NCBI GenBank assembly: GCA_905181725.1
Contig: CAJIYX010000005.1
Coordinates: 13,655-77,654 of the forward strand
DNA: 64,000 nt
Direction: 5' to 3'
Source: Alphaproteobacteria bacterium UBA830
Lineage (GTDB): Bacteria; Pseudomonadota; Alphaproteobacteria; MPNO01; UBA830
In this document: piece after piece, positions 1 to 64,000 of the stretch
Numbering within the stretch: the stretch's first letter is position 1
How the letters are laid out: each line of letters begins with the position of its first letter
The notes under the pieces: generated by a model
Databases searched by the model: none
What the model was told of the DNA's origin: nothing
What the model saw: the letters and a program-made list of their open reading frames with translations, nothing else
Program-made: the position numbers and the translations under genes

Positions 1-361
1 TCGCCGGTTCACCGACCGGCAACGGTAGGCCGTCGCGGGTCACCGTGCCGACACCATCACCTGCGCGGAAGATAACGCCGTCGCCCGGGTTCGCCGCCGC
101 GATATCGACCCGGATCAGGGCGCCATGGGTCACATCCGGGTCGTCGCCCGCATCCTTGATGATGGCGGAAAAGGCGCCGTTTTCAGTCTTTCCTTCACGG
201 GTCAGGGCAAAGGATGGTGTCTCGCCCTTCGGCAGCGTGATCTGCACAGGATCGGGGAACGCGCCCGTCAGATGCGCGGTATAGGCGGCCTTGGCGGCCG
301 CCGTCGCACAGGCGCCGGTGGTCCAGCCGCGCCGTAATTCTCCTTCGGGCCTGCGTGCCAT
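1..361 (-). CDS. cbiD: cobalt-precorrin-5B (C1)-methyltransferase CbiD, N-terminal part (gene continues past window start)
   Basis: Absent from the ORF track because it is open at the window edge. The reverse complement from the ATG at 359-361 reads MARRPEGELRRGWTTGACATAAAKAAYTAHLTG..., matching the CbiD N-terminal LRxGxTTGxCAxAAxKAA signature. It is divergent from cobA. Confidence 0.8.
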   Translation of the reverse strand, partial: MARRPEGELRRGWTTGACATAAAKAAYTAHLTGAFPDPVQITLPKGETPSFALTREGKTENGAFSAIIKDAGDDPDVTHGALIRVDIAAANPGDGVIFRAGDGVGTVTRDGLPLPVGEPA

Positions 362-390
362 GCCACCGTTATATGTGCTAAGCAGGCTCT

Positions 391-1230
391 ATGGAACGGC
401 TGACATTCAAGATGCCCGAACTTGAACCCGGATGGGTCTGGCTGACGGGCGCCGGGCCGGGCGATCCCGGTCTGCTGACGCTGCATGCGCTGAACGGTTT
501 GCGGCAGGCGGACGTGATTGTACACGATGCGCTGGTCGATGACCGGACGCTGACACTGGCCGGCCCGGACTGCGAAATCATCTATGCGGGCAAGCGTGGC
601 GGCAAGCCGTCGCCCAGACAGTCCGATATTTCCGCGCGGCTGGTAAAGCTCGCACGCGACGGCAAAAAGGTTCTTCGGCTTAAAGGCGGCGATCCGTTTA
701 TTTTCGGCCGTGGGGGCGAAGAAGCTCTGGCGCTGGTCGCCGCCGGTATCCCGTTCCGGGTTATCCCGGGCATCTCCGCCGGTATCGGCGGGCTTGCCCA
801 TGCCGGTATTCCGTTGACCCACCGTGAAACGAATTCTGCCGTCACGTTAGTGACCGGCCATGGCGCGTCCGGTGACCTCCCCGACGGGATCGACTGGCCG
901 GCACTCGCCACAGGCTCACCGGTGCTGGTGATTTACATGGCGATCAAACATCTTGGCACGATCCGCAGACGCCTGATGGAAGGCGGCAGGTTCGCCGATG
1001 AACCTGTGGCCGTTGTTTCGCGGGCGTCGCAGCCGGATGAACGCGTACTGGAAACGACCCTCGGCATGTGCGTCGAAGATGTCGCCGCACAGAAAATCGA
1101 GCCGCCGGCGATCGTCGTTATCGGCGAAGTGGTGCGTTTGCGCGCCGGGCTCGACTGGGTCGGCGCACTCGGTGGCAGAATTCTCGACGCCGATCCCCTG
1201 GGCACGCGCCGCACGCGCGACGCCGGTTAA
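391..1230 (+). CDS. cobA: uroporphyrinogen-III C-methyltransferase (SUMT)
   Basis: 279-aa ORF with the GAGPGDPGLLT SAM-binding motif and tetrapyrrole-methylase layout. It sits next to cobB and cbiD. An alternative ATG lies at 412. Confidence 0.9.
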   Translation: MERLTFKMPELEPGWVWLTGAGPGDPGLLTLHALNGLRQADVIVHDALVDDRTLTLAGPDCEIIYAGKRGGKPSPRQSDISARLVKLARDGKKVLRLKGGDPFIFGRGGEEALALVAAGIPFRVIPGISAGIGGLAHAGIPLTHRETNSAVTLVTGHGASGDLPDGIDWPALATGSPVLVIYMAIKHLGTIRRRLMEGGRFADEPVAVVSRASQPDERVLETTLGMCVEDVAAQKIEPPAIVVIGEVVRLRAGLDWVGALGGRILDADPLGTRRTRDAG

Positions 1231-1235
1231 AGGCC

Positions 1236-2573
1236 GTGCCCGGCGCTGCCGGAGCCGTGATCGCCGCGCCGTCATCGGGCAGCGGCAAGACCACTATTAC
1301 TCTCGGCCTGCTCCGCCATTTTTCCCGCAGCAACCTAGCGGTCTCATCCTTCAAGGTCGGGCCCGACTATATTGATCCCGGATTCCACGCCGCGGCCAGC
1401 GGGCGGCCCTGTCTGAATATCGACAGCTGGGCGATGCGCCCTGAGATGGTCTCGTCCCTGTTCGGGCAAGCAGCATCGGATGCCGATATCGTCATCGGCG
1501 AAGGCGTGATGGGGCTGTTCGACGGTGCTCAAACGGCGCCCGGAACACCGCCCGGAAAACCGTCGGGTTCCACCGCGGATACAGCGGCCCTGTTGAACCT
1601 GCCCGTCATTCTGGTGGTCGATGCCGGGGCGCAGGCGCAGAGCGCGGCGGCGACGGTGCATGGTTTTGCCACTTTCCGCGCGGATGTGACGGTGTCCGGC
1701 GTGATATTTAACCGAGTCGGCAGCGATCGCCATGCCCGGATGTTGTGCGATGCAGCCGCGCCGCTCGGTATCCCGGTCCTGGGTTGTGTGCCGCGCTCAC
1801 CCGATATTGCCGTGCCGGATCGTCATCTCGGTCTGGTTCAGGCGAGCGAGATGGCGGCGCTCGAGGTTTTTCTCGATGCCGCAGCCGACCTTGTCGCCCG
1901 CCATATCGACCTGGCTGCCCTGAAATCCATCCTGCGGGGTGCCGGGGTCACGGCGAGCGACGTATCGTCCCTGCCGATACCCCCGCTGGGCCAGCGCATC
2001 GCTGTTGCGTCCGACGATGCGTTCCGCTTCGCCTATCCCCACGTTCTGAATGGCTGGCGCGCCGCAGGTGCGGAAATAATGCCGTTTTCGCCACTGGCAG
2101 ACCAGGCGCCCCATCAGACATGTGATGCGGTCTACCTGCCCGGCGGATATCCCGAATTGCAGGCCGCGAAGCTGGCGGCCAATGGGGTGTTTCTCCAGGG
2201 GCTGCGTGACGCGTCAGCGCGAGATGCGGCGATCTACGGTGAATGCGGCGGTTACATGGTCCTTGGCGAGATCCTGACCGATGCCGATGGGCAGTCGCAC
2301 CGGATGGCGGGCCTGTTGCCGCTGGAAACGAGCTTTGCCCGGCGTAAAATGCATCTCGGTTACCGGAATGCCGTGTTGTCGGCAGACACGCCTCTGGGCC
2401 CCGCAGAGACCGTCTACGGCGCACATGAATTTCACTATGCAAGCACCACTCGTCTCGGCGATGCCCGGCCGCTGTTCACGGTGTCCGATGCCGCGGGGAA
2501 CGATCTCGGACGGGCAGGGTTGCAGGCCGGCAGTGTTTTCGGGTCGTTCATCCATCTGATCGATCGCCGATGA
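1236..2573 (+). CDS. cobB: cobyrinate a,c-diamide synthase
   Basis: ORF 1068-2573 trimmed to the in-frame GTG at 1236, just after the cobA stop. It has the APSSGSGKTT P-loop and a C-terminal amidotransferase part (ECGGYM), consistent with the CobB/CbiA family. Confidence 0.9.
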   Translation: MPGAAGAVIAAPSSGSGKTTITLGLLRHFSRSNLAVSSFKVGPDYIDPGFHAAASGRPCLNIDSWAMRPEMVSSLFGQAASDADIVIGEGVMGLFDGAQTAPGTPPGKPSGSTADTAALLNLPVILVVDAGAQAQSAAATVHGFATFRADVTVSGVIFNRVGSDRHARMLCDAAAPLGIPVLGCVPRSPDIAVPDRHLGLVQASEMAALEVFLDAAADLVARHIDLAALKSILRGAGVTASDVSSLPIPPLGQRIAVASDDAFRFAYPHVLNGWRAAGAEIMPFSPLADQAPHQTCDAVYLPGGYPELQAAKLAANGVFLQGLRDASARDAAIYGECGGYMVLGEILTDADGQSHRMAGLLPLETSFARRKMHLGYRNAVLSADTPLGPAETVYGAHEFHYASTTRLGDARPLFTVSDAAGNDLGRAGLQAGSVFGSFIHLIDRR

Positions 2574-2646
2574 TGCCCGCCCGTCGATACCCGGCGGTGC
2601 TGACCTGCCGTTTGACTTAACTCCTTCCGCTCCGCATAAGCACATC

Positions 2647-2838
2647 ATGATCCAGATTATCGTAGAGCGCTGGTCGCAGCGCGATGGCTCCGTTGATTGG
2701 TTGTGGTCGATCTGGCAGGACGGCGCGCGCAAACATATGGGCGGGGCCCTTAAGGATGCCGATTCGGCGGAGATGGAGGCACGCGCCGCCTGCCATCAGT
2801 ATCTCGGCCAGCCGCCTGATGACGTAACCGTACTTTAG
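2647..2838 (+). CDS. small hypothetical protein (63 aa)
   Basis: Non-overlapping ORF in an otherwise empty gap, with non-repetitive Trp-rich sequence. I recognise no family. Confidence 0.35.
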   Translation: MIQIIVERWSQRDGSVDWLWSIWQDGARKHMGGALKDADSAEMEARAACHQYLGQPPDDVTVL

Positions 2839-2850
2839 AAGGAAGAATTC

Positions 2851-3825
2851 ATGACCAAGGTTGTTCGCATTCACGCCTATGGCGGCACCGACGAGCTCAA
2901 AATCGAAAACGACGAGATCGGTGCGCCTGGGCCGGGAGAGGTGTTGCTCGACCACAAAGGCATGGCGTTGCACTTCGCCGATACCATGCTGCGCGAAGGC
3001 AAATATTTTCTCAAACCCGAACTCCCCGCTGTCATGGGGCTCGACGGGGCGGGGATCGTCGAAGCGGTCGGAGAGGGCGTAACGGCCTTCAAGCCGGGCG
3101 ATGCCGCCTGTTACCTGTTCGCCCTCGGTGCTTACTCGGAGAAACGCCTGATCGCGGCGGATTCCCTGATACCGGTGCCGGCGGGGATCGAGCCGAAGAA
3201 TATCGCCGGCACGTTTCTGCGCTGCATGACCGCCCAGTACCTGCTGCGCCAGACCTACCGCGTGCAGGACGGCGATACCGTGCTGATCCACACCGCGGCG
3301 GGCGGCATGGGCACGTTAATGTGCCAGTGGGCAAAGGCGCTGGGTGCCACCGTGATCGGCACCGTCGGCAGCGATGACAAGTTCGATATCGCGCGCGCCA
3401 GCGGCTGCGACCATGTCATCAATTCGCGGACCGGCGATATTGCCGCAAGCGTGGACGAATTCACCAGCGGTGCAGGTGTTCATGTTGTCTACGATGCGAT
3501 CGGCAAGGACGTCTGGGAGGCCGATGTCGCGGCCCTGCGCCCGACCGGATACCTGATCAATTACGGCCATATGTCCGGCCTGATGGACCCGGTCGATCCG
3601 ATGCAGCTCAACGCGAAGTCGATCTTCTTCGCAAAGGTGTCGCTGCCGCATTTCATGAACTCGCCGGACGCCAAGCGGGCCATGGCGGCGGATGTGTTTC
3701 AGGCAATCGCCGACGGCATTCTGGATATTTCGATCAGCCGGGAATACCCGCTCGACGATATCGTCCAGGCGCAGGAAGATATGGTCGCGCGCAAGACGAC
3801 GGGATCGGTGATCATCGTTCCTTAG
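2851..3825 (+). CDS. NADPH:quinone oxidoreductase (zinc-type alcohol dehydrogenase/MDR family)
   Basis: 324-aa ORF with an AGGAAG RBS upstream. It has the AAGGMG nucleotide-binding motif and a GroES-like N-terminal domain (GPGEVLL). Confidence 0.85.
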   Translation: MTKVVRIHAYGGTDELKIENDEIGAPGPGEVLLDHKGMALHFADTMLREGKYFLKPELPAVMGLDGAGIVEAVGEGVTAFKPGDAACYLFALGAYSEKRLIAADSLIPVPAGIEPKNIAGTFLRCMTAQYLLRQTYRVQDGDTVLIHTAAGGMGTLMCQWAKALGATVIGTVGSDDKFDIARASGCDHVINSRTGDIAASVDEFTSGAGVHVVYDAIGKDVWEADVAALRPTGYLINYGHMSGLMDPVDPMQLNAKSIFFAKVSLPHFMNSPDAKRAMAADVFQAIADGILDISISREYPLDDIVQAQEDMVARKTTGSVIIVP

Positions 3826-3836
3826 TATTTGAATCC

Positions 3837-3912
3837 GTGCCAGCCTACTCCCCCTCCCGACCACCCATAAGGATAATCCCGTGGGTGGTCGGGAGGGGGA
3901 GTAGGCTGGCAC
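3837..3912. repeat. 76-bp palindromic intergenic element, copy 1 (30-bp perfect stem, 16-nt loop)
   Basis: gtgccagcctactccccctcccgaccaccc (3837-3866) is the exact reverse complement of 3883-3912. It fills the whole gap between the oxidoreductase stop and the next RBS. It shares its core and loop with the copy at 4787-4864. Confidence 0.9.
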
Positions 3913-3928
3913 AGCAACAGGAGAAGAG

Positions 3929-4786
3929 ATGACTGCTGACTGGTCGATCTGGGCATTCCGCTATGCGCGGTCAGACATGCCGTGGGATTTCTTCGGCGGC
4001 ACGCTGGTGAATTCCAATAAGGGCCGCATCCGCAATCCGATGGTCTATTCGCTGATCCATGGCGGTGAGGCGGGGAATGAGAAACCCATCCTGATCGATA
4101 CCGGCATGAAGGGCGACTGGTCGCCCAGCGGCAAGACCTATGAGAATGTTGAACATCCCGACACTATTCTGGCCAAGGTCGGGTTTACCCCGGAAGACAT
4201 CGAAGATGTCATCCTGACCCACCTGCATTTCGACCATGCCGGCAATCTCGACCGGTTTCCCAACGCGACATTCCATGTTCAGCGGGCTGAATATGACGGC
4301 TGGAAAGAGGTCTACGAGATGCCGGGCGGGCTCGGCAGTGACACCAAAATGTGGCCCCTGTCGTCGATGCAGAAAAAAGACCTCGATAATGTGGATGATC
4401 TGCTGGCGGCAGGCCGCGTCAACCTGCTGGATGGCGATACGGAATTTGCGCCCGGCGTGTGGTGCCGCCTCGCGTTCGAATCCCACACTTTCGGGTGTCA
4501 GTGGATCGAGGTGCAGACGTCGAACGGGCCGTATGTCGTCGCCGGAGATTGCGTCTACTGGTACGAGAATATTGAAAAGATGTGGCCACCGGCCTATGTG
4601 CAGGGAAATACTTGGAACTTGATCAAGGTGTATCGCGCGATCCGCGACGCCGTCGGTGACGACACGGACAGGATTGTGCCGGGCCACGACCCGGAACTGT
4701 TCCTGCGTCACCCGGTTTTCGAGGCGGGCCATCACCCGGTTGCGGAAATCCACCTCGCGGCCAATCAGGAGAGCCAGCTCACATAA
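3929..4786 (+). CDS. MBL-fold metallo-hydrolase (lactonase-like)
   Basis: 285-aa ORF with the HLHFDHAGN (HxHxDH) metallo-beta-lactamase motif. Confidence 0.8.
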   Translation: MTADWSIWAFRYARSDMPWDFFGGTLVNSNKGRIRNPMVYSLIHGGEAGNEKPILIDTGMKGDWSPSGKTYENVEHPDTILAKVGFTPEDIEDVILTHLHFDHAGNLDRFPNATFHVQRAEYDGWKEVYEMPGGLGSDTKMWPLSSMQKKDLDNVDDLLAAGRVNLLDGDTEFAPGVWCRLAFESHTFGCQWIEVQTSNGPYVVAGDCVYWYENIEKMWPPAYVQGNTWNLIKVYRAIRDAVGDDTDRIVPGHDPELFLRHPVFEAGHHPVAEIHLAANQESQLT

Positions 4787-4864
4787 CGCGCCGGCCCTCT
4801 CCCCCTCCCGGCCACCCATAAAGATAATCCAGTGGGTGGCCGGGAGGGGGAGAGGGCCGGTGCC
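4787..4864. repeat. palindromic intergenic element, copy 2 (27-bp perfect stem, extended with one mismatch)
   Basis: ccggccctctccccctcccggccaccc (4791-4817) pairs with 4834-4860. The core ctccccctcccgRccaccc and the loop ataaRgataatcc match copy 1 in the same orientation. Confidence 0.9.
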
Positions 4865-4878
4865 GTGAAAGGAAAAAA

Positions 4879-6468
4879 ATGCTTAATTCCGTGTTTGCGA
4901 CCGGCGGTATCGTTACCGCCCCGCATCATCTGGCAGCAGATGCCGGACGCGATGTGCTGCGCGACGGCGGCAATGCGGTCGAGGCTATGATCGCCATGGC
5001 CGCTGCCATCCCGGTGGTTTATCCGCATATGAACGCCCTTGGGGGCGATAGTTTCTGGATCATCAAGCCTGCCGGGAAAGACCCCATCGGCATCGATGCC
5101 TGCGGGGCGGTGGCGGCAAAGGCGACCGATGCGCTCTATCGGGATGCCGGCCATGACGCCATCCCCGCACGCGGTCCGCTGGCCGCAAACACGGTGGCGG
5201 GCACGCTGTCGGGCTGGCAGGCGGCGCTGGAAATTGCGGCGAATCTCGGCGGTGAAATGTCCCGTGAGCGGCTGCTCGAAGCGGCTATCCACCATGCCGA
5301 GAAGGGGTTTCCGGCGACCGGAAACCAGTCCCGCACCACAACCGCCAAACTCGCAGAATTAAAGGGCTTACCGGGGTATGACGAGGCCTTCCTGCTGAAC
5401 GGTATAGTGCCCGAAGAAGGCGATCTTTTCCGCCAGGTTGGGCTCGGCGCCACCCTGCGCCGGCTGGCGGCAGACGGGTTCAGATCGTTCTATAATGGCG
5501 CCCTGGCGGAGGATATCGCGGCCGATCTCGCCCGTGCCGGATCACCGGTCTCAAACGAAGATCTGGCGGCGCATAAGGCGCTGACCCTGACGCCGCTCTC
5601 GGTGCAGCTATCGACCGGGACGGTGTGGAACATGCCGCCGCCGACGCAGGGTCTGGCCTCGCTGATGATCCTCGGCCTGTTCGACCGGCTGGACGTGAAA
5701 GACGCCGAGGGCTTTGCCCATATCCACGGGCTGGTGGAGGCGATCAAACAGGCGTTTATCGTCCGCAATGCCCATGTTCAGGATCCGTCGGCCATGGATG
5801 TCGATCCGGCCGATTTCCTGAAAAGTACCGATCTCGATGCCCGCGCGGCGCAGATTGATGTCAAACAGGCATTGCCCTGGCCCATCCCGGCAAAAGACGG
5901 CGATACCATCTGGATGGGGGCGATCGATGCGGCCGGCAATGCCGTGTCATTCATTCAGAGCATCTACTGGGAATTCGGGTCGGGCATCGTGCTCGAAGAT
6001 ACTGGTATCCTGTGGCAGAACCGCGGATCGAGCTTCTCGCTGCGCGACGGCGATGTGAACCGTCTTGCCCCCGGGCGCCGCCCGTTCCACACGCTCAACC
6101 CGGCCATGGCCGAGCTGACGGATGGCAAAATCCTGTCCTATGGCACGATGGGTGGCGAAGGCCAGCCGCAGACTCAGGCCATGGTCTATACGCGGCATGT
6201 CAATTTCGGCCAGTCGATCCAGCAGGCGATCACCGCGCCGCGCTTCCTGCTCGGGCGGACCTGGGGCGATACCGGCACGAACCTGAAGCTGGAATCGCGG
6301 TTCGATGCGGGGCTGGTGTCAGACCTCGCCGCTGCCGGTCACGACACCGAAGTGATCGATCCCTATTCGGACCTGATGGGCCATGCAGGTGGCGTATCCA
6401 TGCGCACCGATGGCGTCATGGAAGGCGGGTCGGACCCGCGCGCCGACGGCAAGGCCGCCGGGGTTTAG
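4879..6468 (+). CDS. gamma-glutamyltransferase family protein (no signal peptide)
   Basis: 529-aa ORF with GGT-family layout, including the DGDTIWMGAIDAAGNAVSFIQS segment around the autoprocessing Thr. Confidence 0.85.
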   Translation: MLNSVFATGGIVTAPHHLAADAGRDVLRDGGNAVEAMIAMAAAIPVVYPHMNALGGDSFWIIKPAGKDPIGIDACGAVAAKATDALYRDAGHDAIPARGPLAANTVAGTLSGWQAALEIAANLGGEMSRERLLEAAIHHAEKGFPATGNQSRTTTAKLAELKGLPGYDEAFLLNGIVPEEGDLFRQVGLGATLRRLAADGFRSFYNGALAEDIAADLARAGSPVSNEDLAAHKALTLTPLSVQLSTGTVWNMPPPTQGLASLMILGLFDRLDVKDAEGFAHIHGLVEAIKQAFIVRNAHVQDPSAMDVDPADFLKSTDLDARAAQIDVKQALPWPIPAKDGDTIWMGAIDAAGNAVSFIQSIYWEFGSGIVLEDTGILWQNRGSSFSLRDGDVNRLAPGRRPFHTLNPAMAELTDGKILSYGTMGGEGQPQTQAMVYTRHVNFGQSIQQAITAPRFLLGRTWGDTGTNLKLESRFDAGLVSDLAAAGHDTEVIDPYSDLMGHAGGVSMRTDGVMEGGSDPRADGKAAGV

Positions 6469-6492
6469 AGGCGACAGGACCCGATCCCGATT

Positions 6493-6578
6493 GTCATTTC
6501 GGGCCTTCGGGCGATTCATGCTCTCAGCCGGGACACAGTTTTCGTATTGACAGAGAAAATACGAAGGCCCGGGATGAC
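6493..6578. repeat. REP-like short hairpin units of the gtcatNNcggg / cccgggatgac family
   Basis: gtcatttcgggccttcgggcg, then ccggg...ttcgtatt-gacagagaa-aatacgaa...cccgggatgac. Related units occur at 22246-22321, 35864-36006 and 45662-45687. Confidence 0.45.
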
Positions 6579-6605
6579 ACGCCTTATTTTCTTGTTATGG
6601 ACGTG

Positions 6606-8234
6606 TCACTTCACCCAGTAATCCGAGTCCGGGTCGCCCTTGATCGTCTCATTCTCGGTCCATTCACCGATGATGATGCCCTGCTTGGGTGCACCGCCGG
6701 TGCGGTTGCGCACCGCCTGTTCCGAGATCGTGGTGCGGGTTGAGCGCGTGCGCAGCCAGTGGAACAGGCGTTCGTGCAGCTCTGCGCGCAGGTCGACATG
6801 TTCCGGCGCGGCGCCGAGATCGTTGAGCTCGTCCGGGTCGGTTTGCAGATCGAACAGCTGGGACGGATAGCCCTCCCACAGCAGGTACTTCCAGCGTGCC
6901 GTGCGGATCATGAATCCGCGCGCATCCGCCGGTTCCTTTTCGGCATAAATCCGTGCCGGTTTGAACGAATAATCGATCTCGGCAAACACCGCGTCGCGCA
7001 AGGTTCCGTCCTGCGTGCCGTGCAGCGTCGGCACGAGCGAGCGGCCTTCAAGCACGTGTTCCAGATCGTTCCAGCCGCCCAGCGAATCCAGGAAGGTCGG
7101 GATCATGTCGAGGGATTCGACCAGTGTTTCGCTGGTGGTGCCGCGGGTGCCGTCAGCGGCGGGATCCGGATCGTAGACGATCATCGGCACGCGCACCGAG
7201 CATTCATGCAGCATTTCTTTTTCGCCGAGCCAGTGATCGCCAAGATAATCGCCGTGGTCGGACGTAAAGACGATCATGGTGTCGTCCATCCGCCCGGCTT
7301 CTTCCATCCACGCAAACAGACGGCCCATCTGGTCGTCGATCTGCTTGATCAGGCCCATATAGGCGGGCAGCACGTTGTCGCGCACGTCGTCCATGGAGAA
7401 GTTCTGGCTTTCAGGGTGCTGCATATGCGCCGCGATCACCGGGTGCGGATGGGCGCGCTCGGCATCCGACCGGACCGGCGGGGTGACCTGATTATGGCCG
7501 TACATGTTGTGATAGGGCGCCGGCACGATATAGGGCCAGTGCGGCTTGATATAGGACAGGTGCAGCAGGAACGGCGCCTCGCCCTGTTCCTCCATGAACT
7601 CGATGGCGCGGCCGGTCATATAGGGGGTTTCGGAATCCTCTTCCTTCACCCGGGCGGGCAGGTGGTTATTGCCGAGATACCAGCCCGACAGGATTTCGCC
7701 GTCGGGGCCTTCGGCGGCATTCGCCCAGTCATGCCAGGGGTTGTCGCCATCATAGCCCTTGGCTTGCAGATACCGGTTATAGGCGTAGTTCGGATCGACC
7801 AGCTTGTCCGGCCACAGCCCGTCATCGCGCTCCACCGGCTCGAGCCCGCATTCGGATGTCAGCACGCCGAGCTCGGTCATCTTGTCGACGCCGAGCCGCG
7901 CCATGCCTTCTGCATCCGGCTCCATATGGGTTTTGCCGACCAGCGCGCAGCGCAGGCCATGGGGGCGGATGAAATCACCGATATTGCGCTGGCCGACCGA
8001 AAGCGGCACCCCGTTCCACGTCGCGCCATGGCTGTAGACATAGCGCCCGGTCAGATAAGACATGCGCGAAGGCCCGCAGAGCGGCGACTGCACGAAGGCG
8101 CGGGTAAAGTTAACACCCTTCGCGGCGAGCCCGTCGATATGCGGTGTTTCCAGATGCGGGTGCCCGTTGCAGGACAAGTAGTCCCAGCGGAGCTGGTCGC
8201 ACATGATGAAGAGGATATTTTTTGCTTTGCCCAT
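6606..8234 (-). CDS. sulfatase-family hydrolase (Cys-type; arylsulfatase / phosphonate-monoester-hydrolase-like)
   Basis: 542-aa ORF with N-terminal ILFIMCDQLRWD and the SPLCGPSR (C-x-P-x-R) formylglycine motif. The long + strand ORF 6759-8357 is its antisense shadow. Confidence 0.85.
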   Translation of the reverse strand: MGKAKNILFIMCDQLRWDYLSCNGHPHLETPHIDGLAAKGVNFTRAFVQSPLCGPSRMSYLTGRYVYSHGATWNGVPLSVGQRNIGDFIRPHGLRCALVGKTHMEPDAEGMARLGVDKMTELGVLTSECGLEPVERDDGLWPDKLVDPNYAYNRYLQAKGYDGDNPWHDWANAAEGPDGEILSGWYLGNNHLPARVKEEDSETPYMTGRAIEFMEEQGEAPFLLHLSYIKPHWPYIVPAPYHNMYGHNQVTPPVRSDAERAHPHPVIAAHMQHPESQNFSMDDVRDNVLPAYMGLIKQIDDQMGRLFAWMEEAGRMDDTMIVFTSDHGDYLGDHWLGEKEMLHECSVRVPMIVYDPDPAADGTRGTTSETLVESLDMIPTFLDSLGGWNDLEHVLEGRSLVPTLHGTQDGTLRDAVFAEIDYSFKPARIYAEKEPADARGFMIRTARWKYLLWEGYPSQLFDLQTDPDELNDLGAAPEHVDLRAELHERLFHWLRTRSTRTTISEQAVRNRTGGAPKQGIIIGEWTENETIKGDPDSDYWVK

Positions 8235-8319
8235 GTCCGGCGTTTCCCTGTTTATGCCTTCTGTTTAGCATTCGCGGGAAAAACAGGCCACCGGGTCCCG
8301 GCTGGGACTCTGCGGCAGC

Positions 8320-8730
8320 TTATGTTTCCGGCAGGCAGTTACGGGCAAACCAGATAGACAGGCCGTCGATCGGCACGTCACCCGATGCGACCGCTTCGAT
8401 CGTTGTCACGATATCTGCCTCGTCGACCGTCAACCTGTGGCCGTTCAGCGACACGAAGACAACGGCTGAAAGCAGGCCCGTGCGCTTGTTGCCATCAACA
8501 AAAGGGTGGTTCCCGATAATGCCGGCGCAATATTCGGCCGTCAGGTCGAAAACGGTCGCGTCGGTGTCGTCGGCTGCGCGCTTGTGGGCTGCGCGATTGT
8601 GCGGCCGTGCCAGCGCACTCTCCAGCAATGCCTCGTCCCGCAATCCGGGGCTGCCGCCGTGGCGTTGAAGGGTTTCCCCGTGAAATGACAGGACCATTCG
8701 CTGTGTCAGCCAGCGAATGCCGTCGCTCAT
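8320..8730 (-). CDS. doc: type II toxin, death-on-curing (Doc, Fic-fold) family
   Basis: 136 aa with the Fic/Doc motif HPFVDGNKRTG. There is a 4-bp ATGA overlap with the upstream antitoxin ORF. Confidence 0.85.
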   Translation of the reverse strand: MSDGIRWLTQRMVLSFHGETLQRHGGSPGLRDEALLESALARPHNRAAHKRAADDTDATVFDLTAEYCAGIIGNHPFVDGNKRTGLLSAVVFVSLNGHRLTVDEADIVTTIEAVASGDVPIDGLSIWFARNCLPET

Positions 8731-8951
8731 TCAGAGAGAACTTTCATCGCGTTTGGACGCGTCCGTATGAAGTCGCGCGCGGCATCCAGCGCTTCGGCGA
8801 AATCCGGATCGTAGGGGGTAAGCTCGATCCCGGTGGACGTTTTGACCACGTACAGGCTGTCGCCTTCCTGAAGACCCATGTCGCGGACATGGTCCGAAAG
8901 CGTCACGCCCAGCGAATTACCGATTTTCCTTATTTTAACCGAATCCGGCAT
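8727..8951 (-). CDS. AbrB/MazE/SpoVT-family antitoxin
   Basis: IRKIGNSLGVTL swapped-hairpin signature. The start is set at the ATG at 8949-8951, preceded by a GAGAGG RBS (the ORF track begins at an upstream GTG). It is translationally coupled to doc. Confidence 0.8.
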   Translation of the reverse strand: MPDSVKIRKIGNSLGVTLSDHVRDMGLQEGDSLYVVKTSTGIELTPYDPDFAEALDAARDFIRTRPNAMKVLSE

Positions 8952-9008
8952 CAGCACCTCTCATGGAGATAGTATTACATATGTTAAATTATTAACAAAA
9001 TCAAACCG

Positions 9009-10148
9009 TCACAACGTTTTCAGAAACGCCACCAGGTCCGCTTTTTCGGCATCCGTCAAGTTCAGCGGGCGCAGCAGCTTTTCGCCATCCTGATGCGGGC
9101 GGTCTTCGGGGATTTCGGAATAGTGGTCCACCACGTCTTCAAGCGTCGCCTTGCTGCCGTCATGCATATAGGGCGCGGTCCTGGCGGCGTTGCGGAGGCT
9201 TGGCACACGGAACTCGCCCCAGTTCTTCGGGGTCAGCCGGACATGGCGGGTGAAGCCTGCCGTGGCGCGGAGCTTGTCGTCATTGAACGGGCCGAGCAGG
9301 TTGAAGCGGCTTTTTCGCAACTGCTGGATACCGCCGTAGCGCCCCTTGTCGACCCGGCCCGGCTCCGGGAAATGGGGGAGGCCGATATCGTGAAATTCGC
9401 CATTGGTGAAATTGGCACCGAAATGACAGAGATCGCAGCGGCCCTTGCCGACAAACAGTTTGAGGCCGCGCCTGGCGGCTTCCGGGTAGCCGGCGATGCC
9501 CGCCGGATCTTCTGCCGCGAGCCCGTCGCGGAACATATCGAACGACGATTTGCCTGAGACGATGGTTTCCTGAAACGCGGCGAGCGACTTGGCGACATTG
9601 ACCATGACGGTCTCCGCCTCATGGGCGGCGGGTGCCGCGCCGAAGATTTGCCGGTAGCCGTCGCTAAGCGTCTGCGTGGTTGCCAGCCGGGTTTTCAGGG
9701 TCGTGGGTGTCATGCCCAGTTCCCGCGCATCCAGGATCGGGGCGATGCTCTGTGCCCACAGGCTGTCCGATTTACCGTCCCGGCCGAACCACCGGTTCAG
9801 CCGCATGTTGAACAGCGCCGGGGTATTGCGGTCGACCCGGGTAAGGCCAATTCCGCGCATGATACCATCGGCAAACGCGAGATCTGCCTGATGGCAGGTC
9901 GCGCAACTCCGCTGCCGGTCGACGGACAGATCGTTGCTCTCAAACAGTGTCTTGCCATACGCGATGGCGGCAGGTTTGCCGGACACCCGGTTGCTCGGGT
10001 CCGCGTCGGTCTTCACCGGCCACGGGCCATGGGACACGATGAGCGCGGTTTCGTCATCGTCGAACGTCGTGGGGGCGGTCGCCGCACCGGTCAGCACAAT
10101 GGCCGCGCCTGCCAACAGGGCAGCGCACGCGGTCCGGGACAGTTTCAT
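9009..10148 (-). CDS. di-haem cytochrome c peroxidase (CCP/MauG family)
   Basis: 379 aa with a signal peptide and two CxxCH motifs (CATCH, CDLCH). CCP-family conservation around YMHDGS. Confidence 0.85.
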   Translation of the reverse strand: MKLSRTACAALLAGAAIVLTGAATAPTTFDDDETALIVSHGPWPVKTDADPSNRVSGKPAAIAYGKTLFESNDLSVDRQRSCATCHQADLAFADGIMRGIGLTRVDRNTPALFNMRLNRWFGRDGKSDSLWAQSIAPILDARELGMTPTTLKTRLATTQTLSDGYRQIFGAAPAAHEAETVMVNVAKSLAAFQETIVSGKSSFDMFRDGLAAEDPAGIAGYPEAARRGLKLFVGKGRCDLCHFGANFTNGEFHDIGLPHFPEPGRVDKGRYGGIQQLRKSRFNLLGPFNDDKLRATAGFTRHVRLTPKNWGEFRVPSLRNAARTAPYMHDGSKATLEDVVDHYSEIPEDRPHQDGEKLLRPLNLTDAEKADLVAFLKTL

Positions 10149-10570
10149 CGTTTGACGGAGATTTTCTGGTTCAGGCGCTGGCGTTTGTCGCCTTCATAGA
10201 CGTCGAACATGATCTGCCAGTGACCGGGCATGTGAAACACCATGCCGTCAAATGAGGAATGACCGGGCCCGATTTTGCGCTCGCTCGGTTGGTAATTCAT
10301 GCCGTGGCCGTGCATTGGCATGCCCGCATCGACGCGGATACGCGACGGCGCCATGTGTTTCTCGTCGTCGATACAGGCGACGACTTCGATACTGAACGGT
10401 TTGCCGACTTCGATCCGGGCGGGGTTTGTCTTGTAGGCGACGGCTGTGCCGCCGTCGTTAAGCTGGCCGGGAAGTGCCACCAGTGTGTCCCAGGGGCAAT
10501 GATCTGCAAGCGCCGGTCCGGCGGTGAGCAGAGCCGCGCAGAGAACGGGCCCGGGCAATAATCGACGCAT
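10145..10570 (-). CDS. periplasmic hypothetical protein (signal peptide, His/Met-rich; YtkA/FixH-like is a guess)
   Basis: 141 aa with a cleavable-looking signal ending ALA-DH. The ATGA overlap with the peroxidase gene and a start 3 nt after the upstream stop indicate an operon. Confidence 0.55.
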   Translation of the reverse strand: MRRLLPGPVLCAALLTAGPALADHCPWDTLVALPGQLNDGGTAVAYKTNPARIEVGKPFSIEVVACIDDEKHMAPSRIRVDAGMPMHGHGMNYQPSERKIGPGHSSFDGMVFHMPGHWQIMFDVYEGDKRQRLNQKISVKR

Positions 10571-10572
10571 AC

Positions 10573-11421
10573 CTAATCCTTTATCTGAAGTGCCCAGTTT
10601 GCCAGGGTTGTCGCGTTTTTCCAGTCGATCCGTTCTGCCAGGTCGCGCGGCAGAGATTTAAGCCAGGCCCGGATCCAGCTCGCATGGTCCTCGACGAAGT
10701 ACCAGCGTTCCGGCGTGTAGGTGTCGGTGCCGATCATGAATCGGTCGGAGAATTCGGCGAACAGTTGCGCCCATTCGGCATCCGCTTTGCCGCCGGCGCC
10801 GTGGCTGCTGCGGAACGCGAGGTCCGACCACAGACATTTGTGCTTGGCGAGCATGGGGAAAATGGGGTCGGGCTCAGCGAAACCGGAATGCGCCCACAGC
10901 ACGGTTGCGCCCGGCCATTGCTTGAAAATGCGGTCAACCGGATCGGCATCGGAATGGGCATGGAGGAATACTTTGTATTTCTTGGCGAACTGCACGACCT
11001 TGTGGAAAACCTCGCGATCGGCATCCTCAGCGAAAATATGAAACTCGCCGATCTCGGCATATCCGCCATTTTTAAGGCGGCTTTCTAGCAGTTCGATCAC
11101 CGTCGGGTCGCGGAACCAGATGCCAAGCTTGCCGCGTTTCCGATAGGGGCGCAGCACCGGCACGATTAGGTTAGACGCGGCGGCATAATGCACCTGCGTG
11201 CCCTAGTAGCTGGAACTGGAAACGAAGGCTTTCTTCAGCCCCGCGCGCCGCAGCACGGCGATCGCGTCTTTGGACGGTAGGTCGTCCCAGGCGTCATGGC
11301 TGTAATGCAGATGCGCATCCACCAGCGGCATGATATCCGCGGCTTGCGCAGGCACAGGGGAGGCCGCCGCCGAGATGGACAGGATGCCGGTGGCAAACAG
11401 GCTTTTGAGGACGTGTTTCAT
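10573..11421 (-). pseudogene. secreted amidohydrolase (TIM-barrel metal hydrolase) interrupted by one in-frame TAG
   Basis: ORFs 11203-11670 and 10573-11193 are in the same frame. The read is MKHVLKSLFATGILSISAAAS...PLVDAHLHYSHD...FVSSSSY-TAG(11203-11205)-GTQVHYAAAS...HAHSD...GTDTY. The signal peptide plus HxH metal motif lie upstream of the stop, and the rest of the barrel lies downstream. Confidence 0.7.
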
Positions 11422-11566
11422 AGCTGTATCCGTTCTACTCGGGTCCTCCCGGACCATCGATGGTCGGAACTTAGGGGGACGGGAGCGCTCGGTCCAGTGA
11501 CAGCCATCACGGCCGGCGTAATTGTCAGCCTTGTTGGGCGTAGTTTTAGCCCGTTGGGCGTAGCTG

Positions 11567-12727
11567 TCAGTTTGGGAGGCCGAGAACCCGTTTGGCGAGG
11601 ATATTGCGCTGAATCTCGCTGGATCCGCCATAAATCGTCGCGCGGCGGACCTGCAGGAACAGCGGGGCAATCTCGATCGGGCCGTCTTCAGTCATTACAC
11701 GACCGGTCAGGGCGGCATCCGTCCCTGCGGCATCCAGTAAAAGATCGGCGAGGCGTTGCAGTGTTTCGGTGCCAGTGATCTTCATGATCGATGCATCGAG
11801 CCCGAGGGAGCGTTCGGCATTGGCGATTTCTGCGGCATGGGCAAACATCGCGGCAAACCCCACCGTATCGATCTCGATTTCTGCCAGGCGTTCGCGAAAA
11901 TAGGGGTCGTCTAGGGCGCCGTTGGCCCGCGCAACTTTCTTGACGCGTTCCAGCGCATCGAACAGAAGCTGCGGATTGGCGGTGCCGAGCCGCTCATGCG
12001 CTAGCAGCGCGTTTGCGACCCGCCAGCCATCATGCAGGTCGCCGACCAGATTGGTCATCGGCACTCGCACGTCGTCCATGAAGACTTCGGCGAATTCGTC
12101 GTCGCCGGCGATTGTTTTGATCGGGCGGATATCGATCCCGGGGGTTTTCAGATCGATCAGCACGAAGCTGATGCCCGCCTGCTTACGCGGTGCGTCCGGG
12201 TCGCTGCGGACCAGGGCGAACATCCAGTCCGAATACTGGGCCCATGTGGTCCAGATTTTGGATCCGTTGATGATAAAATCGTCGCCGTCGATATCGGCGC
12301 GGGTGCGCAGACTGGCGAGATCCGATCCGGCGCCCGGTTCCGAATAGCCCTGGCACCAGGATTCATCTCCGGTCAGGATCGACGGCAGGAAACGTTCTTT
12401 CTGGGCGTCCGTGCCGAATGCCATCAGGATCGGGCCGACATGGTTGATACCCTGCGCAGAAATTTCGGGCGCGCCGGCACGGGCGAGTTCTTCTTTCAGG
12501 ATGATCTGCTGGTTGAGCGTCGCTTCCATACCGTTATGGCTTTTGGGCCAGGCAGGCGCGATCCAGCCTTTGCCGTACAGTTCGCGGTGCCACCATATGG
12601 CGCGGTCGAATGGGGGGCGCGTGGACCAGCCGCGCAGATCGTCGGGCAGGGTAGCGGCGATCCAGTCACGGATTTTTGCGCGGAAGGATTTTTCGTCGGG
12701 TGTGTCGGTGCGGAAGCTGATGGACAT
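11567..12727 (-). CDS. acyl-CoA dehydrogenase family protein
   Basis: 386 aa with typical ACAD layout (WCQGYSEPGAGSD, C-terminal IYGGSSEIQRNI). Confidence 0.9.
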   Translation of the reverse strand: MSISFRTDTPDEKSFRAKIRDWIAATLPDDLRGWSTRPPFDRAIWWHRELYGKGWIAPAWPKSHNGMEATLNQQIILKEELARAGAPEISAQGINHVGPILMAFGTDAQKERFLPSILTGDESWCQGYSEPGAGSDLASLRTRADIDGDDFIINGSKIWTTWAQYSDWMFALVRSDPDAPRKQAGISFVLIDLKTPGIDIRPIKTIAGDDEFAEVFMDDVRVPMTNLVGDLHDGWRVANALLAHERLGTANPQLLFDALERVKKVARANGALDDPYFRERLAEIEIDTVGFAAMFAHAAEIANAERSLGLDASIMKITGTETLQRLADLLLDAAGTDAALTGRVMTEDGPIEIAPLFLQVRRATIYGGSSEIQRNILAKRVLGLPN

Positions 12728-12788
12728 GGTAAAAACCTAGCGTATAACGCGAAGGGACGCCAAACATCAAAAACGGGAGGAATCCAGA

Positions 12789-13622
12789 ATGGCTTTACGG
12801 GAACACTACGAATGTGTCGTCGTCGAGATCGACGATGACGGCATCGCCTGGGCAACCTTTAACCGGCCCGAAAAACGCAACGCGATGAACCCGCAGCTTC
12901 ATTACGACATGGAGCATATCCTGATCGAGCTGGAAACCGAGCCGTCGGCAAAGGTGATCGTGCTGACCGGTGCCGGCAACAGCTGGAGCGCGGGCATGGA
13001 TTTGCGGGAATATTTCCGCGAAACCGACAACGATCCGGAAGCGCAGTACAAGTCGTTCATGGCGAACAAGCATTGGAGCTGGGATATCCTCAGCAATTCA
13101 CGCAAACCGACGATCGCCATGGTTAATGGCTATCTGTTTGGCGGGGCCTTCGTGCCGCTCGCCAATTGCGATCTGGTGGTGACCGATGAAGACGCTATCT
13201 ACGGGCTGTCGGAAATCAACTGGGGGATTATCCCGGGCGGTATTGTCTCGAAGGTGATCGTCGACAAGATGCCGTTCCGCAACGCCATGTTCTATTCGAT
13301 GACGGGGCGCACGTTCGATGGCAAAAAAGCTGTTGAAATGAATCTCGCCGATATCGCCGTGCCTGCCGACAAGCTGCGCGCGGAAACCATAGCCCTCGCC
13401 CGGGAGCTGATGGAAAAAAGCCCGGTCGCGCTGGCCTTTACCAAGCAGGCGTTGCGCGCCGTAGTCAACATGGATGTGCCGCAATCCTACGAATACCTGA
13501 TGACCAAGATCCAAGCATTGCAGTTCATGGACAAGGAAAAGACCCGTGCCCGCGGCATGGAGGAATTTCTCGACAACAAGACCTACCGGCCCGGTCTGGG
13601 CGCGGTCAAGCGCGAAGAGTAA
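12789..13622 (+). CDS. enoyl-CoA hydratase/lyase, hydroxycinnamoyl-CoA hydratase-lyase (HCHL)-like
   Basis: 277 aa of crotonase fold. NRPEKRNAM, GAGNSWSAGMDL, GLSEINWGIIPGG and the C-terminal FLDNKTYRPGLGAVKR closely recall the feruloyl-CoA hydratase/lyase subfamily (from memory, not searched). Confidence 0.8.
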   Translation: MALREHYECVVVEIDDDGIAWATFNRPEKRNAMNPQLHYDMEHILIELETEPSAKVIVLTGAGNSWSAGMDLREYFRETDNDPEAQYKSFMANKHWSWDILSNSRKPTIAMVNGYLFGGAFVPLANCDLVVTDEDAIYGLSEINWGIIPGGIVSKVIVDKMPFRNAMFYSMTGRTFDGKKAVEMNLADIAVPADKLRAETIALARELMEKSPVALAFTKQALRAVVNMDVPQSYEYLMTKIQALQFMDKEKTRARGMEEFLDNKTYRPGLGAVKREE

Positions 13623-13638
13623 GGGCGGCGTCTCTCAC

Positions 13639-13671
13639 AAAAAAAGGGCCGGTCATCAGACCGGCCCTTTG
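13639..13671. terminator. bidirectional rho-independent-type hairpin
   Basis: aaaaaaagggccggtc-atca-gaccggccctttg: a GC-rich 10-bp stem with an A-run on one side and a T-run on the other. It lies between convergent genes. Confidence 0.7.
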
Positions 13672-13705
13672 CGTATTCGCGGAGACGTATTAACGGAGAC
13701 GGGCG

Positions 13706-14418
13706 TCAGTTGACGTGCAGTTCCTCCGGCAGGAACATCATCGCATCCTGATCTTCGGCCACCGCGTTGTGGCATTCGTAGCAGAACTTGATCGACGATT
13801 TACCTTTGCCGTTGGTCGTGCCCACGGTCTGGCCGTTCGGTATGATCAGCGTTTACTGCTAGTCATGGGTGTTTCCGTTAAAGCCGGCAGTGCGCTTTTC
13901 CATCAGGAAGAGCGGGCCGACCGAAACCTGGCCCTTGCCGTTGACGGTGAAGCTGTTCTTCGCCGTCACAGCACCTGGCGTCATCTTGCCGGCATTTTCA
14001 TACTTGCCGTAATTGGACGCTTTCTCGTTGGCATAGTTCAGCACGTAGCGCTGGCCATGGGTTCCCGAGATATAGGGCTGCTTCGCGTAGTTCTTCCAGT
14101 TCAGGAAGATCTTTGCGTATTTGTTGCCCGACTTGGCATAGGTGGATTTCATTTCGCCTTTGAGGCAGTCATAGACCGCGTTGGCTTCTGCCGTGGTCAG
14201 CTCGGCCGGGGCTGCCGCCGCACCACAGGGTCCGCACCGCAGGGATTGCAGGGGTTCTTTGCAGCGCAGGGGTTTTTCGCAGCGCACGGATTGGCAGCGA
14301 TCTGGACGGTCGGTGTTGCGCCTGAATTGGCGGCAACGGGGGCCGACAGCACGCCGGCCGCCAGAATTTCTGCCGGTATCACGGCAGACGATAGAAACGA
14401 TGTTTTAAAGGGTTTCAT
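13706..14418 (-). pseudogene. cytochrome P460-like periplasmic haem protein, disrupted (1 frameshift, TAG and TAA)
   Basis: Signal peptide, then an NPCAAKNPCAAKNPCNPCG repeat (ORF 14197-14418). The frame shifts at a C-run near 14228-14232 into ORF 13859-14287. The sequence then reads ...NGNTHD-TAG(13859-61)-Q-TAA(13853-55)-TLIIPNGQTVGTTNGKGKSSIKFCYECHNAV...*. The C-terminal CxxCH therefore lies beyond the stops. Confidence 0.7.
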
Positions 14419-14633
14419 ACGGTTAGTCCCTTCCCTAAGAGGTTAGTGTTATGGGGGCGCTCAATGACTTGAAAATCGCCCCACGCTTAAATTAGACGCT
14501 TCACCCTACCTGAGTGGCCCGGCCGCTTCGCGTAACTTGCGATAAAGATTGCGTTACTCTTTTTATCGGTATTTTTTTCCGGCACGTCCCTGCCGGGTTC
14601 TCCTTTACGCCACTACCGAGCCCCCTCCTGCCG

Positions 14634-15344
14634 CTATCGGGCAAGGCGATAGCCGCCATACTCCGATAGCAGGATCTGCGGTTCGGACGGGTTTTCCTCG
14701 ATCTTCTGGCGCAGGCAGTAAATTTGGGTCTGCAGGGTATGCGTCATCGGCGCCGCCGAGTGATCCCATATGTCGGCATAGAGCGCTTCGCAGGTCACCG
14801 CGGTGTCGCCGGCCCAGTAGAGCTGTTTGAGGATCGCGTGCTCTTTATCGCTCAGGCTGATGTCTTTCCTGCCGTCATTGCGCTGAAGCGCTTTGATCGA
14901 CGAGCGAAACATGTAGGGCCCGACGCTAAAGGACGCGTCTTCGCTCATTTCGTGCTGGCGGATATGGGTGCGCAGCCGCGCCAGCAGCACGCCCAGCCGG
15001 AAAGGCTTTGTGACATAGTCATTGGCACCCTAATCCAGCCCGAGGACGGTATCCGCGTCGCCGTCGAGAGCTATCAGCATGATCACCGGCGCGTGAACGC
15101 CTTTTCGCCGCAGCAGACGGCAGACATCACGCCCGTCCATGTCGGGCAGGCCGACATCCAGCAGGATCGCATTGTAATTGTTCTTTTCGGCGCCAGCGAG
15201 GGCGGCGGCGCCTGTTCCGGCCTCCTCGACATCGAATTCCTCATAAAGCCGCAGTTGTTCCGCCAGCGTGCGGCGGAAACCCGTGTCGTCTTCGACTATT
15301 AGTATGTTTCGGTTTTGGCCGCCTGCCATGCCTGTGTTCTCCAT
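14634..15344 (-). pseudogene. OmpR-family response regulator interrupted by one in-frame TAG
   Basis: The receiver ORF (15030-15344; ILIVEDD, LLDVGLPDMDG) ends ...VLGLD-TAG(15030-32). The same frame continues GANDYVTKPFRLGVLLARL... into the winged-helix ORF 14634-14990. No histidine kinase is adjacent. Confidence 0.75.
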
Positions 15345-15451
15345 CGACTGGCGTAAAGGCTAGGACTCATCCGGTCAGATGGAAAATCACGAGGCTTCAC
15401 CTTTTGGCGATGTGACCCGGGTGCGGTGTAATACAATCCGAACACAAAAGC

Positions 15452-16330
15452 TCAGCGGGCGTTTACCCGCTTCAGAAAATCGATTGCGTCCGCGTTGAAA
15501 CGCTCGGCGAATTCGATGTTGGGGCAGTGGCCGCAATTCTCGTAAACGTGATGCTCGTTGTCGGGAATCCGCTCCGCCAGGCTGTTCGAATAGCCGGGCT
15601 CGCGCAGCGGATCATTGGCGCCCGCGATGATCAGCACCGGCACTTCCACGTTTTCATAAACCGTGTTGTCCGGAATACCGAAGCTCTGGTCGCCCGATTT
15701 TTCTTCCTTTTTCTCCTGCGGGGTCTTTTCAGGCGGGGGGCGCTTCAGGCGCGGTGCCGACGCGCATTCGAACGATCCCGGCAGCAGGGCGATTTCCTGG
15801 CGTTTTGCGATGTAGGCCTCATCGTCGCCCCATTTGGGATCTTCCAGCATGGCATGCAGCAATGCGCGCATGGCCTCAGGTGTCCCGTCATAGGCCAGCA
15901 GGGCCTTTCGCTCTTCAGTCAGCGGTGTGAAGCCGCCGCCGGAACACAGGATCGCGGACCGGATCGGCAGAATTGTCGGCGGGGCGGCGATGATGCGCGC
16001 CAGGTTCGATCCGCCCATTGAATTACCGATGAAATCAGCCTGGTCGATGCCCATGACTTCGTAGAAGCGTGACATGTGCCGGTAAACGCGGCTGCGCTGA
16101 TCGGCGAAGTCGTACACCTTGTCGGTGCGCCCGAAGCCGAGCCAGTCGGGGGCGACCACGTGGAAATGTTCGGCCAGCGCCGGGATGTTGAATTCCCAGC
16201 TGATTTCGGCACAGCCGCCGAACTCGCCCGAATGGAGCAGGGCGACGGTCGGCGCGTCTTTGTCCCCGGCTTCGAGGTAATGGGTGTTGATTCCGTCGAC
16301 CTCGACGAATAGCGATTGGATATCTGCCAT
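15452..16330 (-). CDS. alpha/beta hydrolase (meta-cleavage-product / C-C hydrolase-like)
   Basis: 292 aa with the GNSMGG nucleophile elbow. It is the last gene of a four-gene minus-strand operon. Confidence 0.8.
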   Translation of the reverse strand: MADIQSLFVEVDGINTHYLEAGDKDAPTVALLHSGEFGGCAEISWEFNIPALAEHFHVVAPDWLGFGRTDKVYDFADQRSRVYRHMSRFYEVMGIDQADFIGNSMGGSNLARIIAAPPTILPIRSAILCSGGGFTPLTEERKALLAYDGTPEAMRALLHAMLEDPKWGDDEAYIAKRQEIALLPGSFECASAPRLKRPPPEKTPQEKKEEKSGDQSFGIPDNTVYENVEVPVLIIAGANDPLREPGYSNSLAERIPDNEHHVYENCGHCPNIEFAERFNADAIDFLKRVNAR

Positions 16331-16333
16331 CTT

Positions 16334-17578
16334 TTACCTCACAAAATCGACCGAAAGGTCGGTGATCTCCGCGTGTTCCTGGTCCGGCATCGCTTTGCGC
16401 TTTTCCATGATCTCTTCGGGGTCCCAGGTGGCTGCCAGCTCGCGCAGCCGCGGATAGACCTCGTCGGCGTATAGCTGCATCGACCGCAGCGTATCGTCTT
16501 TCGGCAGATGACCGGCCTGACCCATCATCAGCATGTGGCCGAAGCCGCCGGAATATTCCCAAAACGCCTTGATCTGTTCATAGACCTGATCCGGTGTGCC
16601 GGCGAATACGTTGCCGCGGCGCATGTGCTCCTTCAGGTCCGTGCTGTAGGCAGCACCCGAGCCCGAAATATGCGCACCCTTCATGATGCCTGCGGCTACC
16701 TGCGGCGGATGATAGCCGGGCGGATTCTTCCACTGTTCCGTCACTTTGTTGGCCTGCATGTACCACATCAGCTCGTTCGCGCCCTTTTCGACGGCGCGTT
16801 CGTCGTCACCGACATAGACCAGCCCGCAATAGGCCAACCGGTCGAGCGGGGCGTGGGTGCCGTGATGTTTCAGATAGTTTTCGCGGTAGGCATCAAAGAC
16901 CGGCCGCACGCGTGAATACCCGGCTAGGAAGACCGCCGCGACATGGCCGTGCTTTGCCACCGGGTCGGTGCTGCTTGCACCGCCGGTCGTGATCCATACC
17001 GGGGGGTGCGGGTCTTGGTAGGGGCGCGGCCAGATATTGACCTGGCGGTGGTGGTAATACTTGCCTTCGAAATTGAACGGCCCGTCATGGGTGGTCCATG
17101 CCTTCATGATCAGGTCATGCGATTCCCACAGCCGCTCCGAGCCCTTATAGGGCAGCATGTTCGCCGCCGCCGCCTCATAGGGCACGCTACGCACAAAGCC
17201 GCATTCGAGCCGGCCCTTGGAGATCACATCGATCAGCGCCATTTCCTCGGCGACACGGACCGGCTGGTTCCGGTTCGGCAGCGGGTTGCCAAGGATCAGC
17301 AGGCGCGCGTCCTTCGTCTGACGTGCCAGAATACCGAGCATGATGGGTGCCGCCGGGATCATGCAGGTTGCCGTCTGGTGATGCTCGTTGACCATGATGT
17401 CGAGGCCCATTTCGTCGGCCGCACACCAGATATCAAGATACTCGTTATAAAGCCGGTGGGCGTTTTCCGGCTCGCAGAGCTGGTTCGGCAGATCGACGCG
17501 GATCGAGTCCCATTCATCCTGCGGCGGCAGGTCGGGGTAGCAGTCCTCGGTAAAAAACCAGGTCCTCATCGTCGTCAT
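16334..17578 (-). CDS. luciferase-like (LLM class) flavin-dependent monooxygenase, paralog 2
   Basis: ORF 16334-17665 trimmed to the ATG at 17576-17578, downstream of the preceding stop (17625). It is very similar to the upstream paralog, with long identical blocks such as HDGPFNFEGKYYHHRQVNIWPRPYQ. Confidence 0.8.
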   Translation of the reverse strand: MTTMRTWFFTEDCYPDLPPQDEWDSIRVDLPNQLCEPENAHRLYNEYLDIWCAADEMGLDIMVNEHHQTATCMIPAAPIMLGILARQTKDARLLILGNPLPNRNQPVRVAEEMALIDVISKGRLECGFVRSVPYEAAAANMLPYKGSERLWESHDLIMKAWTTHDGPFNFEGKYYHHRQVNIWPRPYQDPHPPVWITTGGASSTDPVAKHGHVAAVFLAGYSRVRPVFDAYRENYLKHHGTHAPLDRLAYCGLVYVGDDERAVEKGANELMWYMQANKVTEQWKNPPGYHPPQVAAGIMKGAHISGSGAAYSTDLKEHMRRGNVFAGTPDQVYEQIKAFWEYSGGFGHMLMMGQAGHLPKDDTLRSMQLYADEVYPRLRELAATWDPEEIMEKRKAMPDQEHAEITDLSVDFVR

Positions 17579-17624
17579 TAGCGCGATTCCGTTCGTTTGG
17601 TATATGCGTAAAAAGGAAGCTGGA

Positions 17625-18854
17625 TCAGCGGACGAATTCGACCCCGAAATTGCCGAGATCGACACCGTCCTTGACCGGCATCGCCTTGCTCTTTTCCCAC
17701 AGCTCGGCGGGATCGGCGTTCTTTGCCAATTCGATCAGGCGCGGCTCGACCTCGCTCTTGTAGAGCTTCATCGATTTGAGCGCATCCTCATCCGACAGGA
17801 ATCCGGCCTGGCCCATCATTAGCAAGTGGCCGAAGCCGCCGGAATATTCCCAGAATGCCTTGATCTGCTCGAACACCTGATCCGGCGTCCCGGCAAACAC
17901 GTTGCCACGCGCCATCTGGTTCTCCAGCGTCGGGTTGGTCGGCACGCCCGATCCGGTCACGCCTTTCATCACCTGCGCGGAAACCGCCGGCGGGTGATAG
18001 CCGGGCGGGTTGCTCCATTCCGGCGGAACCTTGTTGGCTTCCATGTACCACAGCAGTTTGCGCGCGCCTTCTTCGGCCTCCCGTTCGTTCTCGCCGATAT
18101 AGCAAAGACCGAGATAGGCGAGCCGGTCGAGCGGCGCGTGCTCGCCATGGGCATCGAGATAGCTCTGACGGTAGCCATCGAATACGCTGCGGATCCTGGG
18201 ATAGCCTGCCAGGAACACGGCGCCGACATGCTTGTGCTGCGCCACCGGCACGGCCGATCCGGCGCTGCCCATCGTAATCCACACCGGCGGGTGCGGCTGC
18301 TGATAAGGGCGCGGCCAGATATTGACCTGGCGGTGATGGTAATACTTGCCTTCGAAATTGAACGGCCCGTCATGGGTGGTCCATGCCTTCATGATCAGGT
18401 CATGGGCTTCCCACATCCGCTCGGACCCCTTGTAGGGCAGAATATTCGCCGCCGCTGCTTCATAGGGCACGCTGCGGACGAAGCCGCATTCGACGCGCCC
18501 CTTTGAGATCACATCGACCAGTGCCATTTCCTCGGCGACACGCACCGGCTGATTGCGGTTGGGCAACGGATTGCCGAGTATCAGCAGGCGGGATTTGGAC
18601 GTCTGGCGGGCAAGAATGCCAAGCATGATCGGGGCTGCCGGGACCATGCAGGTCGCCGTCTGGTGATGCTCGTTGAGCATGATACCGAGGCCTATTTCGT
18701 CACAGGCGCACCACAGATCAAGATAGCGGTTATAAAGATCGTGGGCGACTTCCGGCTCGCAAAGCGCGTTCGGCAGATCCACGCGGATCGACCGGTAGGT
18801 GCTTTCATCGGGTAGGTGCGGATAGCAATCTTCGGTAAACCACCAGGATTTCAT
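17625..18854 (-). CDS. luciferase-like (LLM class) flavin-dependent monooxygenase, paralog 1
   Basis: ORF 17625-18902 trimmed to the ATG at 18852-18854, preceded by an AGGGAG RBS. The N-terminus MKSWWFTEDCYPHLP parallels MRTWFFTEDCYPDLP of paralog 2. Confidence 0.8.
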   Translation of the reverse strand: MKSWWFTEDCYPHLPDESTYRSIRVDLPNALCEPEVAHDLYNRYLDLWCACDEIGLGIMLNEHHQTATCMVPAAPIMLGILARQTSKSRLLILGNPLPNRNQPVRVAEEMALVDVISKGRVECGFVRSVPYEAAAANILPYKGSERMWEAHDLIMKAWTTHDGPFNFEGKYYHHRQVNIWPRPYQQPHPPVWITMGSAGSAVPVAQHKHVGAVFLAGYPRIRSVFDGYRQSYLDAHGEHAPLDRLAYLGLCYIGENEREAEEGARKLLWYMEANKVPPEWSNPPGYHPPAVSAQVMKGVTGSGVPTNPTLENQMARGNVFAGTPDQVFEQIKAFWEYSGGFGHLLMMGQAGFLSDEDALKSMKLYKSEVEPRLIELAKNADPAELWEKSKAMPVKDGVDLGNFGVEFVR

Positions 18855-18870
18855 CGCGTCGCTCCCTATA

Positions 18871-19623
18871 TTAGCCTGCGCACTTGAACACCGCGTCGAC
18901 AAACGCTTCGGGTTGTTCTACCTGCGGCGAATGTCCGGCATTTTCAATGACGGTCATGGTCGCGCCGTCGATCAGCTTGCAGTATTTTTGGCCGTAATCG
19001 ACGGTGACGATTCCGTCGCTTTCGCCCCAGATGAAATGAGTCGGCATTTTGATCCGGTGCAGCCGGTGCGGCAGCTTCGGATTGTGCATGTAGGGATCCC
19101 ACGTATAGACCCCGAGCGCGATCCGGTTGGCCGCCATCAATTGTAGCTGGTCGTCCGGCATGTCGGCGGGCTTCGGTGCCAGCGATACATCATGGAACAT
19201 CAGCTCTACCAGTTTCTCGCCGGGCAGGGCAAAGACATCTGCGATGTCGCGGTCTTCGCGTCCGCCGACCTTGACGCCGACGGGGTCGACCAGAATCATC
19301 TTGGACAGGCGCGTCGAATTCATCGTGGCCAGTTCGACCGCGGTCCAGCCGCCCATGGAAAAGCCCATCAGGATGACATCGTTCAGATCGAGCTCGTCGA
19401 GCAGATCGAGATACAGGAACACCAGGTCATCGACCCGGTTGAAATGATCGGGGATCTTGCTCCCGCCGAAACCCGGATGGGTGGGCGCGATGATCTCAAA
19501 TTTTTCGGCGAGCTTGTCGGCGAAGGGCATCGCTGCAATCGGTCCGCCGCCGCCATGCAACAGCAGCAGCGGCTGGCCGGAGCCCTTGCGAACGACGTCA
19601 ATTTCCTTTCCCTGCAGCTTCAT
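18871..19623 (-). CDS. alpha/beta hydrolase
   Basis: 250 aa with the LLLLHGGGG oxyanion region and a GFSMGG nucleophile elbow. It is the first gene of the operon. Confidence 0.8.
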   Translation of the reverse strand: MKLQGKEIDVVRKGSGQPLLLLHGGGGPIAAMPFADKLAEKFEIIAPTHPGFGGSKIPDHFNRVDDLVFLYLDLLDELDLNDVILMGFSMGGWTAVELATMNSTRLSKMILVDPVGVKVGGREDRDIADVFALPGEKLVELMFHDVSLAPKPADMPDDQLQLMAANRIALGVYTWDPYMHNPKLPHRLHRIKMPTHFIWGESDGIVTVDYGQKYCKLIDGATMTVIENAGHSPQVEQPEAFVDAVFKCAG

Positions 19624-19817
19624 TGTTTTTAGTCTTCCCTAACCGCGGTATTTGTGACGCCGGTCCGACTTACTTCGGAACCTAATTGAATTCAGAGTAT
19701 CCATGTAGCACGGTCGTGACAAGCTGCGCGGGGCGGCATTCGAGTATTCAGTTTTGCAAAGGTGATGCCCAAATTTGCAGATGTGATCCCCAAACCCGGG
19801 CATTGGTGGGGTGCCCC

Positions 19818-19856
19818 GTCATTGCGATGTGTCATCGCGATGTGTCACCGCGACGC
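19818..19856. repeat. three imperfect 13-bp tandem repeats (gtcaYYgcgaYgY)
   Basis: gtcattgcgatgt / gtcatcgcgatgt / gtcaccgcgacgc, directly 3' of the CoA-ligase stop codon. Confidence 0.6.
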
Positions 19857-19857
19857 G

Positions 19858-21384
19858 TCAGGGCAGAATGCGGCCGTCCAGATAGGCATCCCTTAGGATC
19901 GGTTTCTGTACCTTGCCCGACGGTGTTTTGGGGATGTGGGCGACGAACACCATCTCGCGCGGACGTTTGTAGCGGGCGAGTTGTTCGGTGCAGAACGCCG
20001 GCAATGTCTCCGCGTCGGCGGACTGGCCGTCGCGTAGTACGATATAGGCGATCAGCGCCTCGCCCCAGCGGTCATCCGGCACGCCGAAGGCGGTGCATTC
20101 CAGCACCGCCGGGTGTTCTTCCAGCGTGATCTCGATCTCGCGCGGATAGACGTTGATGCCGCCCGAGACGATCATTTCCTTCGAGCGGCCGACCAGCGTG
20201 ATAAAGCCGTCCTCATCGGCAACGGCAAGATCACCAGACCAGCCCCAGCCGTCGCGGAAATACGCGGTGGTTTCGGCCTCGTTTTCGAAATACCCCTCCA
20301 TCATGAAGGGCCCCCGGCTGATCAGCTCGCCGATGGTGCCGGGCGGGACCGGATTGCCGTTATCGTCGGCGATGCGCAGATCTACGCCGGTTGCCGCACG
20401 GCCGATGGAGCCGCGATGCGCTTCGGCCTCCCATGGCCGCAGGATTGTCAGTACGCCGGTTTCGGACTGGCCGTAATGATCGGTGTAATCGCAGTTCGGC
20501 AGGGCTGCGCGGCATTCGCCGATCAGCCCTTCGGGCGTCAACGCGCCGCCCGCGCCGATATTTCTGAGGCTTTTCAGACGGTCCGCATCAAACACGGGCG
20601 AGCGGATCAGGTCACGCGCCTGTACCGGCACCATAAACACCGACGAAATCGCGTGGCGTTCGGCCTGGTCGATAAAATCCGCCGCGTCCCATTTCCGGAA
20701 GATCACGGCGGTGCAGCCCGCCAACATGGTTGCCTGGTACCAGATCATCAGGCCGACGGCGTGAAACATCGGTGTCAGGATGCCGGCGACGTCCTCACCG
20801 GTGACCCGGTGTTCGAGCGCCGTCGTCCAGGCGGACACGAACCGTGCGTTATGGCTAACCACCGCACCCTTGGGCGCACCCGTTGTCCCGCCGGTAAAGG
20901 TCATCGCAACGGGATCGGCCGGGTCGATCTCGATCTTCGGGTCGGTGCCCGGAAAAGCGCTTATGGCGTCATCGAAGTCGCCGCCGGACTCGTCCTCGCT
21001 CACCACGATCACGTGTTCGACCGAGGTCAGCCGGTCGCGGACCGCGTTTATCTTGTCGGCAATGGCGGCGTCGATCACAAGCACCCGGGGGCGGGTGCGC
21101 TCAACAATGCGGGCGATTTCCGGCGCGGCATACATCGGCGAGATATGCACCAGTACGCTGCCCGCCCGCGCATTACCAAAATGGGTGATGCAGTATTCCG
21201 GCGAATTGAACAGCACGGTGGCTATGCGGTCGCCCTTCGAGACGCCGGAATCGAGCAGCAGATGCGCGAAGCGGTTTGCCGCCGCGTCGTACTCTGCGAA
21301 ATCTATCCGTCTGTCTCCGGCGATCATGGCGGCTTTGCGCGGGTCGCGCTGTGCTGCCAGCCGAAGAATGTCTCCCAATCTCAC
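19858..21384 (-). CDS. AMP-dependent acyl-CoA synthetase/ligase
   Basis: 508 aa with the AMP-binding motif TFTGGTTGAPKGAV, plus YGQSE and the C-terminal PKTPSGKVQK. The start is GTG. Confidence 0.9.
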   Translation of the reverse strand: MRLGDILRLAAQRDPRKAAMIAGDRRIDFAEYDAAANRFAHLLLDSGVSKGDRIATVLFNSPEYCITHFGNARAGSVLVHISPMYAAPEIARIVERTRPRVLVIDAAIADKINAVRDRLTSVEHVIVVSEDESGGDFDDAISAFPGTDPKIEIDPADPVAMTFTGGTTGAPKGAVVSHNARFVSAWTTALEHRVTGEDVAGILTPMFHAVGLMIWYQATMLAGCTAVIFRKWDAADFIDQAERHAISSVFMVPVQARDLIRSPVFDADRLKSLRNIGAGGALTPEGLIGECRAALPNCDYTDHYGQSETGVLTILRPWEAEAHRGSIGRAATGVDLRIADDNGNPVPPGTIGELISRGPFMMEGYFENEAETTAYFRDGWGWSGDLAVADEDGFITLVGRSKEMIVSGGINVYPREIEITLEEHPAVLECTAFGVPDDRWGEALIAYIVLRDGQSADAETLPAFCTEQLARYKRPREMVFVAHIPKTPSGKVQKPILRDAYLDGRILP

Positions 21385-21400
21385 GGAATTATGTGTCCCG

Positions 21401-21424
21401 ATATTGTTGATTATTCAACAATAT
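21401..21424. promoter_or_regulatory. 24-bp perfect palindrome, candidate operator (ATATTGTTGA-TTAT-TCAACAATAT)
   Basis: Perfect 10-4-10 inverted repeat, AT-rich in a GC-rich genome. It lies in the divergent intergenic region between the CoA ligase (start 21384) and the dienelactone hydrolase (start 21517). Confidence 0.55.
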
Positions 21425-21516
21425 GCCGGTCCTGCGCGGGCGCGTCCATATAGCTGTTGGACGGCGCATCGCCGGCCCTCTAAATTTACTGTCAGAACAA
21501 CAAGGAGAAATCTGAC

Positions 21517-22224
21517 ATGGCGTCAAATGCCCGCTGGGAATCGCTGACCGTCGATGGCAGCAATATGGATGTGTTTATCAATGCGCCTGCCGGTGCCGGC
21601 CCGCATCCGACAATCGTCGTTGCCCATCATCGTGCCGGCAACGATGCGGCAACCACGAAATTCGTCCAGGACCTGGCCGGGCACGGCTATGTCGCCGCGA
21701 CGCCGCATCTGCATCACCGCCGCCCCGAAGGCGAGCACACGCGGGAATCGATTGCCAATCTGGACGATAACCAGATTGTCGCCGATCTGAACGCGACCGT
21801 CGCGCATCTGCAGGGAATGGACGCGGTGAACAATGACCGTATGGCGATTGCCGGCCACTGCATGGGCGGGCGGGTGTCGTTCCTCGGTGCCGCCTCGATT
21901 CCGGCGTTCAAATGCAATGTCGCCTATTACAGCGGCAACATGTTCAAGGTCATGGGCAGCGGTGATGTCCCGCCGTTTGAGAAGCTCGGCAACCTGCGCG
22001 GCCCTGTGGCCGGGTTCTTCGGGGCGGATGACGAGAACCCGTCACCGGACGACGTTGCGAAGATCGACGCGAAGCTGACCGAGCTCGGCATCGCGCACGA
22101 ATTTCATTCCTATGAAGGCGCCGGTCACGCGTTCCAGAATTTCCACAATCCGCAGGGCTATCGCGCCGCGGCGACGGCGGATTCGTTCGCGAAGATGATC
22201 GCGTGGCTGGGGAAGACTCTGTAA
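21517..22224 (+). CDS. dienelactone hydrolase family protein
   Basis: 235 aa with the GHCMGG Cys-nucleophile motif typical of DLH and an AAGGAG RBS. Confidence 0.85.
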   Translation: MASNARWESLTVDGSNMDVFINAPAGAGPHPTIVVAHHRAGNDAATTKFVQDLAGHGYVAATPHLHHRRPEGEHTRESIANLDDNQIVADLNATVAHLQGMDAVNNDRMAIAGHCMGGRVSFLGAASIPAFKCNVAYYSGNMFKVMGSGDVPPFEKLGNLRGPVAGFFGADDENPSPDDVAKIDAKLTELGIAHEFHSYEGAGHAFQNFHNPQGYRAAATADSFAKMIAWLGKTL

Positions 22225-22245
22225 ACGGTTGTCGCGCCCCTGAGT

Positions 22246-22321
22246 GTCATTCCCGCGGAGGCGGGAATCCCTGTGCGACTGATGTCTCTGGGACGGAGAT
22301 CTCCGCCTTCGCGGGGATGAC
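22246..22321. repeat. REP-like composite: two inverted gtcatYcccgcgRaggcgg units
   Basis: gtcattcccgcggaggcgggaatcc ... ggagatctccgccttcgcggggatgac. Each unit is itself a short hairpin. It belongs to the same family as 35987-36006. Confidence 0.6.
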
Positions 22322-22336
22322 GACAGAGCAGGGCCC

Positions 22337-23296
22337 TTAACCCGCGCTGCAGGCCCCGCCGCCGAGCACGCAGAACTTGGCGCAGTGGGGGTGGTTCAGC
22401 GGCACGTCGGCGGCGGCGTCGGCCAATGTCCCGCCCATCTCGAAGCGTTCGTCATAGGGCAGCAATGTACACGGCATCACGACCGGCTTATCGGCGCCGC
22501 GGCGTTTGACCACCATGCGCGACGTTGCGCACATCATGGCTTCGGGCGAGACGTCCAGGATATTCCAGCAGGCGGTGGTGATTTCCGGCACGTCGGCCAT
22601 CTCGTCCATCTCGGGGAACAGCACAAGGTCGACCGGGTCGTTGGAATCGATCGTCAGCCCGATATCGGTGAACATCGCGCCGTAACCCGTGCGGAGTTCT
22701 TCCTGGGTCTCGTTCCAGAACGTGCGGCCCGCGATGTTTATGTTAAAGCCGTTTTCCGACAGCCATTTCAGACCGTCGATGGCCGGCTGCCACGACCGGG
22801 GGCCGCGTTCCTTTTCGTGATGGGCAAGGTCGTAATGATCGACCGAGACGCGCAGTACGAGCTGGGCGCCGTATTTTTCGCGCAAGGCCAGCAGTCCGTC
22901 CTGCACCTTGGCCATCGGGCGCATCGCGTTGGTCAGCACCAGCGCGCGAAATCCGCGTGACAGCGTGAGGTCGAGGATATCGATCATGTCCGGGTTCATG
23001 AACGGCTCGCCGCCGGTATAGCCGATTTCCTCGGTAAACAGCGCATTCGCCGCGATTTCATCCAGATAGGCACCCACCTCGCCGGTGGTGATATAGACCA
23101 GCCGGTCATTGGTCGGGCTGGATTCGATATAGCAGTTCACGCAGGTCAGATTGCACAGCGTGCCCGTGTTAATCCAAAGCGTTCTGAGGGCCTTCAGCGA
23201 TACGGACGCCCGTGCCGCGCCATCGGCTGTGACGCTCGGGTCGCGGAATTTCGATGTGTCGATGGGTGTGACCGTGCTTGGCGCGGCAATATCCAT
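22337..23296 (-). CDS. radical SAM protein with Cys-rich C-terminus
   Basis: 319 aa with a CNLTCVNCY (CxxxCxxC) cluster motif and the C-terminal HPHCAKFCVLGGGACSAG. It resembles the radical SAM/Cys-rich (DUF3641, ArsS-related) family by eye. Confidence 0.75.
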   Translation of the reverse strand: MDIAAPSTVTPIDTSKFRDPSVTADGAARASVSLKALRTLWINTGTLCNLTCVNCYIESSPTNDRLVYITTGEVGAYLDEIAANALFTEEIGYTGGEPFMNPDMIDILDLTLSRGFRALVLTNAMRPMAKVQDGLLALREKYGAQLVLRVSVDHYDLAHHEKERGPRSWQPAIDGLKWLSENGFNINIAGRTFWNETQEELRTGYGAMFTDIGLTIDSNDPVDLVLFPEMDEMADVPEITTACWNILDVSPEAMMCATSRMVVKRRGADKPVVMPCTLLPYDERFEMGGTLADAAADVPLNHPHCAKFCVLGGGACSAG

Positions 23297-23497
23297 AAGT
23301 ACTTCCTGGTTCGGCAGCCGGACTTGAATGTTCTACCTAACATATAGGGCGAGATGCGCACCAATCTGATAAACTTTTCGTCGGTGCACACAGGTGTTGT
23401 GGCCCCACCGCGAAGGCGCGTTACTTGACACATCGCTCACGCCTGCACACGTCAGGTACAGGGCAGGGGACGGCTCATAAATTTTAAGGAAATCGAG

Positions 23498-24158
23498 ATG
23501 GCATCACGATTAGGCGATATCGCTCCCGATTTCGAAGCTCAGACCACCCAGGGACCGATCAAGTTCCACGGCTGGATCGGCGACAGCTGGGCGATCATAT
23601 TCTCTCACCCCCAAGGATTTTACACCCGTCTGCACCACCGAGCTCGGCTAAATGGCGAAACTTCAGCCCGAGTTCGAAAAGCGGAACGTCAAGATTATCG
23701 GCCTGTCCGCCGACGGCGTCGAAAACCACGATGCCTGGGCAAAGAACATCGAGGAAACGCAGGGCACCGCGCCGAAAAAACCGATCATCGGCGATACCGA
23801 TCTCAAGGTCGCAAAGCTCTATGACATGCTGCCGGCCGGTGCCAGCGGGGATCCCGCCAGCCGGACCCCGGCGGATAACCAGACCATCCGCACCGTGTTC
23901 GTCATCGGGCCGGATAAAAAGGTAAAACTCTCTATCACCTATCCGATGACCACGGGCCGTAATTTTGACGAGATCCTGCGGGTCGTCGATTCCATGCAGC
24001 TGACGGCGCGCCAGCCAGTAGCGACCCCGGTGAACTGGAAGCCGGGCGATGACGTGATCATCGTCGCCTTGGTGTCGAACGAAGACGCGGCGGAAAAGTT
24101 CCCCAAGGGTTTTACCGAGCACAAACCCTATCTGCGGACGACTTCCGACTCGAGCTGA
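23498..24158 (+). pseudogene. 1-Cys peroxiredoxin (Prx6-type), disrupted (frameshift plus in-frame TAA)
   Basis: MASRLGDIAPDFEAQTTQGPIKFHGWIGDSWAIIFSHP is followed by a 5-C run (23608-23612). After this the conserved KDFTPVCTTELG is encoded one frame over. It runs into TAA (23649-23651), immediately followed by MAKLQPEFEKRNVKIIGLS... (ORF 23652-24158). Confidence 0.8.
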
Positions 24159-24183
24159 GCGGCGGGGTCGCGCAACCAAATAA

Positions 24184-24213
24184 AAGGGCGGTCCTGCGGG
24201 GCCGCCCTTTGTT
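24184..24213 (+). terminator. rho-independent-type hairpin after the peroxiredoxin gene
   Basis: aagggcggtcc-tgcg-gggccgcccttt followed by gtt. The stem is GC-rich and imperfect. Confidence 0.5.
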
Positions 24214-24316
24214 GGTGAGCATGCGCGACACACCGACTTAATATTTGAATGCAAATAAGAAAACGGCGGTCAGGATACGCTGGATTACAGTTTCTATTAG
24301 CCGTCCTGAATTGGCT

Positions 24317-25035
24317 TCAGGCGACGCGTTTGCGTCTTGCCAATCCGAGACCGAGGAGGCCGAGCCCGAGAATCCCCAGCGTGGCTGGTTCAGGAACTTC
24401 GGTGGTGGCGATGAAGTCGATCAAAGCCAGCTGAAGGTCCGCCTACGTGTTCGTCGTCACCAGCGCAATGTTGATGTAATCAATCGCAGTGAAGTCCACC
24501 GGACCACCGACAAACGGTGCGTATGCGAAAAAAGAGGCACAAACGAAGCCAGCCCTGGCGTCGGAATCACCAGGCTCGACGTATTCACACCATCGGAAAC
24601 TGTCAAAGCTATATTGGTCGAGAAATCTCCGGCAACTACAAGGAGGCTGAAGGCATTGAGGGAGCCGTCTTCTGTCACATCCACGCCCCCGAGACCGCCG
24701 CCCCCGATACCATTATATGAGATGTTTGAAACGGAGAACGCGTCGGTGTTGCCCAGGGTCAACAGGCCCGATGTACCGACACTGATGCTGACGCTTGAGG
24801 GTGTGGTGCCCGGACCGAGCTGCTCAACGGATATAGTGCGATCCGTAACGAGAATGTTCACTATATCGGACACGGTCGAAGAGGCAGCGCCACTGCCGCT
24901 GCCATCGACAACGAGCTGGTTGGTGGTGAAGTTGTCGATTGTGAGTGCCTGTGCAGAGCCGACCGACAGGGTCGTTACCGCAAGTGCCGTGAGCATCTTT
25001 TTAAATATCGATTCCTTCCCGCGCGCTAAGCTCAT
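24317..25035 (-). pseudogene. PEP-CTERM sorting-domain secreted protein, disrupted (frameshift plus in-frame TAG)
   Basis: Signal peptide MSLARGKESIFKKMLTALAVTTLSVGSAQA, then a Ser/Thr/Gly-rich body (ORF 24457-25104). After a 6-nt homopolymer (24528-24533) the neighbouring frame reads AYAPFVGGPVDFTAIDYINIALVTTNT-TAG(24443-45)-ADLQLALIDFIATTEVPEPATLGILGLGLLGLGLARRKRVA*. Confidence 0.7.
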
Positions 25036-25229
25036 ATATTTCGCACTCAACCTGGTTTTCTGACCTAAACTGCACGCAATAGTCGTGCCAGATTCTGGAA
25101 ACACTATTTATCAAAAGGTTAGGTTAACGTCCAACTATGTGGGCCACCCTGGTTGTAAAATATACCGACGGTTTATCCGCGGTTTTGCTCAAGCAGGGGC
25201 CGAGCGGTGGCCAGGCGGTGGCTTCTGGC

Positions 25230-25475
25230 TGGAAGCGGACATCAACGAACACCGCATCTCGGCTTTATGATCAGCACTGGGGGAGACAGTGCCGCTCTTC
25301 GGTTTATCCCGAACGGATGATCCGGATGCTGCTGGTCGGTTACTGCTCGTCGACGCGTTCCGACCGTCGGCTGTGTCAGCAGGTTGAGCTTGGTCTGGCT
25401 TACAGGTGGTTCTGTCGGCTTGGGCCTGAGGATACGGTTCAGGTATCTGTGTTCGTCAAACCGCAGTTGCGCTAA
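25230..25475 (+). mobile_element. IS5/IS1182-type transposase N-terminal (DUF772-like) fragment, degenerate
   Basis: Part of ORF 25137-25475 reads GRQCRSSVYPERMIRMLLVGYCSSTRSDRRLCQQVELGLAYRWFCRLGPEDTV. This resembles the conserved GRPxxxPxxMxxxLLxGYxxxxRSERxLxxxVxxNLAYRWFCxL region of these transposases. There is no DDE domain and I saw no inverted repeats. Confidence 0.5.
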
Positions 25476-25532
25476 TCTGAAAAACACACACCTGACAATA
25501 AATACGTCTATAATCAAACACCGGGGCCGATC

Positions 25533-26528
25533 ATGTACATCGATATCTATACCCATATTTTCCCGGCCGATTTTTACAAACGCATGAGCGAGATTGCACC
25601 GAAGCTCGGCAATATCGGCAAGCGCATGCAGATGGTGTCCGAGGTTCACGACCTCGATGCCCGGTTCCGCGCGATGGACCCATTCGGCGATTACCGCCAG
25701 ATCATTTCGCTGCCCAACCCGCCGCTCGAAGACATTACCACGCCGGCGCAGGGGATCGAGCTTGCGCGCATCGGCAACGACACCATGGCCGAGATGGTGG
25801 ACAAGCATGCCGACCGGTTCCCGGGGTTTGTTGCCGCCCTTGCCATGCATTCGATGGATGAGACCATGGACGAGCTACACCGCGCGGTGCGCGATCTTGG
25901 TGCGGTCGGCGTGCAGATTTTCACCAATGTCGGCGGCCGCCCGCTCGATCATCCGGATTTTGAACCCGTGTTTGCCGCGATGGCCGAATACGACCTGCCG
26001 ATCTGGATGCACCCGGCGCGCACGTCGGACATGACCGATTACGCGGCGGAGGAAAAATCCCGGTACGAGATCTGGTGGGCGCTGGGCTGGCCGTATGAAA
26101 CATCGGTCGCCATGGTGCGCCTGGTGTTGTGGGGATTGTTCGACCGGTATCCGAAGATCAAGATACTCACGCACCATCTGGGCGGCATGATCCCCTATTT
26201 CGAAGAACGCGTCGGCGCAGGCTTGGCTGTTCTGGGCGCGCGCACATCGGACGAGGATTATTCCGATGTGTTGCCGTCACTGAAGCGTCCGCATGGCGAA
26301 TATTTCAAGATGTTCTACGGCGACACCGCCATGTTCGGCTCGTCGTCGGCCTTCCCGACCGGGATGGACTATTTCGGCCCCGATCACGTGGTGTTTTCAA
26401 CCGACGCGCCGTTTGCTCCGGTGGTCGAGACGTTTGAATCACTCAAACGGCTGGAACTGGAAGCCGATGTGCAGAAAAAGCTGTATCAGGGCAATGCCGA
26501 AAAGCTGATGAACCGGTCGTTCGACTGA
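25533..26528 (+). CDS. amidohydrolase-2 family protein (ACMSD / aromatic-acid decarboxylase-like)
   Basis: 331 aa with N-terminal IDIYTHIFP metal-binding start and THHLGG. Typical of the amidohydrolase_2 family. Confidence 0.8.
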   Translation: MYIDIYTHIFPADFYKRMSEIAPKLGNIGKRMQMVSEVHDLDARFRAMDPFGDYRQIISLPNPPLEDITTPAQGIELARIGNDTMAEMVDKHADRFPGFVAALAMHSMDETMDELHRAVRDLGAVGVQIFTNVGGRPLDHPDFEPVFAAMAEYDLPIWMHPARTSDMTDYAAEEKSRYEIWWALGWPYETSVAMVRLVLWGLFDRYPKIKILTHHLGGMIPYFEERVGAGLAVLGARTSDEDYSDVLPSLKRPHGEYFKMFYGDTAMFGSSSAFPTGMDYFGPDHVVFSTDAPFAPVVETFESLKRLELEADVQKKLYQGNAEKLMNRSFD

Positions 26529-26607
26529 ATAAATCAGCGCCTGATTCATCTTGGCGGCGACAGGCCGAACGCGGTAAACTAAGGCACATTTTTCAGGAGA
26601 TACGGAC

Positions 26608-27567
26608 ATGGTCAGCCCCCAGAACGCCAGTTCACTGATCGAAGGATCTTTCGTCGCCCTTATCACGCCGATGAATGCCGACGGCACCATCGACTTCGAG
26701 GGCTTTCGCACCCTGATCCAGTTTCATGAGGAAAACGGCACGTCTGCGATCCTGTTCATGGGCTCGACCGGTGAAGTCTCAATGCTGAGTCAGGAAGAGC
26801 GCCACGCCATCGTGCGCAAAACCATGAAGTTCCGCAGCGGACGGATGCATTTCTATTACGGCTGCACCGGCACCACGACGGCGGGGACGATCGATTATGT
26901 GCGCCAGGCCGGCGCCGAGGGCGCGGACGGCGCCATCATCGCGGCCCCTGCCTATATCTGTGCATCGAACGCCGACATCGTGCAGTTCTGCCTCGATGTA
27001 GCCGACGCATCCACCATCCCGCTCGGCTTCTACAACAACCCGCCGCGGGTCGGCACCGACCTGAAGACCGAAGACCTGCTGCGCATCGCGGAGCATCCGC
27101 GCTTTACCGTGCTCAAGGAATCGACCACACGGGTCGGCCAGGTCGCACAGATCTGCGCGGCCAAGCCGAACATGTCGCTGATGTGCTGCTGCTCGCCCAA
27201 TCTCGGCCTTGTTGTGCCGATGATGGCGCTGGGCGGTCATGGTACGGCCAATATGACGGGTAATATCATCCCCGCCGAAATGGCCGTGATCTCCACCCCC
27301 TGGGTGACCAGTGACGATGCATTTGCCTGCCGCGAAGGGTGGCTGACCAATCTGCCGATTCTGCATTTTGCCTATTCGGCGATCAACCCGGTTGCGGTGA
27401 AAAGTCTGATGCGGGCCGTCGGCCTGCCGGCGGGACCGTTGCGGGCGCCGTTGCAGCAGCTTGATCCGGTTGCCCTACAGAAGGGGCTCGATATCTGCCG
27501 CGATCTCGGTCTCGACAAGAAATACGGCTACCGGCTGGATACGGCGACCGCCATTGCCGCCGAATAG
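26608..27567 (+). CDS. dihydrodipicolinate synthase/N-acetylneuraminate lyase family (class I aldolase)
   Basis: 319 aa with DapA-family layout (GSTGE, YNNP motifs). Confidence 0.8.
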   Translation: MVSPQNASSLIEGSFVALITPMNADGTIDFEGFRTLIQFHEENGTSAILFMGSTGEVSMLSQEERHAIVRKTMKFRSGRMHFYYGCTGTTTAGTIDYVRQAGAEGADGAIIAAPAYICASNADIVQFCLDVADASTIPLGFYNNPPRVGTDLKTEDLLRIAEHPRFTVLKESTTRVGQVAQICAAKPNMSLMCCCSPNLGLVVPMMALGGHGTANMTGNIIPAEMAVISTPWVTSDDAFACREGWLTNLPILHFAYSAINPVAVKSLMRAVGLPAGPLRAPLQQLDPVALQKGLDICRDLGLDKKYGYRLDTATAIAAE

Positions 27568-27588
27568 CGCCGCCGAATAAGCGGCCTT

Positions 27589-29214
27589 TCAGCCGGGCGT
27601 CAGCACACAATTAGCATAGTCGCTCTGGGTCTCGGCGTTGCACCGGGCGACATAAGGCGGCCACCCGCCGATATAGGGCGCGAAGGCGCGTGGTTTGCCT
27701 TCGACATTCGATCCCACGTACCAGGAATCACAGTTCGTGCGCAGCGATGCGTCGCCTGCGCGTTTGACCGCCGCCGACCATTCGGCCTCGGCTTCGAGCG
27801 TGGCATCTATCACGGCTTTGCCGTTATCGCGCATATATTCCAGACATTCGCCGACCCAGTCGCCGTGCTGTTCGGCGGACGTCACCATGGTTGCCAGCAC
27901 CGACGGGCTGCCGGCACTGACCATGTTGAACATATTGGGGAAGCCGGAAATCATCAGGCCGAGATAGGTTTTCGGCCCTTCGTCCCATTTCTCCTGAATG
28001 GTCTGGCCGTCTTTGCCGGTGATCTTGATCCGCGTGACGCTGCCGGTCATGGCATCGAACCCAGTGGCATAAATGATGGTATCCAGATCGTAATCGACGC
28101 CTCCGGCCCGCAAGCCGCCGGGGGTGAGGCGCTCAATACCCTTGTTGCGGACATCGACCAGCGTGACGTTGTCGCGGTTGAACGTCTCGTAATAACCGGT
28201 GCCGGCGCACAGGCGTTTGCAGCCGAATTCCTCGTCTGGTGTCAGCAGCGCGGCAACCTTCGGGTCGTCGATGATCTCGTCGATCCGGCTGCGCCAGTAA
28301 TCGATACATGCCTGGTTGGCGTCGTCGTTGAACAGGATGTCGTTGAAAGCGCCGAGGAACGGCAGGCCGCCGATATTCCAGAATTCGTCAAACCGGGCAC
28401 GGCGTTCGTCCGGCGCCAGATCGAAAACGGAATCATCATGACGTTTAAACAGGAACGCGGTCAGCCCGGCATAGGCCTTGGCGCGAAATCCCTTGTAGTC
28501 GGATTTAATGTCTGCGACTTCCGCCGCTGAAAGCGGCCGGTTTTGCGCCGGTACGACGAAATTCGGTGTGCGCTGATAGAGGTATACATGCGCGGCGTCT
28601 TCGGCGATTAGCGGCGCTGACTGGATGGCCGACGACCCGACACCGATGATGCCGACGCGCTTGCCGGTGAAATCCACGGGCTCTTTCGGCCATAGACTTG
28701 TCTGATAGGTCTCTCCGGCGAAGGTGCCTTCGCCGTCGAATGTCGGTTTGATCGGGGCGGACAGGCAGCCGACTCCCATGATGAAATAGCGTGCCCGCAA
28801 CGTGACGCCACGGTCGGTTTCCACTGCCCATTCATTGGCGGCCTCGTCGAATGTGGCAGCCTCTATGCGGGTGTCGAACTGAATGTCGCGCCGCAGTTCG
28901 AACCGTTCGGTCACGTGTTCGATATAAGACAGAATTTCGGGCTGCGATGCGTAGCGTTCCTTCCATTCCCACTCCTGCTGCAGCTCTTCGGAAAACTGAT
29001 AAGAATACTGCATGCTTTCGATATCGCAGCGCGCGCCGGGATAGCGGTTCCAGTACCAGGTGCCGCCGACATTTGACGCACCATCGACGAGACGTGCAGT
29101 GAAGCCCTTCTGGCGCAGCACATGCAGCATGTAGAGACCGGTGAAACCAGCGCCCACAATGATCGCGTCGAACCGGTCGCCCGGCAGGATTTCAGCTTTC
29201 TCGTCTAATGTCAT
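27589..29214 (-). CDS. type I Baeyer-Villiger / flavin-containing monooxygenase
   Basis: 541 aa with two Rossmann motifs (GAGFTGL, GVGSSAIQ) and a BVMO fingerprint region FAGETYQTSLWP. Confidence 0.85.
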   Translation of the reverse strand: MTLDEKAEILPGDRFDAIIVGAGFTGLYMLHVLRQKGFTARLVDGASNVGGTWYWNRYPGARCDIESMQYSYQFSEELQQEWEWKERYASQPEILSYIEHVTERFELRRDIQFDTRIEAATFDEAANEWAVETDRGVTLRARYFIMGVGCLSAPIKPTFDGEGTFAGETYQTSLWPKEPVDFTGKRVGIIGVGSSAIQSAPLIAEDAAHVYLYQRTPNFVVPAQNRPLSAAEVADIKSDYKGFRAKAYAGLTAFLFKRHDDSVFDLAPDERRARFDEFWNIGGLPFLGAFNDILFNDDANQACIDYWRSRIDEIIDDPKVAALLTPDEEFGCKRLCAGTGYYETFNRDNVTLVDVRNKGIERLTPGGLRAGGVDYDLDTIIYATGFDAMTGSVTRIKITGKDGQTIQEKWDEGPKTYLGLMISGFPNMFNMVSAGSPSVLATMVTSAEQHGDWVGECLEYMRDNGKAVIDATLEAEAEWSAAVKRAGDASLRTNCDSWYVGSNVEGKPRAFAPYIGGWPPYVARCNAETQSDYANCVLTPG

Positions 29215-29354
29215 GCGCCATGTCCAACTTGCGCCGTGAGGCGGTTAATCATTCGATATCTTCGAGTATAACGGTGTTCATCAGGCTGACAAACCTCGTG
29301 ATTTCCTGGCATGCAATGCTTTATGTGGGGCGGGCCATACATCATAGTTTAGAA

Positions 29355-29366
29355 TGATTATAATCA
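29355..29366. promoter_or_regulatory. 12-bp perfect palindrome TGATTATAATCA upstream of katG (Fur/PerR-box-like)
   Basis: An AT-rich palindrome about 75 nt upstream of the katG RBS, in the divergent BVMO-katG intergenic region. It resembles the TGATAAT-n-ATTATCA type of Fur-family boxes. Confidence 0.35.
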
Positions 29367-29441
29367 ACTTGCATTCTCGGCGGGCGTCCCTATATTTGAA
29401 TTGTTCCAAACTCACTTCTGCACCTCGACGGGAGAGACACT

Positions 29442-31597
<2,156 letters not shown>

Positions 31598-31643
31598 TTT
31601 CCGGCGAATGACGTCCGATGTTTGACGGGCGCCACAAAGACGA

Positions 31644-31682
31644 AAGGCGGCGTTTCACCCCAGGTGGAACGCCGCCTTTTTT
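31644..31682. terminator. bidirectional rho-independent-type hairpin
   Basis: aaaggcggcgtt-(loop)-aacgccgcctttttt between convergent katG and the isochorismatase-family gene. Confidence 0.7.
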
Positions 31683-31697
31683 GATTGGGTAGAGGTG

Positions 31698-32369
31698 TTA
31701 TTCCGCTGCAGCCGCTGCCGCGCCAGCGTTCCCCGCCCATATCCCCAGCACTTCGTCGCTTTCCGGCACATAGCCGAAGATCTGTTCGACCGTCTTGATC
31801 GATGCTTCATGCAAATAGGCATTGGCGCTGCCGACGCAGTCCGGCGGCATGACGATGTAATAACCGTGGAAGAACGCCTCGCGCAGGGTGGATTCCACGC
31901 ACACATTGGTGGCGACCCCGGTCATCACCAGCGACTTGATGCCGCGGCGGCGCAGGATGTCGTCCATCTGGGTGTTGTGAAATGCCGAATAGCAGCGCTT
32001 TTCGACCACCTGTTCGCCGTCAACCGGTCCGATCTCGTAGAAATCTGCCCCCCAGGAACCGGATGCGCAGCAGACAGCGCCTTTGCCCTTTGCCAGCATC
32101 TTGGTCAGCATCGGCGCGGGCAGCAGGTCATGGTCATAGATCGCCTTGATCCAGACCACCATCACGCCGATATCGCGCGCGGCTTCGACCAGCTTGCCGA
32201 TGCGGGCGGCGAGCGGTTTGTTGCCACTCATGTCGACGCCCTGGGCATTGTGAATATAGCCGTTCTCGGCGCAGAAATCGTTCTGCATATCGACGACGAC
32301 AAGAGCCGTATGTGCAGGGTCGAGCATTTCGCCGAGCCCATTCAGCTGGCCTTCATGTGTATCAGACAT
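31698..32369 (-). CDS. isochorismatase-family cysteine hydrolase (amidase-like)
   Basis: 223 aa with the VVVDMQNDF motif and a conserved Cys region (VATNVCVEST). It overlaps the ligB-like stop by 8 nt. Confidence 0.85.
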   Translation of the reverse strand: MSDTHEGQLNGLGEMLDPAHTALVVVDMQNDFCAENGYIHNAQGVDMSGNKPLAARIGKLVEAARDIGVMVVWIKAIYDHDLLPAPMLTKMLAKGKGAVCCASGSWGADFYEIGPVDGEQVVEKRCYSAFHNTQMDDILRRRGIKSLVMTGVATNVCVESTLREAFFHGYYIVMPPDCVGSANAYLHEASIKTVEQIFGYVPESDEVLGIWAGNAGAAAAAAE

Positions 32370-33222
32370 TCGCTGTCTCCTTATCCATTTCCCAGTAAAT
32401 GCAGCCCATCCCGCAGCGCAGCGCGACGGAGGGTTCGTAACAGATTGTCTTTGCGGGGCGGGTGCCGACGGCGCCCATGGTGGCGATCCACGCGATCAGC
32501 TCCGACGTGCCGCCATCGCCCGCCGCGATCATTTTTTCCATGGTGCATTCGCGTAGCACCTTTTCGGGGTCGCCTTCTTCGAGTAGGCCTAAAAACCAGC
32601 GGTCGAATTCCTCGTCGACGTCGAAATATTTCGGTCCGCCCGGATCGTGGCTCAATCCCCCCGTGCCCATGAACGCGACGCGCAGGCCGTCGGGCAGCTC
32701 GTTCTCGATGATTTCCTTCACCGCGAGCCCGAATGCATAGCAATGCTGCGACGACGGCACCGGCGGCACCACGCAGTTCATGTGGATCGGCACCAGCGGG
32801 ATATCGTAATCCGGCGTCAGGTATTTCAATGGCACCGACCAGTTATCGTCGAACAGTAGATCCGACTTGGAGGTCGTATCGAAACCGCGCGCGCCCAGGC
32901 CTTCGAACAGCTTGCGCGCGATCGCCGATGCGCCTTGCACGGTATAGGGGTCGACATTTATCCAGTCGCGGAACCACTCGGCCGGCCCGGACCATGTTTC
33001 CGCCGTGCCGACGCAGAAATCGTGCAGATCGTGCAGCGGCATGTTGAGAACGTGATCGTTGGCGATGCCGATGATGAGATCGGGTTTCGATGCACGCAGC
33101 AGCTCGCCCAGCTTGTTGAAGCCGTCGGTCAGGCTTTTCTGTTCATGTTCGGGTGCCTGGTCGAGCCAGCCGGTCAGGCCCGGCGCGTGGCTGAGCCCAG
33201 TTGCAAAGACAAGTTCGGCCAT
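32362..33222 (-). CDS. class III extradiol ring-cleavage dioxygenase, LigB-type catalytic subunit
   Basis: 286 aa with N-terminal GLSHAPG and LigB-family layout. It is coupled to the small LigA-like ORF upstream. Confidence 0.8.
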   Translation of the reverse strand: MAELVFATGLSHAPGLTGWLDQAPEHEQKSLTDGFNKLGELLRASKPDLIIGIANDHVLNMPLHDLHDFCVGTAETWSGPAEWFRDWINVDPYTVQGASAIARKLFEGLGARGFDTTSKSDLLFDDNWSVPLKYLTPDYDIPLVPIHMNCVVPPVPSSQHCYAFGLAVKEIIENELPDGLRVAFMGTGGLSHDPGGPKYFDVDEEFDRWFLGLLEEGDPEKVLRECTMEKMIAAGDGGTSELIAWIATMGAVGTRPAKTICYEPSVALRCGMGCIYWEMDKETANV

Positions 33223-33533
33223 TAGCGGGTTTTCCCTTTTCCTTCGACGACGCTTTTGCCGTAGGCCTGCGCCGAGGGCGAATTGTTGTGGTTATAGGCG
33301 CCGCCGTGAAACAGCCGCGATACCTGGGGGAGGAAATAGGGGTGCACCCCTAGTTCGCCGAGGCGCTTGATGTCCAGATCGCGGAACGCCTGGCATTCGT
33401 CTTCCGACAGGCCGTATTCCGCCATCAGGGTCTCAAAGTTATCGGCAAAATTGGTGTATTTCGCCGGGTCGCGGCGTGCATCGAAAATCATCCGGTTCGA
33501 CGGCAGCTCGCGCTTTACGTCAGCGACAGGCAT
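33222..33533 (-). CDS. LigA-type small subunit of extradiol dioxygenase
   Basis: ORF 33222-33593 trimmed to the ATG at 33531-33533, behind a GAGGGAGAG RBS. YGLSEDECQAFRDLDIKRLGELGVHPYF is typical of LigA-family subunits. Confidence 0.7.
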   Translation of the reverse strand: MPVADVKRELPSNRMIFDARRDPAKYTNFADNFETLMAEYGLSEDECQAFRDLDIKRLGELGVHPYFLPQVSRLFHGGAYNHNNSPSAQAYGKSVVEGKGKTR

Positions 33534-33607
33534 CTCTTCTCTCCCTCGTTTCACACGTTGGGGTAACGCGGTACTCTTATCCGAGCATAACAACGAAAGT
33601 TGCCGGG

Positions 33608-34240
33608 ATGAAACCGTTCTTCGAAACCGTGATGGCCCCCGCGACCGGCTGGGCCGATGCGATCAAAACCGGCCAGCGCCTGCGCGTGACCGATCTTGAA
33701 GGTCTGCAGGTTGTCGATATGGCGGTGTTCAACGCGCAGAACGTGCGCGAAAAACTGTCGACGTCCTATTCGCGCTCGCGTGCCGGGACAGAGAGACTGG
33801 GGGGCGAGGACGGGCTCCATCCGCGCGACCGTCTGTTCGAAGGCGATTTTCTGATGTCGACCATCAATAACGAGATCATGCGCATCACCGCCGATACGGC
33901 AGATGTCAAAGGCATGCACGATGTTCACGGCCGCATGTGCAACCGCCATCTCTATGCCGCGATGGGTGCCGGCGAAAAGGACGGCTGCCACGAGATTATT
34001 TCCGGCGTCGTCGCCCCGTAGGATCTAAGGCCGGAAGACATTCCCGATACGATCGACCTGTTCATGAACTTTCATCACGACTGCACGCAGGGCTGGTGGG
34101 TGCTCGAAGACGGCGTGTCGAAACCGGGCGACTATATCGAATTCGAGGCACTGATGGATTGCGTGGTCGCGCTGTCCAACTGCCCATTCTATCGCGGCAC
34201 GCCGATGAAAGTTGAGATATTCGAGGTAGACGCAACATGA
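33608..34240 (+). pseudogene. DUF1989 (urea-carboxylase-associated) family protein interrupted by one in-frame TAG
   Basis: The ATG at 33608 opens MKPFFETVMAPATGWADAIKTGQRLRVTDLEG...ISGVVAP-TAG(34019-21). The same frame continues DLRPEDIPDTIDLFMNFHHDCTQGWWVLEDGVSKPGDYIEFEALMDCVVALSNCPF...*(34238-40). The full length is 633 nt and stays in frame. Confidence 0.7.
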
Positions 34241-34998
34241 ACCGGGGTTCGATGTGCCCGGGTTCGGTGCGCAGGCGCGCGCGGACCGGGTGTGCGCCGC
34301 CGTCTCGGCGATGTGCGATATCGGCCCGCGCGACACCCTGGAAGGTATGCTCGCCGCCCAGATGATCGCGGTCCATTCGGCGGCGCTCGACAGCCTGCGC
34401 CGTGCCGCCGAACCGGCCGCCGCCGACTTGCGCCACGCCGCCCGCCTGCTCAGCGTCTTCCAGCGTCAGATGTGGGTGCGCGACGACCGCCGCAACCCGG
34501 TCCTCGCCCGCAGCCTCACTGGACGCCACGACCCCGATGCCCCCGGGCGTTCGCCCGGCGCCCGGGTCGCTCCCGCCGCGCGGGTTGCGCCCGCCCGGAA
34601 AATGTTCCGGGAGCGGACGTGTTTAACGGGACGGACGGCGGGTCGTGACGGCGTCTCGGGCTGTGGGAAGGGGCAATGCGGCGCGGTTGGTTGCGGTCTG
34701 CCGCGCTACCGGGTGCATTGGTGGCACCATCGGGTCCGGCGCGCCGCGCGGTAGCTGTAACGCGCTGCGGGACGGGTTTCACACCGCCTCTGCCCCGGCT
34801 GGAACAGTGCGCTCGGTGGCGAAGCTGCCGGAGACGGAGTGACGGAGATTCCGCTGTTCGTTGGGGCCCTTCGGGTGCATGGGGTTGTTTTGCGCATTTT
34901 CCAACGCGCGCCTGCTCCGGTCGTAACCACATGCCGCCCATTGACGGCGGCAGGATGAGAGAACACTCTTTTAGGAAATCAACGGGAGGGAAAACACC

Positions 34999-35778
34999 AT
35001 GGCAATCGCCGCAATCAAGGAAGACATCTCGGTTCGGGACCAGGTCAGCGCCGAGGAATGGAAAACCCGGGTTGATCTCGCCTGCGCCTATCGGCTGATC
35101 GCGCATTATTACGTTAGCGATCTGACCTACAACCACCTGTCGGTCCGGGTGCCGGGCGAAGACAACACGATCCTGATCAAGCCGTTCGATATCATGTTCG
35201 AGGAAGTCACCGCCTCGAACCTGCTGAAATACGACTATGACGGCAGCCCGATCACCGCCGGCGCGCCCAAGCTCAAAGGCGGCGGGCTGATCATCCATGC
35301 GGGCCTGTTAAAGGAACGCACCGATATCAACGTCGTGTTCCACACCCATACCGCGGCCAATATGGGCGTGTCGTCCCAGAAATGGGGGCTCCTCACGATC
35401 AACCAGCACGCCATGCGGTTCCACAATCGCATCGCCTATCACGCATTCAAGGGTTTCGAGTTCAACCTGTTCATGCGCGACCCGCTGCTCAAGGATATCG
35501 AGGGCTACAAGGTGGCGCTGCTGCGCAATCACGGCTCGCTGGTGCTCGGCGACACGATCCCCGAAGCCTTCGTGATGCACCATTTCCTCGAATTCGCCTG
35601 CCGCGGCCAGATCGCGGCCCTGTCGGCGGGCTACGAGAACCTGAACTTCCCGGACGAGGAAGCCTGCGAATTCGCCGCCGCCCAGGTGGTGAAGGAAGGC
35701 GATAATCTCGTCGGCGGCAAAGACTGGCCCGCTTGCCTGCGCATGGCGGAACGGCTGTTCCCGGAGTTCATGGAATAG
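34999..35778 (+). CDS. class II aldolase/adducin-domain protein
   Basis: 259 aa with the VVFHTHT metal-binding motif and a GGGAGGG RBS. Confidence 0.85.
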   Translation: MAIAAIKEDISVRDQVSAEEWKTRVDLACAYRLIAHYYVSDLTYNHLSVRVPGEDNTILIKPFDIMFEEVTASNLLKYDYDGSPITAGAPKLKGGGLIIHAGLLKERTDINVVFHTHTAANMGVSSQKWGLLTINQHAMRFHNRIAYHAFKGFEFNLFMRDPLLKDIEGYKVALLRNHGSLVLGDTIPEAFVMHHFLEFACRGQIAALSAGYENLNFPDEEACEFAAAQVVKEGDNLVGGKDWPACLRMAERLFPEFME

Positions 35779-35863
35779 AGCGTTCTTTTCCGGTGACAGA
35801 ATAAACACCAAGTCTCCAAGGACGCCAAGTTCACGGAGAGGCCTTTTGTTTGCCCTATAAACT

Positions 35864-36006
35864 GTCACCCCGGCCTTGTGCCAAGGCCCGGTCTTACTTC
35901 TTTTCCTAAGTATCAGTCTGGATCCCGGAATAAATCCGGGATGACAATCGTGTTTGGGTGGCTTTTCAGAACATCCCCGTCTGGTTATTCCCGCGAAGGC
36001 GGGAAT
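35864..36006. repeat. cluster of three REP-like hairpin units
   Basis: gtcaccccggccttgtgccaaggcccggtc (35864-93), gatcccggaataaatccgggatgac (35921-45) and attcccgcgaaggcgggaat (35987-36006). The ORF-track peptides here (e.g. VIPAKAGI) are translations of the repeat. Confidence 0.6.
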
Positions 36007-36019
36007 CGCCTATGGGATG

Positions 36020-36739
36020 TCAGGCCTCCATGAGCCGCCCGTACCCCGTCGGCATATCGTCGATGCCGAGTTTCTTGAGCGCGTGCCACACCATGGCCTG
36101 GTTCGACGTCACCACCGGTTTGCCGATATCGGCCTCGATCGCGTCGATGGCCTCGACGGCGCGGATGGCGGTGCAGCTGAGGAAGGCGGCATGTGACTCC
36201 GGCTCGTCCTGATCGTTTACCCGGCGGCGCCATTCTTCGGGCTCCACGGCCAGCATCGCGCCACCGTCGCCGGTGATGCCAAGGCCGGTTTCGGACAGCA
36301 CGTCCACGCTGTGCGATTTCAGGAACACGATTTCGCGGTCATTGGTCGCCTGAATATAGGGCGTGGTCAGGGTGATCTTTTTAGCATCGAATTTCTCGAA
36401 CGCTTCGATGCAGCCCTTCGATGTTGACGTTGCAGGTTTGCCTGTAGCCGCCTCGATGCGCTCGATGATCCCGTCATCGAAACCCGGTGCGAACATGGAT
36501 GCCGCCGTGCAGTGAAACACGATCAGGTCAACATCGGCATCGGCGAGCATCACGGCGCCGCGCTCGACGTCCTCGACCATCTCGTTGATGTGTTCTTCCT
36601 TGCTCGATAGCAGGCGAAGCCGCGTCGTGTGGAGTGCGACCCCCTGGGGCAGCATCTCCGTGATCTGCGGTTCGGCCGCCCGGTTGACCGAGGGCAGTAG
36701 CATGCCTATGCGGGCGCGGTCTCCGTAATTGGCTGCCAT
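36020..36739 (-). CDS. maleate cis-trans isomerase / arylmalonate decarboxylase family (Asp/Glu racemase superfamily)
   Basis: 239 aa with two catalytic-Cys regions (VFHCTAASM, FLSCTAIRA) typical of this family. Confidence 0.75.
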   Translation of the reverse strand: MAANYGDRARIGMLLPSVNRAAEPQITEMLPQGVALHTTRLRLLSSKEEHINEMVEDVERGAVMLADADVDLIVFHCTAASMFAPGFDDGIIERIEAATGKPATSTSKGCIEAFEKFDAKKITLTTPYIQATNDREIVFLKSHSVDVLSETGLGITGDGGAMLAVEPEEWRRRVNDQDEPESHAAFLSCTAIRAVEAIDAIEADIGKPVVTSNQAMVWHALKKLGIDDMPTGYGRLMEA

Positions 36740-36743
36740 GGGC

Positions 36744-37181
36744 TCAGACCTTTCCGATGTAATCGGCCATGTTGGGCTGGCCGGAAATCTTGTCGATTGA
36801 CGGGTCCATGTGGACCCAGGGCAGGGCGCTGTCAGCCCAGATGTTCAGCTTCACCGGCACCCAGGACGGGTCGTCCAGAGTGCCCGCATAGACCACCCGG
36901 ATCTGCGGCCGCGCGCTCGGTACTGAAAACAGCGACGTGCCGCAATCGCTGCAGAAATTAAGCACGAGTTCGTTGCCGCTATCCGCTGAGCGCGTGCGTG
37001 ATGCGGGCGTGCCCTGTTCGATCACCAGGTTCTCCGTCGGGATCTGCAGGTTCAGCCCGAACGCGCTCGACGTGCGGCGCTGGCATTCGGTGCAGTGGCA
37101 GAGATACGAGATCAGCGGTTCGCTGGTAACAGTGTAGCGGATCGCGCCGCAACCGCAGCCGCCGGAATAGGGTGCCATCAT
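36744..37181 (-). CDS. GFA family protein (glutathione-dependent formaldehyde-activating enzyme fold)
   Basis: 145 aa with GGCGCGAIRY and CHCTECQRRTSSAF zinc-Cys motifs. Confidence 0.8.
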   Translation of the reverse strand: MMAPYSGGCGCGAIRYTVTSEPLISYLCHCTECQRRTSSAFGLNLQIPTENLVIEQGTPASRTRSADSGNELVLNFCSDCGTSLFSVPSARPQIRVVYAGTLDDPSWVPVKLNIWADSALPWVHMDPSIDKISGQPNMADYIGKV

Positions 37182-37277
37182 GGGTGTGCTCCTGTGTTCA
37201 AGTAGGCTTTTATTTGAGAAGAGATATTAGGGTGTGGGGTGGCTTTACGAAACGGATTATTGCGATACACTTTACCC

Positions 37278-38327
37278 ATGTTTATAAAAAACTGCTGGTA
37301 TGTGGCGGCGTATGACCGCGAGTTGAAAGACGGTGGGCCGCTGGGCCGCACGTTGCTGGGGGAGCCTGTGGTGATGTTCCGCGACAGCGCAGGGTACGCC
37401 GTCGCGCTTGAAGACCGGTGCTGTCACCGGCATTTGCCGTTATCGCTGGGCCAGGTCGTGGGCGACCGGGTGCAGTGCGGCTATCACGGGCTTGAATTCG
37501 ATGTCTTGGGCGCCTGTGTTTCGGTGCCGGGTCAGTCGAAGGTGCCGCCGGGTGCTGCCGTGAAAGCATTTCCGCTGGTCGAAAAATACGGTTTCCTGTG
37601 GATCTGGATGGGCGATGCGGCGCTTGCCGATGAAGCGTTGCTGCCCGACTGGTGGTGGGTGGGCCATCCGGGCTGGGCGCATAATCCCGGCGCATTCCTG
37701 CATATCCAGTGCCATTTTGAGCTGATCACCGACAACCTGCTCGATCTGTCGCATCTCGGCTATGTCCACACCCGCACGCTCGGCAATGACGCCATTATCG
37801 ATTTCCCCGTGAAGACCGAACGCCTGGCCGACCGGGTCCGCATGTCGCGCTGGATACAGGACCGCCCACCGCCGCCCTTGTTCAAGACGGGCGGCGGGTT
37901 CGACGGCACTGTCGATCGCTGGCAGATTGTCGAGGCGCAGGCACCGGCACATACCGTCGTTTATGCCGGATGCGGGCCGGTCGGTGCGGGCGAATTTGGC
38001 GGGCGAACGGAATATGACGACGGCATTCATATCCGCGCGCTCAATGCCCCGACGCCCGAGACCGAGAATTCCAGCTTCTATTTCTATGCTCATGTCTGGG
38101 ATTTCCGCATCCACGACGCCGACTGGAAACAGCAGATGTATGACGGCTTCCTGATGACGTTCATGGAAGATGTCGACATCCTCGAAGCGCAGCAGGCATC
38201 CTTGATGCGCGACCCGGACCGGCCGCTGATCGATCTGAACGTGGATGCGCCGGGGCTTGCCGCGCGGCGCATGGTGGAAGAACGTCTTGCCGCCGAGCGG
38301 GACAGTAAGAAGGTTGCGGCCCGATAG
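37278..38327 (+). CDS. Rieske [2Fe-2S] aromatic oxygenase, VanA-like (O-demethylase type), paralog 1
   Basis: ORF 37239-38327 trimmed to MFIKNCWYVAAY. Rieske motif CCHRHLPLS...CGYHGLEF, and a DNLLDLSHLGYVH non-haem iron region. Confidence 0.8.
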   Translation: MFIKNCWYVAAYDRELKDGGPLGRTLLGEPVVMFRDSAGYAVALEDRCCHRHLPLSLGQVVGDRVQCGYHGLEFDVLGACVSVPGQSKVPPGAAVKAFPLVEKYGFLWIWMGDAALADEALLPDWWWVGHPGWAHNPGAFLHIQCHFELITDNLLDLSHLGYVHTRTLGNDAIIDFPVKTERLADRVRMSRWIQDRPPPPLFKTGGGFDGTVDRWQIVEAQAPAHTVVYAGCGPVGAGEFGGRTEYDDGIHIRALNAPTPETENSSFYFYAHVWDFRIHDADWKQQMYDGFLMTFMEDVDILEAQQASLMRDPDRPLIDLNVDAPGLAARRMVEERLAAERDSKKVAAR

Positions 38328-38375
38328 GGGAAAACGCTAAACATTAGATATCTAAGTGATAGGGAGTGAAAACCG

Positions 38376-39434
38376 ATGTTTCTTAAAAATGCCTGGTATG
38401 TCGGCGCCTGGGATACGGAGGTCGGCCGCCAGAGCCTGCTGCGGCGCACGCTGCTGAACGAACCGGTGGTGTTCTACCGCCAGGAAGACGGCACGCCTGT
38501 TGCGCTAGAAGACAAATGCGCCCATCGCCACGCGCCGCTGTCGGAAGGCAAGCTGGTCGGCGATCTGATCCAGTGCCCTTATCACGGGCTTGAATATAAT
38601 GCGCATGGCGACTGCGTTCGCGTGCCGGGCCAGTCCGTGCCGCCGCCGGGATGCCGGGTGCGCTCCTACCCGGTGGTCGAACGCAATCACTGGATCTGGC
38701 TGTGGATGGGTGATCCGGCGCTGGCGAACCCGGACGATATTGAGGATTTCCACTGGATGGACGATCCCGAATGGCGCGCCAAGGGTGAGCTGATGCACCT
38801 GAAGGCGGATTACAAGCTGCTGGTCGAGAACCTGCTTGATTTGTCGCATTTGTCTTACATTCATGCGACGACGCTTGGCACCAGCGCGGTTGCCGAGACG
38901 CCGATGTCAGTCGACCGTAGCGACAGCCATGTCACGGTCACGCGCTGGGTGATGGATTCCACGCCGCCGCCGTTCTTTGAGAAAGCCGGCGGGTTCGCGC
39001 CGGATGAACATGTCGACCGCTGGCAGCACATCATGTGGACGCCGCCGGCCTTCGTACGGCTCGACGTCGGCGCCGCCAAGGCGGGCACCGGTGCCATCGA
39101 CGGCGACCGCAGCCAGGGCATCACCATGCGGAACCTCAACGCGATCACGCCTGAGACCGACAAGACGACCCACTATTTCTGGGCGCAGGCGCACGATTTC
39201 CGCATCGACGAGCCGTGGCTCACCGACCTGCTGGTCGCCAATATCCACGAAGCTTTCCTCGAGGATCTGGAAATCATCGGTCTGCAGCAGGAAAACATCG
39301 ATTCCGGCACCACACAGCCGCGCATCGACATCAATCACGATGGCGGCGGGCTGCAGGCGATCCGCACCCTGGAGGCGATGATCGAGGCCGAGAACGACCC
39401 CGGATCGGGTCGGATGGCCCAGGCTGCGGAATAA
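38376..39434 (+). CDS. Rieske [2Fe-2S] aromatic oxygenase, VanA-like, paralog 2
   Basis: 352 aa, MFLKNAWYVGAW..., with CAHRHAPLS...CPYHGLEY and ENLLDLSHLSYIH. Confidence 0.8.
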   Translation: MFLKNAWYVGAWDTEVGRQSLLRRTLLNEPVVFYRQEDGTPVALEDKCAHRHAPLSEGKLVGDLIQCPYHGLEYNAHGDCVRVPGQSVPPPGCRVRSYPVVERNHWIWLWMGDPALANPDDIEDFHWMDDPEWRAKGELMHLKADYKLLVENLLDLSHLSYIHATTLGTSAVAETPMSVDRSDSHVTVTRWVMDSTPPPFFEKAGGFAPDEHVDRWQHIMWTPPAFVRLDVGAAKAGTGAIDGDRSQGITMRNLNAITPETDKTTHYFWAQAHDFRIDEPWLTDLLVANIHEAFLEDLEIIGLQQENIDSGTTQPRIDINHDGGGLQAIRTLEAMIEAENDPGSGRMAQAAE

Positions 39435-39455
39435 CGTCGGCCGGATAGCACACAA

Positions 39456-39491
39456 AGAACCGGGCCCCAAATTGGGGCCCGGTTCTTTTTT
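39456..39491. terminator. rho-independent terminator hairpin (13-bp perfect stem plus T-run)
   Basis: agaaccgggcccc-aaatt-ggggcccggttct-ttttt between convergent genes. Confidence 0.8.
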
Positions 39492-39512
39492 AGCGCTCAG
39501 TGCTGTGGCACG

Positions 39513-40271
39513 TCAGCGGCGGTCGCCGAACAGGGTCAGCAGCATGATGAACAGGTTGATGAAGTCGAGATACAGCCGGAGCGCGCCCGAAATGGCGAGC
39601 TTGCCCTTGGTGTCTTCATCCAGGTGCTCGGCATATTCGTTCTTGATGCTCTGCGTGTCGTAGGCGGTGAGGCCGACGAAGACCAGCACGCCGATCACGG
39701 AGATCCCGAACTGCAGCGCGGAGCTGCCGATAAACATGTTCACGATCGACGCGATAATGATGCCGATCAGACCCATGAACAGGAACGAGCCCATGCCCGT
39801 CAGGTCTTTCTTCGTGGTGTAACCCCAGATACTCATCGCAGCGAACGTACCCGCCGTGATGAAGAACACGCGGGCCACGCTGGCGCCGGTGAACTGGATG
39901 AGGATGACCGCGAAGGAAACGCCCATCAACGCCGCGTAAAGCCAGAAGACCGCCTGCGCCGTCGACTGCTGCAGCTTATGAAGCCGCGCGCTCAGGAAGA
40001 AGACCAGCCCGAGCGGGGCCAGCATCACGACCCATTTGAGCGGAGTGCCGAACAACGTCTGGCCGAGGCTCGTATAAGCGACAAGCTGGCCCGCCTCATT
40101 TGTGACGAACGACATCTGCGAGATCACGATCGCAAAAATGCCCGTCAGCGCGAGGCCGGACGCCATGTAATTGTACACCCGCAGCATGTGCGCGCGGAGG
40201 CCGACATCGAATTCCGCCTGATCGATGGAACGTGAGCCGGTATAAATTGTTTTTTCGTTTCCGAAAGCCAT
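39513..40271 (-). CDS. Bax inhibitor-1/YccA family membrane protein
   Basis: 252 aa with about seven hydrophobic segments and a family-typical N-terminus (FDVGLRAHMLRVYNYM). Confidence 0.85.
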   Translation of the reverse strand: MAFGNEKTIYTGSRSIDQAEFDVGLRAHMLRVYNYMASGLALTGIFAIVISQMSFVTNEAGQLVAYTSLGQTLFGTPLKWVVMLAPLGLVFFLSARLHKLQQSTAQAVFWLYAALMGVSFAVILIQFTGASVARVFFITAGTFAAMSIWGYTTKKDLTGMGSFLFMGLIGIIIASIVNMFIGSSALQFGISVIGVLVFVGLTAYDTQSIKNEYAEHLDEDTKGKLAISGALRLYLDFINLFIMLLTLFGDRR

Positions 40272-40441
40272 GTCAGATCCTTTCGCGACCCGAGTGTTAA
40301 ACCCTAGTGGGAATATGGGGTGCTATCGAGTCGAAATCAACCAGAACCCGTTGCAATCCCTCGTATGATTAACGAAAGTTAATGTTTCGTGAAGAGCGCT
40401 GGAATTCTGCCTGCCTGACGGTGCTTCCAGGTGGAAATAGC

Positions 40442-42961
40442 TTATTCGTTGCGCAGCAGGGGCGCGGCTTTCTGGCCCAGCGCGCGCCAGGTGCCGTAGA
40501 ATCCGAGCGCCAGCGTCACCACGATGGCGATAGTCGCGGCGCTGGCCACAGCCAGAGGATCGAAACTGAACTCGAATTTCATCACTTCGGTGACCGCGGC
40601 CCAGGCGGCGACAGTGCCGATCACGGACGCGATCAGGGCCGTCACCAGGCCGAGCAGGCCGTATTCCAGCAGCAGCGTGCCCATGATCCGCCGTCTCGTG
40701 GCGCCGAGCACCTTGAGGACAACGGAATCGTATACCCGCCGGCGGTGACCCGCCGCAACGGCGCCCGCCAGTACAAGCGTGCCGGCGATGATGGCGATCC
40801 CTGCCGTCATCCGGATGGCGAGGCCGAGCTTCCCGAGGAAGCCGTTGACGGTTTCCAGCACATCGCGCACGCGTATGGTGGTGACGTTGGGGAACGCGGC
40901 GGCGACGGCGGTCTCGATCCCGGCTTCAAGCGCCGGGTCGGCATGGACGGTCGCCAGATGGGTCTGCGGCGCATTTTCCAGCAGGCCAGGGGAGAACATG
41001 AACAGGAAGTTCATGCGCAGCGTGCCCCAGCGGACATCGCGCAGGTTGGCGATCTTGCCGGTGATATTGCGCCCCAGAATATTGATCGTGATCGTATCGC
41101 CGATATCAAGCCCGAGGCTGGCGGCCGAATTCGCCGACAGGGAAACGAGCTGAGGGCCCGCGTAATCCGCCGGCCACCAGTCGCCGGCGACCACGGTTTC
41201 ACCCTCCGGCAGTGCACGCGCCCAGGTCACACCGCGGTCGCCGCGGAGAATCCATCTGCCGTTCTCGGCAACGTTTTCGGATCTCGCGGTTTCGCCGTTG
41301 AGCCGGGTGACGCGGCCACGCAGCATCGGCGTGCGGCGCATTTCTCGGAACCCGGCGACGCCGGACACGGTTTTTTCGAAGGCGGCGACCTGATCGTTCT
41401 GGATGTCGATAAAGAAATAGCCGGGCGCGCGTTCGGGCAGGCTTTTTGTGATCTGGTTGCCGAGATTGGATTCGATCAGCGCCACGGTCACCAGTACCGT
41501 CAGGCCGAGGCCGAGCGACATAAAGACGCTGCCCGTCGGCGCGCCGGGCCGGTGCAGGTTGGCGAGCGCCAGACGCAGCCCGGTCCCGCCGACGCTGCCG
41601 AGCAGTTTTGCCGCGCGCGCAATCAGAATGCCCGCGATGCCGAACAGCGCCATCGCGACCGCCGATCCTACAACGAAATACATCGCGATCATGCGACTGA
41701 AAGCGGTCTCAATGGCGAGCACTGCTAGGGCGGCGAGTAAAACCACGGTTGCCACCACGAACGGCCAGCGCGGTGCAGCGCGGAACCGCGCGATAGAATC
41801 GCGGAACAGCCCGGCGGCGGGCAGGTCGCAGGCACGCGCGATCGGCCATATCGAGAACGCCAGCGCCGTCAGAATGCCGAACGCGGTGGCGAGGATCAGC
41901 GGCTGGGCATAGACCCCGATCCGGGCGACCAGCGGCAGCGCATCGCGCAACAGGTCCGCCAGCGCCGCCGGCGCAAGCCCACCGATTAGCAAGCCTATGG
42001 CGATGCCCACCAGGGCCATCGCCATGATCTGGATCAGATAAACCCCGAAAATCAGCCCGGAGGACGCACCGATACATTTTAGCGTCGCGATGGTCTGCAT
42101 CTTGCCGGCGAGAAAATCACGCACCGCATTGCTGATACCGACCCCGCCAACCAGCAGCGCCGTCAGCCCCACCAGGGTCATGAACAATGTGGTCCGGTCG
42201 ATAAAGCGCTTAATGATCGGCGATGCGTTGCTGCGGTCGCGGACCACCCATTGGGCGTCGGGGAAGGCGTCATCGAGGCCTGTCTTCCAAGAATCGAGCG
42301 CGGTACTATCGTTCAGCCGAATGCGATAGAAAAACCAGACTTGGCTCCCCGGCTGGACAAGCCCGCTATCGCTGACCGATGAAGCGGCGGCCATGAAGCG
42401 CGGCCCAAGCTGGAGCGCGCGTGCACCGGAAACGCGGTCGGGCTCGCGGTCGATAGTGCCGCGGATCTCGTAGGTTGCCTCACCGATATTGATCTTTCCG
42501 CCGATCTCGATTCCGAGCCGCTTCAGCAGAGCCGTGTCGGCGATCGCGCCCCAGACATCGCCGCGTTTTGCGAACAGATCCGGCGGCGGCGCGGCAGGGG
42601 ATGTCTCAAGCGCGCCAAACAGCGGGTAGGCGTTGTCTACCATCTTCATTTCGACGAGCGAGCGCTTGCCGGTCTCGGTCGAGCGCGCCATCGAGCGCAG
42701 ATAGACCACGCGCGAAACATCGGCGGATTTTTCCAGAAAGGCCCGTTCGTCGGCCGAAACATCCCGGTGTGTCATCCGCAGCGCGGCATCGCCGCCAAGC
42801 AGGATGGCACCGTCTTCTTCAAGCCCCGAAATGACCGATGATGCGATGGAGCCGACCGCCGCAATGGCGCCCACTCCGAGGGCCAGACATGCCAGGAAGA
42901 CGCGAAAACCTTTTAGTCCGCCGCGCAGTTCGCGCCGGGCAATGCGAAAGGCATTGTTCAC
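40442..42961 (-). CDS. ABC transporter permease, FtsX-like duplicated (YbbP-type)
   Basis: ORF 40442-43051 trimmed to the GTG at 42959-42961, just after the ATPase stop. The N-terminus AFRIARRELRGGLKGFRVF is typical of YbbP-like permeases. The + strand ORF 40382-41728 is its antisense shadow. Confidence 0.8.
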   Translation of the reverse strand: MNNAFRIARRELRGGLKGFRVFLACLALGVGAIAAVGSIASSVISGLEEDGAILLGGDAALRMTHRDVSADERAFLEKSADVSRVVYLRSMARSTETGKRSLVEMKMVDNAYPLFGALETSPAAPPPDLFAKRGDVWGAIADTALLKRLGIEIGGKINIGEATYEIRGTIDREPDRVSGARALQLGPRFMAAASSVSDSGLVQPGSQVWFFYRIRLNDSTALDSWKTGLDDAFPDAQWVVRDRSNASPIIKRFIDRTTLFMTLVGLTALLVGGVGISNAVRDFLAGKMQTIATLKCIGASSGLIFGVYLIQIMAMALVGIAIGLLIGGLAPAALADLLRDALPLVARIGVYAQPLILATAFGILTALAFSIWPIARACDLPAAGLFRDSIARFRAAPRWPFVVATVVLLAALAVLAIETAFSRMIAMYFVVGSAVAMALFGIAGILIARAAKLLGSVGGTGLRLALANLHRPGAPTGSVFMSLGLGLTVLVTVALIESNLGNQITKSLPERAPGYFFIDIQNDQVAAFEKTVSGVAGFREMRRTPMLRGRVTRLNGETARSENVAENGRWILRGDRGVTWARALPEGETVVAGDWWPADYAGPQLVSLSANSAASLGLDIGDTITINILGRNITGKIANLRDVRWGTLRMNFLFMFSPGLLENAPQTHLATVHADPALEAGIETAVAAAFPNVTTIRVRDVLETVNGFLGKLGLAIRMTAGIAIIAGTLVLAGAVAAGHRRRVYDSVVLKVLGATRRRIMGTLLLEYGLLGLVTALIASVIGTVAAWAAVTEVMKFEFSFDPLAVASAATIAIVVTLALGFYGTWRALGQKAAPLLRNE

Positions 42962-42980
42962 GACGTTGTTCCGGCAGTAT

Positions 42981-43685
42981 TCACGACGTGACCCGGTCGG
43001 AGCTGATAAGCCCGTCCTGCAAGTCGATGACGCGCCCACATCGCTCGGCAAGGGTCGGATTATGGGTAATCAGCAGCAACGTCGCCCCATGGTTGGCGCG
43101 GAGCGAAAACAACAGATCGATCACGGAATCGCCGGTGCCGCCATCGAGATTGCCGGTCGGTTCATCCGCCAGAATCAGCCGCGGTTCGGCGACGATGGCA
43201 CGGGCAAGCGCGACACGCTGCTGTTCGCCACCCGATAGCTGACCCGGATAATGCGACAGCCGATGGTCGAGCCCGACCGAGGCGAGAGCGGCGCGTGCGC
43301 GATCGAATGCGTTGTCGAGCCCGGCAAGTTCGACGGGGATCGCGACGTTCTCCATCGCATGCATGGTCGGTACGAGGTGAAAATTCTGGAACACAATGCC
43401 GACATTGTCGCGCCGGAACCGTGCCAGTCCGTCTTCATCCAGCGTCGCCAGATCGTGACCTGCGACCACAACCCTGCCGCCGGTCTGGCGCTCCAGACCG
43501 CCGATGAGCATCATCATCGACGTCTTGCCGGACCCGGACGGGCCGACCAGGCTGACGGTGTCGCCGGCGGCTATTTCAAGATTAATCCCTTTGAGGATAT
43601 TGACGGAACCGGCTTCACTCTCCAGCTTAAGTTCAACACCGTCCAGGAGAACCATGGGTTCACGTATGCCGTTATCGTCTTTCAT
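42981..43685 (-). CDS. ABC transporter ATP-binding protein (YbbA/LolD-like)
   Basis: 234 aa with Walker A GPSGSGKTS, signature LSGGEQQRVALAR and Walker B ILADEPTGNLD. Confidence 0.9.
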   Translation of the reverse strand: MKDDNGIREPMVLLDGVELKLESEAGSVNILKGINLEIAAGDTVSLVGPSGSGKTSMMMLIGGLERQTGGRVVVAGHDLATLDEDGLARFRRDNVGIVFQNFHLVPTMHAMENVAIPVELAGLDNAFDRARAALASVGLDHRLSHYPGQLSGGEQQRVALARAIVAEPRLILADEPTGNLDGGTGDSVIDLLFSLRANHGATLLLITHNPTLAERCGRVIDLQDGLISSDRVTS

Positions 43686-43686
43686 A

Positions 43687-44370
43687 ATGCTCCGCAGGGG
43701 CTGCGTTCAGGGGGAATGTAACTCTCGATATAGAGCGTTTACGCCTGTTCTCAAGCAATGGATTGCGCTTGGTCTCCTCACGTTTGCGGGGGTTTCTTCC
43801 GTCGCTGCCGCCGATCAGATACGTCTCATGGTGCTGGGCGACAGCCTGACCGCCGGGTACGGCCTGCCTGAAAAGGAAGCTTTTCCCGTCAAATTGCAGG
43901 CCGCGCTTAAAGAAAGCGGCATTTCTGCCATCGTTATTAATGCCGGCGTGTCGGGTGACACCACGGCCGGCGGATTGTCGCGGATCGACTGGGCGCTCGC
44001 CGACAAACCGACCCATGCGCTGGTCGAGCTTGGCGCGAATGACGCGCTGCGCGGCATCGATCCCAGAACGACGCGCAGCAATCTGGATACGCTCGTCGCA
44101 AAGCTGCAGGCGGCGGGGGTAAAGGTGATGCTGGCCGGTATGTATGCGCCGCCAAACTGGGGCAAGGAGTATGAGACCGATTTTCGCAGCATCTATCCTG
44201 ATCTCGCCAAAAAATACGGGGTTAGCCTCTATCCGTTTTTTCTCGATGGGGTGGCCGCCCAACGTGACCTGAATCAGCCCGATGGCATTCATCCGAACGA
44301 AAAGGGTGTCGCGATTATCGTAGAACGTATATTGCCGTCCGTGCGCCGCCTGCTGGGCGCGAAGGAGTAG
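43687..44370 (+). CDS. SGNH/GDSL arylesterase-thioesterase (TesA-like)
   Basis: GDSLTAGYG block I and GANDALRG block III. It is divergent from the ABC ATPase, as in the E. coli tesA-ybbA-ybbP arrangement. The start codon is uncertain: the ATG at 43687 gives a long leader. Confidence 0.75.
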   Translation: MLRRGCVQGECNSRYRAFTPVLKQWIALGLLTFAGVSSVAAADQIRLMVLGDSLTAGYGLPEKEAFPVKLQAALKESGISAIVINAGVSGDTTAGGLSRIDWALADKPTHALVELGANDALRGIDPRTTRSNLDTLVAKLQAAGVKVMLAGMYAPPNWGKEYETDFRSIYPDLAKKYGVSLYPFFLDGVAAQRDLNQPDGIHPNEKGVAIIVERILPSVRRLLGAKE

Positions 44371-44372
44371 CC

Positions 44373-45551
44373 ATGGAAACGACGACACAGACATTTCGCC
44401 TAGGCCATGCCGCAGACGCCGACTGGGAAACGCTTGTGCGGTCCTGCCTCGCGCAGATCGGCGACGTGCCGTCAGGTGCGAATCTCGGATTTGTCTACGT
44501 CACCGATACGCTGGATGGCGATCTGCCGCTGATCGCCGACCGCCTGCGCGAGGCGACCGGGGTTGAGCACTGGGTCGGTACGATAGGGTTCGGCGTGATG
44601 GTTGGCGGCAGGGAATATTTTGAAACCCCGGCGATGGTCGCCATGCTCGGTGTGCTGCCCGAAGATTCCTTCTGTATTCTACCCACGGTGGACACACCCG
44701 GCGATCCGCTGCCCGATAATGTGATGAACTGGGCGGGCCGCGCGAATCCGGTTCTGGGTATCGTCCACGCAGATCCGCGCAATGCGTATATCGGCGATAT
44801 TCTCAATGCGATCACCGACGATACGGACGCGTTTCTGGTCGGCGGGCTCACCGCATCACGCGGCAAGCAGGCCCAGATCGCCGACCGCCTGACCGAGGGT
44901 GGCGTATCGGGCGTACTCTTTGGCGAAGATGTTCGGGTGGTTACCGGTCTTAGCCAGGGCTGTTCGCCCGTTGGCAACATTCACGAAGTCACCAAAGCGG
45001 ATGAAAATATTATCGCCGAGCTGGACGGCCGTCCCGCACTGGACGTTTTCCGCGAAGATATCGGCGAGGTGCTCTCGCGCAATCTGGAACGGGTGAGCGG
45101 CTATATCTACGCGGCGCTGCCGATCGCGGGCGCAGAATCGGTCGGCGACCCAGGCGGCGACTCGGGCGATGATTCTGCCGGCGATGCTGGCGACTATCTG
45201 GTGCGCAATATTGTCGGTATCGATCCTGGCAACAAGCTGGTCGCCATCGGTGAGCGCATTTCCGCCGGTGACCGGGTGATATTCGTTCGCCGCGACGGGC
45301 CTGCCGCAGCGGAAGATCTCGACCGCATGCTGGCCGATGTGACCAGGCGTGCCAAGGGGACACCAAAAGCCGCGCTGTATTATTCCTGCGTCGCCCGCGG
45401 CCCTAACCTGTTCGGCCCCGATTCCGACGAAATGAAGGCGGTCCAGGCTGTCCTCGGCGATGATGTGCCGCTTGTCGGCTTCTTCGCCAATGGCGAGATT
45501 TCGAAGAACAGCCTGTATGGCTATACCGGCGTGCTGACCCTGATCCTGTAA
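44373..45551 (+). CDS. FIST N/C domain signal-transduction protein
   Basis: 392 aa. The layout and motifs (GFVYVTD..., C-terminal GFFANGEI) are typical of FIST-domain proteins. Confidence 0.7.
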   Translation: METTTQTFRLGHAADADWETLVRSCLAQIGDVPSGANLGFVYVTDTLDGDLPLIADRLREATGVEHWVGTIGFGVMVGGREYFETPAMVAMLGVLPEDSFCILPTVDTPGDPLPDNVMNWAGRANPVLGIVHADPRNAYIGDILNAITDDTDAFLVGGLTASRGKQAQIADRLTEGGVSGVLFGEDVRVVTGLSQGCSPVGNIHEVTKADENIIAELDGRPALDVFREDIGEVLSRNLERVSGYIYAALPIAGAESVGDPGGDSGDDSAGDAGDYLVRNIVGIDPGNKLVAIGERISAGDRVIFVRRDGPAAAEDLDRMLADVTRRAKGTPKAALYYSCVARGPNLFGPDSDEMKAVQAVLGDDVPLVGFFANGEISKNSLYGYTGVLTLIL

Positions 45552-45568
45552 ACCTGTGCGGCGCGAAA

Positions 45569-45697
45569 ATGATCCGGCTGTTCACGGCACTCGGCCTGCC
45601 CAATGACCTCCGCACCAGACTGATCGTGCTGCAGGGCGGGATCCAGAGGCGCTGGAAAGATGGATCCCGGCACAAGGCCGGGATGACAATTGAATAA
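45569..45697 (+). pseudogene. possible 5' stub of an RNA 2',3'-cyclic phosphodiesterase (ThpR/LigT-like) gene
   Basis: A 42-codon ORF, MIRLFTALGLPNDLRTRLIVLQGGIQRRW..., resembles the ThpR N-terminus (MRLFxALxLPxxxRxxL). It then runs into a REP-like unit (45662-45687) and a stop, so the remainder of the gene is absent. Confidence 0.3.
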
Positions 45698-45743
45698 GAG
45701 GCAGGCGGAGAGGGACCCCACTCCAAACGCGTCTTAGCACTCG

Positions 45744-46343
45744 TCAATCTGACGGTTTACTGTCCGCAAATGCTGGATGGACGGCGTTGAAGCTGTCCAG
45801 CCATTCGACCAATGCCGGAAATTCGGGCCGCCAGTCATACTGCTTGCGGAAGTCGATATATTCCAGTGCGCAGGCGAGACCGATACCGCCGACGGTCAGC
45901 GGTGTGGCCGCGGGAGGCGTGTCGGACATTGCCGCCAGGCCGCGCTGGACCTTGCCGCGCTGGAAGTCCAGCCAGGGCTCGTACGGCGTTTGATCGGGAC
46001 GGTAGCGGCCTTCATAGGTAACCAGAAGAGCGGCTTCGAGAATGCCATCCGCCATCGCGGCGTCGCGCAGGGCGGCGAAACGCGCACCGGTTTCCACCGG
46101 GATGATCTTGTCGCCACCGGACAGTGTGTCGAGATATTCAAGGATGACCCGGCTGTCGAACAGGGCTGTGCCGTCCTCGATGATCAGGGCCGGCACCTTC
46201 GCCAGCGGATTGAGCTTTCGCAGCGAGTCCTCATCATCCGGCACACCGATATCGACGCGGTCGGACAGACCGAGATGCGCAATGGAAAAGGTTCCCTTGC
46301 GGCCAAAAGGCGACGGTCCGCGCAGCAGCAGTTTCAGGGTCAT
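45744..46343 (-). CDS. glutathione S-transferase
   Basis: 199 aa with an N-terminal thioredoxin-like GST domain (NPLAKVPALI, SRVILEYL). Confidence 0.85.
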   Translation of the reverse strand: MTLKLLLRGPSPFGRKGTFSIAHLGLSDRVDIGVPDDEDSLRKLNPLAKVPALIIEDGTALFDSRVILEYLDTLSGGDKIIPVETGARFAALRDAAMADGILEAALLVTYEGRYRPDQTPYEPWLDFQRGKVQRGLAAMSDTPPAATPLTVGGIGLACALEYIDFRKQYDWRPEFPALVEWLDSFNAVHPAFADSKPSD

Positions 46344-46607
46344 CGGTGTTCCTTCCGGCGTGTTGAACTCAGATTATCTTTGTCTTTCCCGCGACGTCTC
46401 AGGTCAAGCCCCGCTCAGGACAATGGGCCCCGATACCCGGTTCCGACAGCGGGGCCCGATAGCGGGGGTGTCGGATGGGTGCGGCGGCTGTTTGATTCGG
46501 CTACACTCAATCCGGCTGCGTAACGAACTGCAAGAATGCCGGCGCGGGAACCACCACTGGAACCCACCGCCAGGCACCATTACCGGACGGGGACGGATAA
46601 GGCGAAT

Positions 46608-47015
46608 ATGCCGGTTTTTCTCAATCAGGACGATGCGCTCGCGTTATGGCGCGATGCGCTGAGTGCCAGCGTGCGGGGCGATGGACCCGACCTGTCGGCG
46701 CGCCAGATGTCGATCCTGCTGGCGGTCTATACGATGACACCGCCGCATACCGTGCGCGGCCTGTCGGATTCGCTGAATATTTCTAAACCGGCGATTTCGC
46801 GCGCGCTGGACCGGCTCGGCCAGCTCGGTTTTGTCCGCCGCCGGCGGGACGATTACGACCGCCGCAGCATAGAGGTGCAGCGCACGGTCAAGGGCGCCGT
46901 TTTCCTGTCTCAATTCGCCGATCACGTGTCCGAAGCGGGCCGTGAGCTCGACAGCCCGACCCCGTTCGAGGCCGGCACCCCGCCCGAGCTACCGCCTGCA
47001 GACTCAGAATACTGA
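46608..47015 (+). CDS. MarR-family transcriptional regulator
   Basis: ORF 46536-47015 trimmed to the ATG at 46608. It has a winged helix (LSARQMSILLAVY...VRGLSDSLNISKPAISRALDRL...DRRS). Confidence 0.8.
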   Translation: MPVFLNQDDALALWRDALSASVRGDGPDLSARQMSILLAVYTMTPPHTVRGLSDSLNISKPAISRALDRLGQLGFVRRRRDDYDRRSIEVQRTVKGAVFLSQFADHVSEAGRELDSPTPFEAGTPPELPPADSEY

Positions 47016-47204
47016 AGACGCCGGCTGAGCATGTGGTGGTATTCAGGCACCGTCGAAATTCTTTACACATTTGTGTGATCGGTTGGTGATCAATCCCTTA
47101 ACCTGTTGTTTTAATGTAATAAAAATACTTGGCACAGTTTTTGCGCGTGTTAACGCAATATTAAGAAACAACGATAAACAAGAATAAACCAAGGGGTAGA
47201 TATC

Positions 47205-48014
47205 ATGGGTCTCTTCAACAAACTTTCCACTACCGTCTCGGCAGCGGTTGTTGCCGTCAGGCTTGCGATTTCCGCACCGGCCGCCAATGCCGGCGTGATC
47301 CAGCTCGGCTTCATCATGGACAGTTCTGGCAGCATCGGCTCCAGCAACTGGAACACGATCAAGGGTGCCCTCGCCAATGCGGTGAATACGCTGGTCCCGA
47401 CCAACGGTGCCTATGAAAACACCGTGGTGAACTTTTCGAATACGACGACCGCGGCGGTTAATCACGTTCTGATTGACAGCGTTGCCGCGCGGACATCCGC
47501 GGCGAATGCGATCAACGCGATGGCCTTTATCGGCAACACGACAAACATGGCGGCGGCCTTTAGTGCCATGACGTTAGCGCTGACCATCTCGCCCCAACTG
47601 TCGCCGGTCGCAACCTATGAGGGGAAGATCGTCGGCTAGAACATCGTCAATGGTCCGTCCGCGACGGCGGATTATTCGGTGTTGCCGAGCAGTGTGTACA
47701 CGATCCCCGCCTATAGCAGCGTCGGGCCGACCGAAGAAGAAGCGCGGGAGGCGGTCCCGAACCTGCGGGTCTCCGCAAACGATATGGCCGGCTGGTTCAG
47801 CGCCAAGTCCTATGCGGAGACCGCGGCCTGGTCCAAGATTCCCATCGACGAGGACACCGACCACATCGTCGGCGCCCATATAATCGGCCATCACGGCGAG
47901 GATCTGATCAATCTGTTTGTCCTGGCGATGAAAAACGGCATCACGGCATCGGTGCTGAAAGACACGATCTTCGCCTATCCGACGTTCTCATCGGATGTGA
48001 AAAACATGTTCTGA
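47205..48014 (+). pseudogene. chimeric ORF: secreted VWA-domain N-terminal half fused in frame to the C-terminal dimerisation domain of a pyridine-nucleotide-disulfide oxidoreductase, with in-frame TAG
   Basis: Signal peptide plus MIDAS DSSGS (FIMDSSGSIG). Around 47590 the sequence switches to ...PQLSPVATYEGKIVG-TAG(47637-39)-NIVNGPSATADYSVLPSSVYTIPAYSSVGPTEEEA...GAHIIGHHGEDLINLF...YPTFSSDVKNMF*. This is the C-terminal third of a glutathione-reductase-family flavoprotein. ORFs 47205-47639 and 47679-48014 share one frame. Confidence 0.65.
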
Positions 48015-48048
48015 CATGCGGTGATAAAAACTTCCCAATACCGACGGA

Positions 48049-49680
48049 TCAGGTGCCGATGGTGTCGGTCTTGACCGCCTTGATGTTGAAGGCCGCGGCC
48101 ATCAGGGCCTTGGTATATTCCTCGGCGGGCTGATCGAATATCCGGTCCGCCGGTCCCTGTTCGACGACCTTGCCGTCCTTCATCACGATCAGTTCGTCGG
48201 CAAGTGCGCGGACGACTTTCAGGTCATGGCTGATAAACAGATAGGCAAGATCGTGTTTGTCCTGCAGGTCGCGCAGCAGGTCGACGATCTGGGCCTGCAC
48301 CGACATGTCGAGCGCCGATGTCGGCTCGTCCAGCACGATAAATTGCGGTTTGAGCACGATGGCGCGGGCAATGGCGATGCGCTGGCGCTGGCCACCGGAA
48401 AACTCATGGGGATAGCGGTCCTGCGCGTCCGCCGGCAGGCCGACCTCGTCCAGTGCCTCGGCTATCGCGGCGCGGCGTCCCTCGTAGGTATTGGCCGCAA
48501 GGTTATGCAGGCGCAGCCCTTCCTCGATGATCTGGCCGACCGACATGCGCGGCGACAGCGACGAGAACGGATCCTGAAACACGACCTGCATCTGTTTGCG
48601 CAAGGGGCGCATCTCCCTGGCACTGAAGCCGTCGATGCGCGTGCCGCTGAAGGTGATCGGCCCCTCGCTGATCTCGAGCCGCAGCAGGCCCATCGCAAGT
48701 GTCGTCTTGCCCGATCCGGATTCGCCGACCACGCCGACCGTGTGGCCTTCGCGCACGACGAGATCGACGCCGTCGACCGCTTTTACATGGCCGACCGTGC
48801 GCCGCAGGATGCCCTTTTTGATCGGGAACCAGACCCGCAGGTTGTCGGCTTCGATCACCGGTTTCGCGTCGACGCGCGCGGGCAGGGGATTGCCCTTGGG
48901 CTCCGCCGCCAGCAGGTGTTTGGTGTAATCGTGCTGCGGCGTCTCAAACAGTTTCTCGGTCTCGGCGACCTCGACCAGCTCGCCGCCCTGCATCACGCAG
49001 ACCCGGTGCGCGACCTTGCGCACGATGACCAGATCGTGGGTGATCAGCAGGATCGACATACCGCGCCTGGCCTGGATATCACGCAGCAGGGCGAGAATCT
49101 GTGCCTGGATGGTCACATCGAGCGCGGTGGTCGGCTCGTCCGCGATCAGCAGGTCAGGATCGTTCGCCAGCGCCATCGCAATCATCACGCGCTGGCGCTG
49201 GCCACCGGATAACTGGTGCGGATAGGCCGACAGGCGGTCCTCGACATCGGGCAGGCCGACCTCGCTCAGCAGTTCGATGACGCGCGCGCGGGCAGCGTCC
49301 TTATCCATCTTCTTGTGGATGAACAGGATCTCGCTCAGCTGCTTTTCGATGGAGTGCAGCGGGTTAAGCGATGTCAGCGGTTCCTGAAAAATAATGGCGA
49401 TCCGGTTGCCGCGGATTTTCTGCATCTTCTCGGGTGGGGCGCCCACGATCTCCCCGCCCGCCAGCATGATGGAGCCCGATGGGTGATGCGCCGTCGGATA
49501 GGGTAGAAGCTGCAGGATAGACAGCGCGGTCACCGACTTTCCCGAGCCGGATTCGCCGACCAGCGCCAGCGTCTCGCCGCGCGCAATTTCGAACGACACG
49601 TTTCTGACCGCACGGGTTTCGTTCTCGCCGCGGCCGAACGACACCGACAGGTCGGAAATTTTGATCAGGGGTTCAGTCAT
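48049..49680 (-). CDS. yejF: ABC transporter ATP-binding protein, duplicated ATPase (YejF-type)
   Basis: Trimmed to the ATG at 49678-49680 ([15 protein letters not shown]). It has two Walker A sites ([16 protein letters not shown]) and two LSGGQRQR signatures. Confidence 0.9.
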
Positions 49681-49687
49681 TGTCCGG

Positions 49688-50791
49688 CTATTCCCCGAAT
49701 GTCTTTCTGGGATCGAACGCGTCGCGCACCGCTTCGCCGACAAAGATCAAAAGGATCAGGGTCATCGAGATACTGATGGTCGATGTCAGGCCGAGCCACG
49801 GCGCCTGCAGGTTCGACTTGCCCTGCTGGAGCAGCTCACCCAGCGACGGCGAGCCCGGCGGCAGGCCAAGGCCGAGGAAATCGAGCGCGGTCAGGCTGGT
49901 GATCGAACCGGTCAGGATCAGCGGCAGGAAGGTCAGCGTCGCGACCATCGCATTGGGCAGCACGTGGCGGAACATGATGGTCACATTGCCGACGCCGAGC
50001 GCGCGTGCCGCTTTGACGAACTCGAAATTACGTGCGCGCAGGAACTCGGCGCGCACCACGCCGACGAGCGATGTCCAGCCAAACAACAACAGGATCAGCA
50101 GCAGCGTCCAGAACCCGGGGATAATCACGCTGGATAGGATGATCAGGATGTAGAGCTGGGGCAGCCCTCCCCAGATTTCGATAAAGCGCTGGGCGATAAG
50201 ATCCAGCCAGCCGCCGAAATAACCCTGGAACGCGCCGGCGACGATCCCGATGATCGACCCGATGATGGTCAGGATAAGTCCGAACAGCACCGATATCCGG
50301 AACCCGTAAATCACCCGCGCCACCACGTCTCGGCCCTGGTCGTCGGTGCCGAGCCAGTTATCGCCCGATGGCGGCGCCGGGGCCGGAACTTTGAGGTTCA
50401 GGTTGACGGTATTGTAGCTGTAGCGCACCGCCGGCCACAGGATCCAGCCGCCCTTATCGGTAATCAGCTCCTGTACATCGACTTCGCGGTATTCGGCTTC
50501 GGTCTCAAAGTCTCCCCCGAAGACGGTCTCCGCATAGGTGTTGAGCACCGGGGTATAGAGCGCGCCCTCATACCAGACCGCCAGCGGGCGGTCATTGGCG
50601 ATGAACTCGGCCGGCAGGGTACCGAGAAACAGTACAAGGAACGCCCATAGCGCCCAGCGACCGCGCCGGTTGCGGCGAAAATTCACCAGGCGGCGCGCAT
50701 TCAGCGGCGAAATTCGCAGGCCGAGGAACCGGGGTGGCCCGTCTGTTACCCGCGCCGGTTTCGCTGTGTCCAAGCTAGCCGCCCTAGACAT
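49688..50791 (-). CDS. yejE: ABC transporter permease (YejE-type)
   Basis: The start is set at the ATG at 50789-50791 (MSRAAS...), overlapping the upstream TAG by 8 nt; the ORF-track start at 50803 is TTG. The sequence [18 protein letters not shown] is typical of YejE. Confidence 0.85.
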
Positions 50792-51893
50792 GACGGCCCT
50801 CAAAATCGATGCGCGGATCGATGATCGTGTACATCAGATCACCCACCAGGTTCATCACCAGACCGAGCAGCGTGAAGAAATAGACGGTCGCGAACATGAT
50901 CGGATAATCGCGCTTGATCGCGGCTTCGAAGCCGAGCAGGCCAAGCCCGTCGAGCGAGAAAATAATCTCGATCAGCATCGCACCGGTAAACAGAATACCG
51001 ATGAACGCGCCGGGGAAACCGGCGATCACGATCAGCATCGCATTGCGGAATACGTGGCCATACATCACGCGGCGCTCGGTCAGGCCCTTGGCGCGCGCGG
51101 TCTGGACGTAGAGCATGTTGATCTGGTCGAGATAGGAATTCTTGGTCAGCATGGTCAGCGACAGGAAACCACCCAGCACCAGCGCCGTTATCGGCAGGAT
51201 CAGATGCCAGAGATAATCAAAAATCTGGCCCACCACCGACAGCTCGTCGAAATTCTCCGATGTCAGCCCGCGGAGCGGGAAGATATCGAAAAAGCTGCCC
51301 CCCGAAAACAAAACGATCAGCAGGATCGCCATTACAAAGGAGGGAACCGCGAACCCGATGGTCAGTATCGTCGTCGTCCACACATCGAACCGTGTGCCGT
51401 CCATCACCGCCTTGCGGATGCCGAGCGGGATACACACCAGATAGACGATCAGCGTGGTCCACAGGCCGAGCGAGATCGAGACCGGCATTTTCGACAGCAC
51501 CAGATCAATCACCGTCTCATCACGGAAAAAGCTGGTACCGAAGTCGAAAACGATGAAGTCGCCCATCATTTTCAGGAACCGTTCATGCAGCGGCTTGTCG
51601 AACCCGAACTGCCGCTCAAGATCCTTGATGAATTCGGGGTCGAGCCCCTGGGCGCCGCGATAGCCGGTATCGGCGGTCGATGCCGATGCCCCGGCGGATG
51701 TCCCGCCGCCCGCTATTTCGCTGCCGCCGCCGCTGATGCGGCCCGTGGTGCCGGCATCAGTGCCGGAGATTTCGGCGATGATCTGTTCGATCGGCCCGCC
51801 CGGCGCCAGCTGCACGATGCCGAAATTGATGACCATGATCCCCAGTAGGGTGGGGATCATCAGGGCAAGCCGGCGGACGATATAAGAAAGCAT
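50784..51893 (-). CDS. yejB: ABC transporter permease (YejB-type)
   Basis: Trimmed to [24 protein letters not shown] (ATG at 51891-51893), after the upstream stop at 51911. Confidence 0.85.
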
Positions 51894-51910
51894 TCGGTGT
51901 TCTTTTCCCG

Positions 51911-53782
51911 CTACTTCTTGCCGGGGGGCGGCAATGCGCTCGGTGGCAGGGGCGGTGCGATACCGTCCTCGATCATTTTTGCCTTGGCCGCATCGAACCA
52001 CCAGGTGTCGATCACGCCCATAGCGTAACGGGGCGACACTGCGGGTCGGTTGAACTTGTTCCAATAGGCGATGTTATGAGCGCCCTTGTACCACTGCATC
52101 ACCGCATAGCGGTTCCACATGATAACACGGTCCAGCGCGCGCACGGCGGTGGTCAGCGCGGGGCGCGATGTCGCCGTCACGACCTTTTCGATCAGCGCAT
52201 CTACTGCGCTATTCTTGACGCCCCCGACATTGAAAGAGCCCTGCACACCGGAAAATTCCGATCCGAAGTAGTTGCGTTGTTCCAGCCCGGGGGTCAGCGG
52301 CTGAGCAATACGCCGGATAACGATGTCGAAATCGAACGTATCCTGGCGGCGCTTGAAATTGGCAGTATCCACAATGCGGATATAGGCCTGAATGCCGAGC
52401 CGCTTCAGATTATTTATATAGGGGCCGATAATGCGTTTGAAGCTGGCCTCGAAGAGCAGAAATTCGATCTTCAGCGGCGCGCCCGCCGCATCCTTCAGTA
52501 CACCGTCCTCGATCCTGTATCCCGCCTGTTTGAGCAATCGGCTGGCTTTCCGCAGGCTCGACCGCAGCTTGCCGGAGCCGTCCGTCTGCGGAGATGCAAA
52601 GGGCGTGGTGAACACTTCTTCGGGGAGTTCGCCGCGAAACGGTTCCAGCAAGGCAAGTTCGTCTTTCGTCGGCGGTTTTTTGGCCGCCAGCGTTGAATTC
52701 TCGAACATCGAATTGGTGCGCGCATACTGGCTGTAGAACAGTGTCTTGTTGGTCCATTCGAAATCGAAAGCCATGTCGATGGCGGTCCGCACGCGCACAT
52801 CCTGGAATTTCTCGCGCCGCAGATTCAGGATAAATGCCTGCACGCCCGAAGGTGTCTCATCGGGCAGGACTTCGCGGATGACCAGTCCGGCGTTGACCGG
52901 CGGTTTATCGTACTGGGTCGCCCATTGGCGCGACGTGAAGTCTTCGCGAAAGTCGTATTGCTGCGAGAAAAACGCCTGAAACATGACCTCGCGGTCCCGG
53001 TAATAGTCGACCGTGACCGCATCGAAATTGTAGCGCCCGCGGATGACCGGCAGATCCTTCGCCCAATAGTTTTTGACACGGCTATAAGTGATAGACCGTC
53101 CCGGCTCGTATTTTCCGACGCGGTAGGGGCCGCTGGCCAACGGCGCCACGAACGTCGTTTTCTTGAAATCCACCTTGTCGTAATAGGCCTTCGAGAGCAC
53201 CGGCAGGGCCGCAAGCCGGGTTGCCAGATCACGGTGGATGCCCGGCTTGAACGTGAACTTCACGCGGCCCGGCGACGTGGCCTCGGCGCGATCTACGTCA
53301 CGGAAGTTGATTCGGTATCGCGGGTGGCCGTTTTTTTTCAGCGAGTTATACGTGAATACAACATCGCCGGCGGTGATCGATGTGCCGTCGTGAAATTTCG
53401 CGCGGGGATCGATATTGAAGGCAACCCAGCTTTTATCGGCGGGCTGCTCGACGGTTTTCGCAACGAGCCCGTAATAGGCATCAGGTTCGTCGAAGGCCCG
53501 TGCCATCAGCGTGTCGAATAACAGCGATTCGGCCAGAGGTTCTTTCCGGCCTTTCAGGATAAACGGGTTCACGGTCTCGAAAGTATCGAGCCCCGGCACT
53601 TTCAATGCGCCGCCCTTGGGTGCATCCGGGTTGGCGTAGCTGAAGTGGAGAAAGCCGTTGCCATATTTCAGATCGCCAAAAACACTTAGCCCGTGCTTTG
53701 GGTCGGCGTTCTGGGCATTGGCGGTAACAGCGCTTGTCGCGAGCACTGCGTACGCGGCGAGGGACAAAAGGATACGGTTCAT
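51911..53782 (-). CDS. yejA: extracellular solute-binding protein family 5 (YejA-type), copy 1
   Basis: 623 aa with a signal peptide ([23 protein letters not shown]) and family-5 SBP layout. Confidence 0.85.
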
Positions 53783-53817
53783 TGCGGAGGCATCTTACGC
53801 GCCAGGCGTCTTGCGCG

Positions 53818-55677
53818 TTAAGGCTTTTTGCCGTTCTGCTTGATAGCGGCTTCCTTCGCCGGATTGATCCACCAGCTCATCACGTCGGGACCGTATTTCG
53901 GGTGCTTCGATATGCCGAATTTATCCCAGTATGCGAGGCGCTCGATCCGGACATGCCATTGCGGGATGAGGTAATGGTTCCACTGCAATACACGGTCGAG
54001 CGCGCGGGTAGCGGTGACCAATGATTTCCGGTCAGGCGCGTCGACGATTTTTTCGATCAGCGCGTCCACCGCCGGATTTTTGACGCCGATGGTGTTCCGG
54101 CTTCCCTGCCGGTCGGCCGCGTCCGTGCTCCAATAATCGCGCTGCTCGTTTCCGGGGGATTCGGATTGTCCGGCGCCGCCGACGATCATGTCAAAATCGA
54201 ATGAGCGCGTCCGATTGATGTATTGCGATTGATCGACAGTGCGGATCTTTGCCACAATTCCAAGCCGTTTAAGGTTTTGTGCAAAGGGTGCGACGATGCG
54301 TTCGAACGCGGGGCTGACGAGCAGAATTTCGATCGAAATGGCCTTGCCGGTTTTCGGCGAGATCAGCTTGTTGTTCTCGATTATGTAGCCGCCCTTCTTC
54401 AGCAGCCGCAGTGCCGTGCGCAGGTTTTTGCGAATCTTGCCGGATCCGTCGGTTGCCGGTGGCGTGTAAACCTTCGTGAATACTTCGTCTGGAATTTTGC
54501 CGCGCCACGGTTCCAGTAACGCCAGTTCGTCCTTCGACGGCAGGGCCGTCGCGGCCAGCTCCGAGTTTGAAAAGTAGCTGCTTGTCCGGGCGTATTGTCC
54601 GTAAAACAGGTTTTTGTTCGACCACTCAAAATCGAACGCATAGGCCATTGCGTGGCGCAGCACAGGGTCCTGGAACTGTTTACGACGGATGTTGAAAACA
54701 AAGGCCTGCATGCCCGTCGGCCGCGCATGGCGGACCTCTTCGAGCTTTACCCGTCCGGCTTTGCGCGCTGGAAAATCATAGCCGGTTGCCCAGGTTAGTG
54801 ACGCATTTTCGTTCCGGATGTCGTAGCGGCCCGATTTGAAGGCTTCGAGTGCGACGGTGTGGTCACGATAATAATCGTAGCGTATCCGGTCGAAATTGTT
54901 CTGGCCGATATTGATCGGCAGGTTCGCGCCCCACCAGTCCTTCACCCGGTCGATTTCAACGAACCGGCCCGGCTCGAATGCGCCGATACGATAGGGCCCG
55001 CTGCCCATAGGGCGTTCCAGTGTGGTTTTGGTGAAGTCGCGGGTCGACCACCATTTCTTCGACATCACCGGTAACTGTCCGGTGATATGCGGCAATTCGC
55101 GGTTCGGTGGGCCGGTAAACTCGAACTTCACTTTATGCGGCCCAAGCTTCACTGCCCGCGAGATGTTCTTGTAGTAAAATCGGTAGAACGGTGCGCCGTC
55201 CTTTTTGAGCGTCTCGAATGTCCAGATCACATCATCCGCTGTAACAGGCGAGCCGTCATGAAATCGTGCTTCCGGCCTAAGCGTGAAAGTCGTGTAGGAC
55301 AGGTCGTCCGGCACCTCGACGGAGGCGGCGATGAGCCCGTACTCGGCGGAGATCTCATCCAACGGGGAGGTCATGAGGGTTTCGTATACCTGCCCGATGC
55401 CTCTCGATGGGTTACCCTTGATGGTGTACGAATTGAATGTGTCGAAGGTTCCGGTGGCAAAACGCCGTAGCGTGCCGCCCTTCGGTGCGGTCGGATTTAC
55501 ATGATCAAGATGTTTGAAGTCTGCGGGATATTTCAAATCGTCCAGCAGGGTCAGGCCGTGGCTTATCTTTACACCGGCCTTCACGTTGGGTTTGTCCTGC
55601 GCGACGGCGGGGGTGGCAACGGGCGTGATGGAGAGTGTCAGACCGGCGCAGATCAGCGCCGCGGTCAGGATTTTCAT
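53818..55677 (-). CDS. extracellular solute-binding protein family 5 (YejA-type), copy 2
   Basis: Trimmed to MKILTAALICAGLTLSITPVATPAVA (ATG at 55675-55677). It is clearly a paralog of copy 1 (e.g. YDFREDFTS / [25 protein letters not shown] / FEWSNKNLFYGQYART). Confidence 0.85.
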   Translation of the reverse strand: MKILTAALICAGLTLSITPVATPAVAQDKPNVKAGVKISHGLTLLDDLKYPADFKHLDHVNPTAPKGGTLRRFATGTFDTFNSYTIKGNPSRGIGQVYETLMTSPLDEISAEYGLIAASVEVPDDLSYTTFTLRPEARFHDGSPVTADDVIWTFETLKKDGAPFYRFYYKNISRAVKLGPHKVKFEFTGPPNRELPHITGQLPVMSKKWWSTRDFTKTTLERPMGSGPYRIGAFEPGRFVEIDRVKDWWGANLPINIGQNNFDRIRYDYYRDHTVALEAFKSGRYDIRNENASLTWATGYDFPARKAGRVKLEEVRHARPTGMQAFVFNIRRKQFQDPVLRHAMAYAFDFEWSNKNLFYGQYARTSSYFSNSELAATALPSKDELALLEPWRGKIPDEVFTKVYTPPATDGSGKIRKNLRTALRLLKKGGYIIENNKLISPKTGKAISIEILLVSPAFERIVAPFAQNLKRLGIVAKIRTVDQSQYINRTRSFDFDMIVGGAGQSESPGNEQRDYWSTDAADRQGSRNTIGVKNPAVDALIEKIVDAPDRKSLVTATRALDRVLQWNHYLIPQWHVRIERLAYWDKFGISKHPKYGPDVMSWWINPAKEAAIKQNGKKP

Positions 55678-55769
55678 GGCCTTTGGTCCCTGTTTTAACG
55701 TGCTCTTGAATGTGATGATTCCTGCCGGAATGACAAGTTTTCCCGGGAACAACACGATTAGTTGAGGTG

Positions 55770-56549
55770 TTAGCCGTCTAGAAACGACAGGATTTCCGCG
55801 TGCGTACGGGAATCGCCGCAGGCCAAGATGGTCCCGTCGGACGCGAGTGTAAGCGGATTTCCCTGCCAATCGGTTACCACGCCGCCGGCCGCTTCGACGA
55901 CCGGTGCCAGCGCGCAGAAATCATAGGGCTGCAGGCCGGCTTCCAGCACGACGTCGACGAACCCGGAGGCAATCTGGGCGTAGGTGTAACAATCGCCGCC
56001 ATACACCACGTGTTTTGCGCCCGCCGCGACTTTGCGCCAGCGCGCGTCCTGCCCGGGGCCGAACAGATCGGCCGCCGTTGTCCCGGCAATGGCGTCCGAC
56101 AGAGACGGACAGGCGCGTGTCTTGACCGGGTCGCCATTATAAAATGTGCCCGAACCGGCGGCCCCGATCCAGCGTTCGCCATTCACCGGCTGGTCGATTA
56201 CGCCAAGGATCGGTGTGCCGTTGCGCACCAGCGCGATCAGGGTGCCGAATATCGGCCGTCCGCTGATAAACGATTTCGTGCCGTCAATCGGGTCAATCAC
56301 CCAGACATATTCAGCATCCGTATCCGTGTTGCCGAATTCCTCGCCGATAATGCCGTCGCGCGGTCGTGTATCTGCCAGTATCGCCCGGATGGCCTGCTCG
56401 GCCTCCCGGTCGGCGACGGTGACCGGCGACGCATCGGCCTTGCCGTCGACCTGGATGGGCTGGCGGAAATAGCCACGGATAACAGGTCCGCTGGCGTCTG
56501 CCAGGCGATGGGCAAGATCGATAAAGTTAGGAGGACAGGCGTCAGTCAT
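55770..56549 (-). CDS. inositol monophosphatase family protein (histidinol-phosphatase HisN-like)
   Basis: Motifs PVTVADREAE, WVIDPIDGT and GGDCY. The start is set at the ATG at 56547-56549. Confidence 0.8.
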   Translation of the reverse strand: MTDACPPNFIDLAHRLADASGPVIRGYFRQPIQVDGKADASPVTVADREAEQAIRAILADTRPRDGIIGEEFGNTDTDAEYVWVIDPIDGTKSFISGRPIFGTLIALVRNGTPILGVIDQPVNGERWIGAAGSGTFYNGDPVKTRACPSLSDAIAGTTAADLFGPGQDARWRKVAAGAKHVVYGGDCYTYAQIASGFVDVVLEAGLQPYDFCALAPVVEAAGGVVTDWQGNPLTLASDGTILACGDSRTHAEILSFLDG

Positions 56550-56620
56550 ACGCGCAGTCTGTCGCAAATTGGGGTCGTTTGAAAGGGGATGGTTTGAAAC
56601 GGAATGCGCAGATACAGGCG

Positions 56621-57124
56621 TTAATGCCCGACCTTGTAGCTGAAGGCCGACACGACGCGGTTGACGCGGTGGCCGTCATCGGACAGCGGCAACAGAATGC
56701 TGCGATACAGCACTTCCTGGCCCTTCTTGTTGAAGAACCGTCCGACATCAGCCATCGGTTTTTTGAGATCGACCGACGCACGGCAGAATGACAGGCCCAT
56801 TTCGGTGGAGGATGGAAGCGTGTCGAGCACGGAAAGCCCGGTCGGGTCCCGGCCAAGTGCTGCCCGGACATGTTCGCCGGCGGCGACGACCCTGTCATCA
56901 AGCTCGCTGACGCCTACTTCTATCACCAGGGAATCTTCGGCCCCGAACGGGCAGTCATCCATATCCAGCACAGATGACATTGGCAGTTCACCATCTTTGC
57001 GCACGCTTTCCCAGAACTTAAGCGCTTTTCCCACTAATCTGTTCTCGACACTCGAACGCACGCGCGTCGTCGCCTCAGAAGCCGAATGCTGATGATCCAA
57101 TGTCACCCCCCCTAAAATACGCAT
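56621..57124 (-). CDS. PAS-like domain protein (alphaproteobacterial PAS_5-type hypothetical)
   Basis: 167-aa non-overlapping ORF. The pattern FWESVRKDGELP...YRSILLPLSDDG recalls the small PAS-domain family common in alphaproteobacteria. Confidence 0.5.
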   Translation of the reverse strand: MRILGGVTLDHQHSASEATTRVRSSVENRLVGKALKFWESVRKDGELPMSSVLDMDDCPFGAEDSLVIEVGVSELDDRVVAAGEHVRAALGRDPTGLSVLDTLPSSTEMGLSFCRASVDLKKPMADVGRFFNKKGQEVLYRSILLPLSDDGHRVNRVVSAFSYKVGH

Positions 57125-57233
57125 ACTCTACCTACTACCAATAAGAACCTATTCTGTCCGGGTAGTGGTTTACAAATAGTTAATGCACCCTCGAAAGAGC
57201 CGATGAACCAGCAATTTGGGGTAGTGCGCGGTT

Positions 57234-58283
57234 TTATTTTAACGGTGCGGGGGTATCGGCCAGGGTACGTAGATAGGCGATAACATTGGCCCGGTCGCTG
57301 TCTTTGCGAAGACCGGCAAAGGTCATTTTGGTGCCCTTGGCATAGTCGCGCGGCTTCAGCAGGAACGCGTTCAGATTTTCGTAGGTCCAGGCTGTGCCGG
57401 CCATCGCAATGATGGCTTTTGAGTACTTGAAGCCGTCACGGGCGCCCTTTTTGGCGTTGACGACATTCCACAGGTTCGGACCGATGCCGTTTTTGCCGTC
57501 TTTATTGACGGTATGGCATGACTTGCACTTGTTGAACACGCGCTTGCCCTTATCGAGATCGGCAGCGCCGAACATTTCGGCATTATTGATTATCGGGGCA
57601 GCTGGCGCAGTGGGCGCGGCGCTGGCGGTCTGTGTGACCTCCGCGACGGCAGCCTTGGCCGGCTCGGCGGCGGCTTTCACGGCTTCCATAGCCGCCTGTT
57701 TGGCCGCTTCCAGCGCTTTGGCGGCGGCATCGATTGCGGCCTGTGTGGGCAGCGGGGCAGGCGTGTCGGCCGCTGCGCGCAAATAGGCGATCATGTTTGC
57801 CCGTTCCGATGCCTTTTTCAGCCCGACAAAGGACATCTTGGTACCCGGAATGTAGTCCTTCGGCTTCGCCAGGAAGGCGTTCAGGCTTTCATAGGTCCAC
57901 GAACCTTCTTTTTCGAGCAGGGCGCCGGAATACTTGAATCCCTCATGCGAGCCGCGTTTGGCGTTGACCGTGTTCCACAGCATGGGGCCGATTTTGTTTT
58001 TGCCGTCTTTGGCAAAGTCGTGACAGGCAGCGCATTTCTTCGCGACCTTCTTACCCGCTTCGACATTGGCAGAGGCAAGCATGGCCAATATCGGTTCCAG
58101 CGGTTGCTTGACCTTCGGCTTTTTCACGGCGGCCGTTACGGTTGCGTCGCCCCCATGTCCGCCACCACCACCATGTCCGCCGCCCGTGGTTACCAGATTG
58201 TCGCCGATCTTGCCGATGACCACCAGGGTAAGAACCGCGACCAGAAGTGCACCGACGATCTTGTTAAGCTCGAATGACGACAT
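57234..58283 (-). CDS. membrane-anchored di-haem class I cytochrome c
   Basis: Trimmed to MSSFELNKIVGALLVAVLTLVVIG (ATG at 58281-58283). It has two cytochrome c domains (CAACH, CKSCH) that are internal duplicates, joined by an Ala-rich linker. Confidence 0.85.
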   Translation of the reverse strand: MSSFELNKIVGALLVAVLTLVVIGKIGDNLVTTGGGHGGGGGHGGDATVTAAVKKPKVKQPLEPILAMLASANVEAGKKVAKKCAACHDFAKDGKNKIGPMLWNTVNAKRGSHEGFKYSGALLEKEGSWTYESLNAFLAKPKDYIPGTKMSFVGLKKASERANMIAYLRAAADTPAPLPTQAAIDAAAKALEAAKQAAMEAVKAAAEPAKAAVAEVTQTASAAPTAPAAPIINNAEMFGAADLDKGKRVFNKCKSCHTVNKDGKNGIGPNLWNVVNAKKGARDGFKYSKAIIAMAGTAWTYENLNAFLLKPRDYAKGTKMTFAGLRKDSDRANVIAYLRTLADTPAPLK

Positions 58284-58490
58284 GTCAGAATTCCGTTGGA
58301 GTGTGAAAAGTTGCAACCGATTGAACCGGCAGCACAAATTAACTGTTACGTACGAGTCTGTCTAATTTCCCCGACTTTCCGTGTCACGAATACGGCATTC
58401 CCGCCAGCGAACAAGGGGTATAATGTCGCACCTGCTTGCCTGTCCGGTGTCCGGAATGCATCAAAACACCAAGAGAATGCGCCCAAACTT

Positions 58491-59279
58491 ATGTCCAGAC
58501 CGTTAAATCCCGTCGTTATCGTGCCTGCACGGCTGGCCGCGACCCGTTTTCCCGACAAGCCGCTCGCCGATATTCATGGTGTGCCGATGATCGTGCAGGT
58601 ACTGCGCCGCGCGATGGAGGCCGATATAGGCCCTGTTCTGGTGGCCTGCGGCGACCGGGAAATTGCCGATGCGGTCGAGGTCGCAGGAGGCCGGGCGGTG
58701 ATGACGGATCCGGGTCATCCGAGCGGGTCCGACCGGGTGCATGAGGCACTCGGGCTGTTCGATCCGGACCGGCGCTACAATACGGTGGTCAATATTCAGG
58801 GTGATCTGCCGACCATCGATCCCGGCGTTATTGCGGCCGTGCTCGATCCGTTCGATGTTGAAGAGGTTGACATCACGACGCTTGCGGTCGAAATCACCGA
58901 GGCGCGCGAACGCACCGACCCCAATGTGGTTAAGGCGGTAATTGCCCTGGCCGGTGCCGACGCCGGTGCGGACACAGGTGCGAACGCAAAGGCCCGCATT
59001 GGCCGGGCGCTGTACTTCAGCCGGGCGACCGTGCCTGCGGTGGCGGAAGGTCCGCATTATCATCATATCGGGCTGTATGGATTCCGCCGCGATGCGCTCG
59101 ATCGTTTCGTGGCCCTGCCGCCCGGACGGCTTGAGGTGCTCGAACGGCTCGAACAGCTCCGCGCCCTCGAAGCCGGGATGCGCATCGATGTTGCGCTCGT
59201 TGACACTGTTCCGCTCGGTGTCGATACTCCCGCCGATCTGGACCGGGCGCGGGCATTTCTGGCGTCCGGTTTAACCTGA
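58491..59279 (+). CDS. kdsB: 3-deoxy-manno-octulosonate cytidylyltransferase
   Basis: Trimmed to MSRPLNPVVIVPARLAATRFPDKPLADIHGVPMI (ATG at 58491). KdsB signature motifs are present, including NIQGDLP. Confidence 0.9.
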   Translation: MSRPLNPVVIVPARLAATRFPDKPLADIHGVPMIVQVLRRAMEADIGPVLVACGDREIADAVEVAGGRAVMTDPGHPSGSDRVHEALGLFDPDRRYNTVVNIQGDLPTIDPGVIAAVLDPFDVEEVDITTLAVEITEARERTDPNVVKAVIALAGADAGADTGANAKARIGRALYFSRATVPAVAEGPHYHHIGLYGFRRDALDRFVALPPGRLEVLERLEQLRALEAGMRIDVALVDTVPLGVDTPADLDRARAFLASGLT

Positions 59280-59296
59280 ATCGGGGTTCGAAAATC

Positions 59297-60178
59297 ATGG
59301 TTTCTCGCAAAAAAGCCGGCGGCAGCGCCCGCGCAGCGCCTTCGCGCACCATCGCGTTTCAGGGCCAGCCCGGCGCCTATTCGCACCTGGCCTGCCGTCA
59401 GTATTTCCCGGACATGATGCCCATGCCGACCGCGGCATTCGAGGATACCTTCGCTGCCGTGAGTGATGGCAAGGCGAAGCTCGCGATGATCCCGATCGAG
59501 AACTCGGTTGCCGGGCGCGTAGCCGACATTCACCGGATCATGCCGGATTCCGGTCTGCATATTATCGGTGAGCGGTTCCTGCGGGTGAACCATCATTTGC
59601 TCGCGCTGCCCGGTGCGACGCTGAAATCGATAAAGCGCGTGCACAGTCACGTCCACGCGTTGGGCCAGTGCGGCCGGTTTCTCCGCAAACACGGGCTCGA
59701 AGCCGTCGTCCATGCCGACACCGCGGGGGCGGCGGCAGACATCGCGGTGTCCGGCGATACCGCCCAGGCGGCAATCGCATCCGAACTCGCCGGTGATGTG
59801 TATGGGCTTAAATCGTTCCGCGCGAATATCGAAGATGCCGAACACAACACTACGCGCTTCATCGTCATGTCGAAGACGGCGTCCCGACCCAAGCGCAATA
59901 ACGGCCCGGTGGTGACGAGTTTTGTCTTCCAGGTGCGCAATGTGCCTGCAGCCCTGTACAAGGCGATGGGTGGGTTTGCGACCAACGGAATTAACATGAC
60001 CAAGCTTGAAAGCTACATGGTCGACGGCGATTTCGTGGCCACGCAGTTCTATGCCGATGTCGAGGGCGATCCGCGGGATACAAACCTGAAGCTGGCACTC
60101 GAGGAATTGGACTTTTTCACCCATAAAGTGACGATCCTCGGCACGTATCCGGCCGATCCTTTCCGGTTCGGAAAATAA
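59297..60178 (+). CDS. pheA: prephenate dehydratase
   Basis: 293 aa: a PDT domain (FQGQPGAYSH, ENSVAGRV) plus a C-terminal ACT domain (TRFIVM..., ESYM). The long minus-strand ORF 59063-60730 is its antisense shadow. Confidence 0.9.
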   Translation: MVSRKKAGGSARAAPSRTIAFQGQPGAYSHLACRQYFPDMMPMPTAAFEDTFAAVSDGKAKLAMIPIENSVAGRVADIHRIMPDSGLHIIGERFLRVNHHLLALPGATLKSIKRVHSHVHALGQCGRFLRKHGLEAVVHADTAGAAADIAVSGDTAQAAIASELAGDVYGLKSFRANIEDAEHNTTRFIVMSKTASRPKRNNGPVVTSFVFQVRNVPAALYKAMGGFATNGINMTKLESYMVDGDFVATQFYADVEGDPRDTNLKLALEELDFFTHKVTILGTYPADPFRFGK

Positions 60179-60349
60179 TCTCGGCTCGGGTTGGTGGATA
60201 TCCAAACCTAGCTTGAGGCCGCGCTGCAGGACGCGCAGGCAGGCCGTTTTCCGGAAGCGGAAGCAAAGCTGGTCGCAATCCTGGAGCCACAGCTGAGCGA
60301 CAACGATACCGCGACGATCCAGGGGATCCTGGGCGCGGTATACGCCTCC

Positions 60350-61066
60350 ATGGGCGACCATGCTGCCGGGGCGCGGGAACTTGCCAGGGCCGCCGCCGTG
60401 AATCTGGACGATGCGTCGATCCAGTCCAATCTGTGCAATTGCCTGACCCAGACCGGCGCACTCAATGAGGCGATTGCGGCGGGCAGTGCCGCGACCGGGA
60501 TCAATCCGGGTTTCGTGGAAGCGCATAACAATCTCGGCAATGCTCACAAGGCCGCGGGCGATTTCGACCAGGCGGCGCAAAGCTATCGCCAGGCGCTGCA
60601 AATCAATCCCGGCTATGCCGTCGCGCATAATAATCTGGGGCTTGTGCTGTTCGTCGCCGGCGATCTGCCCGGCGCGGCAGCCAGCTATCAGATGGCCCTG
60701 CAGCACCGTCCCGACTATGCGGCGGCGCATTACAATCTTGCCGACGTCTATCGCGGGTCGGGGGACCTGGACAACGCCCTGGCATGGTGTGAACGCGCGC
60801 TTCAGTTCGATCCTTATCGGGCCGAAGCCCGTCAGAACATGGCCGTCGTCCTCCGCGACCGCGGTGAGACCGAAAAGGCGCTGGCCAGCTTTCGCCGGGC
60901 GCTGGATATTGCCCTTGGATACGAAGAAGCGGTCAAGGGCATCGGCGAGGTCCTGATGGAAGTCGGCCGGCGTGCTGAAGGGCTGGAAGTTCTGGCCAAT
61001 ACGTTCGGCGTTATCCGTTTCGAGGCGGGCGCCGGCGTTTCAGTAAAATACGGGGATCGGCCATGA
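60350..61066 (+). CDS. tetratricopeptide-repeat protein (coding sequence evidently extends upstream through an in-frame TAG at 60209-60211)
   Basis: 238-aa ORF of TPR units (NLGNAHKAAGDFDQAAQSYRQALQINP...). The same frame upstream reads (TTG/GTG 60191/60194) VDIQT-TAG-LEAALQDAQAGRFPEAEAKLVAILEPQ... This is a typical first TPR unit, and there is no start codon between the TAG and 60350. Confidence 0.75.
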   Translation: MGDHAAGARELARAAAVNLDDASIQSNLCNCLTQTGALNEAIAAGSAATGINPGFVEAHNNLGNAHKAAGDFDQAAQSYRQALQINPGYAVAHNNLGLVLFVAGDLPGAAASYQMALQHRPDYAAAHYNLADVYRGSGDLDNALAWCERALQFDPYRAEARQNMAVVLRDRGETEKALASFRRALDIALGYEEAVKGIGEVLMEVGRRAEGLEVLANTFGVIRFEAGAGVSVKYGDRP

Positions 61067-61671
61067 AGCGCATCGATCAGCAGAATGGCGGGTCAAATCC
61101 GAGTTTCATCGGCACGTGGATGTTGGATTCACCATCGATCTGCAGCGATATTGTTGAATTTTTCGATGCACACCCGGCCCTGCAGCGCCCGGGGGCGACT
61201 GCGGGCGGGACCAGTACCGACGTCAAGAAATCGACCGATATTGTCATCCATCCCGCCGATCTCGCTAAGCCCGGCAATGAAGCGTTCGGACCTTACATCG
61301 ACGCGCTTTTTGCTTGCTACACGGATTATCTCGCGCAATGGCCGTTTATCGAGACCTTCCTGCCGCGCACCGATATCGGCTCGTTCAACCCGCAGCGCTA
61401 TGGCCCGGGCGGTCATTTCCAGCGGGTGCATACGGAGCGCGCGTCGCTATCGGGCCTGCACCGTGTCTTCGCCTGGGTGACCTATCTGAACGATGTCGAA
61501 GATGGCGGTGCGACCCATTTTCCACACTACGACCTGACCGTTCAGCCAGAGGCCGGCAAGACGCTGATATGGCCGGCCGAATGGACCCATGCCCATGCCG
61601 GGCAGGTTCTGCATTCCGGCATGAAGTACATCATTACCGGCTGGATACATTTTCCGTTTGAGACCGACTAG
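61063..61671 (+). CDS. 2OG-Fe(II) oxygenase-like protein
   Basis: 202 aa. It is coupled to the TPR gene by an ATGA overlap. The jelly-roll-like His/Asp pattern (GGHFQRVHTE ... WTHAHAG) suggests a prolyl-hydroxylase-type fold by eye. Confidence 0.55.
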   Translation: MKRIDQQNGGSNPSFIGTWMLDSPSICSDIVEFFDAHPALQRPGATAGGTSTDVKKSTDIVIHPADLAKPGNEAFGPYIDALFACYTDYLAQWPFIETFLPRTDIGSFNPQRYGPGGHFQRVHTERASLSGLHRVFAWVTYLNDVEDGGATHFPHYDLTVQPEAGKTLIWPAEWTHAHAGQVLHSGMKYIITGWIHFPFETD

Positions 61672-61690
61672 GCAGGCCGGATAACGCGCT

Positions 61691-62599
61691 CTAGCCTTGG
61701 CGAATCCATTCGTCGATCAGCCGCCGGGCGATTGAATCGGACCGTGGGCGCTGGGCAATCCCGGCGCCGCCATCGGCGAGATCCTGGCGGGTAAACCACT
61801 GCAGGTCTTCAAGCTCATCATCCCACGGGATCAGTTTTTCGGTCACTGCATCGGCGAAAAAGCCCAGCATCAGCGATGACGGGAACGGCCAAGGCTGCGA
61901 CGAGTGATAGCGGATATTAGTGATCTCGACGCCGGATTCTTCCATCACCTCGCGGGCAACCGCCTGTTCAAGACTTTCGCCGGGCTCGACGAAACCGGCC
62001 AGCGTCGAATACATGCCGGGCATCCATTCCGCCTTGCGCCCGAGCAGCGCCCGGTCGTCCTTCTGCACCAGCATGATGACGGCGGGGTCGGTCCGCGGGA
62101 AATGCCCGGCGCTGCAATTCTGGTTCAGGCATTTCCGCAGATGGCCCGCATCCTGGCTTTCGGTCGGGCTGCCGCAGACGCCGCAGAACAGATGACGCGA
62201 ATGCCAGTGCATGATGCCCTTGGCGTATGCAAGGATCGATGCCTCGGTCCGGTCGAGCACCGCGCCGACCGATCGCAGGTCGACGAATTCGCCGTCGGCC
62301 CGCAATTCGTTGACCTCGTGCGCTTCCATTGGCGAGATATCGATGGCGAAATGCGCGATCTCGTTGCGTACCCCGAGCAGGACCGTGGTGGTTGCAGTTT
62401 CCATCAGCGCCCGGGTCTCGGCGATCGACATCATCACACCGCGCGGCGCGGCGCCTTGTTCGATCAGGCTGCGTGACCGCCAGACCGGGATAAACATGGT
62501 CTGTTTGGCGGCATACTGGGCGGTGACCCAGGCATCGTCCCGCCGGAACTGGGCGACCCGGTCGAGCACTTCGTCGGCATAGTGATTCTGAGAATTCAT
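61691..62599 (-). CDS. nudC: NAD+ diphosphatase NudC (NUDIX with zinc ribbon)
   Basis: Zinc ribbon CGVCGSPT...CLNQNC, then the Nudix box GFVEPGESLEQAVAREVMEESG. The start is set at the ATG at 62597-62599; the ORF-track start at 62635 is TTG. Confidence 0.85.
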   Translation of the reverse strand: MNSQNHYADEVLDRVAQFRRDDAWVTAQYAAKQTMFIPVWRSRSLIEQGAAPRGVMMSIAETRALMETATTTVLLGVRNEIAHFAIDISPMEAHEVNELRADGEFVDLRSVGAVLDRTEASILAYAKGIMHWHSRHLFCGVCGSPTESQDAGHLRKCLNQNCSAGHFPRTDPAVIMLVQKDDRALLGRKAEWMPGMYSTLAGFVEPGESLEQAVAREVMEESGVEITNIRYHSSQPWPFPSSLMLGFFADAVTEKLIPWDDELEDLQWFTRQDLADGGAGIAQRPRSDSIARRLIDEWIRQG

Positions 62600-62762
62600 G
62601 AGCGTATAAGTCGCATACCAGCGCAAAGGGTGCAATTACACAGCGCTTACCCGATTTTCTGCCGTTTTCCCCGCTATCCTCCGCCAATATTATCAGGCGA
62701 TTCCTCTGCCGGAAAAAGCAGACTCCGTTTGGTCCCCGCGCCGGACCTGATATACTCCCTGC

Positions 62763-62858
62763 GGGAGGCTGGCGGCGGACGGATTGCTCGCCAACCCGGT
62801 CAGATCCGGAAGGAAGCAGCCGTAACGAGATTTACCCGGGTCGCCTCACCAGTCTCCC
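62763..62858 (+). ncRNA. ffs: signal recognition particle RNA (small bacterial 4.5S type)
   Basis: Contains the conserved domain IV sequence ccaacccggtcagatccggaaggaagcagccgtaacgag. The 5' gggaggctgg and 3' ccagtctccc can pair. It lies immediately upstream of dnaX, the usual alphaproteobacterial position. Confidence 0.8.
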
Positions 62859-62889
62859 ACCTATTGCTCGACCGCTTGAACGACCCCCG

Positions 62890-62925
62890 CCACCCGCAGG
62901 TTTAGCGCCACCCGCAGGTTTAGCG
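62890..62925. repeat. perfect 18-bp tandem duplication (ccacccgcaggtttagcg x2)
   Basis: 62890-62907 is identical to 62908-62925. It lies between ffs and dnaX. Confidence 0.9.
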
Positions 62926-62971
62926 CGCCGGGCTACCCGGACAAATTACCGCGAGAAAATTACCGCCCGTC

Positions 62972-64000
62972 ATGGCAGAATCCCCAGATACACCTGATAC
63001 CGAGCCCTACCGCGTTCTCGCCCGTAAATACCGGCCGAGCGATTTTTCGTCGCTGATCGGTCAGGAAGCGATGGTTCAGACCCTGTCCAACGCCATCGCG
63101 TCGGGCCGCCTCGCGCATGCCTTTATCCTGACTGGCGTTCGTGGCGTCGGCAAAACCTCGACCGCGCGCATTATCGCCCGCGCGCTGAACTGCACCGGCA
63201 CTGACGGCGAAGGCGCGCCGACGGCGGAGCCCTGCGGCACCTGCCAGAACTGCGTCGCCATCGCCGAAGACCGCCATGTAGACGTGATGGAGATGGATGC
63301 CGCGAGCCGCACCGGTGTCGACGATATCCGCGAGCTGATCGACGGTGTGCTCTACCGCCCGGTGTCGGCGCGCTACAAGGTCTACATCATCGATGAAGTG
63401 CACATGCTGTCGCGGAACGCCTTCAATGCGCTGCTCAAGACCCTCGAAGAACCGCCCGAACATGTAAAATTCATTTTCGCGACCACCGAAATCCGCCGCG
63501 TGCCGGTCACCGTGCTGTCGCGCTGTCAGCGCTTCGACCTGCGCCGGGTAAAGTTCGACGTGCTGGTCGATCACTTTGCCCGCATCGCCGAGGCCGAGGG
63601 CGCGACCATCGCCCGCGGCGCCATCGGCCTGATCGCGCGGGCCGCCGACGGATCTGTGCGCGACGGGCTGTCGCTGCTTGATCAGGCAATTGCCCATAGC
63701 GGGCCCGAAACCGAGATTAACGAAGACATCGTCCGCGAGATGCTGGGCGTTGCCGAGCGTGTGCAGGTGTTCGACCTGTTCGAACAATTGATGAAAGGCG
63801 AGATCGCCGCCGCGCTCGAGCGCTTCGATTCGATGTATCACGCCGGCGCAGACCCGGTGACCATCCTGCAGGACCTGGCAGAGCTGACCCACTGGCTGAC
63901 CCGCCTGAAGGCCGCACCCGAAACGGCGGAGGCAACGCCGACATCGGATCTGGATCTCGATCGCGGCCGCGATGTATCCAGCCGGCTCGCCATGTCATCC
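62972..64000 (+). CDS. dnaX: DNA polymerase III subunit gamma/tau, N-terminal part (continues past window end)
   Basis: Absent from the ORF track because it has no stop in the window. The ATG at 62972 opens MAESPDTPDTEPYRVLARKYRPSDFSSLIGQEAMVQTLSNAIASGRLAHAFILTGVRGVGKTSTARIIARALNC... The minus-strand ORF 62960-63892 is its antisense shadow. Confidence 0.9.
   Translation, partial: MAESPDTPDTEPYRVLARKYRPSDFSSLIGQEAMVQTLSNAIASGRLAHAFILTGVRGVGKTSTARIIARALNCTGTDGEGAPTAEPCGTCQNCVAIAEDRHVDVMEMDAASRTGVDDIRELIDGVLYRPVSARYKVYIIDEVHMLSRNAFNALLKTLEEPPEHVKFIFATTEIRRVPVTVLSRCQRFDLRRVKFDVLVDHFARIAEAEGATIARGAIGLIARAADGSVRDGLSLLDQAIAHSGPETEINEDIVREMLGVAERVQVFDLFEQLMKGEIAAALERFDSMYHAGADPVTILQDLAELTHWLTRLKAAPETAEATPTSDLDLDRGRDVSSRLAMSS

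What the first reader, a model, noticed from the sequence alone, without database searches (positions are those of the whole stretch)
11203..60211. Eight conserved genes are split by in-frame TAG codons, with no in-frame TGA, across about 50 kb
In every case, reading through the stop restores recognisable family sequence on both sides.

The eight sites are:
- amidohydrolase, TAG 11203-05 (minus strand)
- P460-like gene, 13859-61 (minus strand)
- OmpR regulator, 15030-32 (minus strand), reading GLD*GANDYVTKPF
- PEP-CTERM protein, 24443-45 (minus strand)
- katG, 31556-58, at a conserved Trp
- DUF1989, 34019-21
- VWA/oxidoreductase chimera, 47637-39
- TPR protein, 60209-11

Two TAA codons (13853-55, 23649-51) and four homopolymer-associated frameshifts sit in the same set of genes.

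TAG also terminates at least a dozen intact genes here (for example 3823-25, 6466-68, 27565-67, 44368-70), so it works as a stop. Five of the eight in-frame TAGs lie in the tetranucleotide CTAG.

Three explanations are possible: consensus or base-calling error (perhaps motif- or methylation-linked), a genuine burst of pseudogenisation, or amber suppression/readthrough. The bias towards one stop codon is what makes this worth checking.
Basis: partly seen in the sequence, partly recalled or inferred. Interest (0 to 1): 0.8.

Follow-up and report, generated by a model that had tools for sequence, protein, structure and literature searches.

The report
Recent nonsense-mutation pseudogenes in a marine alphaproteobacterium
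The eight in-frame TAG codons are real, recent knock-out mutations that differ between co-existing strains of an uncultured marine alphaproteobacterium, so they are ordinary decaying genes; the excess of TAG is about what this GC-rich codon usage predicts, not a sign of a changed genetic code or a sequencing error.

Summary
All eight in-frame TAGs and both TAAs are at the stated coordinates. An unbiased scan finds no in-frame TGA interruption.

They are not assembly errors. The same stops recur in independent assemblies from other samples and pipelines.

They are not a recoded codon. Sister strains 95-99% identical carry sense codons at seven of the eight sites: AAG, TGG, TCG, TGG, TGG, CAG, and ATG in a sister species. 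A distant homologue has Lys at the eighth. That is five different amino acids.

The same genes also carry TAA stops, homopolymer frameshifts and deletions. They show raised nonsynonymous/synonymous ratios. In sister strains they are knocked out independently at other positions: katG three times, the 1-Cys peroxiredoxin at least three times, the OmpR-type regulator twice, the P460-like gene many times. Neighbouring genes are intact.

Codon usage alone predicts 52-57% TAG, 19-35% TAA and 13-24% TGA among one-step nonsense mutations. The window's 8:2:0 is therefore not significant (P about 0.07-0.2). Pooled over strains (12-14:4:0), the lack of TGA is only borderline.

Verdict: genuine, ongoing pseudogenisation, which is ordinary. 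The repeated loss of peroxide-defence genes is a modestly interesting side result.

The parts
10573..11421 (-). Amidohydro_2-family (TIM-barrel metal hydrolase) pseudogene. In-frame TAG at 11203-11205, derived from AAG (Lys).
   Evidence: Intact 282-284-aa orthologues exist. Strains L111-L115 have AAG at the site. The TAG is shared with L009, L010, L011 and L110. The window lineage has further changes at conserved positions, such as D->Y next to the stop. Against L111, synonymous/nonsynonymous counts are 5/27.
13706..14418 (-). Cytochrome-P460-like pseudogene. TAG 13859-61 (from TGG), TAA 13853-55 (from TAC), and an inferred -1 frameshift near the C-run at 14228-30.
   Evidence: The repaired protein hits PF16694 at E=1.6e-5, below the curated cut-off. 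L009 has TGG and TAC at the two sites. Other strains carry different stops, CAG->TAG twice and GAA->TAA, plus 1-bp deletions. The signal peptide and NPC repeats are in a different frame from the P460 part in all strains.
14634..15329 (-). OmpR-family response regulator pseudogene. TAG 15030-32, derived from TCG (Ser).
   Evidence: Pfam Response_reg spans the stop and Trans_reg_C follows. The gene is an intact 231-aa ORF with TCG in L009 and L111. L110 has an independent 10-bp deletion three codons downstream.
23498..24158 (+). 1-Cys peroxiredoxin (AhpC-TSA + 1-cysPrx_C) pseudogene. +1 C in the C5 run at 23608-12, and TAA 23649-51, derived from TAY (Tyr).
   Evidence: The repaired protein gives full-length Pfam hits. 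Relatives L118 and L140 are intact. L116 has C4 but keeps the TAA. L104, L167 and L120/L160 are inactivated in other ways.
24317..25035 (-). PEP-CTERM secreted-protein pseudogene. TAG 24443-45 (ATG in a sister species), and a -1 frameshift in the T6 run (A6 on the + strand, 24528-33).
   Evidence: The PEP-CTERM motif lies downstream of the TAG. The TAG is fixed in all strains of the species. The run is T7 and in frame in L116. Sister species L118 and L119 read ...PMAD... at the site.
29483..31597 (+). katG catalase-peroxidase. TAG 31556-58, derived from TGG (a conserved Trp), removes the last 13 residues.
   Evidence: It aligns 1-703 with Synechococcus KatG 3wxo, and the stop falls on W. The site is TGG in L116, L135 and four sister-species contigs. 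L116 and L135 are broken elsewhere, at codon 55 and at codon 114 plus frameshifts. Sister species keep a 708-codon ORF.
33608..34240 (+). DUF1989-family gene. TAG 34019-21, derived from TGG (Trp).
   Evidence: The Pfam and PDB alignments span the stop. The site is TGG in L116 and in L117, L118, L119 and L140, and TAG in the window, L003 and L005.
47205..48014 (+). Deletion chimera of the N-terminal half of a VWA domain fused to the C-terminal end of a pyridine-nucleotide-disulphide oxidoreductase. TAG 47637-39 lies inside the oxidoreductase remnant (Lys in a homologue).
   Evidence: Pfam finds VWA profile positions 3-88 of 174 plus Pyr_redox_dim positions 2-109 of 110. Homologue L143 reads ...YEGRIIGKNIVEGP... 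across the site. The arrangement and the TAG are fixed in all strains seen.
60194..61066 (+). TPR-repeat protein gene starting at GTG 60194. TAG 60209-11, derived from CAG (Gln), at codon 6. Gene callers restart it at ATG 60350.
   Evidence: Orthologues P0121-P0123 and P0131 begin MD(I/T/L)Q..L(E/D). L186, 98.6% identical, has GTG GAT ATC CAA ACC CAG CTT. The TAG is present in the 10 other contigs examined.
25137..25475 (+). DUF772 transposase fragment next to the PEP-CTERM pseudogene. This is context showing decay or rearrangement in the region.
   Evidence: Pfam PF05598 at E=3e-12, covering part of the profile.

Best explanation
The window comes from an uncultured, apparently marine alphaproteobacterium whose accessory genes are being lost one by one.

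Each in-frame TAG is an ordinary single-base nonsense mutation of a sense codon: AAG, TGG, TCG, TGG, TGG, CAG, a Lys codon, and one older two-step change from ATG. Each arose in this species or in the window's sub-lineage. Once a gene is dispensable or dead, further lesions pile up in it, including TAA stops, slips in homopolymer runs, small deletions and amino-acid changes. Other strains hit the same genes at other positions.

TAG predominates because the codons one step away from TAG (CAG, TGG, GAG, TCG, AAG, TAC) are the common ones in a genome with GC-rich third positions. The codons one step from TGA (CGA, GGA, AGA, TCA, TTA, TGT) are rare.

Shown: the stops are real and reproducible, the ancestral codons, the independent lesions, the relaxed constraint, and the codon-usage expectation.

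Inferred: that the interrupted genes are non-functional, and why they became dispensable.
For: 1. **Reproducibility.** The window's TAGs recur in assemblies of other samples and from other pipelines: ENA ERZ23495422 and ERZ23495146, Logan ERR4918858, NCBI GCA_054189545.1 and JGI contigs.
2. **Sense codons at the sites in strains 95-99% identical.**
   - P460-like TGG and TAC, OmpR TCG (L009)
   - amidohydrolase AAG (L111-115)
   - katG TGG (L116, L135) and DUF1989 TGG (L116)
   - TPR CAG (L186)
   - sister species or homologues give ATG for the PEP-CTERM gene and Lys for the oxidoreductase remnant
3. **Other kinds of lesion in the same genes.** TAA at 13853 and 23649, a C5 insertion, a T6 deletion and an inferred frameshift in the P460-like gene.
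4. **Independent knock-outs in sister strains.**
   - katG at codons 55 and 114, plus frameshifts
   - OmpR 10-bp deletion
   - P460-like CAG->TAG twice, GAA->TAA and 1-bp deletions
   - peroxiredoxin start loss, 10-bp and 1-bp deletions and three more stops
5. **Relaxed constraint.** Nonsynonymous versus synonymous counts in broken and intact genes give odds ratios of 5.5, 7.6 and 12, with P from 7e-6 to 6e-17. Intact neighbours carry no lesions in any strain.
6. **Expected stop-type mix.** TAG 52-57%, TAA 19-35%, TGA 13-24%.
7. **TAG is a normal terminator here**, ending 13 of 51 intact genes.
Against: - Pooled over all strains, the independent nonsense events number 12-14 TAG, 4 TAA and 0 TGA, and TGG went to TAG four times and never to TGA. 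The absence of TGA is borderline (P about 0.01-0.06). The count is post hoc and drawn from only nine genes.
- The katG stop removes only 13 residues, and the catalytic motifs are intact. In the window strain that protein might therefore still work.
- The TPR gene could still be expressed from ATG 60350.
- No expression or protein data exist, and the rest of the genome was not available for a suppressor-tRNA scan.
Confidence: 0.9

Rival explanations
1. Assembly, consensus or base-calling error, possibly linked to a motif such as CTAG or to methylation. Under this reading the true genome has sense codons.
For: Five of the eight TAGs lie in CTAG. Homopolymer frameshifts occur in the same genes.
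Against: - The same TAGs, TAAs and homopolymer lengths are found in independent assemblies from different BioSamples, studies and assemblers.
- Other strains in the same collections show the sense alleles, so the pipelines can call both states.
- The lesions are confined to genes that also show raised nonsynonymous/synonymous ratios.
- The CTAG association is not significant (P=0.20).
- The substitutions include transitions and several kinds of transversion, not one error type.
Confidence: 0.02
2. Amber suppression, readthrough or codon reassignment. Under this reading TAG is at least partly decoded as an amino acid, so the interrupted genes still give full-length protein, and TAG nonsense alleles are tolerated more than TGA alleles.
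For: TAG is over-represented and TGA is absent among 16-18 pooled nonsense events (borderline). The sequence downstream of several TAGs is still well conserved.
Against: - The ancestral residues are K, W, S, M, W, W, K and Q, so there is no single meaning.
- The TAG positions are polymorphic, not conserved.
- The same genes carry TAA stops, frameshifts and deletions that no suppressor could rescue.
- Constraint is relaxed after the stop. The amidohydrolase, for example, accumulates changes at conserved residues.
- TAG terminates 25% of intact genes, which I judge from my own knowledge to be normal usage for a GC-rich alphaproteobacterium.
- No tRNA genes at all were found in the window or in 19 related loci.
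- Conserved downstream sequence is what recent mutations would leave anyway.
Confidence: 0.04
3. The pseudogenes are real but reflect selection rather than drift. Under this reading, loss of costly, leaky functions is favoured in a free-living marine population that can rely on neighbours (Black Queen dynamics). The functions concerned are the peroxide detoxifiers KatG and 1-Cys peroxiredoxin, plus a regulator and a secreted protein. This is a refinement of the best explanation, not an alternative to the stops being knock-outs.
For: katG has three independent knock-outs within one species while sister species keep it intact. The peroxiredoxin has at least three independent knock-outs, including one in a sister species. 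Loss of katG is the founding example of the Black Queen hypothesis (PMC3315703).
Against: Repeated hits are also expected from plain relaxed selection on a gene that was already dispensable or dead. All strains share a 12-nt in-frame deletion near the katG C-terminus that might have been the first lesion. No frequency, fitness or expression data are available, and the environment of the samples could not be verified.
Confidence: 0.3
4. A mutator or damage-driven burst, for example oxidative 8-oxoG or UV damage. This would explain both the number of lesions and the stop-type spectrum.
For: About six of roughly 16 nonsense events are G:C->T:A changes, and four are TGG->TAG with no TGG->TGA. The peroxide-defence genes are broken.
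Against: The spectrum is mixed, with transitions, A->T and C->A changes. Intact neighbouring genes show low nonsynonymous/synonymous ratios and no lesions, so there is no sign of a genome-wide mutational meltdown. The numbers are too small to fit a spectrum.
Confidence: 0.1

Closest known systems
Bacterial pseudogenes formed by nonsense and frameshift mutation (gene decay under relaxed selection, as in recently niche-restricted or streamlining bacteria)
   Same: Sense-to-stop point mutations; extra frameshifts at homopolymers; small deletions; raised nonsynonymous/synonymous ratios; strain-to-strain polymorphism in which genes are broken and how; intact orthologues in relatives.
   Different: Seen here in an uncultured, apparently free-living marine alphaproteobacterium. 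The density is high for one 64-kb stretch, about 9 of roughly 62 genes. Several genes have multiple independent knock-outs segregating within one species.
Black Queen gene loss of katG in marine bacterioplankton (Morris et al. 2012, PMC3315703)
   Same: A catalase-peroxidase is lost in a marine bacterium. A second peroxide-detoxifying enzyme, 1-Cys peroxiredoxin, is lost in parallel, and the losses are repeated in different lineages.
   Different: Here the genes are still present as fresh pseudogenes rather than absent. Selection rather than drift is not shown, and dependence on helper organisms is not shown.
Amber (UAG) suppression and reassignment systems: pyrrolysine (pylTSBCD) and suppressor tRNA-CUA
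   Same: Only the superficial pattern of in-frame TAG inside recognisable genes.
   Different: The sites are not conserved and no single amino acid is replaced. TAG is used normally as a terminator. The same genes carry TAA stops and frameshifts. No tRNA or pyl genes are seen in the sequence available.

Membership tests
Ordinary pseudogene (nonsense or frameshift decay) | Close relatives carry a sense codon and an uninterrupted ORF at the site | tested here: met
   Seven of eight sites are resolved with DNA of sister strains or species: AAG, TGG, TCG, ATG, TGG, TGG, CAG. The eighth is Lys in a distant homologue.
Ordinary pseudogene (nonsense or frameshift decay) | Additional, different disabling lesions in the same genes | tested here: met
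   TAA twice, a C5 insertion, a T6 deletion and a deletion chimera in the window. Independent stops, deletions and start loss in sister strains.
Ordinary pseudogene (nonsense or frameshift decay) | Relaxed purifying selection relative to neighbouring genes | tested here: met
   Nonsynonymous:synonymous counts, broken against intact genes: 30:19 vs 21:73 (L116), 44:11 vs 45:86 (L111), 49:13 vs 97:310 (L110). Fisher P from 7e-6 to 6e-17.
Ordinary pseudogene (nonsense or frameshift decay) | Loss of the protein or its function | not testable with these tools
   No transcript, protein or activity data. The katG truncation of 13 residues and the TPR restart at ATG 60350 could leave partial function.
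Amber suppression / UAG reassignment (Pyl or suppressor tRNA) | A tRNA with a CUA anticodon (and pylTSBCD for pyrrolysine) in the genome | not testable with these tools
   No tRNA genes in the window or in 19 related loci. The rest of the genome is not available.
Amber suppression / UAG reassignment (Pyl or suppressor tRNA) | In-frame TAG at conserved positions across orthologues, with purifying selection maintained | tested here: not met
   The sites are polymorphic within the species and are sense codons in relatives. Constraint is relaxed.
Amber suppression / UAG reassignment (Pyl or suppressor tRNA) | TAG avoided as a true terminator | tested here: not met
   TAG ends 13 of 51 intact genes.
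Amber suppression / UAG reassignment (Pyl or suppressor tRNA) | TAG-specific interruptions only, with no TAA, TGA or frameshifts in the same genes | tested here: not met
   TAA and frameshifts or deletions co-occur in the P460-like, peroxiredoxin, PEP-CTERM, katG (L135) and OmpR (L110) genes. TGA is indeed absent.
Assembly or base-calling artefact | Not reproducible in independent assemblies or samples | tested here: not met
   Identical lesions in ENA, Logan, NCBI and JGI assemblies from other BioSamples.
Assembly or base-calling artefact | Significant association with a sequence motif | tested here: not met
   CTAG context in 5 of 8 sites against 41.7% expected, P=0.20.
Black Queen adaptive gene loss | Repeated independent loss of a leaky, costly function in a free-living lineage | tested here: met
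   Three independent knock-outs of katG and at least three of the 1-Cys peroxiredoxin. That the lineage is free-living is assumed from the marine metagenome sources.
Black Queen adaptive gene loss | Loss is favoured by selection, and the function is supplied by community members | not testable with these tools
   Needs population frequencies, fitness assays or co-culture.

The most novel reading that the evidence does not exclude
The lineage carries a weak amber suppressor or an unusually leaky UAG termination. TAG nonsense alleles would then be nearly neutral and accumulate preferentially, while TGA alleles are purged. This would account for the pooled tally of 12-14 TAG : 4 TAA : 0 TGA, and for four TGG->TAG changes against no TGG->TGA.
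Probability: 0.04. Interest if true: 0.7.

Novelty: new member of a known kind. Interest (0 to 1): 0.22.

Why it matters
- It removes a false lead. A run of in-frame TAGs in a GC-rich genome should not by itself be read as recoding, because codon usage already makes TAG the majority nonsense product. A scan should apply that null expectation before flagging this kind of pattern.
- It shows that public metagenome assemblies can resolve such questions without raw reads. Sister strains supplied the ancestral codon at nearly every site.
- Biologically, it documents a marine alphaproteobacterial population in which the same accessory genes are being knocked out repeatedly and independently. Two of them are peroxide-defence enzymes. 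This is a possible natural snapshot of gene loss in progress.

Tried and rejected
- GC3 alone did not separate genes from shadow ORFs. I used the public gene calls attached to matching contigs instead.
- Pfam with X at the stops missed the amidohydrolase and the P460-like gene.
- The GTDB genome scan with PheA gave taxonomy only. The best hit was an uncultured alphaproteobacterium at 82%, followed by Rhodospirillaceae-like MAGs. No close genome turned up, and no relative had the TPR gene next to pheA.
- Literature searches for the sample, run and assembly accessions found nothing, so the habitat is inferred only from contig names.
- tRNA scans of the window and 19 loci found nothing.
- The CTAG or methylation-motif idea was rejected.
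- The idea that TAG 60209 was merely intergenic, lying 31 nt after the pheA stop, was considered and rejected once orthologues showed the gene starts at GTG 60194.

Full report
**Source of the window.** The window is about 60% G+C and contains no tRNA genes. It is nearly identical to metagenome contigs from several independent sources:
- ENA ERZ23495129, scaffolds 426 and 653
- Logan assemblies of ERR4918858 and ERR4918860
- contigs from BioSamples SAMN25861433, SAMN25861434 and SAMN25861438
- the NCBI MAG GCA_054189545.1
- several JGI metagenomes

Its DnaX carries the DUF3646 domain (PF12362); that this domain is typical of alphaproteobacteria is from my own knowledge. The best PheA match among GTDB species representatives is an uncultured alphaproteobacterium from a Tara Oceans run at 82%, followed by Rhodospirillaceae-like MAGs. 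More distant syntenic relatives sit on contigs labelled marine, seawater or TARA. I therefore treat the organism as an uncultured marine alphaproteobacterium. Literature searches on the accessions found nothing.

**Checking the observation.** Homology on both sides of each stop is confirmed as follows.
- OmpR-type regulator and DUF1989: confirmed by Pfam and, for DUF1989, by PDB alignment.
- katG: end-to-end alignment with solved KatG structures puts the stop on the conserved Trp of FVAAWTKVMN.
- Amidohydrolase: many intact 282-aa orthologues cover both halves.
- TPR protein: orthologues begin MDIQTQLEAAL. The gene therefore starts at GTG 60194 and the TAG is its sixth codon, not intergenic sequence.
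- PEP-CTERM gene: the sorting signal lies downstream of the TAG.
- P460-like gene: the label is only weakly supported. The repaired protein scores 25.8 bits against a cut-off of 27.
- VWA/oxidoreductase: an in-frame deletion chimera of two gene remnants, with the TAG inside the oxidoreductase part.

TAG terminates 13 intact genes, TGA 22 and TAA 16. Two frameshifts are verified against relatives, the C5 run at 23608-12 in the peroxiredoxin and the T6 run at 24528-33 in the PEP-CTERM gene. One more is inferred in the P460-like gene. I did not find a fourth.

**Is the TAG bias more than chance?** I took the codon usage of the window's genes and counted every single-base path to a stop codon. The expected shares are 52-57% TAG, 19-32% TAA and 16-24% TGA over a range of transition and GC-to-AT biases. 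With only the affected genes they are 52-57%, 23-35% and 13-21%. The main sources of TAG are CAG, TGG, GAG, TCG and AAG, all common codons here. TGA can arise only from TGG and a set of rare codons. For 8:2:0 the probabilities are about 0.07-0.12 for the TAG excess and 0.06-0.18 for no TGA, without correcting for the pattern having been picked because it looked odd. The CTAG context (5 of 8) has P=0.20, because 42% of codons end in C.

**Not an artefact.** The katG and DUF1989 TAGs are present in a contig from a different BioSample (L003). The DUF1989 TAG is also in the NCBI MAG (L005). The amidohydrolase TAG is in L009, L010, L011 and L110. The peroxiredoxin and PEP-CTERM lesions are in six or more contigs from ENA, Logan and JGI. 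The VWA chimera is in nine contigs and the TPR TAG in ten. The same collections also hold the sense alleles, so both states are being called.

**Ancestral codons.** Strains 95-99% identical to the window carry sense codons at the sites.

| Site | Window | Ancestral state | Where seen |
|---|---|---|---|
| Amidohydrolase 11203 | TAG | AAG (Lys) | L111-L115 |
| P460-like 13859 | TAG | TGG (Trp) | L009 |
| P460-like 13853 | TAA | TAC (Tyr) | L009 |
| OmpR 15030 | TAG | TCG (Ser) | L009, L111 (both intact, 231 aa) |
| Peroxiredoxin 23649 | TAA | TAC or TAT (Tyr) | L104, L167, L118, L140 |
| PEP-CTERM 24443 | TAG | ATG (Met) | sister species only; the TAG is fixed in this species |
| katG 31556 | TAG | TGG (Trp) | L116, L135 and four sister-species contigs |
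| DUF1989 34019 | TAG | TGG (Trp) | L116 and four sister-species contigs |
| Oxidoreductase remnant 47637 | TAG | Lys | distant homologue L143 |
| TPR 60209 | TAG | CAG (Gln) | L186 |

The TAGs therefore replace five different amino acids, through transitions and several kinds of transversion.

**These genes are decaying.** The same genes carry other lesions in the window: TAA stops, homopolymer slips and a deletion fusion. Sister strains break them independently.
- katG has AAG->TAG at codon 55 in L116. In L135 it has TGG->TAG at codon 114 plus 2-bp and 4-bp deletions. Four sister-species contigs keep a 708-codon ORF.
- The OmpR-type gene has a 10-bp deletion in L110, three codons from the window's TAG.
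- The P460-like gene has CAG->TAG (L009, L111, L113), a different CAG->TAG plus 1-bp deletions (L110), and GAA->TAA (L111, L113).
- The peroxiredoxin has a 10-bp deletion (L116). It has a 1-bp deletion in the start codon and changes in the PVCTTE active-site motif (L104, L167). It has three further stops (L167) and a 1-bp deletion in a sister species (L120, L160).

Nonsynonymous changes are enriched in the broken genes relative to intact neighbours in three independent strain comparisons, with odds ratios of 5.5, 7.6 and 12 and P from 7e-6 to 6e-17. Intact neighbours show no stop gains or frameshifts in any strain.

In the amidohydrolase, L110 shares the TAG but keeps ancestral flanking residues. 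The window lineage has since changed conserved ones, for example D->Y next to the stop. That is the order expected if the stop came first and constraint was then lost.

**Explanation.** This is genuine, ongoing pseudogenisation by ordinary point mutations and small indels. Some lesions are old and fixed in the species:
- the PEP-CTERM TAG
- the peroxiredoxin TAA, shared with L116
- the VWA chimera
- the P460-like frameshift

Others are young and confined to the window's sub-lineage:
- the katG, DUF1989, OmpR and P460-like stops
- the two homopolymer slips

About nine of roughly 62 genes in the window are affected. That is high, but most of this stretch consists of accessory catabolic and stress genes.

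**Rivals.**
- Sequencing or assembly error is refuted for practical purposes.
- Amber suppression or reassignment fails three of its four testable hallmarks. The sites are not conserved, TAG is a normal terminator, and the same genes carry lesions no suppressor could rescue. The fourth hallmark, a tRNA-CUA, could not be tested.
- A mutator or DNA-damage burst is not supported, because neighbouring genes evolve under normal constraint.

**What remains unexplained.** Pooling all independent nonsense events found in the species cluster gives 12-14 TAG, 4 TAA and 0 TGA. TGG went to TAG four times and never to TGA. With an expected TGA share of 13-24%, zero in 16-18 events has P about 0.01-0.06. 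The count is post hoc and comes from nine genes, so I treat it as borderline. Chance, a context-dependent mutation spectrum, and (least likely) a TAG-specific tolerance all remain possible.

**Side result.** The two peroxide-defence genes in the window, katG and the 1-Cys peroxiredoxin, have each been knocked out at least three times independently, while sister species keep them. Loss of katG in marine bacterioplankton is the founding example of the Black Queen hypothesis (PMC3315703). Whether selection or plain relaxed constraint drives the losses here cannot be decided with these data.

**Verdict.** The stop-codon bias that motivated the finding is largely a consequence of codon usage. The phenomenon is of a well-known kind, and interest is low to modest.

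Noticed in passing
window 29483-31597 and 23498-24158; loci L116, L135, L104, L167, L120, L160: Both peroxide-defence genes, katG and the 1-Cys peroxiredoxin, are inactivated repeatedly and independently in co-existing strains, while sister species keep them intact. The pattern resembles Black Queen gene loss caught in progress.
   Followed up: partly
window 14634-15329; L110 5873-6573: The OmpR-family regulator is hit twice independently within about 10 bases: TCG->TAG in the window and a 10-bp deletion in L110. It is intact in L009 and L111.
   Followed up: yes
window 9009-11421: The two genes downstream of the broken amidohydrolase in the same apparent operon are a 141-aa YtkA-like protein and a MauG-type cytochrome c peroxidase. 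Both also show raised nonsynonymous/synonymous counts against L111 (11/7 and 13/11), so the whole operon may be decaying.
   Followed up: no
whole window: CTAG is about ten-fold under-represented (22 found, 229 expected from base composition). Five of the 22 are the new nonsense sites.
   Followed up: partly
window 25137-25475: A DUF772 transposase fragment lies beside the PEP-CTERM pseudogene and is present in several strains.
   Followed up: no
window 60543-60709; L186, P0121, P0122: The TPR gene varies in repeat number between strains. An in-frame 165-nt segment (two repeats) is present in the window and absent in L186. The strain with the intact start has the shorter gene.
   Followed up: partly
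window 16334-18854; L009, L104: Two paralogous luciferase-like monooxygenase genes, about 76-78% identical, appear as a single 411-aa gene in some strains' contigs. This is either a recombinational deletion or an assembly collapse.
   Followed up: no
window 31517-31520 region; alignment: All strains of the focal species lack 12 nt (four codons...AQDD...) near the katG C-terminus that sister species and solved KatG structures have. This could be an earlier lesion that pre-dates the independent stops.
   Followed up: no
pooled over window and loci L009-L186: Among 16-18 independent nonsense events none is TGA, and TGG->TAG occurred four times against no TGG->TGA. The result is borderline (P about 0.01-0.06, post hoc) and unexplained.
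   Followed up: partly
window 33608-34240; PDB 9q59/9q5a: The DUF1989 domain also matches part of a recently solved trimethylamine N-oxide demethylase. This is a possible functional lead for the family.
   Followed up: no
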